Positions 1 through 64,000 of a DNA stretch of 64,000 bases are shown one piece after another. Numbering within the stretch: the stretch's first letter is position 1; each line of letters opens with the position of its first letter. The notes below the pieces were generated by a model. That model made no database searches. It saw only the letters and a list, made by a program, of their open reading frames with translations, and was not told the origin of the DNA. The stretch covers positions 6,138,001-6,202,000 of the forward strand of contig NC_043010.1 in the NCBI RefSeq assembly GCF_006345805.1, read 5' to 3'. Source of the DNA: Octopus sinensis (lineage: Eukaryota). The position numbers and the translations under genes were made by a program.

Positions 1-395
1 AAAATGGGAGAATTATCATTGACATCTTCTATTATAACTTTGACTTCTAATATCTTTATAACAGAATGGCCATGCTGAACAGCTATTTCTAACATTCTGA
101 AACATTCCACATTATATTGACACAGAGTTTCTGCATCCAATATAGCAGCAGTGTATATTTGTCCTCCAGGTGTAACATTAAACAACTGAACACCTCCATC
201 AGTACTATCCTGGATTACATTAAATATTAGTCTGCTGCTATCACCCCGAGATGGTACAGTATTCAGCAGTTGTGTATCAGTGGCAATATCTCCAATATAG
301 CTGTGTCTATCATTGTTCTCTTTCACATGGTAGACATGATCCACACACCAGCAACTTCCAGAAAGAAACAACACCAACAATACAACTGGACTCAT
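1..395 (-). CDS. Pcdh: Protocadherin, 5' part (signal peptide + EC1); runs off the left edge of the window
   Basis: Manual translation from ATG at 395: MSPVVLLVLFLSGSCWCVDHVYHVKENNDRHSYIGDIATD...LDAETLCQYNVECFRMLEIAVQHGHSVIKILEVKVIIEDVNDNSPI. Stop-free, hydrophobic leader, cadherin DVNDN motif, collinear with EC1 of the 26556 gene. Splice acceptor (ctctatttcag) at 403-404, 7 nt before the ATG. Missing from the ORF track because no stop lies inside the window. Confidence 0.95.
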   Translation of the reverse strand, partial: MSPVVLLVLFLSGSCWCVDHVYHVKENNDRHSYIGDIATDTQLLNTVPSRGDSSRLIFNVIQDSTDGGVQLFNVTPGGQIYTAAILDAETLCQYNVECFRMLEIAVQHGHSVIKILEVKVIIEDVNDNSPI

Positions 396-767
396 TTTCT
401 ATCTGAAATAGAGTTTTATATCAATATTCATAATTCAAAATTTAATAAATGCAAAGAAAATATGAAAATTTTGCTACATGTGTAGATATTTATGAAGCCT
501 AAAATCTGTGCCAAACAAATTGGAGCCTGGTGCAGCCACCTGGTCCACCACTTCTTTGTCAAACCGTCTAACCCATGCCAATATGGACGTGGATGTTAAA
601 TGACGATGATATATATATATATATATATACCTGCACACACATACAGATTTTATTCTGAACAGTAATTCCTGTACATCACTATTAAACCCAAGGTTTAATT
701 GGAATAATACTATGCCATACTTTCTTGATAAAAATGTGTAACTGTAGTACATATCATCAAGAAATTA

Positions 768-883
768 TTAACCTTTAGCACACTGTAAGTGCATCATGTC
801 TTCATATGAGTTTTCTCCCCTGTAGTAACAGGGCAATGTTAGGAGAAACAATTCTAGAGAAAATGCAGTGTGCTAAAGATTAA
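768..883. mobile_element. Small piggyBac-like MITE
   Basis: TTAA at both ends (768-771, 880-883) with inverted termini ttaacctttagcacactg / cagtgtgctaaagattaa. Confidence 0.55.
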
Positions 884-1323
884 TGTGATGCAGTTGGTAG
901 ACAATGGGCAGATATCTTTCAGGTTGGTATTGTAGGTCTATTTAAGTTTTTTTTTTTGCTGGTTACGATTATTGCCCTCTAGCGAGAGGTATTTCTTAGG
1001 TTACCATATTTGATCCTAGTACTTAAACAGGTGCATATTTTAGCAACTTCATATGATAAAATTGTTGACTGAAACATGAAAGGAAATAACTGAAATTAAA
1101 CAGAAGTCATCAACATACATATGATATAAGGATGGATGGATGGATTCATCTGAGTTCCACAAGGCTCTCGGCAACATCAGCCTATGATACAAGACTGTTG
1201 CATTCAACATATTGAACCAAGAAGCACAATCATCTGAAAAAATTTATTGATCACACAACATGCTTGAGGGCAATATGTCAAAAGGTTAGTTTCTCATTGC
1301 TAAAGTATACTATCAAATAATAA

Positions 1324-1718
1324 TCTATATATATAAAAGTGAGGTTGTGTACTGTCTGTCTCCTATGATTTAGATTCCTAACTACTCCCACATTTTGCGG
1401 TGCAGTTTAACCAAAACCGGGTATCTTATAGTCGTGATTCATATTGAGGCCTTCTGGGTACTAGCGCGTGTCTACGATGAGTCTATGATGTAAAAAAAAT
1501 TTACCTTAAATTTTTCACATTTTTAATGCATTTTTGGCATATATATGGGAAGTAACTCTCTAAAAATTTATTATTAAATCTCAGAACGTAAAAAGCTACA
1601 GTAACACCCCACCTTTGTGGTTAGCCATATTGAGATGGCTATTATACTTTACATTTCTAAAAATGCTTATATAGTTATTTCCCTTACAAACCCGAGCAAC
1701 GCCGGGCGATACTGCAAG
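1324..1718 (+). mobile_element. Non-autonomous Helitron-like element (copy 1 of 3)
   Basis: Starts TC after an A and ends with the subterminal hairpin cccgagcaacgccggg plus CTGCAAG before a T. Near-identical copies at 4888-5283 and 59987-60378 end in CTAG|T. No TSD, which matches the Helitron signature. Confidence 0.75.
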
Positions 1719-2003
1719 TAAATAATAATCGTATACAGTGCTCAGGTGCACTGCAACTCATAACAAAAAGTAACCAAAAGGGCATGAACAGTACATAAAA
1801 TAGGCACAGGAAAAGAACAGTGAATAAGTCTCCCCAACCCAAAAAGGACAAAAATCGGGAGAAGAAATGGAGATGAGGTGGGGCGTCAGATGTAATGTTG
1901 GTGAATTTCAGGGAGCATGGAGGATTTCCACCTCCCAGGACGCCAATCATTTCACTTTCTCTATCTCTTACACAATAACTCATTTTTAAATTGAAAAATA
2001 TCT

Positions 2004-2221
2004 ATTTCTTTACTAAACACAAGAGGCTAAACACAGAAGGGACAAACAAGGATAGACAAACGGATTAAGACGATTATATCGACCTCACTACGCAATTGGT
2101 ACTTATTTAATCGACCCTGAAAGGATGAAAGGCAAAGTTGACTGCGGCGGAATTAGAACTCAATGTAACAGCAGATGAAATACTGCTAAGCATTTCGCCC
2201 GGTGTGCTAACGTTTCTGCCA
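2004..2221 (-). mobile_element. tRNA-derived SINE family C
   Basis: Head ggcagaaacgttagcac...gagttcaaattccgccg read on the minus strand. Other copies at 6787-7018, about 7170-7310, 34179-34407, 54522-54752, about 60630-60740 and 63445-63851. Confidence 0.75.
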
Positions 2222-3079
2222 TCATTGTTAGACATCGACAGGTGACAATATCTCATGTTTAAAACGACAATTTGATATATACCAACCCTTGTATCAACTT
2301 CCCAATGTTACATATCTAAACTTCTCCCTGATATTACATTTCTAAACGTGGATCTAGCAGAGATATTAAGATTTTCTTATATTGATTTGTAACACTAGAC
2401 CAGCACTGACCAAATAGAAGTTTTTTTTAAAGTATCACATGCCAGAATAAAAGACAGATGTTAAATGATGATGATGATGGCGATTTCTTCCATACTCTAG
2501 GATGCTGTATTTCTTAACTGAAGGGTGTGAGTTGTGGGAGATCTGGCTGCTATTTCTAGCAAGTCCAACAACTGCGTAGAACTTCGACGAATCTTTAGGA
2601 GTAATCTCCCTTTCTTTCAAAATTACATCACGATTCAATTTCTTAAATGTAGAATCTATCTGATGAAAACAGAATACTCCTTATTTTGCAATATAAAATA
2701 AAAACTTCATAAACCCTTGTACTAATATAAAATAGTACTGGTACAGTCAGTATATATCTATCAACAGTAACGGATATCATGGCTGTAGATGATTAGTCTG
2801 AGAATATTGTAAAAAAAGAGAAAATAATATATTTTTAAAGAATGTAAATGTTAAAATAATGTTGAATTGTATTTGTATTTTGTTGATATTTCTGCCTTAA
2901 GTATTTTTTGAAAATATCTTATCAATAATTAACTGAAGGATTTAAAAAAAAATAATAACATTCTTGTACAGGAAGTAATAATGTTTCCTATTGGTGTAGT
3001 TTTAAGATGGTGAGAGAGAAATGAACAAATGTCTAAAGAATCAAATTGTACATCAAAATAACTTTGAATAAATACTTAC

Positions 3080-3240
3080 CAACAGTTGTTTATTGTTTAT
3101 ATTGTTGTTAATGTACTGTTTTAGTGTTCTGATATCACAAAGTTGTAATAGAAGCAGAAGTTCTGAGCAGTTTGGTATGTGACAGTGTTATGTAGTTCTA
3201 TGGAGTTGGTTGTGTAGTATGTAATGTGTGTTGTAGCCAA
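3080..3240 (-). other. Candidate non-coding 5' leader exon of the left-edge protocadherin
   Basis: Consensus donor TTG|GTAAGT (GT at 3079-3078) in unique, non-repeat sequence. The coding exon has an acceptor just before its ATG, so an upstream exon is expected. CCAAT (3237-3241 on +), AP-1-like TGAGTCA (minus strand, about 3313-3319) and the CGGAAATACAGCC motif lie just upstream. The 5' boundary is a guess. Confidence 0.5.
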
Positions 3241-3273
3241 TGACAAGCTGTCTTTTATTCCAATGCAAGGAAA

Positions 3274-3286
3274 CGGAAATACAGCC
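3274..3286. promoter_or_regulatory. Candidate protocadherin promoter motif CGGAAATACAGCC (copy 1)
   Basis: Exact 13-mer also at 40905-40917, in the same orientation relative to a candidate leader-exon donor. Confidence 0.35.
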
Positions 3287-4124
3287 TCCAACTTTTGCAG
3301 TTAATGATGGGCTGACTCACAAAATATTTCACTTAGACACACTCATGTATTGATACATACAAACACATGTGTGTGATGAGAAGATTTAAAATTGAGTGGA
3401 CAAAATGTATAGAATATTTGAATCAATGACAGACATAAATATCACTTTTAAAAATGTATCATAATTTAATTTCAAAGTAGAAAAAGGATTTTATGACTTT
3501 TGCAAAAGTTGTAAAACTTTTTGGTGAAAATTCCTTTAGCTTTCTCTACTGCATTTCCAAACTTCTCCATTTGAAATGTCTACCATAAAAGTTATTAAAA
3601 AGATTATTTTAAGATACTAATTATTTAATAAAATGGAAGAGCTCATTTAATAATGCGAAACTGTGGCTCTAAATAATGATATTGTATAATATGATATATG
3701 TTGTAAAGTTATTCTTAATAGAAAACCAATAGATTTAAAATATAATTAAATCTTTTTAATTTTTGAATGTGAAATTTTACACAAATAAGCGTAAAAATTG
3801 TAGCTGTTGAACTGAAAACAAGACTGAATGCTTTTCTAATGCATTCATATAATTGTATTTGTCTTTGTCAACTAATAAAAGTTATTTATTGTTCAATTAT
3901 CAATTAACCAATAATACAATATTGTAAGAGAATTAGGTGTTTTAAAGAGTATTTCATTGAAAATTCCTATAAGTTACTCCTGATATTTTAATCAGTTTGT
4001 TATCTTTTCATTATTTCTTGATGTACTTATTTCAATTAAAGACTAAATGAGGAGAAAATATCAACTTTGAAGAAGAATTTACTTTAAATTAGTAACATTA
4101 AGAAATGCTATGAAAATGTTACAT

Positions 4125-4655
4125 ATTAATTGTCTGGAAACCGTTCAGCAACGTACAGCCAAGAGAATACCCTCCATCAGGCATTTACCATATTCTGAAT
4201 GCCTTACTTCCCTGGGCATGGATACATTGAAACTCCAACGTCTGGCAGCTGACTTGGCAGACACCCATAAAATTATTAACCATCTTACCAACAATAACTC
4301 TGAGCACCTTTTCAAACTCCACCTGTCTAACCCCCTTGGACATATTTACAAAGTCAGAAAACAGCACAGCTCCCATAAATTTCAGAAACATTTTTTCATG
4401 CTAAGAGTTGCTGAAGCATGGAACAAACTGCCAGCATCAGTTGTTAGTTTTCGGAGCACAGCATCCTTCAAAACTTTCATGCTTCCCGAGATTTGCCAAC
4501 ACTACACCTGATTATACACACGCAAGCATGTATCTGACTCATACACTGTTCACTTTCCAGACATTTGTACATTACTGCATATGCTTTATATGCACTTTTG
4601 ACAAGTTGTGGTGCACCTGAACACTGTATACAATAATTTCATTATTATTATTTCA
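4125..4655 (+). mobile_element. 3' end of a CR1/L2-group LINE (degenerate ORF2 C-terminus)
   Basis: ORF 4110-4511 contains LETVQQRTAKRIP...GHIYKVRK...FFMLRVAEAWNKLPASVV...SFK, matching the CR1/L2 ORF2 tail pattern, followed by a 3'UTR and an (ATT)n tail. Inverted copies of this 3'UTR occur at about 1730-1770 and 17295-17400. Confidence 0.8.
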
Positions 4656-4887
4656 TTATTACATAATCCATGAATTATAAGATTCGTGTGGTATTATTCG
4701 CGTTGTCATGTCTTTCATAACTCGTACTGTATGGAGCTGCCACTTCTCAAAGGAACACTTTGCCATTGGATTTTAAACTTCGTTTAAAGTCTCAAAATAC
4801 AAGCAATACTAAGAAGATACAATTGGAATAATCTGCTGTAGCTGCTTAGCGAAAAACAGATTAGGTGACACTAATATCAGTTGAATA

Positions 4888-5283
4888 TCTTTATATATAA
4901 AAGAGAGGTTGTGTGTCTGTTTCCTACGATTTAGATTCCTAACTACTCCCACATTTTTCGGTAGGGTTTAACCAAAACCGGGTATCTTATAGTCGTGATT
5001 CATATCGAGCCCTTCTGGGTATTAGCGCGCGTCTACAATGAGTCTGCGATTTAAAAAAAAATTTACCATCATTTTTTCCATTTTAATGCATTTTTCGCTA
5101 TTATATAAGGGAAGTAACTCTCTAAAAATGTCTACGATGAGTCAACGATTTTTAAAAAAGTTTACCATCATTTTTTTTCCATTTTTAATGCATTTTTTTG
5201 CTATTTTTTGGCTATAACTCTCTAAAAATGCTTATATAGTTATTTCCCTTACAAACCCGAGCAACGCCGGGCGATACTGCTAG
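4888..5283 (+). mobile_element. Non-autonomous Helitron-like element (copy 2)
   Basis: TC start, 3' hairpin and CTAG|T end; homologous to 1324-1718. Confidence 0.8.
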
Positions 5284-5554
5284 TTTACTAATAAATGATT
5301 TATACCTTGTAATTAACCTTGCATACAGTGCCCATGTGTAACTTTAATGCATCCACATGTGTAAGTATTAATTTGTTGGATGAGATATTACAAATATTCT
5401 TGTAGATTCTCTTTATTAAAAGTATTTTTCGTCTCCAATAAACACAAGTTCCTTTCTTTCGTTTATCTTGAAATCCATAGAATCTAAGGGAGGTAACTAA
5501 TGATCAAACAATTTCTTTTGCTTCGTAAGCAGCACAACACATCTGAAACGAAAT

Positions 5555-5969
5555 ACTCTTTTACTCTTTTACTTGTTTCAGTCATTTGACTGCGGCCATG
5601 CTGGAGCACCGCCTTTAGTCGAGCAAATCGACCCCGGGACTTATTCTTTTTGTAAGCCCAGTACTTATTCTATCGGTCTCTTTTGCCGAACCGCTAAGTG
5701 ACGGGGACGTAAACACACCAGCATCGGTTGTCAAGCAATGCTAGGGGGACAAACACAGCCACACAAACACATAAACACACATATATATATATACATATAT
5801 ATATGACAGGCTTCTTTCAGTTTCCATCTACCAAATCCACTCACAAGGCATTGGTCGGCCCGGGGCTATAGCAGAAGACACTTGCCCAAGATGCCACGCA
5901 GTAGGACTGAACCAGGAACCATGTGGTTGGTTAGCAAGCTACTTACCATACAGCCACTCCTGCGCCTAT
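5555..5969 (-). mobile_element. tRNA-derived SINE family A (about 400 bp, internal TA/CA microsatellite, (GAGTAAAA)n tail)
   Basis: A-box-like ggctgtgtggt and B-box-like ggttcagtcc in the head ataggcgcaggagtggctg...; at least 10 near-full-length copies in the window. Confidence 0.85.
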
Positions 5970-6786
5970 GAATATTCATCTTTCCATAGATGGAGGGTGG
6001 AGTTTCAGGGAAAACTGGCGGCTATTCACTGATCACATAAAATGCTTTCACGAGTATAATTTCTGTTTGGTCATTAGAACTGACGTGGGAGCAGATGTTC
6101 TGTAACAACAACTACAATATTTTCATTAATATCTTAATGTTCTATATTTATTCTTTTAATTGTTTCAGTCATTTGAAGGTTTTATTTTGTTGATAATGGT
6201 GGTGGTGGTGGTGGTGAGGTTATGATGATGATGATGATGATGATATTGATGTAACTGGTTAGTGTATTTAGCTCACGATTGTAAGGTCATGAGTTTGGTT
6301 CCCAGTGGCACAGTGGCACAGTGGCACAGTGGCACATTGTGTCCTTCAGCAAAACACGTTGTTTAATGTTGTTCCAGTCATTCATACCTAGCAAAACTGA
6401 GTAGAACTTGTATTTCAAAAGGTCGGCCTTGTCACATTCTGAATCTCTTTGAGAACCATATTAAGTGTGTGTGTGTGTCAGCGGAGTACTCAGCCACTTG
6501 CATGTTAATTTCATGATCAGGCTGTTCCATGGATTGGATCAATTGGAACCCTCATAATTTATAACAACAAAATGTCAGTATATATTTTATACTGCAGCTG
6601 TTTAAAATTTTAAACACAGCTTATGGACAGGCCCTGTACACCTTAGAGGTCCAAGGTCTCTTGTTGGGAATCATAAATGTATAGGCTCCCATGTTGGGTT
6701 GTTGTTGAATACCTCTTATAAGTTCTGTTTTGAGCAGATCATTGATAAGGAAAAAGTTGTGTGAAGGCCTACAAGTAATATATTTA

Positions 6787-7018
6787 TTTCTTTATTGCCC
6801 ACAGGGAGCTAAACATAGAGGGGACAAACGAGGACAGAGAAAGGGATTAAGTCAATTACATCGACCCCAGTGCATAAACTGGTACTTATTTAAGCGACCC
6901 CGAAAGGTTGAAATGCAAAGCCGACCTCGGCGGAATTTGAACTTAGAATGTAACGGCAGATGAAACACTGCTAAGCATTTCGCCCGGCATGCAAACATTT
7001 CTGCCAGCTCACCACCTT
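6787..7018 (-). mobile_element. SINE family C
   Basis: Homologous to 2004-2221. Confidence 0.75.
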
Positions 7019-7859
7019 ACCTACAAGTAATATATTTACTAGTTCTGATGAAAGACAATTCCGTATAATATAGTTTTGGGCTGAATATCTCTTTTTCATT
7101 ATCATATTGGTTTCAAATTTTGGCACAAGGTCAGCAGTTTTGAGGGAGAGGCCAAGTTGCATATATTGAGCCCCAGTATTCAACTGGTGCTTATTTTATC
7201 GACCTCAAAACGATGAAAGGCAAAGATGACCTCAGCGGAATTTGAAGTCAGAACGTAAAGATAGACAAAATGCTGCTAAGCCCAATATACCAACAATTCT
7301 GCCAGCTTACTGCTCTGTATTTCATTATCATATAAGCCATAGCCATTCCATCTTCTGTGTGAGATATGCAATCCTTAGACAAAACATCTACGAACAAGTT
7401 ATCTTAAAATTAAGTGTGCAGGTGAAAATGTGTGCCATATTATTTTGAGCTGTTTGAGCTGTTTATTGAACGAGATTCCACAGCTATTTTCAATTTTTTG
7501 CTGCTTCATCTGTTGTTGCTGCGACTGCTGCTGTCACTGTTGGTACCTCTACCATCATCGTTCTTGCTCAGTCCTCGCCTCAGGCAGATTTATCTTCAAA
7601 GCATTCCAGCTGTAACCATCCTGTCTTCTTTTCTCAAAACAAAGTGTATCTAGGATTATATTTTCTGATGTGTCTCTCCTTTTTGTTAGGGTTAAGTGAG
7701 ACATGAGGGATATTTAGCTGTTATTTATAGCTGAACAACTGACCACCATAAAGACTCACTTGTTTTTTTTTTATGCTACTATTTAATCCTAGGATAACTA
7801 TTATCAAATACATTTCAGTTATGACCATTCTATCTTCTTTTTATGTTCAGGAAATCTAA

Positions 7860-8165
7860 GACTACTTTGGCAGGAATAAGCAACTTCTTCACATAATGGC
7901 CAAATTTTGACTTTTTTCACTTTTGCCAATGGTCCACATGTATTATATTATATCATGCCAAGACTCTCCAGTTGTGCTGTACTGCATGCATACTATCAGT
8001 CAGGCTATGGTTTCCAGTCCATTCTTTGAAGTTGTCAGTTTACAAATGCTTTTGACAGCCTCTTGATTTCTTTTCCACCACACTTCCGGTCAGAATGGTC
8101 TTGGGCAGTGACATCATACATTGTCTAAGTTTTTACCCCATAAAGGACAATTGGCATATATATAT
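7860..8165 (-). mobile_element. Degraded RTE-clade LINE 3' remnant
   Basis: Minus-strand fragments read SLPKTILTGSVVEKKSRG and DNFKEWTG, resembling the RTE ORF C-terminal pattern (KTILQGTVEGKRRRG...W.DNIKEWTG). Boundaries approximate. Confidence 0.5.
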
Positions 8166-8848
8166 ATATATAATCATATATATGTATATAAGGACAACTG
8201 GCATATCATATTTTGCATATTAAGAATATTCTCATGTATCCATCCCTGGCAATGCAAATGTGACCATAAAGATAACAAATTGGGGACAAAAGACTATTCA
8301 AATCACCAAGATCAACAGGCACGAAAAAAGGTTTTTCTTTGTCCTGTCAAAAAGTGATTGATCATCTCCCTTTGACCTACGACCTCAGCCATGTCAGCCG
8401 AAGTTCAAATGGACAGCAACTGACCTAGTTAGGTACAAAATCTACTGGAGCATGTCTATCTTTCTAGCTGTTTTGGTTCTTATAAATACCAGGATTTTAG
8501 CAGAGACCAAACACAGATTTCCCATGATGCAACAGAGAGAGTCTCAACATGCAAGAGGAGAAAAGTTATTGGAAGCAACAACCAAAAGACTGCTAGTCTA
8601 TGTTCCGAGATGAATGAACGCACACACAGACACATAACAAAACATATTCAGTTCTAACACATCACTTCTACAAATGTGACCTTTTTTATTTATTTAACAA
8701 CTTGTAGCAATTGGAAACATTTATATGTAGTGGTGAAGTATGTATACTAACAACACAATTTAAATCCAGTTAGTCCTAAAGCATATAATGTTCCTAAAGG
8801 TTAGCAATGGTCTTCCTTGGTCACGAGTGGACAGCTATCATATATATA

Positions 8849-9075
8849 TATATGAAAGAAAAAGGTGTTCAGAATGTTGGGTGGTTGTATATAAAGAAAT
8901 ATATATATTTACATATCACATATTATTTCTTCAAATCACATCAGAAAACTACAGTAGTAGTTGAAAGCGCTTAAATATGTGATTTGAAGAAATAATATGT
9001 GATATGTAAATAAATACATATATACATTTTTTATATACAACCATCCAGCATTCTGAACACCTTTTTCTTTCATAT
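8849..9075. repeat. Fold-back inverted repeat (arms about 93-99 bp) with a truncated hammerhead-like core in the spacer
   Basis: 8849-8941 is the reverse complement of 8977-9075, apart from an AT indel. The spacer holds the stem aactac/gtagtt followed by GAAAGCGCTT. Confidence 0.8.
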
Positions 9076-9343
9076 GTATTAAATCTGTACATCACCCCCA
9101 ATACTTCTAATATATATATATATATAGAAGTGTGTATATTCTGTAAATAATAATAATATTTTATAAACTTAAAGCTTATGAGCGATCACTGTGCATTGAC
9201 TAACGAAAATAGTCTAACACTGGGGCATATTACTTCTTGATGGCACAGCTTCTCAAATCATCAAAGAAAATGCAAATGCTTGTTTGTTTAAAAATCAACA
9301 CTATGAAATTATAGTTCTTAAATCTACCAGGAAGTTGTGAGTG

Positions 9344-9414
9344 GGGATGTTGGTGTAATAGTAGCACACCTATTGTGAATATATAGAGGTGTGGGTTTGA
9401 GTCCCACGCATATG
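9344..9414 (+). pseudogene. tRNA-like pseudogene or isolated SINE head
   Basis: D arm gtgt/gcac, T arm gtggg-tttgagt-cccac, a GTG triplet in a degraded anticodon arm, partial acceptor pairing, and T6 at 9425-9430. The B box carries a C56-to-T change, so it is probably non-functional. Confidence 0.45.
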
Positions 9415-9892
9415 GAAAACTCACTTTTTTCCATCGTGGGCTTCTATGCCCCAATATTAGACTGTCCATACAAGCTTCTAAATTAATATTATCATTTACA
9501 AAGTTGTCACTCATCACAACCTCTCATGTATATATACAATGGTCTTTTACACATATTTTATCTACCACACTTGCTCACAAGGCATTGGTCAGCCTGGAGC
9601 TACAGCAGAAGATACTTGCCCAAGGTGCCACACAAGGGGACTGAGCCCAAAACCTAGTGGTTACAAAGCAAGCTTCTTAACCACACAGCCTATTATTTAT
9701 TTTTTCAGCTATACCCAATCAAAAACTATATCATCCAACATGTCTTTCATTCTTTTAAGATGTTAGGATGCAATCTGAAGGGTAATTGGTTACTATTTTT
9801 AACAGACCAAATAACCACATACTGTTGTCCTTGTTGTCTTGTATTGGTTACTGAAGGCATTTCTGATGTCATTCTAAAACTAATTTACATTT

Positions 9893-10303
9893 ATAGGCGC
9901 AGGAGTGGCTTTGTGGTAAGTAACTTGCTTACCAACAACATGGTTCCGGGTTCTGCGTGGCACCTTGGGCAAGTGTCTTCTACTATAGCCTCGGGCCGAC
10001 CAAAACCTTGTGAGTGGATTTGGTAGATGGAAACTGAAAGAAGCCCGTCGTATATATGTATATATATATATATATGCGTGTGTGTTTGTGTGTCTGTGTT
10101 TGTCCCCCTAGCATTGCTTGACAACCGATGCTGGTGTGTTTATGTCCCCGTTACTTAGCGGTTCGGCAAAAGAGACCGATAGAATAAGTACTGGGCTTAC
10201 AAAAGAATAAGTCCCGGGGTCGAGTTGCTCGATTAAAGGCGGTGCTCCAGCATGGCCGCAGTCAAATGACTGAAACACGTAAAAGAGTAAAAAGAGTAAA
10301 GAG
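9893..10303 (+). mobile_element. SINE family A
   Basis: Full-length copy from the ataggcgcaggag head to the gagtaaagag tail. Confidence 0.85.
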
Positions 10304-10619
10304 TTATCATAATGATGTTTGCATTTCTACTTTTGTAACATTTCCATTAATAATTGGAATTCATTAAAATTGTGAGATCAATTAGTCAATCAGTCAATGA
10401 GAGCAACACATAAAAATAATCAATAACACAAAAAGTTTTTGTTTTGTTGAAATACTTTTAATGAAAAATTTCTGTGTAAATTAATACAAAGTGAATACAT
10501 TGTTTTAAATACATATACAAAAAAAAAAAAGAAAAAAAAGAAACAAACAAAAAGCATGTTTACTTCTTCTGTTATTTAATCTCGTTTTCAGTTTTTTTAA
10601 TGATCTGATACAATTTAAC

Positions 10620-11100
<481 letters not shown>

Positions 11101-11291
11101 ATCTATATATTTCACAAAATGTTTTATAAAGATGGAAAAAAAAAAATTATCAATATGCAACATGTGTGTTTATTTTTGTAACTACTTCAAAAAAATAATA
11201 TTCAGTATGGAATTTAATTTGGATTTCATTATATTTCATTAGTCCAACATATTAGACCATAAAATCACACACACTCACATGTATACATGCA

Positions 11292-11328
<37 letters not shown>

Positions 11329-13671
11329 ACCAACATTTATTATGACATACTACTGGCTAATGTTTGTACAATCAATAGGTTTTCATCTATAAGTGACATT
11401 GGTATGGATTAAGTTTGTCTCTATTTGACATCACATAAAAAATAGTTAAGTTTCGGAACAGACAATTAGAAAAATATCAAAAATCTTTAACTATTCACAA
11501 ATTATTATGTGGCAAGGTAATGTATGAAATATTTATCACATTGGGATAGTAGCTCACTACTAAGACCCAACAGTTAAAAAAAAGAAAGAAAAACATGAAG
11601 AACATGGATTGCACCGTCCCTCATCCCACCCCATGGCGACAGGGCATCCATTAATAACCCAATTAATGTTAGTACTAGTCTACTGAACTTCAGACTTGGT
11701 TAGTTGCTGATTTCTTTTGATCTGGCCCAATCTTTGAAGAATTAGAAGATGCATGTAATTGAATCAAAGCTAGTATATTGCTGGTACTATATTATAAATC
11801 CTGGCAAGCCATTTTTGGCAGAATTTCAACACAAAATCATATGTACAAAATTAAATACTTTTAGGGATTAAATTCAGCATTTTACTTTGTCTGATGCTCT
11901 TAAATTGGGTTTATAGTGTTTTCTGGGTTTTCCAAAATGTGGCTATTGGAATGGTCAAATTTCTGCAAATGGTTCTCATAAAATGGATCTGTGTCATGAA
12001 GTAAAACATCATTGTTTGATATTGTATTCTTTTGAGGTTTTTGTTGTTTAGCTCAAGGTTAATCATGATCAAATAGACCCAGGTTAATGATAATGAAGTA
12101 GGCCTATGATCAGGTAGACCTAGGCTAATAAGGATCAAATAAGACCTCTGATCAAAGATGTTTAACCTTGACCTTCACATTTTTATTTATTAGAATTATT
12201 TTTCTAAGACTACATTATTCAGTATTATTTTTCTTCTTTCAGGATAATAGAGCAACACTTCCCAACCAGAGTTTCCCAGTACCTTAGGTTTCCACAAGAG
12301 GTCACCAGGGTCTCCTCAAGAATTCATGATAAATAATAAATAGGCTAATTATATATAAATACATTTTTCATGTCTAATTCTTCATTTATAAGTTTATTAT
12401 ACATGAACAGAATTCTCTAATGCAAGGAAACCCTGCCATCAGCAAGTAGTAAGGAGGCCCAATAAGAAAAATAACTAACCTTAGTGAGGATTGTTGAGGA
12501 ATCTGGTCTAAACAGGGTCTTAGTTAAGACAAAATTTCTAAAGCCTTTGTCACATCTGATATATTTAAGCAACCACAATTTTTAAAGCGAACTTTATGAT
12601 TTGTTTCATCCCTTATGAAATTTAATTTTATAAAAAAGAAATAAAATGATTAATAAATATACATTAATATTTATATAAGTATAATGATAGGAAATGCAGC
12701 AATAAAATGTAAATTTTAGGAAGATTTGGCTACTATTTCTAGGAAATTGAGGGACTTTGTGAAGGTTTTTTCCTTGTTGACATGCTGTAGGAAAAGATTA
12801 AAGACTGGAAATGTATGGTCCCTTTTGCAGATATGTTATGCTTGTCAAGGCTGTCTTAGCAGAACAAAATCAAATAATGGCATAAAAGTTAATAAATCCT
12901 ATTGGAAATGTCTGCCTGAAATATGATTTGTTGATTAAGATTAATTTACCAAGGGAAAAATGTATCTAAATCTACAACAATATCAATAAGTTCAGTTAAA
13001 TTATATTTCAGCTGAAATCGCACTTTGCTCATCTGATAAAACAACTTTTAATGAAATGAAACTGCAATATAGTAAAAACGACCTCTTCTGCCAGTAACTT
13101 AAGGCTCCATGCTGGCAATAAAAGATTATACTCATTGCAGAATCTGACAGATTACAAAATTATCTTATAGTGAACTTTATCACCTATCAGATCATAAAGG
13201 TACCACTACTAGATTCATCGGCTGATTTTATCCAGGGTAAGTAAATTAACTTGGCAGATTGCTTGGCTCAACCCAAGTTGTTATATATATATATAGGACC
13301 TCATATAGGAAAAGTTGAATGAATATTAAAAGCTAAAAACGAAATGCTTGTTAAGTTTGTATTACTGCTAGGTGTGAACTGAGCTGTGGAGGATGTTGAG
13401 AGTTAAGTCTCTTTGTACGGATACAGCACTGTGCTAGAAGTGTTACAGGGGACAGAGAAATATGGAGAAAGAAAGAGAGGATGATAGAAAGAATAAGAAA
13501 AAGACAGGGAAAAATAAAAAGGGGATAGAAAAAAAGTGAGGTTGAGCTGGGAGACAAATATGGAGAAAGGAAGAGAGAAAGAGTGAGAGAGAGAAGTAGA
13601 TATGAATAAAAAGGGGCCGATAGAATTACAAATAAGGAGAGATGTAGACAGATACATACAAAACACACACA

Positions 13672-14067
13672 TACTCTTTTACTTGTTTCAGTCATTTGAC
13701 TGCAGCCATGCTGGAGCACCGCCTTTAATCGAGCAAATCGACCCTGGGACTTATTCTTTCTGTAAGCCCAGTACTTATTCTATCGGTCTCTTTTGCCGAA
13801 CCGCTAAGTAACGGGGACGTAAACACACCAGCATCGGTTGTCAAGCAATGCTAGGGGGACAAACACAGACACACATACACATATATATATGTATATATAT
13901 ACGACAGGCTTCTTTCAGTTTCCGTCTACCAAATCCACTCACAAGGTATTGGTCGGCCCGAGGCTATAGTAGAAGACACTTGCCCAAGGTGCCACGCAGT
14001 GGGACTGAACCCGGAACCATGTGGTTGGTAAGCAATCTACTTACCACACAGCCACTCCTGCGCCTAT
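13672..14067 (-). mobile_element. SINE family A
   Basis: Full-length copy in reverse orientation. A more diverged copy follows at 15153-15542. Confidence 0.85.
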
Positions 14068-14774
14068 ACACATATATATGTTTATGCATGCATGCATACT
14101 CAAATCCATCCATCCATCCAGTCATCTGTCCGTCTGTTTGTTCATCCATTCATCCATCCATGACATTGGTCCTTTCTCTCTTCATTTGCAAAAGAGCTAC
14201 ACTTTCTTTTTATTTGTAATTAACCAAGAATTTGAAAAGCCTTAGTAACATAAACTAACTTATATTTTAAGCTGCTGTTAGGAACCTGAACAATTATCAC
14301 TTTCACATGAAATAACAATGGAAAGTTTTCAGTTGAAATATAAACACTTTAAAATGAAGTATTGTATCTGAGAACCAGAGGTGGTCACGGACAAGTTGGT
14401 ATCGAAAGGATTATAAATACAGTAATGATAGAGATGGTACTGTTGATGATGATGATGATGATGATGATGACGACAATTATGGTGACGATAATGTTGATGA
14501 CAACAATGATGATGGTGATGATGATGATCATGAAGATCGCAGTGATGACTGCTTAAACATTAATCTATTTCAGAAAAACTTTTCTAAGGAGCTTAAAAGA
14601 TACAGAGGATGATGGAACAGTCATAGATCAATTGTGCAAAGTGTTATAAAGATAAAGTATATTTTCTTTAGAATTATGCTAAATATAAAATGAATTCAAA
14701 ACAACATGTCTGAATTATTTCGTTTTGGGATTTAGTTTGCAAGATTCTTTATATGAGTTCGTGTGTTGAAGCAT

Positions 14775-14981
14775 ATTCTGTTGTGTCTGGGGAGAGTCAT
14801 TTTCTTTTTGTGCCTTATAATGTAACACACTCACAGGTAAAATTTTCACTTATTTCTTATTTTCATTTTTATTATTATTTTTAAAAAAAGAAATAAAAAA
14901 GAAAAAGTGGAAATTTTACCGATGAGTGTGTTACCTTATAAGGCAGAAAAAGAAAATGACGCTCCCCAGATACAACAGAAT
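14775..14981. repeat. Fold-back inverted repeat (77-bp arms)
   Basis: 14775-14851 pairs with 14905-14981 across a T-rich/A-rich spacer that can extend the stem. Confidence 0.8.
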
Positions 14982-16723
14982 GTCTGAATTAGATATAAAT
15001 TCTTGTTCCCCTCCGCTTTTTGTTTTATAGAACTTGGTTTTACAATTTCATATATTTTAGTCATTATATGGATCTTGTAATTTTAAACTTGCAGCACATT
15101 ATTTTGAATCAGTTTTGATAACAATCAACAGAACTTTCATATTTTATCGTTAACTTGTTTCAGTCATTAGACTGTGGCCATGCTTGAAGAAGTTTTTGTC
15201 AAATGAATTGACGCTAATACTTATTTTTTGTTAAGCCTAGTACTTATTCTATCAGCCTCTTTTGCCGAACTGCTAAGTTATGGCAACATTAACATGCCAA
15301 TAGCAGTTGTCAAGCAGTGGAGTGGGGACAAACACAGACACAATAAAACATACGCATACACATATATATATATATATGATGCGCTTCTTTCAGTTTCTAT
15401 CTACCAAATCCACCCACAAGGCTGTGGTCGGCCCAAGGCTATAGTAGAAGGCACTTGCTGAAGGTGCCACGCAGTGGGACTGAACCAGGAACCATGGGGT
15501 TGAGAAGCAAGCTTCTTACCACATAGCCGTGCCTGTGCCTATGAAACAGCAAAAGGCACTTTTCTGTTTTCCCAAGAATGTAATGATTTTGGTGCTGTAA
15601 GTGGTTGAGGTGGAGGGGGATAAGAAGAAGCATGAGAAATAAATTCAGATGTACTGAGGTACGGAACAAAAGGAAAGATTTCTTCATTTTTATCTGGGAT
15701 TAAGAAATACTTTCGCTTCTCCATTTAAAACAAAAAACAAAAAAGGAAATCATTAAAATTTAGTTTTTTATGAATCAATGTACATTTGGTAGACAACAAT
15801 GAACATTTATTATATGATTTTATGAAGTGATATATCAATAAAATTATGAGGACGGATGATCTAAGACACTTGGTAAAATTTTCTTTTGGAATTCTATGAA
15901 GATTATGTAATTGCTTTACACTATAAAATTCCATTCATGGCATTCATGGAAACAGCGATATGAGAAGAGAACCGTCTTTGAAATAAAGTGATATCATACA
16001 AAAGAACTCACCACCAAAATATTACTATATTTGTTGGCATAGGAGGAAGCCTTTGACTTATTCCAGCAATGTAACCTCATGGTCGACTATATTTTACATG
16101 ATGGGTCATGAAAATTTTCTGAGTCTACCATAAAAGTATTTAAAAAAAAACACAAAAAAAAAACTAAAAAAAAAAGAAAAGAAAAACCCGCAAAAAATGC
16201 TGTTTTGGTGTGTCTTAGCTACCAACAAATAGAATACTTTGAGGAAGAGGTGTATATGTGTACGTGGACATACGTTTATGACCACAGGTATGTGTGTGTT
16301 GACAAATGCATGTATGACTACAAGCATGTGAGTGTATGTGTATGTGTGTGTATGCAGACATATGTATATAGGACCACAAATGTGCATGTGCATGTGTGAT
16401 ATGCATATGTATGCGTAAGTGTGGGTCATGTATTTATCCAAGCATGTGTTTCGGTATCTGTTAACCTGTGCCCAAACATGCTTCGTTTTTCTCATGAGAT
16501 ATCTTATTACAAAAATATATTAATCATTTTCATAACATTGTGATGATGATTCATACACATATAAACATTTTGGTGTAAAGTGACCTTTTGTGAAATATCC
16601 ATTAGTGGAATATCCTTTTGTGGAATATCCTTATGGAATATCCTTTAGCATAAATATCCTCTTGCAGTTAACTCTTCATATCTCCATATTAGTAAATTGC
16701 TTTTTGGAGAAAAGCAAACTTAT

Positions 16724-16974
16724 TCACGTCTTTGGTATTGGTGGTAATGGTCTAGAATAACAATTAAAACTGTTTTTCATTGGTAAATTCCAAGGTTTCT
16801 GTGACAAGGGAGGGTCTGTTGGATTAATTCTTCCGAGTTTCAAATCAATGATGTCAGCGGTAGATTGATTGGTAGATTGATTATTTACAAACGAGCAGCC
16901 CTCAGAAGAAACGTTGTCATTTTTTGGGTGTAAAGGTGGGTTAGACAACTTAATGTCTGATTCATCTCGACAGC
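16724..16974 (-). CDS. Pcdh: Protocadherin terminal coding exon (cytoplasmic tail) of the central gene
   Basis: Long polypyrimidine tract and AG at 16976-16975. Phase-1 entry reads (G)CRDESDIKLSNPPLHPKNDNVSSEG...DIIDLKLGRINPTDPPLSQKPWNLPMKNSFNCYSRPLPPIPKT*. 251 nt, in frame with the 160-nt middle exon; paralogous to 49882-50144. Confidence 0.85.
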
Positions 16975-17231
16975 CTGAGAAAATATAAAGAAATGAATGT
17001 AAGGATAGAAAGAATAAAAAAAAGTCTCATTAACCCTACACCATCAAGCCAATCATATGCATGTGATATGTACATTAACCCTATATGTGATATGCATATG
17101 ACATACATATGACCCTATATGACCTGACACAGATGCATATGCATAGATAAATACAAGGCCTGCACCCACACATACATATGCATATCACACATAGACTGGT
17201 TTAGATGGTATAGGGTTAATTCATATCACAT

Positions 17232-17266
<35 letters not shown>

Positions 17267-17999
17267 AATAATGATAATAATAATAATGATGATGAAATTA
17301 TTGTATACAGTGCTCTAGTGCACCACAACTTGTCAGAAAGTGCATATAAAATATATGCAGTAATGTTCATATGTCTGGAAAGCGAACAATGCAAGAGTCA
17401 AATACATGCTTGTGTGTGTATGGAGGGGAGACAATCAGGTGTAGTGTTGGCGAATCTCAGGAAGCATGGAAGTTTTGAACCAGCACAGATATTCTATGCA
17501 TTTTATGTTAAAACTTGCCAGATCCAGCCTCTCACACTTACCCAATGAAAATAAACAATGACATCATCGAAATCTCGAAGCTACAAGATATTTCATGACT
17601 TATTCAATGCAATGAGAATAAGTAAGCTTTATATTTGTTAGAGTAATCTGAATGCTAAAAAAACGTAAGTCATTAATTTTTGATTTTGTCTTTTTTATTT
17701 ATATATTTTAGTCTGCAGGAAAGACAATGTCCATAACACCTTCTCTCCATTCACCCTTTCTGAGATAGGTGGAAGAGAAAGGAAGAGGGAGAGAGAGAGA
17801 GGGAGAGAGAGAGAGGGAGAGAGGAATTGACTCTCTGTCTGGAGATCTGGTCTGAGTGCTTGTAACAGAGTGGGTTCTGCCAAAGACATTCTGATCGGGC
17901 AAACTTATGATTGTAGACTGATTTGGCTGCTATTTCTGTTAGCAGAACTGACAGAGTATTATGTTTGTTCCTTCTCAAGCCACGCCTGGGTCATAAGGG

Positions 18000-18265
18000 C
18001 CGGTTTCCCAGTTTCCTTGGTGTATAGGTTCCCAAACTGGATGGGACGCTGGTCTGTTGCAGGTGGGCTGCGAGATGCAGGAGGAAAGAATGAGAGAAAG
18101 TTGTGGCAAAAGAGTCAGCAGAAGTTCACCATTACCTTCTGCTGGAGTCATGTGGAGCTTAGGTGTTTCACTCATAAACACACACATCACCCAGTCTGAG
18201 ATTCGAACCCGCGATCCCTTGACCGTGTGTCCGCTGCTCTAACCCCTAGGCCATGTGCCTCCACA
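18000..18265 (-). mobile_element. SINE family D-related copy
   Basis: tRNA-like head (tggcctaggggttagagcagcgg...gggttcgaatctc) on the minus strand; body shared with 36169-36541. Confidence 0.55.
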
Positions 18266-18602
18266 ACAGGGTGTTACCCATGTCTGTAACTGCTCATGGT
18301 TACATTGGTACCTGATATAACTAGAGTGCACTAACATGGTATGCTGGCAGAATCGTTACAGCACTAGACAAAATGCTTTGTGGCACTTCTTCTTACTTTA
18401 CATTCCAAGTTCAAGTGTCACCAGGATCGAGTTTGCCTCTCATAATTTGAGAGTCGATAAAAAAAGTACCAGCTAAACACTGGGGTCAATGCAATCGATT
18501 TACCCCTCCCCCAAAATTGATGGCCTTGTGTCAAAATTTGAAACCAGTATAATTAGGGTGCTTAGTGCTTGCTTTCAAATCATACTTGGCTGTAATGATA
18601 TC

Positions 18603-18776
18603 ATAGGCGCAGGAGTGGCTGTGTGGTAAGTAGCTTGTTTACCAACCACATGGTTCTGGGTTCAGTCCTACTGCGTGGCACCTTGGGCAAGTGTCTTCTA
18701 CTATAGCCTCGGGCCAACCAAAGCCTTGTGAGTGGATTTGGTAGACGGAAACTGAAAGAAGCCCGTCGTATATTTG

Positions 18777-18807
<31 letters not shown>

Positions 18808-19020
18808 ATATTTTTGTGTCTGTGTTTGTCCCCCTAGCATTGCTTGACAACCGATGCTGGTGTGTTTATGTTCCCGTCACTTAGCAGTTCGGCAAAAGAG
18901 ACCGATAGAATAAGTACTGGGCTTACAAAGAATAAGTCCCGGGGTCGAGTTGCTTGATTAAAGGCGGTGCTCCAGCATGGCCGCAGTCAAATGACTGAAA
19001 CAAGTAAACGAGTAAAGAGT
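18603..19020 (+). mobile_element. SINE family A (intron between middle and terminal exons)
   Basis: Full-length copy. Confidence 0.85.
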
Positions 19021-19474
19021 ATATCTTTCTAGTTATTTGCACAATATTTTATGTACTTTGTATTATTTCCTCAAATCATTCTAACATGAAGGAGAATGCA
19101 ATAATGGGCAGGTAACTCATTGTTTGGAGTGCTATACTGTCATAGACAAAAGATTCCCAAGGATTCCCCATTCACTTTGGTTTCTCTTGTTAAATCAAAT
19201 CCTGTGTGTACAGTTAAAACATTTCCGCAGACTCTGTATGAACTTTTAGCCTTTTGGCATTGGTGAATATATTCCAGTCATTCTATTCCCACTGTTTAAA
19301 GCAGGCAAGGGCAACCTTTGTCATGCAGCCTGCTGCCTGAGACTTGACCCATCATCAGGCGGGCTGCACAAACAAAAAATTCAAGGTAATTTTTCATTAT
19401 GCATGCTGCCCAGAAAGTCCATGAAAAAAAGAAACAAACAAAAAAGACCCCTGGTATATGGCTACAGTCTAATG

Positions 19475-19693
19475 CAGTGCTTTTCAACCTTTTTACTGGA
19501 GCGGAACCCCAAGAAAACATTTCACTGGCTCGAGGAACCCCTGTGCAATAATTTAATTGTCTTATGCACACATATCTGCACAGGAGAATTAAAAATTACT
19601 GTCGATTTTAGCATTTTTTAAACTTTTTGCGGAAACCCTGGACTGTACTGGCGGAACCTTAAGGTTCCGCGGAACCCTGGTTGAAAACCACTG
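19475..19693. mobile_element. hAT-superfamily MITE (219 bp)
   Basis: TIRs CAGTGCTTTTCAACC / GGTTGAAAACCACTG and a perfect 8-bp TSD GTCTAATG (19467-19474, 19694-19701). Confidence 0.9.
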
Positions 19694-19810
19694 GTCTAAT
19701 GAGCATAACAAGTAAAAAATAAAAGATACAAATAATTTCACTTTCATCCACACTTAAACCACTAAAGGAATAAATTGCACCTGTACTAAGATTAAATTAA
19801 TACCTGAAAC

Positions 19811-20038
19811 TTAACCCTTTAACATTCAGATTGCTCTTTCAAATATAATGCTTATTTATTCACTCTGTTTTGAATTAATAATGCATTATCTCATAGCTTT
19901 GAGATTTTGATGATGTGATTGTTCATTTTTAGAATGATATTGTAGGATAGGTGTAAAAGGCCAGATCTGGCCAGTTTGAACATAAAACAGGTAGAATATT
20001 TTGGCCAAATATGCCTAGTTTAAACACTAAAAGGTTAA
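19811..20038. mobile_element. piggyBac-like MITE
   Basis: TTAA at both ends with termini ccctttaac / ctaaaagg. Confidence 0.5.
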
Positions 20039-20286
20039 CGTGTATCGATATAATGATATTAATATGCAAGATGAATTCTCCTAATGACACAGTAATCAGT
20101 ATATTGTGACTGCAGTTTGTTCATACCTGTCCATTCCAGACCTTCTGAGACTAATGAGGTTGATGCATTGTGAGATTCATGATGTGTTACTTTGGTTAAA
20201 TATAAACATATATATCTTGTTTAATTCTAGACTAGCTACTAATGAAACTTAATTCAATTCGAGTGAGTTTCCTGATAATAATGTTA

Positions 20287-20598
20287 TCATCATCATCATC
20301 ATCATCGTTTAACGTCCGTTCTCCATGCTAGCATAGGTTGGACGGTTCGACCGGGGATCTGGGAAGCCAGAAGGCTGCACCAGGCCAGTCAGATCTGGAA
20401 GTGTTTCTACAGCTGGATGCCCTTCCTAACGCCAACCACTCCGTGAGTGTAGTGGGTGCTTTTTATGTGCCACCTGCACAGGTGCCAAGGGAGGCTAGCA
20501 ACGGCCATGATCAGTTGGTGCTTTTTATGTGCCACCAGCACAGAAGCCAGTCAAGGCGACGCTGGCATCAGCCACGATTCGGATAGCGCTTTTTACGT
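20287..20598 (-). mobile_element. SINE/LINE-tail family B ((ATG)n tail, ggatgcccttcct motif, internal ggtgctttttacgtgccacc repeats)
   Basis: Further copies at about 22825-23105 (-), 23404-23712 (+), 28440-28795 (+), 31850-32160 (+), 35235-35572 (-), 44290-44605 (+) and 46960-47208 (+). Confidence 0.75.
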
Positions 20599-20647
20599 AA
20601 AAATGATATTTCTTGATGGACAACACAAAGAGACTGGAACACCTTAC

Positions 20648-20807
20648 CTGGTAACTTCTCACAGAGAACTGTGTTCCACTCATTGTAACTAGAGTCATGT
20701 GTATCATAAGATCTATTGGGCTTCTCATTTAAAGAATTTGTTGATATAATCATTTCTTCTCTTCCTTGGAAGTCTCTGGGCATTGTCATCGTTTGATGTA
20801 AAGGCAT
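20648..20807 (-). CDS. Pcdh: Protocadherin middle coding exon (cytoplasmic)
   Basis: Acceptor ctctctctttt-AG at 20809-20808 and donor CAG|GTAAGG at 20647. 160 nt, phase 0 in and phase 1 out, stop-free (MPLHQTMTMPRDFQGREEMIISTNSLNEKPNRSYDTHDSSYNEWNTVLCEKLP). It is exactly what joins the phase-0 donor at 24163 to the phase-1 acceptor at 16974. Confidence 0.8.
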
Positions 20808-20954
20808 CTAAAAGAGAGAGTTGATTACAAAATAAAATTCAGTTAATTATAAAGTGAACTTATCAAAAACAGAATTTTTCTTTCAATAAATGTTACAACT
20901 CATCTTGAAAACCTACAAAATGTGTAATTAAACATGCACATGTCAAAGTAAGAT

Positions 20955-21209
20955 ACTCTCTCTTTTACTCTTTTACTCTTTTACTCTTTTTACTCTTTTA
21001 CTCTTTTACTCTCTTACTTGTTTCAGTCATTTGACTGCGGCCATGCTGGAACACCGCCTTTAGTCGAGCAACTCGACCCCGGGACTTATTCTTTGTAAGC
21101 CTAGTACTTATTCTATCGGTCTCTTTTGCTGAACCGCTAAGTAACGGGGACATAAACACACCAGCATCAGTTGTCAAGCAATGCTAGGGGGACAGACACA
21201 GACACACAA

Positions 21210-21262
<53 letters not shown>

Positions 21263-21431
21263 TACGACGGGCTTCTTTCAGTTTCCGTCTACCAAATCCA
21301 CTCACAAGGCTTTGGTCGACCCGAGGCTATAGTAGAAGACACTTGCCCAAGGTGCCACGCAGTGGGACTGAATTCCGGAACCACGTGGTTGGTAAACAAG
21401 CTACTTACCACACAGCCACTCCTGCGCCTAT
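20955..21431 (-). mobile_element. SINE family A (intron between large and middle exons)
   Basis: Full-length copy, inverted relative to 18603-19020. Confidence 0.85.
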
Positions 21432-21499
21432 GTTTGTTCTGTTTCAGCACTTTTACATCCATTGCAGTTCAATTCTTGCATCTATCCTCACTTAGGCTC

Positions 21500-21860
21500 A
21501 AGAAAGCTGGATAACGACTGAAAGAGTATGATCATAGATATGAACAGCTCAAATGGGGGTTTCTCCAAAGGATCTCTGGAGTAACATTACTTGAGGAAGT
21601 TCAAAGTTTGGAGATCAGGAAGTCTACCCAGGCTGAGTCTCTACTTCTCCACATTAAGAGGTCACAACCCCAGTACTACTGACATATGATTAGAATGTTG
21701 CAAGAACGACTTACAAGACAGATTCTTCAAACCAAGTCAACCAGCAGAAGACCAAGTGGTAGACCAAGAATGAAATGGTTGAATAATATCCATAGTCTTG
21801 GTTGGAAGAAAGAAATTTTAATGATGATTGCTACAGACTGGAGCCTGTGGAAAAAAAATA
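21500..21860 (+). mobile_element. RTE-type LINE 3' remnant
   Basis: Reads AQMGVSPKDLW in one frame and ...EIRKSTQAESLLLHIKRSQ...HMIRMLQERLTRQILQTKSTSRRPSGRPRMKWLNNI in another; the latter matches the RTE C-terminal R.RGRP..RW pattern. Confidence 0.6.
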
Positions 21861-22063
21861 GCTGAAAAATCTAACTCTATGTCTCTCCCAAGAATAACAG
21901 GCCATAAAAATGGATGGATTCAACTACTTTTTCATGCTGGGATAAGCTGGGAGAGATTTCTAGAAGCAGTTTTCCATGGCTAGACACCCTTCTTGGTATC
22001 GGCTCTTCTTTGAAAAGTAATGTACTATATTTCACTACACATATGCATATGCACATTCATACC

Positions 22064-22099
<36 letters not shown>

Positions 22100-23359
22100 G
22101 ACACACACACACTGATGATAAATTCCTGGCAGTTTCTATTTATTAAATTTCATTTTAAAGTGTTGATCAATTAAGGCAGGAAAAGATACCTTCCCCAAAG
22201 TGTCCTACAGTGGGACCAAGCCCTTAAGTGGATGGGAAGCAAACTTCTTAAACATACAGTAATGCCTGTGTTTCTCATTAAGCTTGCTATTTTGTGTCTT
22301 TGCTTCAGTCAATTATATACAATACACACATATCCAAGGATCATGTTTTTACATAAATAAATATCTTTGAAAGAAAAACTGAATTCATTCACATAATTTA
22401 TTCGTAAAATTGTCCTTGAATATGCTTATCTCATTTGCCATTATTGCATGTATTTTGTTAAGAAGTCATTCCAAAAGAAAGAATTGCTTTTCCCATTATC
22501 ACTTAAGAAAATATAATATGCTGGTGTGTCTCAGGCGACATGGTTAGAGTAGAGTATAGTAAGACAACAGGGTAATGTCATTAGTAGGAGAGGTTAGGAA
22601 GGTAAAGGAGAAAGGGGAAATACTGATACTGAATAAATTAAGAGAACTTAAAAGAAGTTAGAAATGAGACAATAAAATATAGGCTTGGCTGTGTGGTTAA
22701 GGAGCTTGTATTGCAACAACATAGTTTTGGGTTCAGTCCTGCTGTGCGGCACCTTGGGCATGTGTCTTCTACTATAGCTCCAAGCTGACCAATACCTTGT
22801 TTGTGAATTTGGTAAGCAAAAGCAGTCATCATCATCAACATCATCATCGTTTATACGTCCGCTTTCCATGCTGGCATGGGTTGGACGATTTTGACTGAGG
22901 ACTGGCAAACCACATGGCTGCACCAGGCTCCAATCTTGATCTGGCAGAGTTTCTACAGCTGGATGCCCTTCCTAATGCCAACTACTCCGAGAGTGTAGTG
23001 GGTGCTTTTTACGTGCCACCGGCACGGGGACCAGTCAGGCGGAACTGGCAATGACCTCGCTCGAATCCTTTTACACATGCCACCAGCACAGGTGCCAGTA
23101 AGGTGACAATTAAAAAAAACATGTAGTAAATAAGCAAATGAACATATACTAAATACACAGGCAAAACAGAAGGTCACCCACACTTCATCAGTTGTCAGCC
23201 AGAGGGTCAAGCACAAATTCAGCCATTACTGATAATATTGGTTCCGCTCTGGAGGCACTGGCCAGAAACTTACCAGGAATGGGACCAAAACATAACAAAA
23301 TGAGACAGGCTCGAGATGAGACCATTAGTTATGTAATGCACACACTCATTAATTTTCTA

Positions 23360-23403
<44 letters not shown>

Positions 23404-23404
<1 letters not shown>

Positions 23405-23712
23405 GTAAAAAGCACCATCTGACCGTGGCCGTTGCCAGCTTCGTCTGGTCCCCGTGCCGGTGGCACGTAAAAAGCACCATCCGATCGCGGCCCTTTGCCA
23501 GCCTCGGCTGGCACCTGTGCCGGTGGCACGTAAAAAGCACCCACTACACTCACGAAGTGGTTGGTGTTAGGAAGGGCATCCAGCTGTAGAAACATTGCCA
23601 GATCAGACTGGGCCTGGTGCAGCCTTCTGGCTTCCCAGACCTCGGTTGAACCGTCCAACCCATGCTAGCATGGAAAGCGGACGTTAAATGATGATGATGA
23701 TGATGATGATGA
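23404..23712 (+). mobile_element. Family B element, inverted relative to 20287-20598 and 22825-23105
   Basis: Same body in the opposite orientation, with the (ATG)n tail at the right end. Confidence 0.75.
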
Positions 23713-24162
23713 TATATATATGGCCAACCAAAGTCTTGTGAAAGGATCTGGCAGACAGAAACTGGAAGAAACCCATTGTGCACATCTGAGTGTGTTTGTG
23801 TGTGCATGTGTGTTTGTGTGTGCGTGTGTGTGTGAGTGTGTGTGTGTGCGCGTAAGTTTGTGTCTTTGTGTTTATTGTCCAGTATCATTTGACAACTGGT
23901 GTATGTTTTCTTGCACCTTCATAACTTAGCATTTTGGCAAAAGAGACCAATAGAATAAGTATCAGAATTTTAAAAATAAGTACTGGTACCAATTTGTTCA
24001 GCAAAAACATTCTAGGCCATGCCCCAGCAAGGCCAGTGTCTAAACAATTAAAACAATTAAAAAAAAAAATAAAGGAAACCTTATTTTAAACTCTGAAATT
24101 TCAAAAATGCCAGACACGGTTCAGATGTTACGAAATCCATCAGTGTTAGAAAAATTACTTAC

Positions 24163-26556
24163 CTGAGTGGTTCCATGGCAGATGTTATGTCGATTGAAAG
24201 GTAATGTAGAACATTTCTGTGTTGATTGAGGGTAAAGCTCCTTTCTCGATATTGTCGCCTGAGAAACTGCAGGATTAATTCCTGGGTGTGTTGTTAATAT
24301 AACTTCTTGACTGTCACTTTGGGGAGGCATTGGGTTACATCTATACTCAGACTGTCTTCTTTCATTCGGAAATTTCTGACCCTGTTCGCGCCTTTCACAG
24401 TAAAGGATTTCCCTCCGATGGTTCCTCCTCACAATGCACACTGTGATGGAGACCACAATAGTTATAGATACAATAACTGCTGCCACTAGTATAATAACCA
24501 TCACATTGATAGGTATTTCTCTGGTTGACAGTTTGTGAAGACTTGTTGAAAATTTGGAAGTACTATTGCTGACTGTCAGTTTCAAAGTTAATGAAGTTGT
24601 TGTTGACAAAACTGGAGTGCCACTATCTTTAACAGACAAATTCAGTTTATAGAAACCAGCATCAACTTTGTAAACAGAGCGAGAAAAAGACATGACTCCA
24701 GAATACATGTCAAGGGAAAATAATTTCTTGTCATTGCCATCAAGAATTTCATATTGAAGGAAAGAATTCAATTGACTATCTCTGTCGTATGCTCTGAGGG
24801 TTGTGATGGCTTTTTGTCTTTGAGGATGGTAATGGACTTTAAGGTGGAATGGATCAACTCCAGGAAAAGTGAAATATGGAACGTTATCATTTTTATCCAT
24901 AATTTCAACAATGACATTTGCTGTATTTCTCAATGAGGGTGTTCCATTGTCTTTGACCACAACTACCAATCTGTATCTGTCTTGCTTCTCTCTATCCAGT
25001 GACTGTGTTGTTGTAATGTATCCGAAGTGGGAAATTTTAAAAGGAAGTAAATTTTCAGTAGAATTCATGAGATAATAGGTCAGGTGACCACCTGCACCCA
25101 GATCTGGATCAGTGGCATTGATTAGACCAATTGGAAAGTCTGGTTCTCCATTTTCATATGTAAAAAATTGAAAGCTTTCCTGGCTGAACTGAGGTTTTAC
25201 ATCATTGATATCTGTCACTTGTATAGAAATTTTTCTAACAGCTGTCTTTGGAGGAGTGCCTCTGTCTTGACAAGATATGTTAAAATCAATGTAGCTGTTT
25301 GCTTCCCTGTCTATGGTATTCTTCACAACTATTTTATATTTCTTGTCATCCAGTGGCTGAAGAATAAATTTATCATGTTCCAGTTGACAACTTACTTGCC
25401 CATTGCTTCCAATATCATTGTCAATGACCTTCACATATGCTACAAAGCTACCAATATCAACATCTTCAGAAATGCTGGCCGTGTCTTCATTTGTCTGTGA
25501 AAAGAAGTTGAGTTCTATACTTGGGCTCGAGTTATCCTGATTTTCAATGTTGATTTGTAGAATGGCTGTTGAGCTCATTGATGGACTGCCGCCATCTCTG
25601 GCATCAATATACAACAAATATTTGTGTTTCTTATTAAATGAGATATTATTTGACAAGAATACTTCTCCTGTTGTCATGTTTACTTTGAAATGTAATTTGG
25701 CCAACGGTATGGTTTTGGGATGGAAATGGTAAGAGACTTTTCCATTTCTTCCAGCATCAATATCACTTGCTTGTAACCTAACAATGGGTTTGTCTGTTTG
25801 GTGTGTATTATTTAGTGAAATATTATAGGTATTTTGAGCAAATATTGGTGCATTATCATTTTCATCTGTGACAATTATCTCAATATTTAAAACACCTACT
25901 TTTGGTGGAGTGCCTCCATCTTTAGCAATTACTTGTACAAAGTAAGTGTCTTTCACTTCTCGATCTAATTCTTCCATTAGAATGACAGCAAGCCTAGAAT
26001 TCCCACCATGTTCTTCAGAAACCGATAGCTGGAAAGGTTCTTTGAAATTTTCTTTGAATTCATAACTAATCAAAGAATTCTGTTCACTGATATCTCTGTC
26101 TCTAGCAGCTGGGACTGGTATTTTTGCTCCTTCACTCTCTCTTTCGGAGAATTGAAGACTAATATGTTTGGAAGGAAACGTTGGTGCATTATCATTCACA
26201 TCATTTATCGTAATCTTTACGTCTAAGATTTTAATAAATGATTTCTTATTCCGGACAGCAACTTCTAATGTTCTGTAACACTCAAGTTGATATAAACACA
26301 AGGATTCAGCGTCCAGGGGCTGAGCAGTGTAAAGTTTCCCTTCTTTGGTCACAATGAATAAATCAGAATTTTCTTTGTTTTTCAAAATAATGAATGTTAG
26401 TGCCTCTGATGTGGTACTCCAGAGTGACTTTGAGGCATCGGCTGCAATATCCCCGATAAAAATGTTGGATGTTTCGTGTTCATCAGTATTGTAGACTATA
26501 TCAAAACCAACAGCTGCAGAAATCCATGATAATAGCAAACACACTCGTGCAAACAT
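24163..26556 (-). CDS. Pcdh: Protocadherin large exon: signal peptide, EC1-EC6, TM and membrane-proximal tail (full model join 26556-24163, 20807-20648, 16974-16724 = 934 aa)
   Basis: The 811-aa ORF has six cadherin repeats (DVNDNAP, DENDNAP, NQDNSSP, DINDVKP, DKNDNVP; DRE and DxD motifs) and a TM segment (VMVIILVAAVIVSITIVVSITVCIV) followed by RRNHRR. Consensus donor CAG|GTAAGT after codon 798 (GT at 24162-24161). Acceptor ttttttttatcttcAG at 26625-26624, so the exon begins at 26623 in the 5'UTR. Confidence 0.97.
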
Positions 26557-27035
26557 TCTTCAGTTGAGCAAATTCCAAAATAATTAAAACGGTTTCCAGT
26601 TTTAGGAATCTCTGTTGGTGATCCTGAAGATAAAAAAAAATATGTTTAAATTGAAAATTCAACTTTACATACCTTCAGTAAAAGTAAAACGTGTTAACAG
26701 ATTTATCAAAGAACTTGTAAATTATGATTAAACTTTTCATTTCTGGAGTAAAGCCCTCGTATCCAGCAGAACCCCACCGCCTCCATCAAATAAATGTAGA
26801 ATAAAAGAATAGTAGAAGCTTAGCATTTAAAATATAATTGTTACTGTTGTTATGGTTTTCATTGCCATCATCATCATCATCATCATTGTTGTCATCACCA
26901 TCGTCGTCGTCGTCATTGTCATCGTCATCATCGTCATCGTCATCATCATCATCTTCACAAAATTTTTGTCTATCCCATTCTGATTTGAGTTGAATAGGTC
27001 AGCTGCACTATATATATTTACACACACATACACAC

Positions 27036-27061
<26 letters not shown>

Positions 27062-27066
<5 letters not shown>

Positions 27067-27359
27067 TGTATAAAGGATCGCGGATAAGGCCAAAACAATG
27101 CAAAGCAAATGCAAGGTAAATCACAAGAAAACAAATAAGTGAATTAATGTAGACTTACCTTGTATTCAATATTTCGGGGTTATGACTCCATTTGCAAGAA
27201 ATTGAGTCTACTGAGTTAATTTCTTGAAAATGGGGTCATAACCCCAAAATATTGAATAGAAGGTAAGTCTACATTAATTCACATATTTGTTTTCTTGTGA
27301 TTTACCTTGCATTTGCTTTGCATTGTGTTGGCCTTACCCACGATCCTTTATACAATATA
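27062..27359. repeat. Near-perfect fold-back (142-bp arms, 14-nt loop, 8 mismatches)
   Basis: 27062-27203 is the reverse complement of 27218-27359; each arm carries AGGTAAGT. Confidence 0.9.
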
Positions 27360-27413
27360 CTCTACACAATGCTTCATAGTAGTTATTCCATTATAATATA
27401 TATATATATACGT

Positions 27414-27735
27414 GAGAGCGCGTGGCTTAGTGGTTAGGGCATTCGGCTCATGGTCGTAAGGTTGTGAGTTCGATTCCCGGCGACGCGTTGTGTCCTTGAG
27501 CAAGACACTTTATTTCACGTTGCTCCAGTCCACTCAGCTGACAAAAATGAGTTGTACTTGTATTTCAAAGGGTCAGCCTTGTCACTCTCTGTGTCACGCT
27601 GATTATCCCCGAGAACTATGTTAAGGGTACACGTGTCTGTGGAATGCTCAGCCATTTGCATGTTAATTTCACGAGCAAGCTGTTCCGTTGATCGTATCAG
27701 CTGGGACCCTCGTCGTCGTAACCGGCGGAGTCTTT
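27414..27735 (+). mobile_element. tRNA-derived SINE family D
   Basis: A box tggcttagtggtt and B box gagttcgattccc, then tgtgtccttgagcaagacac. Other copies at about 6255-6570 (+), 36169-36541 (-) and 58300-58496 (-). Confidence 0.8.
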
Positions 27736-28849
27736 AAATATATATATACACACACACACACACATATGTATATATATACAAACATATATATACAGGCTGT
27801 GTGCTTAAGAAGTTTGCTTCATAGCCAAGTGGTTCCTGTCCAGTCTCACTTTGAAGCTACTGGAATGAGATCTTTTACCTTAGACTAACCAAATTCTTTT
27901 GAATGAATTTGGTAAACTGAACACACACACACACATACCACATACACATGCCACACACACACACACACACACACACGTGCATATTTGTATGTTCAAATAT
28001 ATGTATACAATCAATTTACGTTCATTTTCCTATGTTTGCATGAGTTAGATGAGTCTTCTCCAGCATAGTGTCTCACCTCTTGGTGCAGACACTCGTCATT
28101 TCTGAAATCATTTCTTCTCCTGGCATCCTTCATCTTCCTCTTTCACAAATTCCTTCTATTTGGATCTCTCGTACCATCTTTAGCTAAATGTCATTCACCA
28201 TATATATATATCATAAATCCAACTCCATGCCAGCACAACTTTCTGTTTGGCACACAAAACCTGATTCCGCTTATACCCACAATATATACATGCATGCATG
28301 GACTCCAAATACTGAACACATACACAAATCCTGATGATGTTAATTCCAATGATCAACCCTTGGATCTGGCAGAGAAACTGACTCTTTCTCTTCTAGGAAA
28401 AAATCTTGAAATAAAACTGAATAGTAACATGCAGCCATGCATATATACATACATACAGCGTTGCCTTACTGGCACATGTGCCAGTGACACACGAAAAACA
28501 ACATTCAAGCGTGGTCATTGGCAGTGCTGCAAGACTGGTTCCCATGCAGGTAGCACGTAAAAAGCACCATTTGAGCATGGTTGCTGCCAGAACCGCCTGA
28601 CTGGCCCTTGTGCTGGTGGCACATAAAAGCACCCTACACTCTCAGAGTGGTCGGCTTTAGGAAAGGCATCCATCTGTAGAAACTTTGCCAGATCAGATTG
28701 GAGCCTGGTGCAGCCTTCTGGCTCACCAGTCCTCAGTCAAACCGTCCAACCCATGCCAGCATGGAAAGCAGATGTTAAACGATGACGACGACCACTCCAA
28801 GAATGTAGTGTGTGCTTTTACATGCCACCAGTACAAGGGCCAGTCAATG

Positions 28850-29630
28850 CTTTTCCCTGGCACAAACCCAAATTGTATCTCATCTAGACTGACTCTCTCC
28901 CTAATTAGTTGGGTTATGACCCTCTCCGTGACCTTCATTACCTGATCCAACAACTTGATACCTCTGTAATTATTTATATCTAAGCATCACCTTTATCTTT
29001 GTAGCAGTTGACTACGGTGCTGCTACACCAGTCATTGGGTATGACTCCCTCATGTATCACCTGGTTAACTATACAGGTGACTAGGCTATAGCTGACACCG
29101 CCAGATATTTTGAGCATCACTGTGGTGATTCCCGATGGGCTGGGGGCTTTCCCTATCATCATACCCTTAATTGCTTTATCTACCAAGGTACTGTCAATTC
29201 GGATAGCTGGTCCCTCTGTTGGGTCAACATTCAGCAGACTCTCTTTCTCCCATTCATTCTCTTTATTTAGCAACCTTTCATCATGGCATCTCCAAACCTC
29301 TCTCAATGGAGTGTCATTTAATGTAAGCAAACCATCATCCATGCAGACATATTTCTCTCCTACGACATCACAATTCTCTCTCATACACTGTCTTGCAACT
29401 CAAAATACCTCAAGTCTTTGGTCCTCACAGAGCAGAATATTGATAAATTATTTCTTATCTGCTTCCCCTCTGGCTAAATAAACCTGTCTCCTAGCTTCAG
29501 CTTCCCTTTTGATAGTCTGATACAATTCACTGCTACCACCATTCTTCCAGTCCTTCCAAGCCTGTTTCTTTTCCCTAATAGCCCTGTCAACTACATTGTT
29601 CCACCACCACATTACCTTGCACCATCCACA
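28850..29630 (-). mobile_element. RTE-clade LINE ORF remnant (linker and start of RT)
   Basis: Fragments [39 protein letters not shown]...KAIKGMMIGKAPSPSGIT...IPNDWCSSTVVNCYKDKGDA and KVTERVI...QFGFVPGKS. Interrupted reading frame. Confidence 0.85.
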
Positions 29631-29695
29631 GATGTATATATATATATTTATATATATACACACACACACACATACACACAAATACATATATACAT

Positions 29696-29728
<33 letters not shown>

Positions 29729-29757
29729 CATACATATACATACATATATATATATAC

Positions 29758-29789
<32 letters not shown>

Positions 29790-29896
29790 CTTATGGGCTT
29801 CTTTCAGTTTACCAAGGCTTTGGTTGGCCCAAGGCTATAGTAGAAGACACTTGCCCAAGGTGCCACGCTGCAGGACTGAACCTGGAACATGTAGTT

Positions 29897-30240
29897 GGAA
29901 GCAAGCTTCTTACCACACCACCACACCCTGTGCCTATATATATACATATATAATATTACACATACAGCAGAGCTACTGGCTGTATTTCCTATATATTTTA
30001 CAATGCATATTTTACTCCCATGTTGTAACGCAGCTATATTATCACACTTGAGAGCAAGCACACAAGATATTCATTTCCTAGGAAGAGCACACTTGAACAT
30101 ACTGCATTTGGAAGCAAGCTTCTTACCACACAACCACACCTGTGCCTATATATATATACATATATAATATTACACATACAGCAGAGCATACTGGCTGTAT
30201 TTCCTATATATTTTACAATGCCTATATTTTACTCCCATGT
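29897..30240. repeat. Local direct duplication of about 125 bp (29897-30022 and 30108-30240)
   Basis: Two copies of ttggaagcaagcttcttaccacac...ggctgtatttcctatatattttacaatgc...tactcccatgt. Confidence 0.75.
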
Positions 30241-30783
30241 AATTCACACTTATCTATGAGCATTATACAGTTGAAACGAGTATTCTTTTGTTTCTAGCAG
30301 AAGCATAATTCCTGAGACTTTTCACACTTCTTTTCTTTCACTGGGTGCTCTGCTTATGAAGCACTTATCTTCATGTTAATAGAGGTACCTAAATGAAATA
30401 AGGTATTAATTACTTCTCAGATTTTGAAGGAATGCATTTCGCAAGTGCATTGACTGCTAACTACATCAGTGCATCAACCACATGCGGACTGTGTCTTTTT
30501 TTAGCCTGCCTGCAATACTGCTACCTCAGTACCATAGTTTACTGTAGATCTGTTGTGCGGAATATAAACACATATATATTGTTGCACAGGCAATATTTGA
30601 CTTCTTTTCTATCCAAAAAGCTTTTAACCCAATATTTACATGCTAATTTTTTATAGCTTTATCTGCTTCAAGATTCACTGTTCTGAGAAGGAATTATATA
30701 TATATATATTTTTCAATATGTGACCGCATGTGTATCGTTGGCAATTTTCTTTCTCTGTCTTCCCTTCTTTGGACTTTTACAAT

Positions 30784-30818
30784 ATTTCTGATGAAGAGCT
30801 CTGCTCGAAATATGAAAT
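30784..30818 (+). ncRNA. Degenerate minimal hammerhead ribozyme motif within a probable Penelope-like terminal repeat remnant
   Basis: attt-CTGATGA-a-GAGC-tct-GCTC-GAAA-tatg-aaat: intact core and stem II, but the cleavage site reads NUG and stem III is mutated. Confidence 0.5.
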
Positions 30819-30912
30819 CCTCTTTCTTTTGTTTCCTTTTCTGAGCATCCAATAACACTGTACTTATTCCATGTCGTGTTGTTTTTTCTTGCTTGTTCAT
30901 GTTTGAATTGAC

Positions 30913-30954
<42 letters not shown>

Positions 30955-31379
30955 TGTATGCATAGTTTGATAAAAAATTTTCTACATGGGTAAATGTAGT
31001 CAAAGATATAAAAAGAAAGGGGTCGATTTGATTCGACTAAAGGTCGTGCTCCAGCATAACCGGAGTCAAATGACTGAAACAAGTAAAAGAGTAAAGAGAA
31101 TAAGAGCCTGGTGTACTATCAGAGTGCTTATAAAGTTTTTTTCCCAGATTGCCAATCCTTCACTAATAATTCTGTAATATATGTATGTGTGTGTATGTAT
31201 GCACAAAAGTGTATATATATATATATATACTACTGCTCTCAACTGTGGTCACCCTGCTGTGTCAAATTAATAGCAGAACTCCTGGCAGTTTAGAGGTGCT
31301 ACCCCAGAAAGATTACATCAATGGAACAACTGAGCTACTGGGTGAGATTGAAAGAACTACGACTCTGCTCCCTGGAGTG

Positions 31380-31730
31380 AAGATGGGAAAGGTATGCACT
31401 GATATATGTATAGAAGATTATGGAGGGGCTGCACCAAACTTTGGTATTGAGAGATATACCAACCCCTAATCTGGATGTCACGGCACTGTTCCGAAGGTCC
31501 CAGGTATCCTGTCTAGAGCGAAGACCATGCACTGCAATAGCTTGCGATTCAAGGGCCCACAGCTATTTAACACGTCTGAGCGATCTTCATGGAGTAGGGG
31601 TAGGTGTTTTCAAGAAACAACTTGACCTACTGCTATCTGAGGTCCCTGATGGACCCATATCAAGGCAGGAAACTCAAAAGAGAGTAACAGTGTCAAACTC
31701 CTTCCTTCACCAAAAGCCAATCACATAAGA
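31380..31730 (+). mobile_element. Non-LTR retrotransposon 3' remnant (CR1/L2 group)
   Basis: ORF 31420-31728 contains FKKQLDLLLSEVPDGP...SNSFLHQ, resembling the ORF2 C-terminus FK..LD..L..VPDEP...SNSL. Confidence 0.55.
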
Positions 31731-32235
31731 TTGGCCATTGGAAAGGTGATTACACTGGTGGTGCCCCAGCATAGCCACAGCCTTAGGACTGAAACATAAT
31801 AAATAGAATATGCATGCATACAAACATACACACACACGTGTGTGTGTGTGGCACGTAAAAGCACCATCCGTTTGTGTCCGTTGCCAGCATCGCCTGGCCC
31901 CGTGCCGGTGACACGTAAAAGCACCATCCATTCGTGGCCGTTTGCCAGCTCTGTCTGGCACCTGTGCAGGTGGCACGTAAAAAACACCCACTACACTCGC
32001 GGAGTGGTTGGCGTTAGGAAGGGCATCCAGCCGTAGAAACACTGCCAGATCTGACTGGGCCTGACGAAGCCTTCCAGCTTCACAGACCCCAGTTGACCCG
32101 TCCAACCCATGCTAGCATGGAAAGCGGACGCTAAATGATGATGATGATGATGATGATGATATACATACACACACACATGTGTTTGTATGTGTGTGTGTAT
32201 GCATACATATATATGTGTATATGGTGTGTGTGTGG

Positions 32236-32267
<32 letters not shown>

Positions 32268-32539
32268 TACATATTTATAAATTGTCTAACAAAATTTCTC
32301 TGCATTTTCCTTATTTATATCATATATATATAAATACATTTCCTATTCATATGAGATTATTTAGATGAAACACGCAGAAGTACATCACAAGTACTTGTCG
32401 CATACTTTAAATTGCTTGCTCCTACCCCCTGTATCTGAAGAGTAAATATCTCACAAAACAGGCACCCTCCCACTCATAGAAATATTGTTTTAGAAATAGA
32501 ACTTTTAGAAGGTAATCTAACCCCCTTATACATACATTC

Positions 32540-32603
32540 ATAAATGCATGTAAAATATGTGTGTACATATGTGTATGTGTATAAATAAATGTATGTATAT
32601 ACA

Positions 32604-32648
<45 letters not shown>

Positions 32649-32865
32649 TATATATATTATATACATATACATATACATATATAATACACAATATTATACA
32701 TATATATATATACATATATATATATATACATACATATATATATCATATATAATAATATATATATATATATACAATACATATACATATATATATACATATA
32801 TATATACATTATATAATATACCTATATATATATATAATACATACTATAATACATATATATATATA

Positions 32866-32901
<36 letters not shown>

Positions 32902-32966
32902 TATATATGTATATACATGCATATATATATACATATACATACATACATATATACATACATACACAG

Positions 32967-33009
<43 letters not shown>

Positions 33010-33019
33010 ATATATAACA

Positions 33020-33071
<52 letters not shown>

Positions 33072-33088
33072 TATATATATACACACAC

Positions 33089-33136
<48 letters not shown>

Positions 33137-33160
33137 TATTACATATATATTTACATTATG
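32540..33160. repeat. (TA)n-rich microsatellite
   Basis: Source of the 234-aa YIYI ORF. Confidence 0.95.
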
Positions 33161-33654
33161 GGTTAGAAGCAACTCATGATATAAACATTATAAGCATCCC
33201 ATACTCACAACATATGCATGTTGTTAAAAGCCAGGAGCGGCGGTTTTGCCTTTTTTTTTAAAGGGATCTTTCCCAGACAGAAATAACACAGCTCCTGGAG
33301 TTCAACAACTTAATAACATACATACGTCAATATGTGATATTGGTACCTTAAAATATCTTAATATTTGTATATATTATACCTTAATATGTATGGCATATGG
33401 CATATTTTCTTGTATTCTTTCTTTCATTTTAGCTATCGTCATGTTTTATTATTTCATTGTTCTTCAAACAAATTCGTTATTTACTGAGTGCTTTGATAAG
33501 ACGCTTTGCATGACAAAGCATTTTCATTATTATCTACTACATAATTATTTCTATTATAACTGTTACTAACGGGGCCATATTGCCTCAATAAACTCTATCC
33601 AACTCAAGCAAGAAATGGAAAAATGGATGTTAAAATGGTGCTGATTTATACACA

Positions 33655-33690
<36 letters not shown>

Positions 33691-33724
33691 ATTATATATA
33701 TATATATACTATATATATCATATA

Positions 33725-33767
<43 letters not shown>

Positions 33768-33788
33768 ATATATAACACACACACACAC

Positions 33789-33848
<60 letters not shown>

Positions 33849-34529
33849 CATATATCATCATCATCATCATCATTGCCGCCAACACCACCACTACCACCAT
33901 TAATTTAATGTCCACTTATCTATGCTTGTATGAATTGGACCCAGTTTATTGATGCAGATTTTCAATGGCCGGATGCCCTTCCTGTTGACAACCTTCACTT
34001 GTTTCCATGCAAATCAATATTTCCTCATGGCCCAAACAGGCTTTTGCTGAATATTCAAAACGAATGACATTCTTTCGCAACATTCACACAATATCAAGAC
34101 GAAGACACACACACACACACACATACACACACATATACACAACACATTCATATATTACTAGTTTCTTTCAGTTTCTTTTTTCTTTATTGCCCACAAGGGG
34201 CTAAACACAGAGGGGACAAACAAGGACAGACAAATGGATTAAGTCGATAACATCGACCCCAGTGTGTAACTGGTACTTAATTTATCGACCCCGAAAGGAT
34301 GCAAGGCAAAGTCGACCTTGGCAGAATTTGAACTCAGAACGTAACGGCAGACAAAATACCGCTAAGCATTTTGCCTGGCGTGATAACATTTCTACCAGTT
34401 CTCTGCCTTTCAGTTTCTGTCAACCAAATCCAGTCACAAAGGTTTGGTTGGCCCAAGGCTATTGTAGCCCAAGGTACTCAACATTAGGATTGAACCTAAA
34501 AGCAAGTGATTGGGAAGTAAATTTCTTAA

Positions 34530-34750
34530 CCCTTTCGTTACTGTATTCATTTTGAGATGCTCTGTTTTTCTCTCAATTATTTTAAATATAACAAAGAATT
34601 TAGTAAAATAACATAGTTATCATTAATCTAGTGCTAGGAACATTAATTGTGACTAAGGTTTGATGGAAGATTTTAATTCAAAACTTATGAAAACAAGACA
34701 TTTGTACTACAGAGCCAGAGCCGGTTTCAGCCGGGTTAGTAACGAAAGGG
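34530..34750. mobile_element. piggyBac-like MITE (TTAA TSD)
   Basis: TTAA|CCCTTTCGTTAC ... GTAACGAAAGGG|TTAA. A second, inverted copy lies at 47213-47432. Confidence 0.85.
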
Positions 34751-35697
34751 TTAAACATGCAATTGATTTGACTCAGAACACCAGATTTCGACATTCATAG
34801 CATATTCAACCAGTTTGGTTACATAGGCCATTAAAGGTGTATTTAAGGTTCCATTCAAATCAATACTCTCAATAAATTTTGGTCTTCTTAAGGTATAGTG
34901 TACTATCATCAATGAATAATTGCTGTTTTGTTAATAATAATATTTACATACATTATTTACATTTGACGGACAAAAGATGAGGACAAAGATCCGTCAAATG
35001 TAAATAATGCAAATAATGTACATAATTCCTCATCTCTTAAATATAGGACCACGCATTGAATTGAACCAGGGGCAGCTGATGAAGGGGAATATTCCTTGTG
35101 TTGTTTGTCTTGTACTCTGGTTTTTTTCGTTGTTAAAAAAATCCGTTTCCTCCTTGTTTTGGTTTTTTATGTTTTCATTCTCGTTGTGTTCTACTTTTAT
35201 TTGTGGTGTTCCTGTACTCTTATATATATTATATCATCATCATCATCAATCATCATCACATCACACATCAATCATTTAGCGTCCTGCTTTCCATGCTAGT
35301 GCATGGTTGGACGGTTCAACAACTGGGGTCTGTGAAGCCAGAAGTCTACACCAGGCCCCAGTCAATCTGGCAGTGTTTCTACGGCTGGATGCCCTTCCTA
35401 ACGCCAACCACGTCTTCCGCAAGTGTAGTGGGGTGCTTTTTATTACGTGCCACCCGACGGTGCCAGACAGAGCTGGCAAACGGCCACGAACGATGGTGCT
35501 TTTTATGTGCCACACCGGGGCACGAGGGCCAGGCGGGCCTGTCAACGGACACCGACGGATGGTGCTTTTTTACCATGCATGTATATATCTATAGATGTAG
35601 GTATGTACATATATGTATGCATGTATGCATATGTTTTATTTGTTAAATTGTTATTATAATAATATCTACATACATATATATATGTGGTGTGTGTGTG

Positions 35698-35729
<32 letters not shown>

Positions 35730-36168
35730 TGTATGTATGTATGTATGTAGGAGACGATGCTAGATGTGTCGAAACAATTGTTGTGATAAATAATATACTC
35801 TCGTATATTCCATCTTCTGTCTTTCATTTGTTTTTTATATATATGTATATATATCTATATATTCATATGCAGTTAAGTTTAAGTCCAGTCATAGAGTGAC
35901 CCATGGTTTCACATCCATAAAGGGCTTAGCCCGATGGACAGCTTATCAGACTCCAAAGCCAAAGACATATAACTCTTCAACTCTCGGGAGGCAGGAATCC
36001 GTTATAATCACTTAGTTAGTAAGTAACCAAAAAATAAACAACCTGGGTCGGCAAGGATGAATATATGTGTATGTGTAACAAAATGTGTATCATACATAAA
36101 GTAGATACATTATTGAACACCTAATTAATTTCAGTGTTCATCCTGAGATAGCATCTCTTGGTGGAAGC

Positions 36169-36541
36169 ACTCCGTCGGTTACGACGACGAGGGTTCCGGT
36201 TGATCCGAATCAACGGAACAGCCCTGCTCGTGAAATTAACGTGTAAGTGGCTGAGCACTCCCAGACACGTGCCCCTATACCGTAGTTCTCAGGGATATTC
36301 AGCGTGACACAGAGGTGACAAGGCCGGCCCTTTGAATACAGGTACACCAGAAACAGGAACGTAAGAGGAGAGAAATTGTGGTGAAAGAGTACAGCAGGGA
36401 TCACCACCATCCCCTGCCGGAGCCTCGAGGAGCTTTAGGTGTTTTCGCTCAATAAACACTCACAACGCCCGGTCTGGAATCGAAACGCGCCTCCTATGAC
36501 CACGAGTCCGCTGCCCTAACCACTGGGCCATTGCGCCTCCA
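36169..36541 (-). mobile_element. SINE family D
   Basis: Reverse-orientation homologue of 27414-27735. Confidence 0.75.
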
Positions 36542-37153
36542 CAGTATCTCTTATAGACATAGTGTTAAAAGATGCAGAAGTATATCAGTAGCAGATGAAA
36601 TTTGTTCTGCAGAGAGGTAGTGATCACATTGCTAAATGTGCATTTCTCCATCTTTGGGCTTTGTCAATAAGAAGTTTCCATTGGTAACTTTATGCTAAGA
36701 CAAAATCTGCCATTGCTAGTAAAAACATTGACTGAAAAAGCATTGATATCACACAGTGAAATTGAACCTAAGACCTAATGGTTGGGAGCAGCTTCACACA
36801 TCTGCTTTGTATGATATATTCTAAATTCCAACTTGTTCTACTTTATGCACAAAAAAAAAAAAAAACTTTGTTGTCATAACCCTAAACGATTTAATTAATT
36901 TCAAATTTCATATGGAGTCATTCACAAGTTGTTATGAAATGAGTGGAGGCTGGTGCTATTAAGCACATGTGTAATTGCTATCCACACACAGCCGTTAACC
37001 AATGCCTTATGAATGAATTCGGAAGAGGAAACTCGGTTGAAATAAGTAGTATAAATGTGTGTGTGTGTGTGTATCTCACTGAATGATAACTGATGTTGGG
37101 TTGTTTATATCTTCTAATGATGCTGTTCAGCAAAAGGAGACTTATGGAATAAG

Positions 37154-37575
37154 GGATCTTTTCGGTTTGAACGGGAGTTTTTTCTAGCGGTGTCATATGA
37201 AATTGTCACCCATAATTATGACCCTAGTATCGATCTATTGCATTTCAATCTATTTTAGGGTTAGGGTTAGGGTTAGGGGTGGGGGAAAGGGTATCTTTTT
37301 TTTCTTCACAAATGTAAATAAACCCAATCTGTTTCTTAAACGAGGGACATATTCATACAGCACAGAATGTTGTTTACCTCAATAGACGTCATTGATTGAT
37401 TGAAATTGCAGAAATTGAAGAAAAAACAACAAATATCTTACAAACTATAGAATTTTCTCAATAAAGCCAAGAGAAAAAGATGTTTTATAAACACATTCTA
37501 CCAGTATACGAAGTTTAAAATTTTTTAGTTACCTAGAAATTATGTTAAAAACTGCCGTTCAAACCGAAAATATCC
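37154..37575. mobile_element. Merlin-like MITE (422 bp) carrying (TTAGGG)4
   Basis: 29-bp TIRs GGATCTTTTCGGTTTGAACGGGAGTTTTT / AAAAACTGCCGTTCAAACCGAAAATATCC and an 8-bp TSD GGAATAAG (37146-37153, 37576-37583). GG termini with an 8-bp TSD fit the Merlin superfamily. Confidence 0.8.
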
Positions 37576-37976
37576 GGAATAAGTACTAAACTTAAAAGAC
37601 AATAAGTACTAGGATTACTGGGCTTGAATTCACCATGAAGATGGTACTCCAGCATGGCCACAGTCAAATGGCAGAAAGAAATAAAAGAATACAAAATAGA
37701 AGGTACACACACGAACACACATAAGCACGTGTTTTTACATATGTATATAAATGTGTGTATGCAAATATATATAAATTTGCACCAAATATATATAAATATA
37801 TATTCATCATTCTTAAACAATGTTGTCGACAGTGACTTTGAAGGTTCAGTCAGCCAAACTTAGAAGTCACTGTCAACAACATTCTTGTTTAAGAAGAATA
37901 AATTTGTACTCTACAAAAGTATAGAGTAACCCCTCAGGTTAATATAAAATTATTTTCATAATAACTGAACATAGAG

Positions 37977-38141
37977 ATAGGTGCAGGCGTGGCTGTGTGG
38001 TAAGTAGCTTGCTAACCAACCACATGGTTCCGGGTTCAGTCCCACTGCGTGACATCTTGGGCAAGTATCTTCTGCTATAGCCCCGGCCAACCAATGCCTT
38101 GTGAGTGTATTGGTAGACGGAAACTGAAGAAGCCTGTCGTA

Positions 38142-38193
<52 letters not shown>

Positions 38194-38410
38194 GTATGTG
38201 TGTGTGTGTTGTGTGTCTGCGTTTGCCCCCTCATTGCTTGACAACCGATGCTGGTGTGTTTACGTCCCCGTCACTTAGCTTTAGCGGTTCGGCAAAAAGA
38301 GACCGATAGAATAAGTACTGGCTTACAAAGAATAAGTCCCGGGTTCGATTTGCTCGACTAAAGGCGGTGCTCCAGCATGGCCGCAATCAAATGACTGAAA
38401 CAAGTAAAAA
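37977..38410 (+). mobile_element. SINE family A
   Basis: Full-length copy. Confidence 0.85.
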
Positions 38411-38985
38411 CAAAAACAAAAAGAAACAAATATCAATATATATAATATATATATGTACTTCTATACATTTATGTTTGTACACATATACATATACCTGTAT
38501 ATATAGGTGTATGTATACATACAAAAATATATATGTACATGTGTGTATATGTATGCATGTATGTATGTATGTATTTATTCATAAAAACGGAATGGGAGGT
38601 ATGAAAAAATATTTACAAAGTGAGAAAATAAACCCAGGTTATCTTATCATAAGCGTAAGTGTTATCTTCCGCTCACATCTTCCCAGATGTTTCAGAGGGG
38701 GTAATCTACCTTTAATTTGTTTTGTTTTTTTTGTTGTTTTCTTTATCTTTTCATATTTCATTTTCTGTTATGAGACTTTAAAAACTTTCCCATTTTCTTA
38801 TATATTGCAAGCTGCCTATGAAAAAGGGGCCAAGTCAGCTGAATATAATAGTCACTCACACAATGCTGACCTCTTTTGTATAAATCTCTTAATAACTGAA
38901 GCTTAGAAGAAAAATACCAGATCTACCTCATTGCATTAAAACAAATAAATATGTTTAGATATTATCATTGTTAGTAATAATGATG

Positions 38986-39610
38986 ATGAAGAGGATGGTT
39001 ATCAATGATTGATGTATGCAATGAATATATATAACAATGATGACACAACATACACACATATGCATCACGTGTATGTCATCATCTCTATTTATATAACTTT
39101 ATATATGTATGCATACATGTATGCATGTATGTATGCATTCATGCATACATATGCATGCATGTATATATGTATACATTCATGTATACACACATGTATACAT
39201 ACATATGTATACATATGTGTGGACATATATACCTATATATATATGTAGCTATATGCATACACATACAAATATATGAACATGCATGTATGTATGTATGCAT
39301 GAAGAGGATGGTTATCAATGATTGATGTATGCAATGAATATATATAATGATGATGACACAACATACACACATATACATCATATGTATGTCATCATCTCTA
39401 TTTATATATTTTCATGTATGTATGCATGTATATATGTATGCATGTATATATGTATACACACATGTATACATACCTATGTATACATGTGTGGACATATACC
39501 TATATATATGTAGGTATATGCATACACATACAAAGATATAAACATGCATGTACATGTATGTATGTATGTATGTATGTATGTATGTATGTATGTATGTATA
39601 TATGCAAGTA
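38986..39610. repeat. Tandem duplication, unit about 313 bp, ATGT-rich
   Basis: atgaagaggatggttatcaatgattg... starts at 38986 and again at 39299. Confidence 0.75.
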
Positions 39611-40141
39611 TGTATGTATGTATGTATGTATGTATGTATGTATGTATGTATGTGTGTTTTGTTATGGTTGGGCAAAAATTGTAGAGTACAAAGTTATTAT
39701 CCTTAAACAAAAATGTTGATAGTGACTTCGAAATTTAGCTGGTTGAAACTTTACATTTATCAACACAACTCACAACACAAATATATATGTATATATGTAT
39801 ACATATATACACACACATATATATATATATATGTATTTATATACACACATACACATGCATATATACACTCACACACATGTGCAAAAACATCGTGTGTATA
39901 TGTACATATTTGTCTGTGTGTGTGTGTGTGTGATTGTGTCTGTGCTTGTGTAGAATTACGATAAAAGTTTTTGGGATGTTAACTGAGTTGACCAATTTTT
40001 TTTCCCTTTTGTTCATTCATGGAAAATACACAAAGAAAATGTGAATCATTGAAAAAGTATATAAATAATTACAATGCAAAATATCTATTTTATAAGAAGT
40101 TTGACGAGAAGGGAACAAAGAGAAAAAGTATTTTCACTTAC

Positions 40142-40300
40142 AAAACAGAGAGGCAGGCCAGGACGTTCGATGTGTTGACAAAAGTTCTTGTCTGCTGCTG
40201 AACTGAAGAGAGTCTTAAATGCTGTTATTGGAGGCTGTGGGAGTTGTTTTGCCTTTGTCTGCGAGGAAGAGAGAGTGACTGGCTGGCTTCTTTTAGAAAT
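40142..40300 (-). other. Candidate non-coding 5' leader exon of the central protocadherin
   Basis: Donor TTT|GTAAGT (GT at 40141-40140) at the edge of a unique, GC-richer island. A G-rich segment and CGGAAATACAGCC lie upstream. It would give an intron of about 13.5 kb to the acceptor at 26624. The 5' boundary is a guess. Confidence 0.4.
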
Positions 40301-40904
40301 GTGGTGTATGTGTGTATGTGTGTGTGTTTGTGTGCGTGAAGAGTACGAGAGAGAGTGAAGTATTTTTAAGTGAATGTGTATGAGGGCAGGTTTTGCATGT
40401 GCGTGTGCGTGCGCGCGTGTGTGTGTGCGTGCGCGCGTGTGTGTGTGCGTGCGCGTGTGCTGGGTGGGGGTGGGGGTCCCAACGGCAGAGCTGCCGAAGC
40501 TTGTATGATGATAAAAAAAAAACCCCTCCAATAAATATGGATAAATACATATATGCGTGTGAGTGTGTGTCTGTGTGTGTGTGTGAGTGTGCGTGTGAGT
40601 GTGTGTGTGCGTGTGTGTGCGTGTGAATGTGTGAGTGTGTGCGAGTGTGTGTGTGTGTGTCAGTGTGTGTGAGTGTGTGTGTGTGAGTGTGTGTGTGAGA
40701 GTGTGTGTGTGAGTGTGTGAATGTGTGTGTGTGTGAGAGTGTGTGTGTGAGAGTGTGCGTGTGTGTGTGCGTGTGCGTGTGTGTGTTAGAGTGTGTGTTA
40801 GTGTGTGAGAGTGTGTGTGTGTGTGTTAAATACAGTAATGATGGTGGAGTTTTGGGGGTTTAGAGTAGTGAGGCTATAGGGTGGGGGTTAGTGGGTGGGG
40901 TGGG

Positions 40905-40917
40905 CGGAAATACAGCC
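40905..40917. promoter_or_regulatory. Candidate protocadherin promoter motif CGGAAATACAGCC (copy 2)
   Basis: Identical to 3274-3286; adjacent to a GC-box-like gggtggggtgggcgg. Confidence 0.35.
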
Positions 40918-41244
40918 CCTGATGCCTTTAGCAGGCAATTAGATTTTTCAGTGAGAATGAGTCATCGTGTTTTGGTCCAGAACCATACACCTGCATTGTA
41001 TGTCATCATCTCTATATCAAGAGTCGAACAGTTTAGGCTGAAGACAAAATATCATAGTAACATAAACGAAATAATAATTTAAAAAAAAAGGAAGAAGAAT
41101 TATATTAAATAAATAAATAAATAAATAATTCCTATTAATGGCTACAGATTTTTACTCATATTATATTGTTCTTATAATGAATAAATGAAAAATATTTAAG
41201 GAATATTCTGGAAAACTAAAACGAAATAATATTAATTATAAAAA

Positions 41245-42088
41245 AAAACAATTGTCTTGAAATAAAAGAATATATTTTGGTTCTTTTAGAATTGATCCAA
41301 ATGTCAGGATTCATTTTTGATTGTCTCGTCAGGAAGTTAATTTGCATTGTATTTGTATTCATGTATTTCTTTATTTTCTTTTTTTTCTTTGTCGTAAATT
41401 AAAATGTTTGTCTGAAATCCCAGTATGACCATAACAGTATTGTTCCAATTAGCTTAAATAGGTTATAATAATTAAAGCTATCCCAGTATAACAAAATCAA
41501 AATGGAAAAAAATATTTATTCAGGTCCTGCTGAAGAACATTTATTTGAAAAGTTGGGTATTTTATTCATTTTTTTTTTTGTATACTTGAATATAATATGA
41601 ATAAAAACTTAAAATTCAATAAAAAGATTATATATTACATATTTTTTTCTTTAAGTGTCCGATTCTTCAAAACAATTGTCTTGAAATAAAAGAATTATTT
41701 TGGTTCTTTTAGAATTGATCCAAATGTCAGGATTCATTTTTTATTGTCTCGTCAGGAAGTTAATTTGCATTGTATTTGTATTCATGTATTTCTTTTTTTT
41801 TCTTTTTTTTCTTGTCGTAAATAAAATGTTTGTCTGAAATCCCAGTATGACCATAACAGTATTGTTCCCATTAGCTTAAATAGGTTATAATAATTAAAGC
41901 TATCCCGTTATAACAAATCAAAATGGAAAAATATTTATTCAGGTCCTGCTGAAGAACATTTATTTGAAAAGTTGGGTATTTTATTCATTTTTTTTTTTGT
42001 ATACTTGAATATAATATGAATAAAAACTTAAAATTCAATAAAAGATTATATTTACATATTTTTTTTTCTTTTAAGTGTCCTATTCTTC
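41245..42088. repeat. Tandem duplication of a unit of about 424 bp
   Basis: Units start at 41245 and 41669; differences are mostly homopolymer-length indels. Confidence 0.85.
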
Positions 42089-43380
42089 ATATATTTTCAC
42101 CATCTTATACAAAATATTGGAGAGAAAAAGAGGAATTCTGCAATTAGTGTTAAAACAAAATATCTAATGTGTCTACTGTTAGTATAAATATAAGTTTGGT
42201 AGAATATTTCCTGTTTCATTCTGGGTATTTATCTAAAGACAGCTGACCAAAGTAGAATCTCAACAGCATGAACTAATTAACCATGCTTATTGCTGTTCTA
42301 ATATCCAAGTTTTAATCAAGTGAAATGGTTTCTAAGCAATCCAATATTTAAGCTGATTATTTAAAATTTTTTATGTTTGAAGAATTATGTCTCAAAAGGA
42401 TTTTTAATCTTTGGTTTATAATTCTGTCTCATTATGTTAATGATATTAATTATAAAATAAATATTGGTTCATAGTTGCTTTATACCGGTATCTATATGCT
42501 ATATAGAACACATACCCTTCCCCGAGAAAGGCTTGTTTAGCTTAATGTTTAAATACAAAGTCCCAAAAGATTCCTGATAAAACCACAAACTGGAGTCTAT
42601 GTTTATTTATTTATGCTTTGTTTGCAGTTCTTATCTAGTCTTATACACAAGGGAAAACTCCCCAAAAGATTCAAATTTAATTGAAATAAAATATATATAA
42701 ATACATAGCAAGATGAGTCGGTGTTAAACATTTGCTCAGCATTGATCAAAGGATCTTATAATCAAATCCATTCTAGCCGTGACCATCATGTCTTTTATTT
42801 CAGTTTATCTAGAAGTATGTGTCCTCTTGTGGTAGGGGTGTGATCTGCAGAAAATTTATCTGCTATTTCTAGCAGTTTGAGCAACTACATAGAGAGTCTC
42901 TTGAAAAGTTGATAGTGGTATAACATTGGAGAGAAAAGATGGTTAAACTGATTTGGTAGCCAGACAACGAACTTGTTGAGAAGCCTGCATTTATATTCTA
43001 TAACCAGCTTTGCATCTGCTTGTCCATGACTAAGGCACTTAACCCACTAAGACTGAGTCCGTAAGTCTTTATGTAAGTATGATGGTCAATATAACAGACC
43101 AGTCTAGATAATAGCAACGTTGTGGAATTGAAGAGGGACCTACTGGCTTATAGTGTTATCTACAGTTACTCCTGTGAGTAAAAGTTGTCTATGACAGACC
43201 AAGATCATAATAAAGGGGAAAGTTATCCCTCCTCCAAACACTAGCAAAATAAAGTAAACACTAGCCTTTTGATTCAGTAAAGCATGACGACACATTGAGA
43301 GGTGTACTTAGTAGACGCATAAGGGATATTTGTTCTCTTACGTAATGGCTCATACTATGTTACCCGATTGTACTATATAC

Positions 43381-43594
43381 TCTTTACTCTCTCTTTTACT
43401 TGTTTCAGTCATTTGACTGCGTCCATGCTGGAGCACCGCCTTTAGTCGAGCAAATCGACCCCCGGGACTTATTCTTTGTAAGCCCAGTACTTATTCTATC
43501 GGTCTCTTTTTTGCCGAACCGCTAAGTGACGGGGACGTAAACACACCAGCGTCAGTTGTCAAGCAATGCTAGGGGGACAAACACAGACACACAA

Positions 43595-43627
<33 letters not shown>

Positions 43628-43820
43628 CATATATACGACAGGCTTCTTTCAGTTTCCGTCTACCAAATCCACTCACAAGGCATTGGTCGGCCCGGGGCTA
43701 TAGCAGAAGACACTTGCCCAAGATGCCCCGCAGTGGGACTGAACCCGGAACCATGTGGTTGGTTAGCAAGCTACTTACCACACAGCCACTCCTGTGCCTA
43801 TTGGCCACTCCTGCGCCTAT
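43381..43820 (-). mobile_element. SINE family A with duplicated 5' end
   Basis: Full-length copy; the head gccactcctg(t/c)gcctat occurs twice. Confidence 0.85.
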
Positions 43821-45519
43821 AATAATATATCCTGTCCAAACTGACTTTATCCTCACTGGCTTAATTCACAGAACAGCAACAGCAACACTATGAAGAAGTA
43901 CTTCTTTAAAACACTTTTCATTTCGACCTGCCTGAGTTTGCCAAAAGTTCTATGACACAAAATTGTTCATTTACCAGTGTTTATATTTAAATAAAAATAT
44001 TTCTTTACAATTTTATATTAGTTATGGTGTAAACACCAGCTTGGATAATAAAGGAATTAATAATTTCTACTTAAGCATTTCAAATTTTTGATTATGGAAA
44101 CACATGCACATGAGAACTATGGTTATGTAAGAATTGAATCTACAAACTTCTGGGAGTGCAGTCAGTATAATTGCCAAGTTTAGTCCATAAGGGACTGCTT
44201 TGAATAAAACAGTAGCACCATGATACAGCTGCTATCACTCTTGAGTAAGTGTAACTTGGTAAGGTGGACCATGCTGTTATTAACTGTTGTGCTGGTGGCA
44301 CGTAAAAAGCATCATCTGACCATGGCCGATGCCAGCTCCGCCTTGACTGGCTTCTGTGCCAGTGGCACGTAAAAAGCACCAACTGATCGTGGCCGTTGCC
44401 AGCGCCGCCTTGACTGGCTACCGTGCCGGTGGCACGTAAAAAGCACCCACTACACTAACGGAGTGGTTGACGTTAGGAAGGGCATCCAGCTGTAGAAACA
44501 CTGCCTGATCAGACTAGAGCCTGGTGCAGCCTTCTGGCTTCCCAGACTCCAGTCAAACCGTCCAACCCATGCTAGCATGGAAAACGGACGTTAAACGATG
44601 ATAATGTAGCTACAAGCAGACATAGACAACATCTCATGTCTCTCTCATCTTTGACCTCAGCGGAACATTCAGGGTGTGATAGCTAGAGGGAGTGAGGACT
44701 GCACCAGTATCTGGCTTGCACTAATAACAGCTGCATAGCCTGCAATAATGTGAAATGAAGCATCTTGCTCAAGGGTTTGAATTAAACCCACAACCTTATT
44801 ATTATGAGCTGAAACATCTTAACCACTAAGGACACACACTCCTCTGATGGAAAGACTATTGGAGCCCTTATCTTCATTACACTTATCCCCAGTTAACGTT
44901 TTCAGAGAAATGAGCCCTGTGAGGTGGAGTGGCTGTTGCAATGAGTATCGCTGGCCATGGGGCACAGCTGAGTGCACCATTTGTTCTGGGGTATATGGCC
45001 CATCGTTCCCTCCCCTCCTATCTTCAGCCATGAACTAGCACAGTTTTTATCATAGTAAGCCACAACAGATGAATAATAATCTTTTTACTCGAAGAAGACT
45101 GCATCATCATTATAAGAAATACCAAAAAATGTATCATCAATATGTATTCTAAATAATAGTTCTTGCATTAATTTTCTCTAACGAAGCACTTTGAGAATTT
45201 CAAGCAGTTTTTCTTGACTATTTTCAGCTTATATTGAAAAAAAAAAAAAAAAATTACATGTTTATTTATTTTAATACTTAGTTAATGAACACTAAACGAA
45301 CCATATGCAAACGATAAAAAAGAAATCTCAGGATATAAAATTCAGGAAACCCCAGAACTGCTTTTTAAATATCCGTACAAAAATATTATTATTATTGTTG
45401 TTGCTGTTGTTGTTGCTATTATTCCAGGGTTGATTATACAAAATTATCAGTCAAGTACTAGGATCAATATACTTGACAAACACCTCCCTCAAATTTTTAA
45501 CTATGTGCCAATGTTAGAA

Positions 45520-45559
45520 ATCATCATCCTCATTATTATCATTATTATTATTGTTATTA

Positions 45560-45633
<74 letters not shown>

Positions 45634-45940
45634 ATTATTATTATTATTGAGTGAGAGAGCAGTACATGCCATCAAAGTGACACTGGGGTAGAATATACAA
45701 AGCCCAGTATATATACCAATCATGACTACCTGTCTGATAAGTGTACACCAGGTACATGCATCACAACCAGATGTGCATGACTTGGTGATTTCAAATCAAG
45801 ATAAACAACACATGACCTTGCAGGTGGGGGCCCGAGTTAGAATTGTCTTCAGGTCAAGTAGCCTGCCCTGCACAATAGGTCCCGGAATAAGGGTTGTTTA
45901 AGGATGTTGAATGAAACACCCATGTTTTCAGAGGTAATAT
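45520..45940 (-). mobile_element. Probable retroelement 3' end with an (AAT)n/(AAC)n tail
   Basis: About 290 bp of mixed sequence abutting a long trinucleotide array; family not identifiable from sequence alone. Confidence 0.35.
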
Positions 45941-46172
45941 CATCATCACCATCAGCATCATCATCATCATCATTGCTTTTGATTGTTATACTTAATTTTC
46001 AGCTCTTTTCCTTATTTGTTTTATATTTTTCATGGCAGAAGGCTCCTTTAAATTTTGTCATTGTAAATGAAATTTTGGAGCAAAAAAAAAGGATTCTTAT
46101 AACTGGTTTCTCTTTATAAGCACCAAATATTTTGTAGTCATTCCAGTTTTCATAATGCTGTAGTAGTGGTAC

Positions 46173-46229
<57 letters not shown>

Positions 46230-47212
46230 CAGCAGCAGCAGTAGCAACAGCAGCAGTAGCAGCAGTCTCGATTGAGGAAGCATAACTTCAAAATCATTAC
46301 AGCCAGGACCTTCCCATCTCTCAAGAGTTATCTAGAAATATATTATTTGATGGATTCTTTCTTTTTGCTTTTCAAAAATGCTAGGCAGTAGTTTGAGGAA
46401 ACTTTATTGCATGACCACATAGACGTTCCTGGCTGCTATATTTAGCAGGTCTGGCAACCATGAATAGGGTGAGAAAAAAAAACCTTTCTGAGTCAAAGAC
46501 TCAAAGGGGCATTTTTCTGGTTTTTGTGGCGTATATATTACCCTTGTACAAACTTGGCTTATCAAGGGATCTATAGCTACATCATGATACCCGCAAAGTA
46601 TGTTGAGAAATATCAATTAAAAGTTTAGTTTTGATGACTGAATATATTAGCTTTTTGTGATGCTGATCCATCCATCTGTCTATTGCAGGATTATTCATTT
46701 TTGCCAGCTGAGTGGTGTACTGGAGCAATGTGAAATGAAGTGCTTGCTCAAGAACACAATTCATTGCCCGATCCAGGAATCAAGACTACAATACATTCGT
46801 GAGTCTCGTACCCCAACCACTAAGTCTGCATCTCCATGAATAGACTACCTTGTTAGCTTGTTATTATTTAAGTTATTCAGGTATATGATACTCAAGAAGA
46901 CCTGTCATCCACAGCAGAAATGTTAAGGTCGCATCCCCTGGTGAAGAGCATTGTCCCGCAAGAGTCCTATGCTGGTGCCACATAAAGTGTGCTTGTGCTG
47001 GAGCCTCATAAAAACCACTCATGCTGGTGCCATGTAAAAGCCAGTGGTATGTTTAAAAGCACTCAGCACACACTGTAAAGTGGCTGGCATCAGGAAAGGC
47101 ATAAAGCCATAGAAACCAAGCCAAATCAGAACGGAACCTGGTGCAGCTGGCTAGCTTACCAGCTCTGGTCGAAATGTTCAACCTATTCCAGCATGGAAAA
47201 TGGACATTAAAA

Positions 47213-47432
47213 CCCTTTCGTTACCAACCCGGCTGAAACCAGCTCTGGCTCTGAGTACAAATGTCTTGTTTTCATAAGTTTTTAATTAAAATTTTCCACT
47301 AAACCTTAGTCACAATTTATGTTCCTAACACTGGCTGAATGATAACTAAGTTATTTTACTAAATTCTTTGTTATATTTAAAGTAATTGAAAGAAACACAG
47401 AGCATCTCAAAATAAATACAGTAACGAAAGGG
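47213..47432. mobile_element. piggyBac-like MITE, second copy
   Basis: Inverted homologue of 34530-34750; TTAA at 47433-47436. Confidence 0.8.
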
Positions 47433-48224
47433 TTAACCCATATATGCCCATAAAAATAAAGAAGTCTTAAAATTCCACTGTATTTAGATTAAACATTATG
47501 GTAGGCTTTCACAATCTGGAAAAGAAGGACAGCATGCAACTGTTAGCTACGGGTGTCGACTGCCTAATGAGCATTGCTTCCCGGTGAGTTCATGTCCAAA
47601 GAAGTAGGAGCAGGTTTTACATTGTGAAAATGCAAAAAGGGGTATATATGCTGATGAAGGATGGTAATGAGGATGATGATATTTTAATATGGAGAAATAT
47701 TCATTTGTTTTTTTGTTTTTTTTAAATAGTCATTAGGCACTAAAAGAATAAGGTGAAATCATGTCGTTTGCATTTTTTTAAAGAGCAGCATAAAAGAATA
47801 GAATTGGCACCAAACCAAGAAATGCTGACCACAATGTACAAACTTGGTTTATCGTGGGATCTTATAGCCACTTCATGATTCCCCCAAAGTATGTTGAGAA
47901 ATATCAATTAAAAGTTTTGTTTTGATGACTGAATATATTAGCTTTTGTGATGATGATATAAAAATGGGTATATGGGTGTGTGTGTGTGTACATGTATACA
48001 CACATAGATACATACTTACATATATACTTACATATGTACATATATATATATGTATGTGTCTGTGTGTATGTTTATATGTTAGGGCTATATATACAAGCAA
48101 TGCATATGAGTGATATATATATATATATTTAATGGTGATATACTTGATGATTGTAAGCACCTGTATATGCCAGCTAGTGGTGTAGGTGATAGGATATATT
48201 TATGTCTTTGGTGTGGTAATTGTG

Positions 48225-48313
48225 TGCGGCTGAAGAAGGCTGTTGACCTACATGTTATATCAATTATACATTGATATAAATTGTTCAATAAAGCCAGAAA
48301 CATATGTACCGCA
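48225..48313 (+). ncRNA. Minimal type I hammerhead ribozyme (Penelope/retrozyme-like)
   Basis: Stem I tgcgg/ccgca; CTGAAGA 48230-48236; long stem II (ggct/agcc, gttga/tcaat, ttatatcaat/attgatataa); GAAA 48297-48300; palindromic stem III ACATATGT; GUA cleavage triplet ending at 48308. Confidence 0.7.
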
Positions 48314-48348
48314 AAACCCTTTGCATCCTGTTTTTCTTTTAATGGTAA

Positions 48349-48380
<32 letters not shown>

Positions 48381-49279
48381 AATATATATTATATATATAT
48401 ATATATTATATATATATATGTGTGTGTGTGTGTCATTATTTAGTTTTGTATGTTTGTATGTATATATGTATGTGTGTTTGAGAGTAATATATGCTTAGTG
48501 ATGATATTAAAAGGGGTACTACATATGTGGTGGTAATACATGTAAGTGGCATATATTAAGTGAAGATATAAAAAGGGGTACTATATATTTGGTGATTATA
48601 TACATATAGATATAAGTGACATATGCTTAGTGGTGGAATATATCGATATATAATAAGAGTGATACGTATTTGGTGGTTATATATAGATATACATAAGTGA
48701 TATATATATATATATATATATGTGTGATTTTAGGTAACAGTTTAGTTGAATAATGGTCTAAAATATATTGGAGGCAACCACTGTAGTTAATATTTGACTA
48801 TTAAGATACAACTGACGGGTCTTTCACTAAATGAACATAATGAATATAGAACCCCATTTTAGGGAACAGTAATTAGGCACCATAATTTTAAAAGGAAAAA
48901 AATCCTTATCAAATGTTAATTAGTATGACTTATTGGCTATTGTTTATTGGATGAAGATTTACTATGATTGGGCAGACATTGGAGGGATTTCAATGTAAAT
49001 GAGTATAAAAATATTTCATTATATTAGAATTGTCAGATATAAAAAAAAAAAAATTAAGAGAAATTTTATACTGAATCAAGAAATGTACTATGAATATAAA
49101 GTGTTTGTGTGTGTGTGTGTGTGTATGTGTGCATGTGTGTGTGTGCGTATGTGCATGCGCATGTGTGTGTGTGTGTGTGTGTGTTTTGGATATTTACATG
49201 CATGAGTATATGAGGAAATAAAGGAGTAAATATTGAATAAAACATACCAGGTATACCAGGTATATATATATATATATAC

Positions 49280-49322
<43 letters not shown>

Positions 49323-49542
49323 TGCACACATATATGTATATGTATATTTGTACAGTATGTTTTTGTATATAGGTTTTTTTCTTTGTGTTCAAATCTGTGT
49401 ATTATATATTAAGAATGAAATTCAAACTTCTGAGTCAAAGATACAGACCCTCAATAGAGTTCAAATTCTATATTCAATATACAAAAATAATAAAAATCAC
49501 ATGATTTGAGTGGATGTTTTGAAGCATTGAGCCTTTTATATA

Positions 49543-49753
49543 CAAGGTGTTCATAAATTATTTTTACAACTTCCACAATTTATCACTTAGATGTGTTGTA
49601 TGCAACTAATAGAGCACCTGTGGAAGTGTTATTATATTTTCAATAAAATTTTATTTGTTTGCCTATGCTTTCCAATAAACTCTGCTGAGTTATCCTTATT
49701 TTTCATTTTTTACTGAATTTTTTAAATTGTAAAGATAATTTATGAACACCATG
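49543..49753. mobile_element. Tc1/mariner-type MITE in the 3'UTR region of the upstream protocadherin
   Basis: TA|CAAGGTGTTCATAAATTA ... TAATTTATGAACACCATG|TA. Confidence 0.75.
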
Positions 49754-49881
49754 TATTATATTACCATAGGTAATTCTCTCATTCGATATAAAGGTTTGCA
49801 ATACTGAAATGTGTCACATCCTGGTCGTAATGTATAAATTTAAATTTCTTAATGGAACTTTTATGTGTGTAGTTCCATAAG

Positions 49882-50144
49882 TTACATCTTTGGTATTGCT
49901 GGCAGTGGTTTTGAATAGCAATTGAAACTGTTTTTCTTTGGTAAATTCCAAGGTTTTGATGCCAATGTAGGATCTGTTGGGTTAGCTCTGTTTGATTTCA
50001 GATCAATGATATCGGTAGGAAGCGGGTTTTTAGGTTTGTTCAGTGACTGATTGCATTCTGGTGAGGAAGTGTCATAGTCACTCTTCTTGTTGAAAGACTG
50101 TTGGGGATATTCAGGCAATTCCGGTTCTATCTCGTCCATTCTGG
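49882..50144 (-). CDS. Pcdh: Terminal coding exon of the preceding protocadherin (rest of the gene upstream or outside the window)
   Basis: Pyrimidine tract and AG at 50146-50145; phase-1 entry; 263 nt. Reads RMDEIEPELPEYPQQ...DIIDLKSNRANPTDPTLASKPWNLPKKNSFNCYSKPLPAIPKM*. 33 of the last 43 aa are identical to the 16724-16974 exon. Confidence 0.85.
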
Positions 50145-50227
50145 CTGATGACAAAAAGAAAACAAAACACCAATAAGAAATATAAAAAGAAAACGGGAAA
50201 AAAAAATTAAATAAAAAATAATAAATA

Positions 50228-50378
50228 ATAGGTGCAGGAGTGGCTGTGTGGTAAGAAGCTTGCTTCCCAACCACATGGTTCTGAGTTCAGTCCCATGGCA
50301 AGTGTCTTCTACTACAGCCTTGGGCCAACCAAAGCCTTGTGAGTGGATGTGGTAGATGGAAACTGAAAGAAGCCTGTC

Positions 50379-50431
<53 letters not shown>

Positions 50432-50940
50432 TTTTATATTAGAGATAAACCACTATTAGGCAAATCAAACAGTGAAAATCATAAACCAATACATAGAAAT
50501 AAAATTAATTAATAAAAAATATATATTTTATATATATTTCTATGTATTGGTTTATGATTTTCACTGTTTGATTTGCCTAATAGTGGTTTTATCTCTAATT
50601 TAATATAAAATATATATATATTTATACTATAAAATTAGATTTAATCCTAAATCTAATTTTTCCCTGTAAGTTTGGATTTACTCCCTAATATTATTATTAT
50701 TATTATTATTATTATATGTATATGTATGTATTTGTTATTTGTGTCTGTGTTTGTCCCCCCACCATCGCCTGACAACCGATGTTGAGGCGTTTAGATTCCC
50801 TCTTCACTTAGTGGTTCGGCAGAAAGAGACTGATAGAATAAGTACTAGGCTTACAAAGAATAAGTCCTGGGGTCAATTTGTTTGACAAAAGGCTGTGCTC
50901 CAGCATGGCTACAGTCAAATGACTGAAGCAAGTAAAAGAA
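50228..50940 (+). mobile_element. SINE family A interrupted by a fold-back element (50428-50615)
   Basis: SINE head at 50228 and tail at about 50940; the 74-81-bp inverted arms sit in its central TA tract. Confidence 0.8.
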
Positions 50941-51005
50941 CAGAATAATAAAAATGTGTGTATGTGTATGTGTGCTTGTGTGTGTGTGTGTGTGCATGCG
51001 TGTGC

Positions 51006-51041
<36 letters not shown>

Positions 51042-51149
51042 GTGAAGGTGTGCCAGGTGTCAAATGACCATGAGAGGTCAGGTAGCAATGCTATGCAGTA
51101 TGTCAAACTTTTCCAGTATGGGAAAATGGACATAGGACGATAATGATAA

Positions 51150-51770
<621 letters not shown>

Positions 51771-52477
51771 AATTAAATAAAACAAATCAACATCAAACTG
51801 CAGATGAACACAAGAACAATTCTCTGAAAAAAAAAAAAACCCAAAACGTTCTAAAACAATTTAAGAAAAAAGACAAGTTTTTAACACTTGGAGTAGTTTT
51901 TAGGAATATTACATGCGACCCTGAAGTATAGATTCATCCTGAAAATGTAAAACAAATGACCTGACAAAGCTACTTGAAAGTCAATCCTCGCCCATCACAT
52001 TGGAATCAAAATTAATGTGATCAAATGAGATGTATATAAATATATAAATAAATAAATAAATGTTACCGTCAAATTGCAATCTTTAATTTGCAATAGATAA
52101 ATGAATAAATACAACCAGATAAAAAAAAAAATAACTATAATGGTCTTTCTCTTTTATGAGAGGAATATATATCAGATAATTCCGCTCACTGAATTGTTTC
52201 GGTATCAAAGTGGATCACGTAACAATGACTTGAAGACAATGTCTCATTCGTACGCAATAACACGAGGATTTTTCTCTCGTAACAATCGGAACAAATAAAT
52301 TGGGTGTCCCGAAATATTTCCTCGATATACACCAAGTGGAAGCAGTAAGGAGAAGCGATTTATTTGCATAAATATAACAGGAAAGAATAATATAAGTGAT
52401 TTGTGTATAACTTAAATGCAAATTTAGGAACAGGATTTGTGCAGATTACTTAAACAACAAATAAGACCTCTCTTAGT

Positions 52478-52524
<47 letters not shown>

Positions 52525-52619
52525 TGTGTATTTGTAAATATATATATATATATATATACAGACAGACAAAGACAGATAGACTGAGGGATAAATGTATGTA
52601 TACACACACACAAACACAC

Positions 52620-52661
<42 letters not shown>

Positions 52662-53556
52662 CATGGTAATATATATATATTTATATATAGATATATATAT
52701 GCATATATACATATATATATATATATATATACACATGCATATATGGTACAGGACGTCATACAACATAAACAACATGAAATACGAAAACATGGAATATGAG
52801 CATTTTTGCGAACAACATAAAGGAACCAATGGAAAACAAGACAAGCAACATAAAGAACGACCCTTCATCAGTTGTCGACTGTTTTTCTACTCTATATTTC
52901 GAGCAATTCATGACAAGATATGTCTTTGACAAAACAATTGTTCCCGCTATGCAAATTAAATAAAATTTGGGATTTTGCAGAGGGTCAAAGTTGGTAACAA
53001 AAACAGGACAGTAAAACAAACAGAAAGTGAGGTGGTGTACGCTGGAGGAACAAGCTTTGACAGGAGACAGACAAGAATGCATCTGATCTCTGCCGCTGAT
53101 CGGAAGGAAAGGAAAGAAAGTAAAGATAGGAAAAGAAAGATGGCCAATGGTCATGTGTGAGCAATGAGAGAGCAAAGGAGGAAGAGTGAGGGAGAGAGAA
53201 GGACAGACAGAGAATGGTATAGGGGAGAGGAAAAGAATTAGAGAAAGGAAGAGAGAGGAAACGTAAGGGAAAGAGAAAAAGAAATAGGAATAAAGATAGT
53301 AACACAATAAGAGTCTCATCAAAATAATTAAGATAAAACACATATATATATACACACATATATGTATTCTTTTATTCTTTTATACTTTTCAGCTCAAAGG
53401 CTGTGGCCATACTAGAGCACCGTGCAAGTCTTCATCTTTCAGTCACTTGAAACGTAAGAATGTAGAGAAAAATTCTAAGCAGTGATAGAATAAATCATTA
53501 ATTTCAATTGCATAAGCTCTATTCCATGTATTGAGAACTTCTGTTCCATATGTAAA

Positions 53557-53592
<36 letters not shown>

Positions 53593-54019
53593 ACACACAT
53601 ATGGAGAGAGAGAGAGAGAGGATGAGAGAAAGAGACAGATGAAAAAGATATATAGTATTAGATATCTTGAATGTAATTTTTCAAAGCTTTCAAGATATTA
53701 ATAAAAGATTCAGGCATTATCATAGCAGAAACAAACAATTATAAACGTATTTGTCAGTGGGGAAATCACAGGCTATTTTGGAGACAAATCATTTTATAAA
53801 TCATATACTGGATTCAATTATCTGACTCAGTAGCTCCAACCATGACATAACATCTCACTGAACATTAACTCTTTGCTTAGTTAAACTCAAATATATGACT
53901 ATGTCCATATCGATAATTAGAAAGGTTTTATGATGAACGTCATACAATTCTGTATTCCAGACACATTTTCGCATTTTAGAAAAAAACTTATGTATGTGTA
54001 CAAAGAAGAACTATGAACC

Positions 54020-54350
54020 TGTTGTGAGACGACTGTTGTTATCGTTAGGCCTAACTCATCATAAGGTCAATACCACCATGACTGATATCCAAACTACAGT
54101 GGAGAAGGCTAGCCACTGGATTTGGTTAAAAAGAGACGATGAGTGATGGCTAGAAGAATATTGAGCTTTATTTGATAACCAGTTGATTTAGGAAGCAGGG
54201 GCTCATATCAGTGAGGGGGGGGCAGTGCACATTGATGCCGTTGAGAGGTAGGCCCCAAAACAGCGCGCATTCTCACCTGATGACCCCATACACTTGCTGA
54301 CTTCCAGTATGTGGAATTTTTGACTGGTAGCACTTGCATGTGCAAGTTGT
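54020..54350 (+). mobile_element. HERO-like (restriction-like endonuclease) non-LTR retrotransposon 3' remnant
   Basis: Reads VVRRLLLSLGLTHHKVNTTMTDIQTTVEKASHWIWLKRDDE*W, resembling the AEKAS.WLWLKR C-terminus of HERO-type ORFs. Family assignment is from memory of the motif. Confidence 0.5.
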
Positions 54351-55092
54351 TTGCAAGACATCAAAGAAGAACTATGAACCTGTTGTGGTTTTTGATAAAC
54401 AAAATTTTTATTCTTTTTGTACACATACATGAAAAAAAAAATGCTGCTATTACTATGAATGACAAAAATATTGAGAGAGTCTGAGTTCGAGTGTTATTGT
54501 TCTCGGTATGATTGTAATATGTTTCTTTACTAGCCACATGGGGCTAAACACAGAGGGGACAAACAAGGATAGACAAAGGGATTAAGTCGATTACATCAAC
54601 CCCAGTGCGTAACTGGTACTTAATTTATCGACCCCAAAAAGATGAAGGGCAGAGTCGACCTCGGCAGAATTTGAACTTGGAACGTATCGACAGACGAAAA
54701 ACGGCTACGCATTTCGCCCGGCGTGCTAACGGTTCTGCCAGCTCGCCGCCTATAATTGTAATAATAGTTAAAAAATTAACTGGTGATCATTTAGTTACTG
54801 ATCATTCATTGGTTGTTGTCAGCATCTATTCACCATCCGTTTGCCATCTCATCTCTGCAGTTTCCCAATGTTCTCTCTGTTGCATTCCAAAGTTCTGCTA
54901 AGTAATCGAGGTGTGCTGAATTCATACTGATGGATGAGCTCAGGAGGAAGCATGCCAAAAATTAAAATTATCACAAGATCCTATTCCACATGAGGTCATG
55001 ATAGATCAGATTTTATTGATCTTTTGGGTGATATTCAAGTAAATTGTGACATCAGATGTATTGATGTAACTGCTGAGCATTCCCACTATGTA

Positions 55093-55660
55093 TTGGGTTG
55101 TCCAGAAAGTTCATGCCGATTTTTAAAGGAAAGAAAAAGGTCAATAAATACTTGCCATTACATTTTTATTCAACCAAATATGAACCATTTTGTTGCACAA
55201 TGCGTCTCCATCTTTCCTTTAACTTGAAAATACCCTCTTCCCAGAATTGAAGTGGTTTAATAGCAAAGAATTCATCAAGGTATCTTTTTACATCATCCAA
55301 GGAATTGAAATTTTTACCATTAAGACTATTCTGCAGAGACCTGAATAAGTGGAAATCTGAAGGAGCAATATCTGGTGAATATGGAGGGTGGGGTAACACA
55401 TCCCAGCCAAGCTGCAGCCAATTTTTGTCTGGTTCTCAAAGCATCAAGTGCCGAAAATGAACTTTCTTATCTTCCATTTTAGAGGGTTACTGAATAAACA
55501 GAGGTTATAGGAACATAAAACTTCTTCCACGAAAAGATAGCTTAAACTGTACTTTAAATGGAGGTGTAGTCAAATCCTATTTTATGGACTCAACCATGTT
55601 CTAAAATAAGTCGAAAGGTAAGCTACTATAAAATTGTCATGAACTTTCCGGACAACCCAC
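55093..55660 (-). mobile_element. Internally deleted mariner transposon (568 bp) with a transposase C-terminal remnant
   Basis: TA-flanked TIRs ttgggttgtccagaaagttcatg / catgaactttccggacaacccac. ORF 55166-55399 has the mariner motif HPPYSPDIAPSDFHLFRSLQN and WEEGIFKLKERW. Confidence 0.92.
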
Positions 55661-55699
55661 TATGAATCTAACCCTTTAACTTCCTGAAGCATTTTGGTC

Positions 55700-56350
55700 A
55701 ATGTTGTAACTGTTGTCATCATCGTTGGCGTCATCACTGTGATTGTCATTGTCAGCATTGTGGCCATTATAATTGTCATAGAGGTTGTCATCAACATCAC
55801 TGCCAGTGGCATCTCCATCCTTGCCACTATCATTTATCGTCTTCATCGTTGTTGTTGTTGTCATCGTCGTCGTCATCGTCATTATCATTATCATCATCAT
55901 CATTGTCATCGTTATCATTACTGTCATCACTGTCATTGTTGTTGCTGCTACTTCTGTCACTGCTGCCACCACCCTCCCCCTCCTCCTCCTCATCATCATC
56001 ATCATCATCTCCAACCCTCCTCTCCTCTTCCTCATCAACACTCCTCCACCTCCCCCACCTCCATCCTCCCCTTCTTCCCTCCTCCGCTCCCATCCTCCTC
56101 TCATCTTCCCTCCTCCTCCTCCTCCTCCTCATCATCATCATCTCCAACCCTCCCCTCCTCTTCCTCATCAACACTCCTCCTCCTCCAATTCCCCTCCATC
56201 CTTCCCTCCTCTGCTCCCCTCCTCCTCTCCCCTCCCCTCCTCCTCCTCTTCCTCCTCCTCATCATCATCGTCATCATCATCGTCATCATCTCCACCGCCA
56301 CTGCTGCTACCACTGCCACCACCTCTACCATGACCACCACGTCCATCTCC
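55700..56350. repeat. CAT/CCT/CGT trinucleotide low-complexity region
   Basis: Stop-poor simple repeats that give several overlapping homopolymeric ORFs. Confidence 0.9.
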
Positions 56351-56839
56351 CTATCCACCACTAGTTTTCAGAATGCCACACACTGACAAAAGCAAGAAGC
56401 AATGGTTATCACCATTCAACTCCACACATGTCCAATGCTCTTCGCTGCTCAACGCCAAAGAAAATTATGAAGAATATTAAACCCTGTTCCTGAAATGTTA
56501 AGAGGTGCAACACAATGTGGTCAGTAGTACTCTAGCCTCTAACCTTGTAACCCTTTCAGCTGGTGTGTGTGTGTGAGTGTGTGTGTGTGTGTGCCCGTGC
56601 ATATATCTACATGTGTGTGTGTGTGTGTGAGTGTGTGTGTGCCCATGCATATATCTACATGTGTGTGTGTGTGTGTGTACTTGTGTGTACAGATGTGTGC
56701 AAGTGTACATAAATATACATAATAAATGGTGGTGCCCCAGCATGGCCACAGCTCAAGAGCTGAAACTGGAAAACATAAACATAAAATACACACACATATT
56801 TCTATACACACATACACACATACATATACATATATATGT

Positions 56840-57720
56840 ATGTCCATACATTTATGAATAAACATATATATATGTATATATCTATGTGCATGTGTGTATG
56901 TGTGTTAGCGTGTGCCTGTGTGTATACATGTGTGTATATGTCCCTACATTTATGAATAAACATATATATATGTATATATCTATGTGCATGTGTGTATGTG
57001 TGTTAGCGTGTGCCTGTGTGTATACATGTGTGTATATGTCCCTACATTTATGAATAAACATATATATATGTATATATCTATGTGCATGTGTGTATGTGTG
57101 TTAGCGTGTGCCTGTGTGTATACATGTGTGTATATGTCCCTACATTTATGAATAAACATATATATATGTATATATCTATGTGCATGTGTGTATGTGTGTT
57201 AGCGTGTGCCTGTGTGTATACATGTGTGTATATGTCCCTACATTTATGAATAAACATATATATATGTATATATCTATGTGCATGTGTGTGTGTTAGCGTG
57301 TGCCTGTGTGTATACATGTGTGTATATGTCCATACATTTATGAATAAACATATGTTTATGTATATATCTATGTGCATGTGTGTGTGTGTGTTAGCGTGTG
57401 CCTGTGTGTATACATGTGTGTATATGTCCCTACATTTATGAATAAACATATATATATGTATATATCTATGTGCATGTGTGTGTGTGTGTTAGCGTGTGCC
57501 TGTGTGTATACATGTGTGTATATGTCCATACATTTATGAATAAACATATGTTTATGTATATATCTATGTGCATGTGTGTGTGTGTGTTAGCGTGTGCCTG
57601 TGTGTATACATGTGTGTATATGTCCATACATTTATGAATAAACATATGTTTATGTATATATCTATGTGCATGTGTGTGTGTGTTAGCGTGTGCCTGTGTG
57701 TATATATGTGTGTATTTACA
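56840..57720. repeat. Minisatellite, unit about 98 bp, about 9 copies
   Basis: Unit atgtccatacatttatgaataaacata...gttagcgtgtgcctgtgtgtatacatgtgtgtat, starting at 56840, 56938, 57036 and onward. Confidence 0.9.
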
Positions 57721-57951
57721 TGCATGTATACACACACATTCGCACGCACTTCTTTCATAGTATAAAAAGGCATTTAAAGTACTTGGTAACTTACATACTT
57801 ATACTGAAAGGATGTAGAGTCAGTCAGCTCCTGTGTTTAACAATTAGTATCACAGTGCCAAACCTGAAAGGTCCTTTTATATTAAAATCAAGTAATTGTT
57901 GGGGTTACTGACTGTTGGGTTAATTGGCAAATGCATGTGAGCTCCAGCCCA

Positions 57952-57988
<37 letters not shown>

Positions 57989-58496
57989 CACGCACACACA
58001 CACATACACACACGCACACACATACACTACACACACACATACATACACACACATACACACACACATACACACACACACATGCACACACATACACACACAC
58101 ATACACATACACACACATACACACATACACACATACACACACACATGCATGATATAGCCGAGCATATGTTAATACATCATGAGGCAGAGAAGCAGACAGT
58201 GAGAGATAGATACATAAATTGCAGTTTTGATCTTTCTCTCTATTTATCAAGATACACACACACGCACACACATACCACACACACACACACATGCACGTAT
58301 ATATATCACCGTGATCACTGTGACCAACCAGGCTATCAGATGTTGCTACACATCGCTGGTCACAATGCGCTTCACATTGTTGTAGCCTTCAAATGACGCC
58401 ACCCCACTGGCTAAGCGAGCAGGCCAACAGAAGAAAGAGTGAGAGAAAGTTGTGGTGAAAGAGTACAGCAGGGATCGCCCCCACCCTCTGCTGGAG

Positions 58497-58539
<43 letters not shown>

Positions 58540-58560
58540 GTATATATATATATGTATATA

Positions 58561-58920
58561 TCTCTTATTATAAAAGGCAGATTTTATCTGCCTCCCTTTG
58601 GGAGTTATACAAATCTACAATATAGGATTTCTTCAATTACAATTTACCTGGCATTTTTAAGAGTACTGCATCGCGTCATGCCAGGTCCAGTTTTTAAATT
58701 TAAACTCCAATAAGCAAAATTTACAGAAAACTCAATTCTGGTGGTGTGTGTCAATGCTTTTCTTATCTGGTTTACAACCACACTGCAACCTCACACACAC
58801 AGTGGGCAACGAATAAAATGAAAACTAATTCACTTACTGTATGAGTGATATTCTTCACTCTGCCATCCCACTTCCTCTTTCCACACATACACACGCAAAT
58901 ATATAAATAAATTGTAAGCT
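58561..58920 (+). mobile_element. Possible 3'-truncated Helitron-like element of a second family
   Basis: The 5' end tctcttattataaaaggcag resembles the TC-(TA)-AAAAG start of the other Helitrons; no 3' hairpin or CTAG seen. Confidence 0.35.
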
Positions 58921-58977
58921 AACGTGCGTGTGTGTGAGTGTGTGTGTGTGTGTGTGCGCGTGTGTGTGTGTGTGACG

Positions 58978-59016
<39 letters not shown>

Positions 59017-59565
59017 CGTGAGTGTGTGACAGGAAAGTTTTTTTAGACGAATATAACACCTATATCCAAGTAGCAGAAAGATAAGACAGTAAGGTGTGAT
59101 TTGAGGGAGATTTGGCTGCTATTTCTACCATGTCTAGCTGCCATGTAGGGGTCTCCCTCATAGGCTCATACATACATATATACATAGATAAGACAGTAAG
59201 GTGTGATTTGGGGGAAATTTTGCTGCTATTTCTACCAGGTCTAGCTACCATGTAGAGGTCCCCCTCAATTCTTTTATTCTTCTGCTTTTTCCAGCCATTG
59301 CTCTGTGGCCATGCTGGGGCAATGCCTTGAAGAATTGTAGTTTATGAATCAACTCCAGTTTTATTTTTGTAAGCATTGTACTTATTCTATCTGTTCCTTT
59401 GTCAAACCACTAGGTGACAGGGATGTAAACAAACCAACATTCGTTGTCAAGCAGTGGTGGAGGACAATCACAAGCACAGACACGCACACCACACACACAT
59501 ACATGCATACACATATACACACATACATACATACATACATATATATATATGTGTGTATATATATA

Positions 59566-59824
59566 TTGCAGTGTGGAAGGTGTTTGTAAGCCATTTAAGA
59601 AACACACAAAAACCGTTACATTCACTTCAACATTTAAATTTAATTTGCCAAAATATTTTCGTCGCTTTGAGACCGCGACCTGTTCACTGACAAAAATATC
59701 GTGCTAACAGGTCGCGGTCTCAAAGCGACGAAAATATTTTGACAAATTTAATTTAAATGTTGAAGTGAATCTAACGGTTTTTGTGTGTTTCTTAAATGGC
59801 TTATAAACACCTTCAACGCTGCAA
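59566..59824. repeat. Fold-back (119-bp arms, 21-nt loop)
   Basis: 59566-59684 is the reverse complement of 59706-59824, with about six mismatches. Confidence 0.9.
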
Positions 59825-59986
59825 CTGTTTTCGTTCCAGCACACGATCTCAGATCAAGTCACTTGCTATGCAAGTACATCTCTGGAACTATATATATATT
59901 TATATATATATATATATGTATATTGGTAAAAAACAGTAAGATAACAAAAGAAAGAAAGAGACCTCAATATATGTAAATAGAGGAAA

Positions 59987-60378
59987 TCTTTATATATAAA
60001 AGTGAGGTTGTGTGTCTGTCTCCTACGATTAGATTCCTAACTACTCCCACATTTTGCGGTGCAGTTTAACCAAACCGGGTATCTTATAGTCGTGATTCAT
60101 ATCGAGACCGTCTGGGTATTAGCGCGGTCTACGATGAGTCTACGATTTAAAAAAAAAATTTACCATCAATTTTTCCCATTGTTAATCCATTTTTGACATA
60201 TATAAGGGAAGTAACTCTCTAAAATTTATTATTAAATCTCAGAAACGTAAAAAGCTACAGTAACACCCCTCCCCCTTTGTGGTTAGCCATATTGAGATGG
60301 CTATTATACTTTACATCTCTAAAATGCTTATATAATATTTCCCTTACAAACCCGAGCAACACCGGGCGATACTGCTAG
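59987..60378 (+). mobile_element. Non-autonomous Helitron-like element (copy 3)
   Basis: A|TC start; hairpin and CTAG|T end. Confidence 0.8.
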
Positions 60379-60394
60379 TATATATATATATACG

Positions 60395-60438
<44 letters not shown>

Positions 60439-60473
60439 ATATATTGTATACATATATATATACATATATACAC

Positions 60474-60565
<92 letters not shown>

Positions 60566-61120
60566 ATGTATAATATATATGTGTAATATATGTATATATA
60601 TATGTATGTATATATATAATTTCAGTGTCCAACTGGAATTTATTTCATCGACTTTGAAAGGACAAAAGGCAAAGTTGACCTTGGCAGAATTTGAACTTGG
60701 AATGTAAAAATGGGCTAAATGCTGTTAGGCATTTTGCTCTTTGTATATGACATTAACTTGCGAGAAATAGCAGCCAAATATCCTTCAAATTACATCCTCC
60801 CATCTTATTCTCTTACACAGTGTATGTATATGTATATATGTGTTTATATATATGTACATGTATACATACATACATATGTGTAACATTGTCTGTTTTTTTC
60901 CATTCTTGTTTTTGTATACATTCACTGCTTTCTTCCAAGGAACCTAATGCGCTTAGCTTAGTTTTTCCTTGGGGCTGGTCAGATTGGAGCAATCTCAAGT
61001 ATAATCAGCTGAAATTGCAAAGACAATCTGGTACTTGACTAAGGAAAGAAAACTTCAAATGACCCGTCCTTGTTTCCTTGTATCGTCTATCTGGATGTTT
61101 TGTGTTCTTGTCCCATTTTG

Positions 61121-61161
<41 letters not shown>

Positions 61162-61639
61162 TAAATAAAAGTATGCCATATTTAGCACTGGTTTGACTAC
61201 ATTTAGAAAAATTAATATGCTTACATCTGAATCAAATGACAAGAAAATCAACAACATTAATACATGCAGATGCAGCAGATGAGTTTACCAATTTATGAGA
61301 TTCACAATTTAAAAGACAAAGGGAGCATATTTCCAAAGAAAATTTTCATTTGTGCATTTGTGATATCATATCTATTTTTGTTTGTATCTATGATTTAAAT
61401 CTCTTTTAGTAATGGAATCCTTAATGAGGCAGTTTTGGGTATAGGACATGCTGAATGAAGGAATAAGGAAGTTTTTTTTAGGTTAGGAAGTTGGTTTTAG
61501 CGAACAGTTGGTTGTTATTCTAATAGAACTTCTTGATTCACACGTGTCTTCAAAGTAAGCAGAAAGCAATAAAGGAGTAAATTTTGAGCCAAATGGTTTC
61601 AGTATAAATACATTTGAATATGAAACATATGTCTATGTT

Positions 61640-61985
61640 TAGACAGTTTGTTGTGTGCGAGTGTGTGTGTGTGTGTGTGCATGTGTGTGCATGCATGTGT
61701 GTGTGTGTATGTGTGTGTATCTGTGTGCGTGTATGGTGTGTGTGTGTGCATGCATGTGTTTGTGTGTGTGTGTTTGTGTTTTTGTGTGCGTGTATGTGTG
61801 TGTGCATGTGTGTGTATCTGTGTGCGTGTATGGTGTGTGTGTGTGCATGCGTGTGTTTGTGTGTGTGTGTTTGTGTTTGTGTGTGCATGCATGTGTGTGT
61901 GCATGTGTGTGTATCTGTGTGCGTATGTGGTGTGTATGTGTGTGTGTGTGTGTGTGTGGATGTGTATGTGTGTGTGTGTGCGTGT
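61640..61985. repeat. Compound (GT)n microsatellite with higher-order repeats
   Basis: gtgtgtatctgtgtgcgt recurs three times inside the GT array. Confidence 0.85.
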
Positions 61986-62153
61986 GCGAGATCTCTTTCT
62001 TAAAAAAACAGATAAGAATGATTGTCAGGAAGAGCATCCAGCTATAAAACAATGCCTGAATAGCTTATTTATCATATCCATTCTCGCATGGAAAAGTAGA
62101 TGTAAAAATGAATGGATGAACAAACAATATATATATACATATTACATACATAT

Positions 62154-62229
<76 letters not shown>

Positions 62230-62267
62230 TATATATATATATAACAATAATAAATCTCTGATCGTTA

Positions 62268-62305
<38 letters not shown>

Positions 62306-62327
62306 CATATCTATATATATATATATG

Positions 62328-62423
<96 letters not shown>

Positions 62424-62424
62424 A

Positions 62425-64000
62425 TATGAGATTGTTGAATGTAGAGAATGAATGGGATAAAGGGGGCCTCACTCATGTGAACCCCACAGAGGGACCAAAT
62501 ATTCTAGTAATCAGCAGTGTGGTAGATAAAGCAATTAAAACATGGAAACGGGGGTGGGTGGGTAAGCCCCTGGTCCATCCAGAGTCACAGCTGGGGTGCT
62601 CAAAATATCTGTTTAGCTAGGATATGGGCTAGTCACCCATATAGTTAATAAGGTCATTTAGGAAAGTGTAGCACCCAGTGACTGGCATAGCAGCATTATT
62701 GTAAGCTGCTACAAGGGTAAGGGTGATGCATTAGGTAGAAGCAATTATAGAGGCATCAAATTCCTGGACCAAAGAATGAAAATTTCAGAGAGAGAATCAT
62801 AGCTCAATGAATTAGGAGTGTTATCTGGGAAGGTAGTGTTCATTTGTGGAAGATGTACAGATAGGCGCAGGAGTGGCTGTATAGTAAGTAGCTTGCTAAC
62901 CAACCACATGGTTCCAGGTTCAGTCCCACTTCGTGACATCTTGGGCAAGTGTCTTCTGCTATTGCCCCGGACCGACCAAAGCCTTGTGAGTGGATTTGGT
63001 AGACGGAAACTGAAAGAAGCCTGTCGTATATATGTATATATATATAAGTGTGTGTGTATATGTTTGTGTGTCTGTGTTTGTCCCCCTAGCATTGCTTGAC
63101 AACCGATGCTGGTGTGTTTGCGTCCCCGTCACTTGGCAGTTCAGCAAGGGAGACCGATAGAATAAGTGCTGGGCTTACAAAGGATAAGTCCCGGGGTCGA
63201 TTTGCTCAACTAAAGGCGGTGCTTCAGCATGGCCGCAGTCAAATGACTGAAACAAGTAAAAGAGTAAAAGAGTAAAGAGTATACATCAAACCTGTAGAAA
63301 CTAGGGAAATTGATTCTTTCAAATGCCCAGGTGGCTCATTAGAGATAGTAGATAATTTCTGCTATCCAGGGGACCAAATTAGTAGTGGGGTAGGATGCAT
63401 GGAGAGTGTGAAAACTAGAATAAGAATAAGATGGAGGAAATTCAAGCTGGCAGAAACGTTAGCACGCTGGGCGAAATGCGTAGTCGTATTTTGTCTGCCA
63501 TTACGTTCTGAGTTCAAATTCCGCCGAGGTCGACTTTGCCTTTCATCCTTTTGGGGTCGATTAAATAAGTACCAGTTATGCACTGGGGTCGATATAATCG
63601 ACTTAATCCGTTTGTCTGTCCTTGTTTGTCCTCTCTGTGTTTAGCACCTTGTGGGTAGTAAAGAAATAGGTATTTCATCTGCCGCTATGTTCTGAGTTCA
63701 AATTCCGCCGAGGTCGACTTTGCCTTTCATCATTTCGGGGTCGATTAAATAAGTACCAGTTATGCACTGGGGTCGATATAATCGACTTAATCCGTTTGTC
63801 TGTCCTTGTTTGTCCTCTCTGTGTTTAGCCCCTTGTGGGTAGTAAAGAAATAGGAAATTCAGAGGGCTGTTGTGCAGAGGATGTGTGAAGGTTAGAGAGG
63901 ACTAAGGCTAGTATGCTCTGCTGGATGTGTAATGTAAGTGTACGTGTTCAACAAGGTGCTAGTGTATTTGGAGAGAAGTTAGGCATAAGAGGAATTAGAT
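62425..64000 (+). mobile_element. Fragmented RTE-clade LINE with nested SINE A (62861-63280) and a SINE C dimer (63445-63851)
   Basis: [11 protein letters not shown]...PTEGP...VDKAIK (62430), IDSFKCPGGSLEIVDNFCY...TRIRIRWRKF (63300) and ASMLCWMCNVSV (63900). SINE C is flanked by the 10-bp TSD AGGAAATTCA (63435-63444, 63852-63861). Confidence 0.8.

What the first reader, a model, noticed from the sequence alone, without database searches (positions are those of the whole stretch)
16724..50144. Each clustered Pcdh carries its own copy of a conserved constant-like tail ending in an SH3-ligand motif
Seen: two terminal exons 33 kb apart encode DIIDLKLGRINPTDPPLSQKPWNLPMKNSFNCYSRPLPPIPKT* and DIIDLKSNRANPTDPTLASKPWNLPKKNSFNCYSKPLPAIPKM*. 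They are 33 of 43 identical, while the first halves of the exons diverge, which points to purifying selection. Established: RPLPPIP fits the class I SH3-binding consensus RxLPPxP. Vertebrate clustered Pcdhs share spliced constant exons that couple to kinases such as Pyk2, FAK and Src-family members. Inference: octopus may reach a common signalling output by duplicating a conserved tail module with every gene rather than splicing to one shared constant region. I do not recognise this motif from vertebrate Pcdh tails.
Basis: partly seen in the sequence, partly recalled or inferred. Interest (0 to 1): 0.8.

Follow-up and report, generated by a model that had tools for sequence, protein, structure and literature searches.

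The report
Private SH3-motif tails on octopus protocadherins
Two neighbouring octopus protocadherin genes each end in their own last exon encoding a conserved, disordered tail with a textbook SH3-docking proline motif; the tail is real and under selection, but it marks one octopod subfamily rather than every gene, and no binding partner has been tested.

Summary
Both 43-aa peptides lie on the minus strand (16727-16855 and 49885-50013) and are 33/43 identical. The window is Octopus sinensis CM016872.1:6138001-6202000.

Tail 1 is the last of three GT-AG exons (26556-24163, 20807-20648, 16974-16724). Their translation equals RefSeq XP_029644513.1, and an O. vulgaris protein entry (QBA31124.1) carries the same tail. 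Tail 2 is the last exon of the upstream paralogue, whose other exons lie beyond the window.

The tail has three parts: [DN][VI]I[DN]LK, a variable spacer, then WNLPx[KR]N[ST]Fxx[YF]x[KR]PLPxΦP[K]. It is the most conserved stretch of a cytoplasmic domain predicted to be disordered. Between Octopus and Argonauta orthologues, the last 22 codons show 0 nonsynonymous and 5 synonymous changes.

Thirty of the 120 closest octopod protocadherins carry it. All 30 fall in one block of 51 leaves in the ectodomain tree. Other subfamilies have different private last exons. A profile search of 1.84 billion representatives found it only in octopods.

The [KR]PLPxΦP core meets every position of the class I SH3 consensus, but binding is untested. 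Private exons instead of shared constant exons were already published; the motif itself appears undescribed. Interest is moderate.

The parts
24163..26556 (-). Exon 1 of O. sinensis 'protocadherin gamma-B1' (XP_029644513.1): signal peptide, six cadherin repeats, transmembrane segment and juxtamembrane region (aa 1-798). The donor is cag|GTAAGT.
   Evidence: 811-aa ORF. Pfam finds Cadherin x5 plus Cadherin_2. Exact reconstruction of the 934-aa protein with GT-AG introns.
20648..20807 (-). Exon 2 (160 nt, aa 799-852). It ends in ...NTVLCEKLP|G, the position where most octopod paralogues read Y-E-[ET]-[LI]-P.
   Evidence: tblastn 100% to P0001 aa 799-852. Splice sites. Motif counts.
16724..16974 (-). 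Exon 3, the private terminal coding exon (aa 852-934 plus stop). The first half is variable and the second half is the conserved tail.
   Evidence: The acceptor is ttttctcag|GC.
16838..16855 (-). Block A of tail 1: D-I-I-D-L-K (family consensus [DN][VI]I[DN]LK[ST]).
   Evidence: Alignments A1/A2. Mean pairwise identity is 0.68, against 0.24 for the adjacent spacer.
16727..16792 (-). Block B of tail 1: WNLPMKNSFNCYSRPLPPIPKT. It contains the conserved [KR]-N-[ST]-F, a conserved Tyr and the proline motif.
   Evidence: P26, N29 and F31 are invariant; W23, N24, L25, S30, K36, P37, L38, P39 and P42 are at least 90% conserved. Mean pairwise identity is 0.74. AlphaFold pLDDT rises to 67-86 only here, in an otherwise disordered domain.
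16733..16753 (-). RPLPPIP: class I SH3-ligand pattern (+xΦPxΦP) of tail 1.
   Evidence: Compare the canonical c-Src class I ligand VSLARRPLPPLP (PMC4509517).
49882..50144 (-). Terminal coding exon of the upstream paralogue (O. sinensis 'protocadherin gamma-B1-like', P0002, aa 847-933 plus stop). Its exons 1 and 2 lie beyond window position 64000, and intron 2 is about 30 kb.
   Evidence: tblastn 100% to P0002. In L001 the exons are at 10001-12391, 14747-14923 and 45297-45557, and window 39882-64000 equals L001 55560-31442 at 100%.
49885..50013 (-). Tail 2: DIIDLKSNRANPTDPTLASKPWNLPKKNSFNCYSKPLPAIPKM. The class I motif KPLPAIP is at 49891-49911.
   Evidence: The A. hians orthologue P0003 has an identical block B with 5 synonymous and 0 nonsynonymous differences.
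3..395 (-). Start (ATG 393-395) of exon 1 of the next protocadherin gene downstream. It is head-to-tail with the others and runs off the window.
   Evidence: 132-aa open frame. It is 67% identical to P0118 and 47-51% to other octopod protocadherins.

Best explanation
The two peptides are the C-termini of two adjacent, head-to-tail protocadherin genes of Octopus sinensis. Each gene has three coding exons. Each last exon carries a private copy of a roughly 45-residue module of short linear motifs:
- block A, [DN][VI]I[DN]LK[ST];
- a variable Ser/Thr/Asn/Pro-rich spacer;
- block B, WNLPx[KR]N[ST]Fxx[YF]x[KR]PLPxΦP[K].

The module characterises one octopod protocadherin subfamily. It has been copied along with each gene during tandem duplication and is kept by purifying selection. 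These steps are shown.

It lies in an intrinsically disordered cytoplasmic domain (predicted). Most likely it is a docking site whose core, [KR]PLPxΦP, is a class I SH3 ligand of the type preferred by Src-family kinases. The flanking [KR]-N-[ST]-F and Tyr may be specificity contacts or phosphorylation switches. If so, many different ectodomains would share one cytoplasmic output without shared constant exons. These steps are inferred.

RefSeq tail-less isoforms suggest that tail inclusion may be regulated by alternative 3' processing (inferred from models).
For: Gene model and transcript link:
- The GT-AG exons reproduce XP_029644513.1 exactly.
- The O. vulgaris protein entry QBA31124.1 has the same exon 2-3 sequence.

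Private copies, with three exons and their own tail exon in five genes of two species:
- the window gene;
- P0002 in L001;
- the A. hians P0003 in L002 and P0012 in L003. P0012's tail is intact in one open frame although the model omits it;
- P0054 in L005;
- neighbouring genes P0010 and P0143 have different tails.

Distribution:
- 30 of the 120 best octopod hits carry the tail.
- All 30 lie within one block of 51 leaves in the ectodomain neighbour-joining tree.
- The profile search of 1.84e9 representatives gave 14 hits; the 12 with E below 1e-10 are tail-bearing fragments, and every one that carries a name or species is octopod.

Selection:
- Paralogue dN/dS is 0.23, and 0.14 for block B.
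- For the O. sinensis versus A. hians orthologues, block B has nd = 0 and sd = 5 (dS 0.6). The whole tail gives 0.10 and exon 1 gives 0.08.
- Flanking intron, UTR and the first half of the exon are at noise level.
- Block B is the most conserved part of the cytoplasmic domain: 0.74 mean pairwise identity against 0.23-0.29 elsewhere.

SH3 pattern in 34 tails:
- basic residue 34/34; PLP 31/34; Φ 32/34; last Pro 33/34.
- [RK]xxPxxP is otherwise almost absent from the last 200 residues of paralogues lacking these tails, with 1 occurrence in 71 proteins.

Disorder: AlphaFold2 mean pLDDT is 51 with no secondary structure.

Literature: class I ligands have a basic residue before PxxP, and RPLPPLP is the canonical c-Src ligand (PMC4509517).
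Against: - No binding data of any kind exist, and PxxP patterns are common.
- The conserved block (22 residues) is much longer than an SH3 core, so the true partner may recognise WNLP/NSF/Tyr rather than, or as well as, the prolines.
- Three of 34 tails have a broken PLP: KASSVIP, KPLTSVP and KPLSKVP.
- Which SH3 protein binds, if any, cannot be told from sequence.
- Tail-less isoforms and other subfamilies show the tail is not a universal output.
- Absence outside octopods rests on a library whose coverage of squid and cuttlefish proteomes I could not verify.
Confidence: 0.55

Rival explanations
1. The conserved core is the N-[ST]-F element, acting as a WIRS-like ligand for the WAVE regulatory complex. 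Several vertebrate protocadherins work this way. The adjacent PxxP might engage the Abi SH3 domain.
For: N, S/T and F are invariant or nearly so in 34 tails. WIRS is defined as Φ-x-T/S-F-x-x in disordered tails of membrane proteins, and it is used by δ2 and some α protocadherins (PMC10411975, PMC7339444). The tail is predicted to be disordered.
Against: The defining Φ position (a bulky hydrophobic residue) is Arg or Lys in 31 of 34 tails and never hydrophobic. A regex for [FLIMVWY]x[ST]F finds nothing in either window protein.
Confidence: 0.12
2. The tail is a sorting, trafficking or phospho-regulated module rather than a kinase-docking site. Examples would be control of surface delivery, endocytosis or axon/dendrite targeting. 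The [KR]xS/T site and the Tyr would be phospho-acceptors, and block A would be a β-strand or SIM-like element.
For: The S/T interchange with a basic residue at -2 looks like a basophilic kinase site, and Tyr is conserved in 30 of 34 tails. Block A (DVIDLK) resembles, from memory only, the VIDLT SUMO-interaction core of PIAS proteins. Exon 2 carries a YxxΦ-type motif in most paralogues. In vertebrates, PKC phosphorylation of the γ-Pcdh C-terminus regulates FAK release (PMC7339444).
Against: No canonical YxxΦ, dileucine, NPxY, PPxY or PDZ-ligand pattern lies within the tail itself. The best-conserved positions are the prolines and the basic residue of the class I pattern.
Confidence: 0.18
3. The similarity reflects DNA-level homogenisation (gene conversion between tandem paralogues) or recent duplication, without selection on the peptide.
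For: Gene conversion is clearly active here. Codons 200-750 of the two adjacent exon 1 sequences are 87-99% identical with third-position identity 0.8-1.0, whereas codons 1-200 are 49-63% identical.
Against: The tail exons are outside that tract (79% nucleotide identity, dS 0.69). Changes are concentrated at synonymous sites. Flanks and the first half of the same exon are unalignable. The motif persists across at least 14 diverged paralogues per species and between Octopus and Argonauta, at dS about 1.
Confidence: 0.03

Closest known systems
Constant region of vertebrate clustered protocadherins (Pcdhα/γ constant exons, coupling to FAK/Pyk2, Fyn and WAVE)
   Same: A common cytoplasmic C-terminal segment is attached to many different six-cadherin ectodomains encoded by large single exons in a tandem array. 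Both are thought to give a shared signalling output.
   Different: Here every gene has its own exons 2 and 3; nothing is shared by splicing (PMC9068888). There is no detectable sequence similarity. The tail covers only one subfamily. No kinase interaction has been shown.
Class I SH3 ligands of Src-family kinases (RPLPPLP; from memory also FAK RALPSIPKL and p130Cas RPLPSPP)
   Same: [KR]-P-L-P-x-Φ-P with a basic residue N-terminal to PxxP, in a disordered region. The window gene has RPLPPIP, one conservative change from RPLPPLP (PMC4509517). Most paralogues also carry an upstream Y-E-[ET]-[LI]-P. With the SH3 site this resembles the bipartite SH2 plus SH3 docking of FAK and Cas (from memory).
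   Different: Binding is untested. The conserved block extends 14 residues upstream of the SH3 core (WNLPx[KR]NSFxxY). In the window gene and its orthologues the upstream Tyr is Cys.
WIRS motif of δ2 and some α protocadherins
   Same: A short conserved x-[ST]-F element in a disordered protocadherin tail.
   Different: The Φ position is basic, not hydrophobic, in 31 of 34 tails.
Conserved motifs CM1-CM3 of δ-protocadherins and the 'octopus-specific motifs' listed from Albertin 2015
   Same: Family-specific conserved cytoplasmic or ectodomain motifs used to define protocadherin subgroups.
   Different: The published octopus list as reproduced in PMC6339937 Table S2 contains EC1, EC5, EC6, TM and PP1 ([RK][VI]xF) patterns only, with no C-terminal tail motif. 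No [RK][VI]xF occurs in the cytoplasmic domains of the two window proteins.

Membership tests
Octopod clustered protocadherin | Six extracellular cadherin repeats, one transmembrane segment and a large first coding exon | tested here: met
   Pfam Cadherin x5 plus Cadherin_2 at the N-terminus. 2394-nt exon 1. 98% identity to an O. vulgaris protocadherin.
Octopod clustered protocadherin | Head-to-tail tandem arrangement of complete multi-exon genes | tested here: met
   On the minus strand the order is: tail exon of the upstream gene (50144-49882), then exons 1-3 of the window gene (26556-16724), then the start of the next gene (395).; PMC9068888.
Vertebrate-type constant region | One set of 3' exons shared by many variable first exons through splicing | tested here: not met
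   Five genes each have their own exons 2 and 3. Neighbouring genes P0010 and P0143 have different tails.
Vertebrate-type constant region | Sequence similarity to Pcdhα/γ constant domains | tested here: not met
   The tail profile found no non-octopod protein at E <= 1e-3 among 1.84e9 representatives. No PDB chain matched at E <= 10. No Pfam family matched the cytoplasmic part.
Class I SH3 ligand (+xΦPxΦP) | Basic residue three positions before the first core proline | tested here: met
   K in 32 and R in 2 of 34 tails.
Class I SH3 ligand (+xΦPxΦP) | Two core prolines spaced PxxP, each preceded by a hydrophobic residue | tested here: met
   PLP in 31/34, V/I/L before the last Pro in 32/34, last Pro in 33/34.
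Class I SH3 ligand (+xΦPxΦP) | Located in an accessible, disordered segment | tested here: met
   AlphaFold2 on the 228-residue cytoplasmic domain gives mean pLDDT 51 and no secondary structure. This is a prediction only.
Class I SH3 ligand (+xΦPxΦP) | Physical binding to an SH3 domain | not testable with these tools
   Needs pull-down, peptide array, ITC or co-folding with octopus SH3 domains.
WIRS (WAVE regulatory complex ligand) | T/S-F core in a disordered cytoplasmic tail | tested here: met
   N-[ST]-F is invariant or nearly invariant.
WIRS (WAVE regulatory complex ligand) | Bulky hydrophobic residue at position -3 from Phe (Φ-x-T/S-F-x-x; PMC10411975) | tested here: not met
   R 16, K 15, Q 1, P 1, G 1; none hydrophobic.
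C-terminal PDZ ligand | [ST]-x-Φ or Φ-x-Φ at the extreme C-terminus, conserved among paralogues | tested here: not met
   The ends read -PKT, -PKM, -LPYA, -VPYQ, -TICS, -VPFS and others, with no common pattern.
δ1-protocadherin CM3 / PP1-binding motif | [RK][VI]xF (RRVTF) in the cytoplasmic domain | tested here: not met
   A regex finds none in P0137 or P0002.

The most novel reading that the evidence does not exclude
Octopod protocadherins may have convergently built a bipartite Src-family-kinase docking platform from private small exons. It would consist of a Y-E-[ET]-[LI]-P site at the end of exon 2 (like the SH2 optimum pYEEI) and a [KR]PLPxΦP class I SH3 site at the end of exon 3. This would functionally replace the FAK/Pyk2/Fyn-coupled shared constant region of vertebrate clustered protocadherins. 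Alternative 3' processing, giving the tail-less isoforms, would switch this output on or off for each gene.
Probability: 0.2. Interest if true: 0.7.

Novelty: new member of a known kind. Interest (0 to 1): 0.42.

Why it matters
Nothing is known experimentally about what octopus protocadherins do inside the cell. Published surveys report no vertebrate-like cytoplasmic motifs (PMC6339937).

A subfamily-wide, selected, disordered tail with a complete class I SH3 pattern gives a concrete entry point for testing. Peptides, point mutants and SH3-domain panels could show whether the independently expanded cephalopod protocadherins feed into tyrosine-kinase or actin signalling as the vertebrate ones do.

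It also shows that a 'constant-like' tail can be kept by selection on many private copies. Tail class also tracks ectodomain clade and chromosomal sub-array.

The organisational point itself (whole-gene duplication, no shared constant exons) is already in the literature.

Tried and rejected
- Word-index protein searches with the tail alone and with a 34-sequence tail profile found almost nothing, although full-length proteins with identical tails are in the same database. This is a limit of the index for short queries, not evidence of absence.
- The profile against PDB sequences gave 0 hits at E <= 10.
- Pfam found nothing on the cytoplasmic part.
- Literature string searches for the motif letters returned only unrelated papers. 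Searches for cephalopod protocadherin intracellular motifs found no description of this tail. The Albertin 2015 paper itself is not held, so its motif list was read second-hand from PMC6339937 Table S2.
- I looked for shared constant exons behind the very long RefSeq gene ranges of P0010 (137 kb) and P0044 (104 kb). No DNA was returned, but P0010 and its neighbour P0143 have different tails, so this was rejected on present evidence.
- Homology between the WNLP tail and the HYQDRYVKPPERQLPSTP tail of the YEEIP class was considered because both hold [RK]xLPxxP. It was rejected because the motif is broken in the more divergent members (RQLSLTP, KQLSLTQ).
- PDZ ligand, NPxY, PPxY, PP1 and canonical WIRS patterns are absent.
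- Look-ups of three short isoforms failed because only the longest product per gene is on record.
- A k-mer search for a shared promoter element in 600 nt upstream of eight start codons found nothing shared by more than three genes.
- tRNA and Rfam scans of the window were empty. Pfam on six miscellaneous ORFs was empty.

Full report
**1. Observation**

Both peptides are present exactly as quoted, on the minus strand. Tail 1 is at 16727-16855 with its stop at 16724-16726. Tail 2 is at 49885-50013 with its stop at 49882-49884. They share 33 of 43 residues and 102 of 129 nucleotides. Within the window the match has tblastn E-values of 1e-15 to 1e-16.

Those halves share 11 of about 40 residues and 59% of nucleotides. 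That is the same as shuffled controls and as the flanking intron and 3' UTR (60-61%). The tail is about 80% identical at the nucleotide level.

**2. What the exons belong to**

Window positions 39882-64000 are 100% identical to Octopus sinensis GCA_006345805.1, chromosome CM016872.1. The window is therefore CM016872.1:6138001-6202000.

The 811-aa ORF at 24121-26556 is a protocadherin ectodomain, transmembrane and juxtamembrane exon, with Pfam Cadherin x5 plus Cadherin_2. An exhaustive search over GT/AG boundaries gives one model: exon 1 26556-24163, exon 2 20807-20648, exon 3 16974-16724. Its translation is identical to XP_029644513.1, 'protocadherin gamma-B1 [Octopus sinensis]', 934 aa. The O. 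vulgaris protein QBA31124.1 (P0001) has the same exon 2 and exon 3 sequence at 100% identity.

Tail 2 is the last exon (50144-49882) of the upstream paralogue, P0002, 'protocadherin gamma-B1-like', 933 aa. Its exons 1 and 2 lie 16-21 kb beyond the window end, and its second intron is about 30 kb. A third protocadherin gene starts at 395 and runs off the window. The three genes are head to tail on the minus strand. So the 'would refute' condition that the exons are not spliced to protocadherin ectodomain exons is not met.

**3. How widespread the tail is**

Of the 120 best database matches to exon 1, all octopod, 30 end in a recognisable version of the tail. They come from O. bimaculoides, O. 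vulgaris, O. sinensis and Argonauta hians. Argonauta alone has 14 distinct tail-bearing paralogues in this sample.

The consensus has three parts:
- block A, [DN][VI]I[DN]LK[ST];
- a 12-35 residue variable spacer;
- block B, WNLPx[KR]N[ST]Fxx[YF]x[KR]PLPxΦP[K], followed by 0-8 further residues.

In a neighbour-joining tree of the ectodomains, all 30 tail-bearing proteins lie in one contiguous block of 51 leaves. I read this from the leaf order and did not test it formally as a clade. The other 21 leaves in that block are short models of 796-898 aa.

Several lines indicate these short models are alternative or truncated forms of tail-bearing genes:
- P0012 is annotated without the tail, yet L003 41375-41641 encodes exon 3 with an intact tail in a single open frame.
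- Three short isoforms could not be looked up because a longer product of the same gene is on record.
- RefSeq isoform sets pair a long, tail-bearing X1 with forms that stop just after exon 1 or exon 2.

The remaining 69 proteins belong to other groups with other endings. One example is a YEEIP-class array at 59.7 Mb on the same chromosome. Its genes are compact (4.4 kb), have three exons, and each has its own small exons but no WNLP tail. Tail-bearing genes located so far sit at 1.36, 3.55-3.61 and 6.14-6.23 Mb.

A profile of the tail was scored against all 1.84 billion cluster representatives. It gave 14 hits at E <= 1e-3. The 12 with E below 1e-10 are tail-bearing fragments, and every one that carries a name or species is octopod. 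No vertebrate, squid or other mollusc protein appeared. I could not verify how well decapodiform proteomes are represented in that library, so this negative result is moderate evidence only.

**4. Private, not shared**

In every gene where DNA could be read, the tail exon lies between that gene's own exons 1-2 and the next gene. Those genes are the window gene, P0002, the A. hians P0003, P0012 and P0054. Neighbouring genes P0010 and P0143 have different tails.

This agrees with the published statement that cephalopods do not splice multiple first exons to shared final exons but duplicate whole genes (PMC9068888).

**5. Selection**

- Between the two window tails, Nei-Gojobori dN/dS is 0.23, and 0.14 for the last 22 codons.
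- Between the O. sinensis and A. hians orthologues of the upstream gene, block B has 0 nonsynonymous and 5 synonymous differences. The whole tail gives 0.10. Exon 1 gives 0.08 at dS about 0.96.
- The Argonauta orthologue of the window gene keeps ...KNSFNCYSRPLPPIPKT unchanged.
- Across 19 paralogous cytoplasmic domains, mean pairwise identity is 0.74 in block B and 0.68 in block A. It is 0.63 in the five-residue Y-E-x-L-P element and only 0.23-0.29 everywhere else.

Gene conversion is active at this locus. Codons 200-750 of the two adjacent exon 1 sequences are 87-99% identical with third-position identity up to 1.0, while codons 1-200 are 49-63% identical. The tail exons are outside that tract, with dS 0.69 between them. 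The excess of synonymous over nonsynonymous change argues for protein-level constraint. The 'recent duplicate pair with neutral dN/dS' refutation is not met.

**6. What it most likely does**

AlphaFold2 with the paralogue alignment predicts the whole 228-residue cytoplasmic domain to be disordered: mean pLDDT 51 and no secondary structure. Confidence rises to 67-86 only over the last 28 residues. The tail is therefore best read as a cluster of short linear motifs.

The C-terminal core meets every defining position of a class I SH3 ligand:
- basic residue in 34/34 tails;
- P-L-P in 31/34;
- V/I/L before the last proline in 32/34;
- last proline in 33/34.

The window gene's RPLPPIP differs by one conservative change from the canonical c-Src class I ligand RPLPPLP (PMC4509517). 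Among the 71 proteins with neither the WNLP tail nor the YQDRY-type ending, [RK]xxPxxP occurs once in the last 200 residues.

Upstream, [KR]-N-[ST]-F shows a Ser/Thr interchange with a basic residue at -2, which looks like a phospho-acceptor site. A Tyr is conserved in 30 of 34 tails. These readings are inferences.

The N-[ST]-F element recalls the WIRS motif used by vertebrate δ2 and α protocadherins. However, the defining hydrophobic Φ position is Arg or Lys in 31 of 34 tails (definition in PMC10411975). I therefore do not file it as WIRS.

No PDZ-ligand, NPxY, PPxY or PP1 pattern is present.

I commit to SH3 docking as the most likely mechanism (0.55). A Src-family kinase is the best single guess, but it is far from certain. 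Nothing here tests binding.

**7. A related feature outside the quoted peptides**

Exon 2 ends, in 76 of 120 octopod proteins, with Y-E-[ET]-[LI]-P. It reads YEEIP in the non-tail groups and YETLP or YEELP in the tail group. This is a YxxΦ pattern. From established knowledge it is also close to the Src-family SH2 optimum pYEEI.

Together with the SH3 pattern, this suggests a bipartite docking arrangement of the kind known in FAK and p130Cas (recalled from memory, not tested). The window gene and its orthologues in three other species have Cys in place of this Tyr (LCEKLP). The upstream gene has YEELP.

**8. Comparison with what is known, and novelty**

The genes are annotated, and their organisation as whole-gene duplicates is published. 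Published motif surveys of octopus protocadherins list EC1, EC5, EC6, TM and PP1 patterns and report no vertebrate-like cytoplasmic motifs (PMC6339937 and its Table S2). None of the papers I could search describes this tail. The original 2015 genome paper is not held.

I therefore rate this as a new member of a known kind: a lineage-specific conserved linear-motif module in a protocadherin tail. It is not a new kind of system.

**9. Verdict**

- Observation: confirmed.
- Interpretation: partly supported. 'Each Pcdh' should read 'each member of one octopod subfamily'. The private-exon idea is known. SH3 binding is a well-founded but untested prediction.
- Interest: 0.42.

Noticed in passing
window 24163-26556 (minus) versus L001 10001-12391: Identity between the two adjacent paralogues' first exons is mosaic. 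Codons 1-200 (EC1-2) are 49-63% identical, with third-position identity 0.34-0.45. Codons 200-750 (EC3 to juxtamembrane) are 87-99% identical, with third-position identity 0.8-1.0. This looks like recent gene conversion or partial duplication that spares the N-terminal repeats.
   Followed up: partly
window 20648-20662 (3' end of exon 2, minus strand); same position in 76 of 120 octopod protocadherins: There is a conserved Y-E-[ET]-[LI]-P element exactly at the exon 2/3 junction: YEEIP, YETLP or YEELP. It fits YxxΦ and resembles the Src SH2 optimum pYEEI. The window gene and its orthologues in O. bimaculoides, O. vulgaris and A. hians read LCEKLP, with Cys for Tyr.
   Followed up: partly
window 24121-24162 (read-through past the exon 1 donor); RefSeq isoform sets of P0010, P0023 and P0143: Tail-clade genes have RefSeq isoforms that stop just after exon 1 or just after exon 2 (for example YEELPV*), so they lack the tail. 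In the window gene, an unspliced exon 1 would add VSNFSNTDGFRNI and then a stop.
   Followed up: partly
L003 41375-41641 (O. sinensis CM016872.1, about 3.57 Mb): The annotated protein P0012 (885 aa) lacks the tail, but the genome encodes exon 3 with an intact tail (...NNIINLKSTQADNTKPKLLQAQPWNLPTRNSFTSYTKPLPKVPYS*) in one open frame. The model uses a different 3' end.
   Followed up: yes
P0001 (QBA31124.1) aa about 277-300 versus window exon 1: The O. vulgaris sequence differs from the window gene in a patch (HFGTKTTPLAKLYFKLNNATGEV) that matches the upstream paralogue P0002 instead. This could be a chimeric transcript assembly or a conversion difference between species.
   Followed up: no
window 5548-5992, 9885-10310, 13658-14090, 18593-19024, 20991-21453, 37977-38453, 43374-43824, 50214-50944, 62861-63286: A dispersed repeat of about 420 nt (80-94% identity between copies, also many copies in L001) fills the introns and intergenic DNA. 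One degenerate copy lies directly upstream of the tail 2 acceptor. There is no tRNA or Rfam match.
   Followed up: partly
window 51131-51859 and 56727-57806: Long simple arrays lie inside the 30-kb second intron of the upstream gene: 9/15-nt periodic triplet-like repeats giving poly-Ser/His/Met/Asp open frames, and a 98-nt tandem repeat of about 11 units.
   Followed up: no
O. sinensis CM016872.1, genes of P0010 and P0044: RefSeq gene ranges are 137 kb and 104 kb for three-exon-type protocadherins, far longer than the 9-49 kb of the others. No DNA could be fetched, so whether other genes are nested inside is unknown.
   Followed up: partly
L004 (O. sinensis CM016872.1:59743556-59767982): The YEEIP-class protocadherins form a tight array of 4.4-kb three-exon genes about 95% identical to each other. 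Their last exons end ...HYQDRYVKPPERQLPSTPDVV, which also contains an [RK]xLPxxP pattern, but that pattern is broken in the more divergent members.
   Followed up: partly
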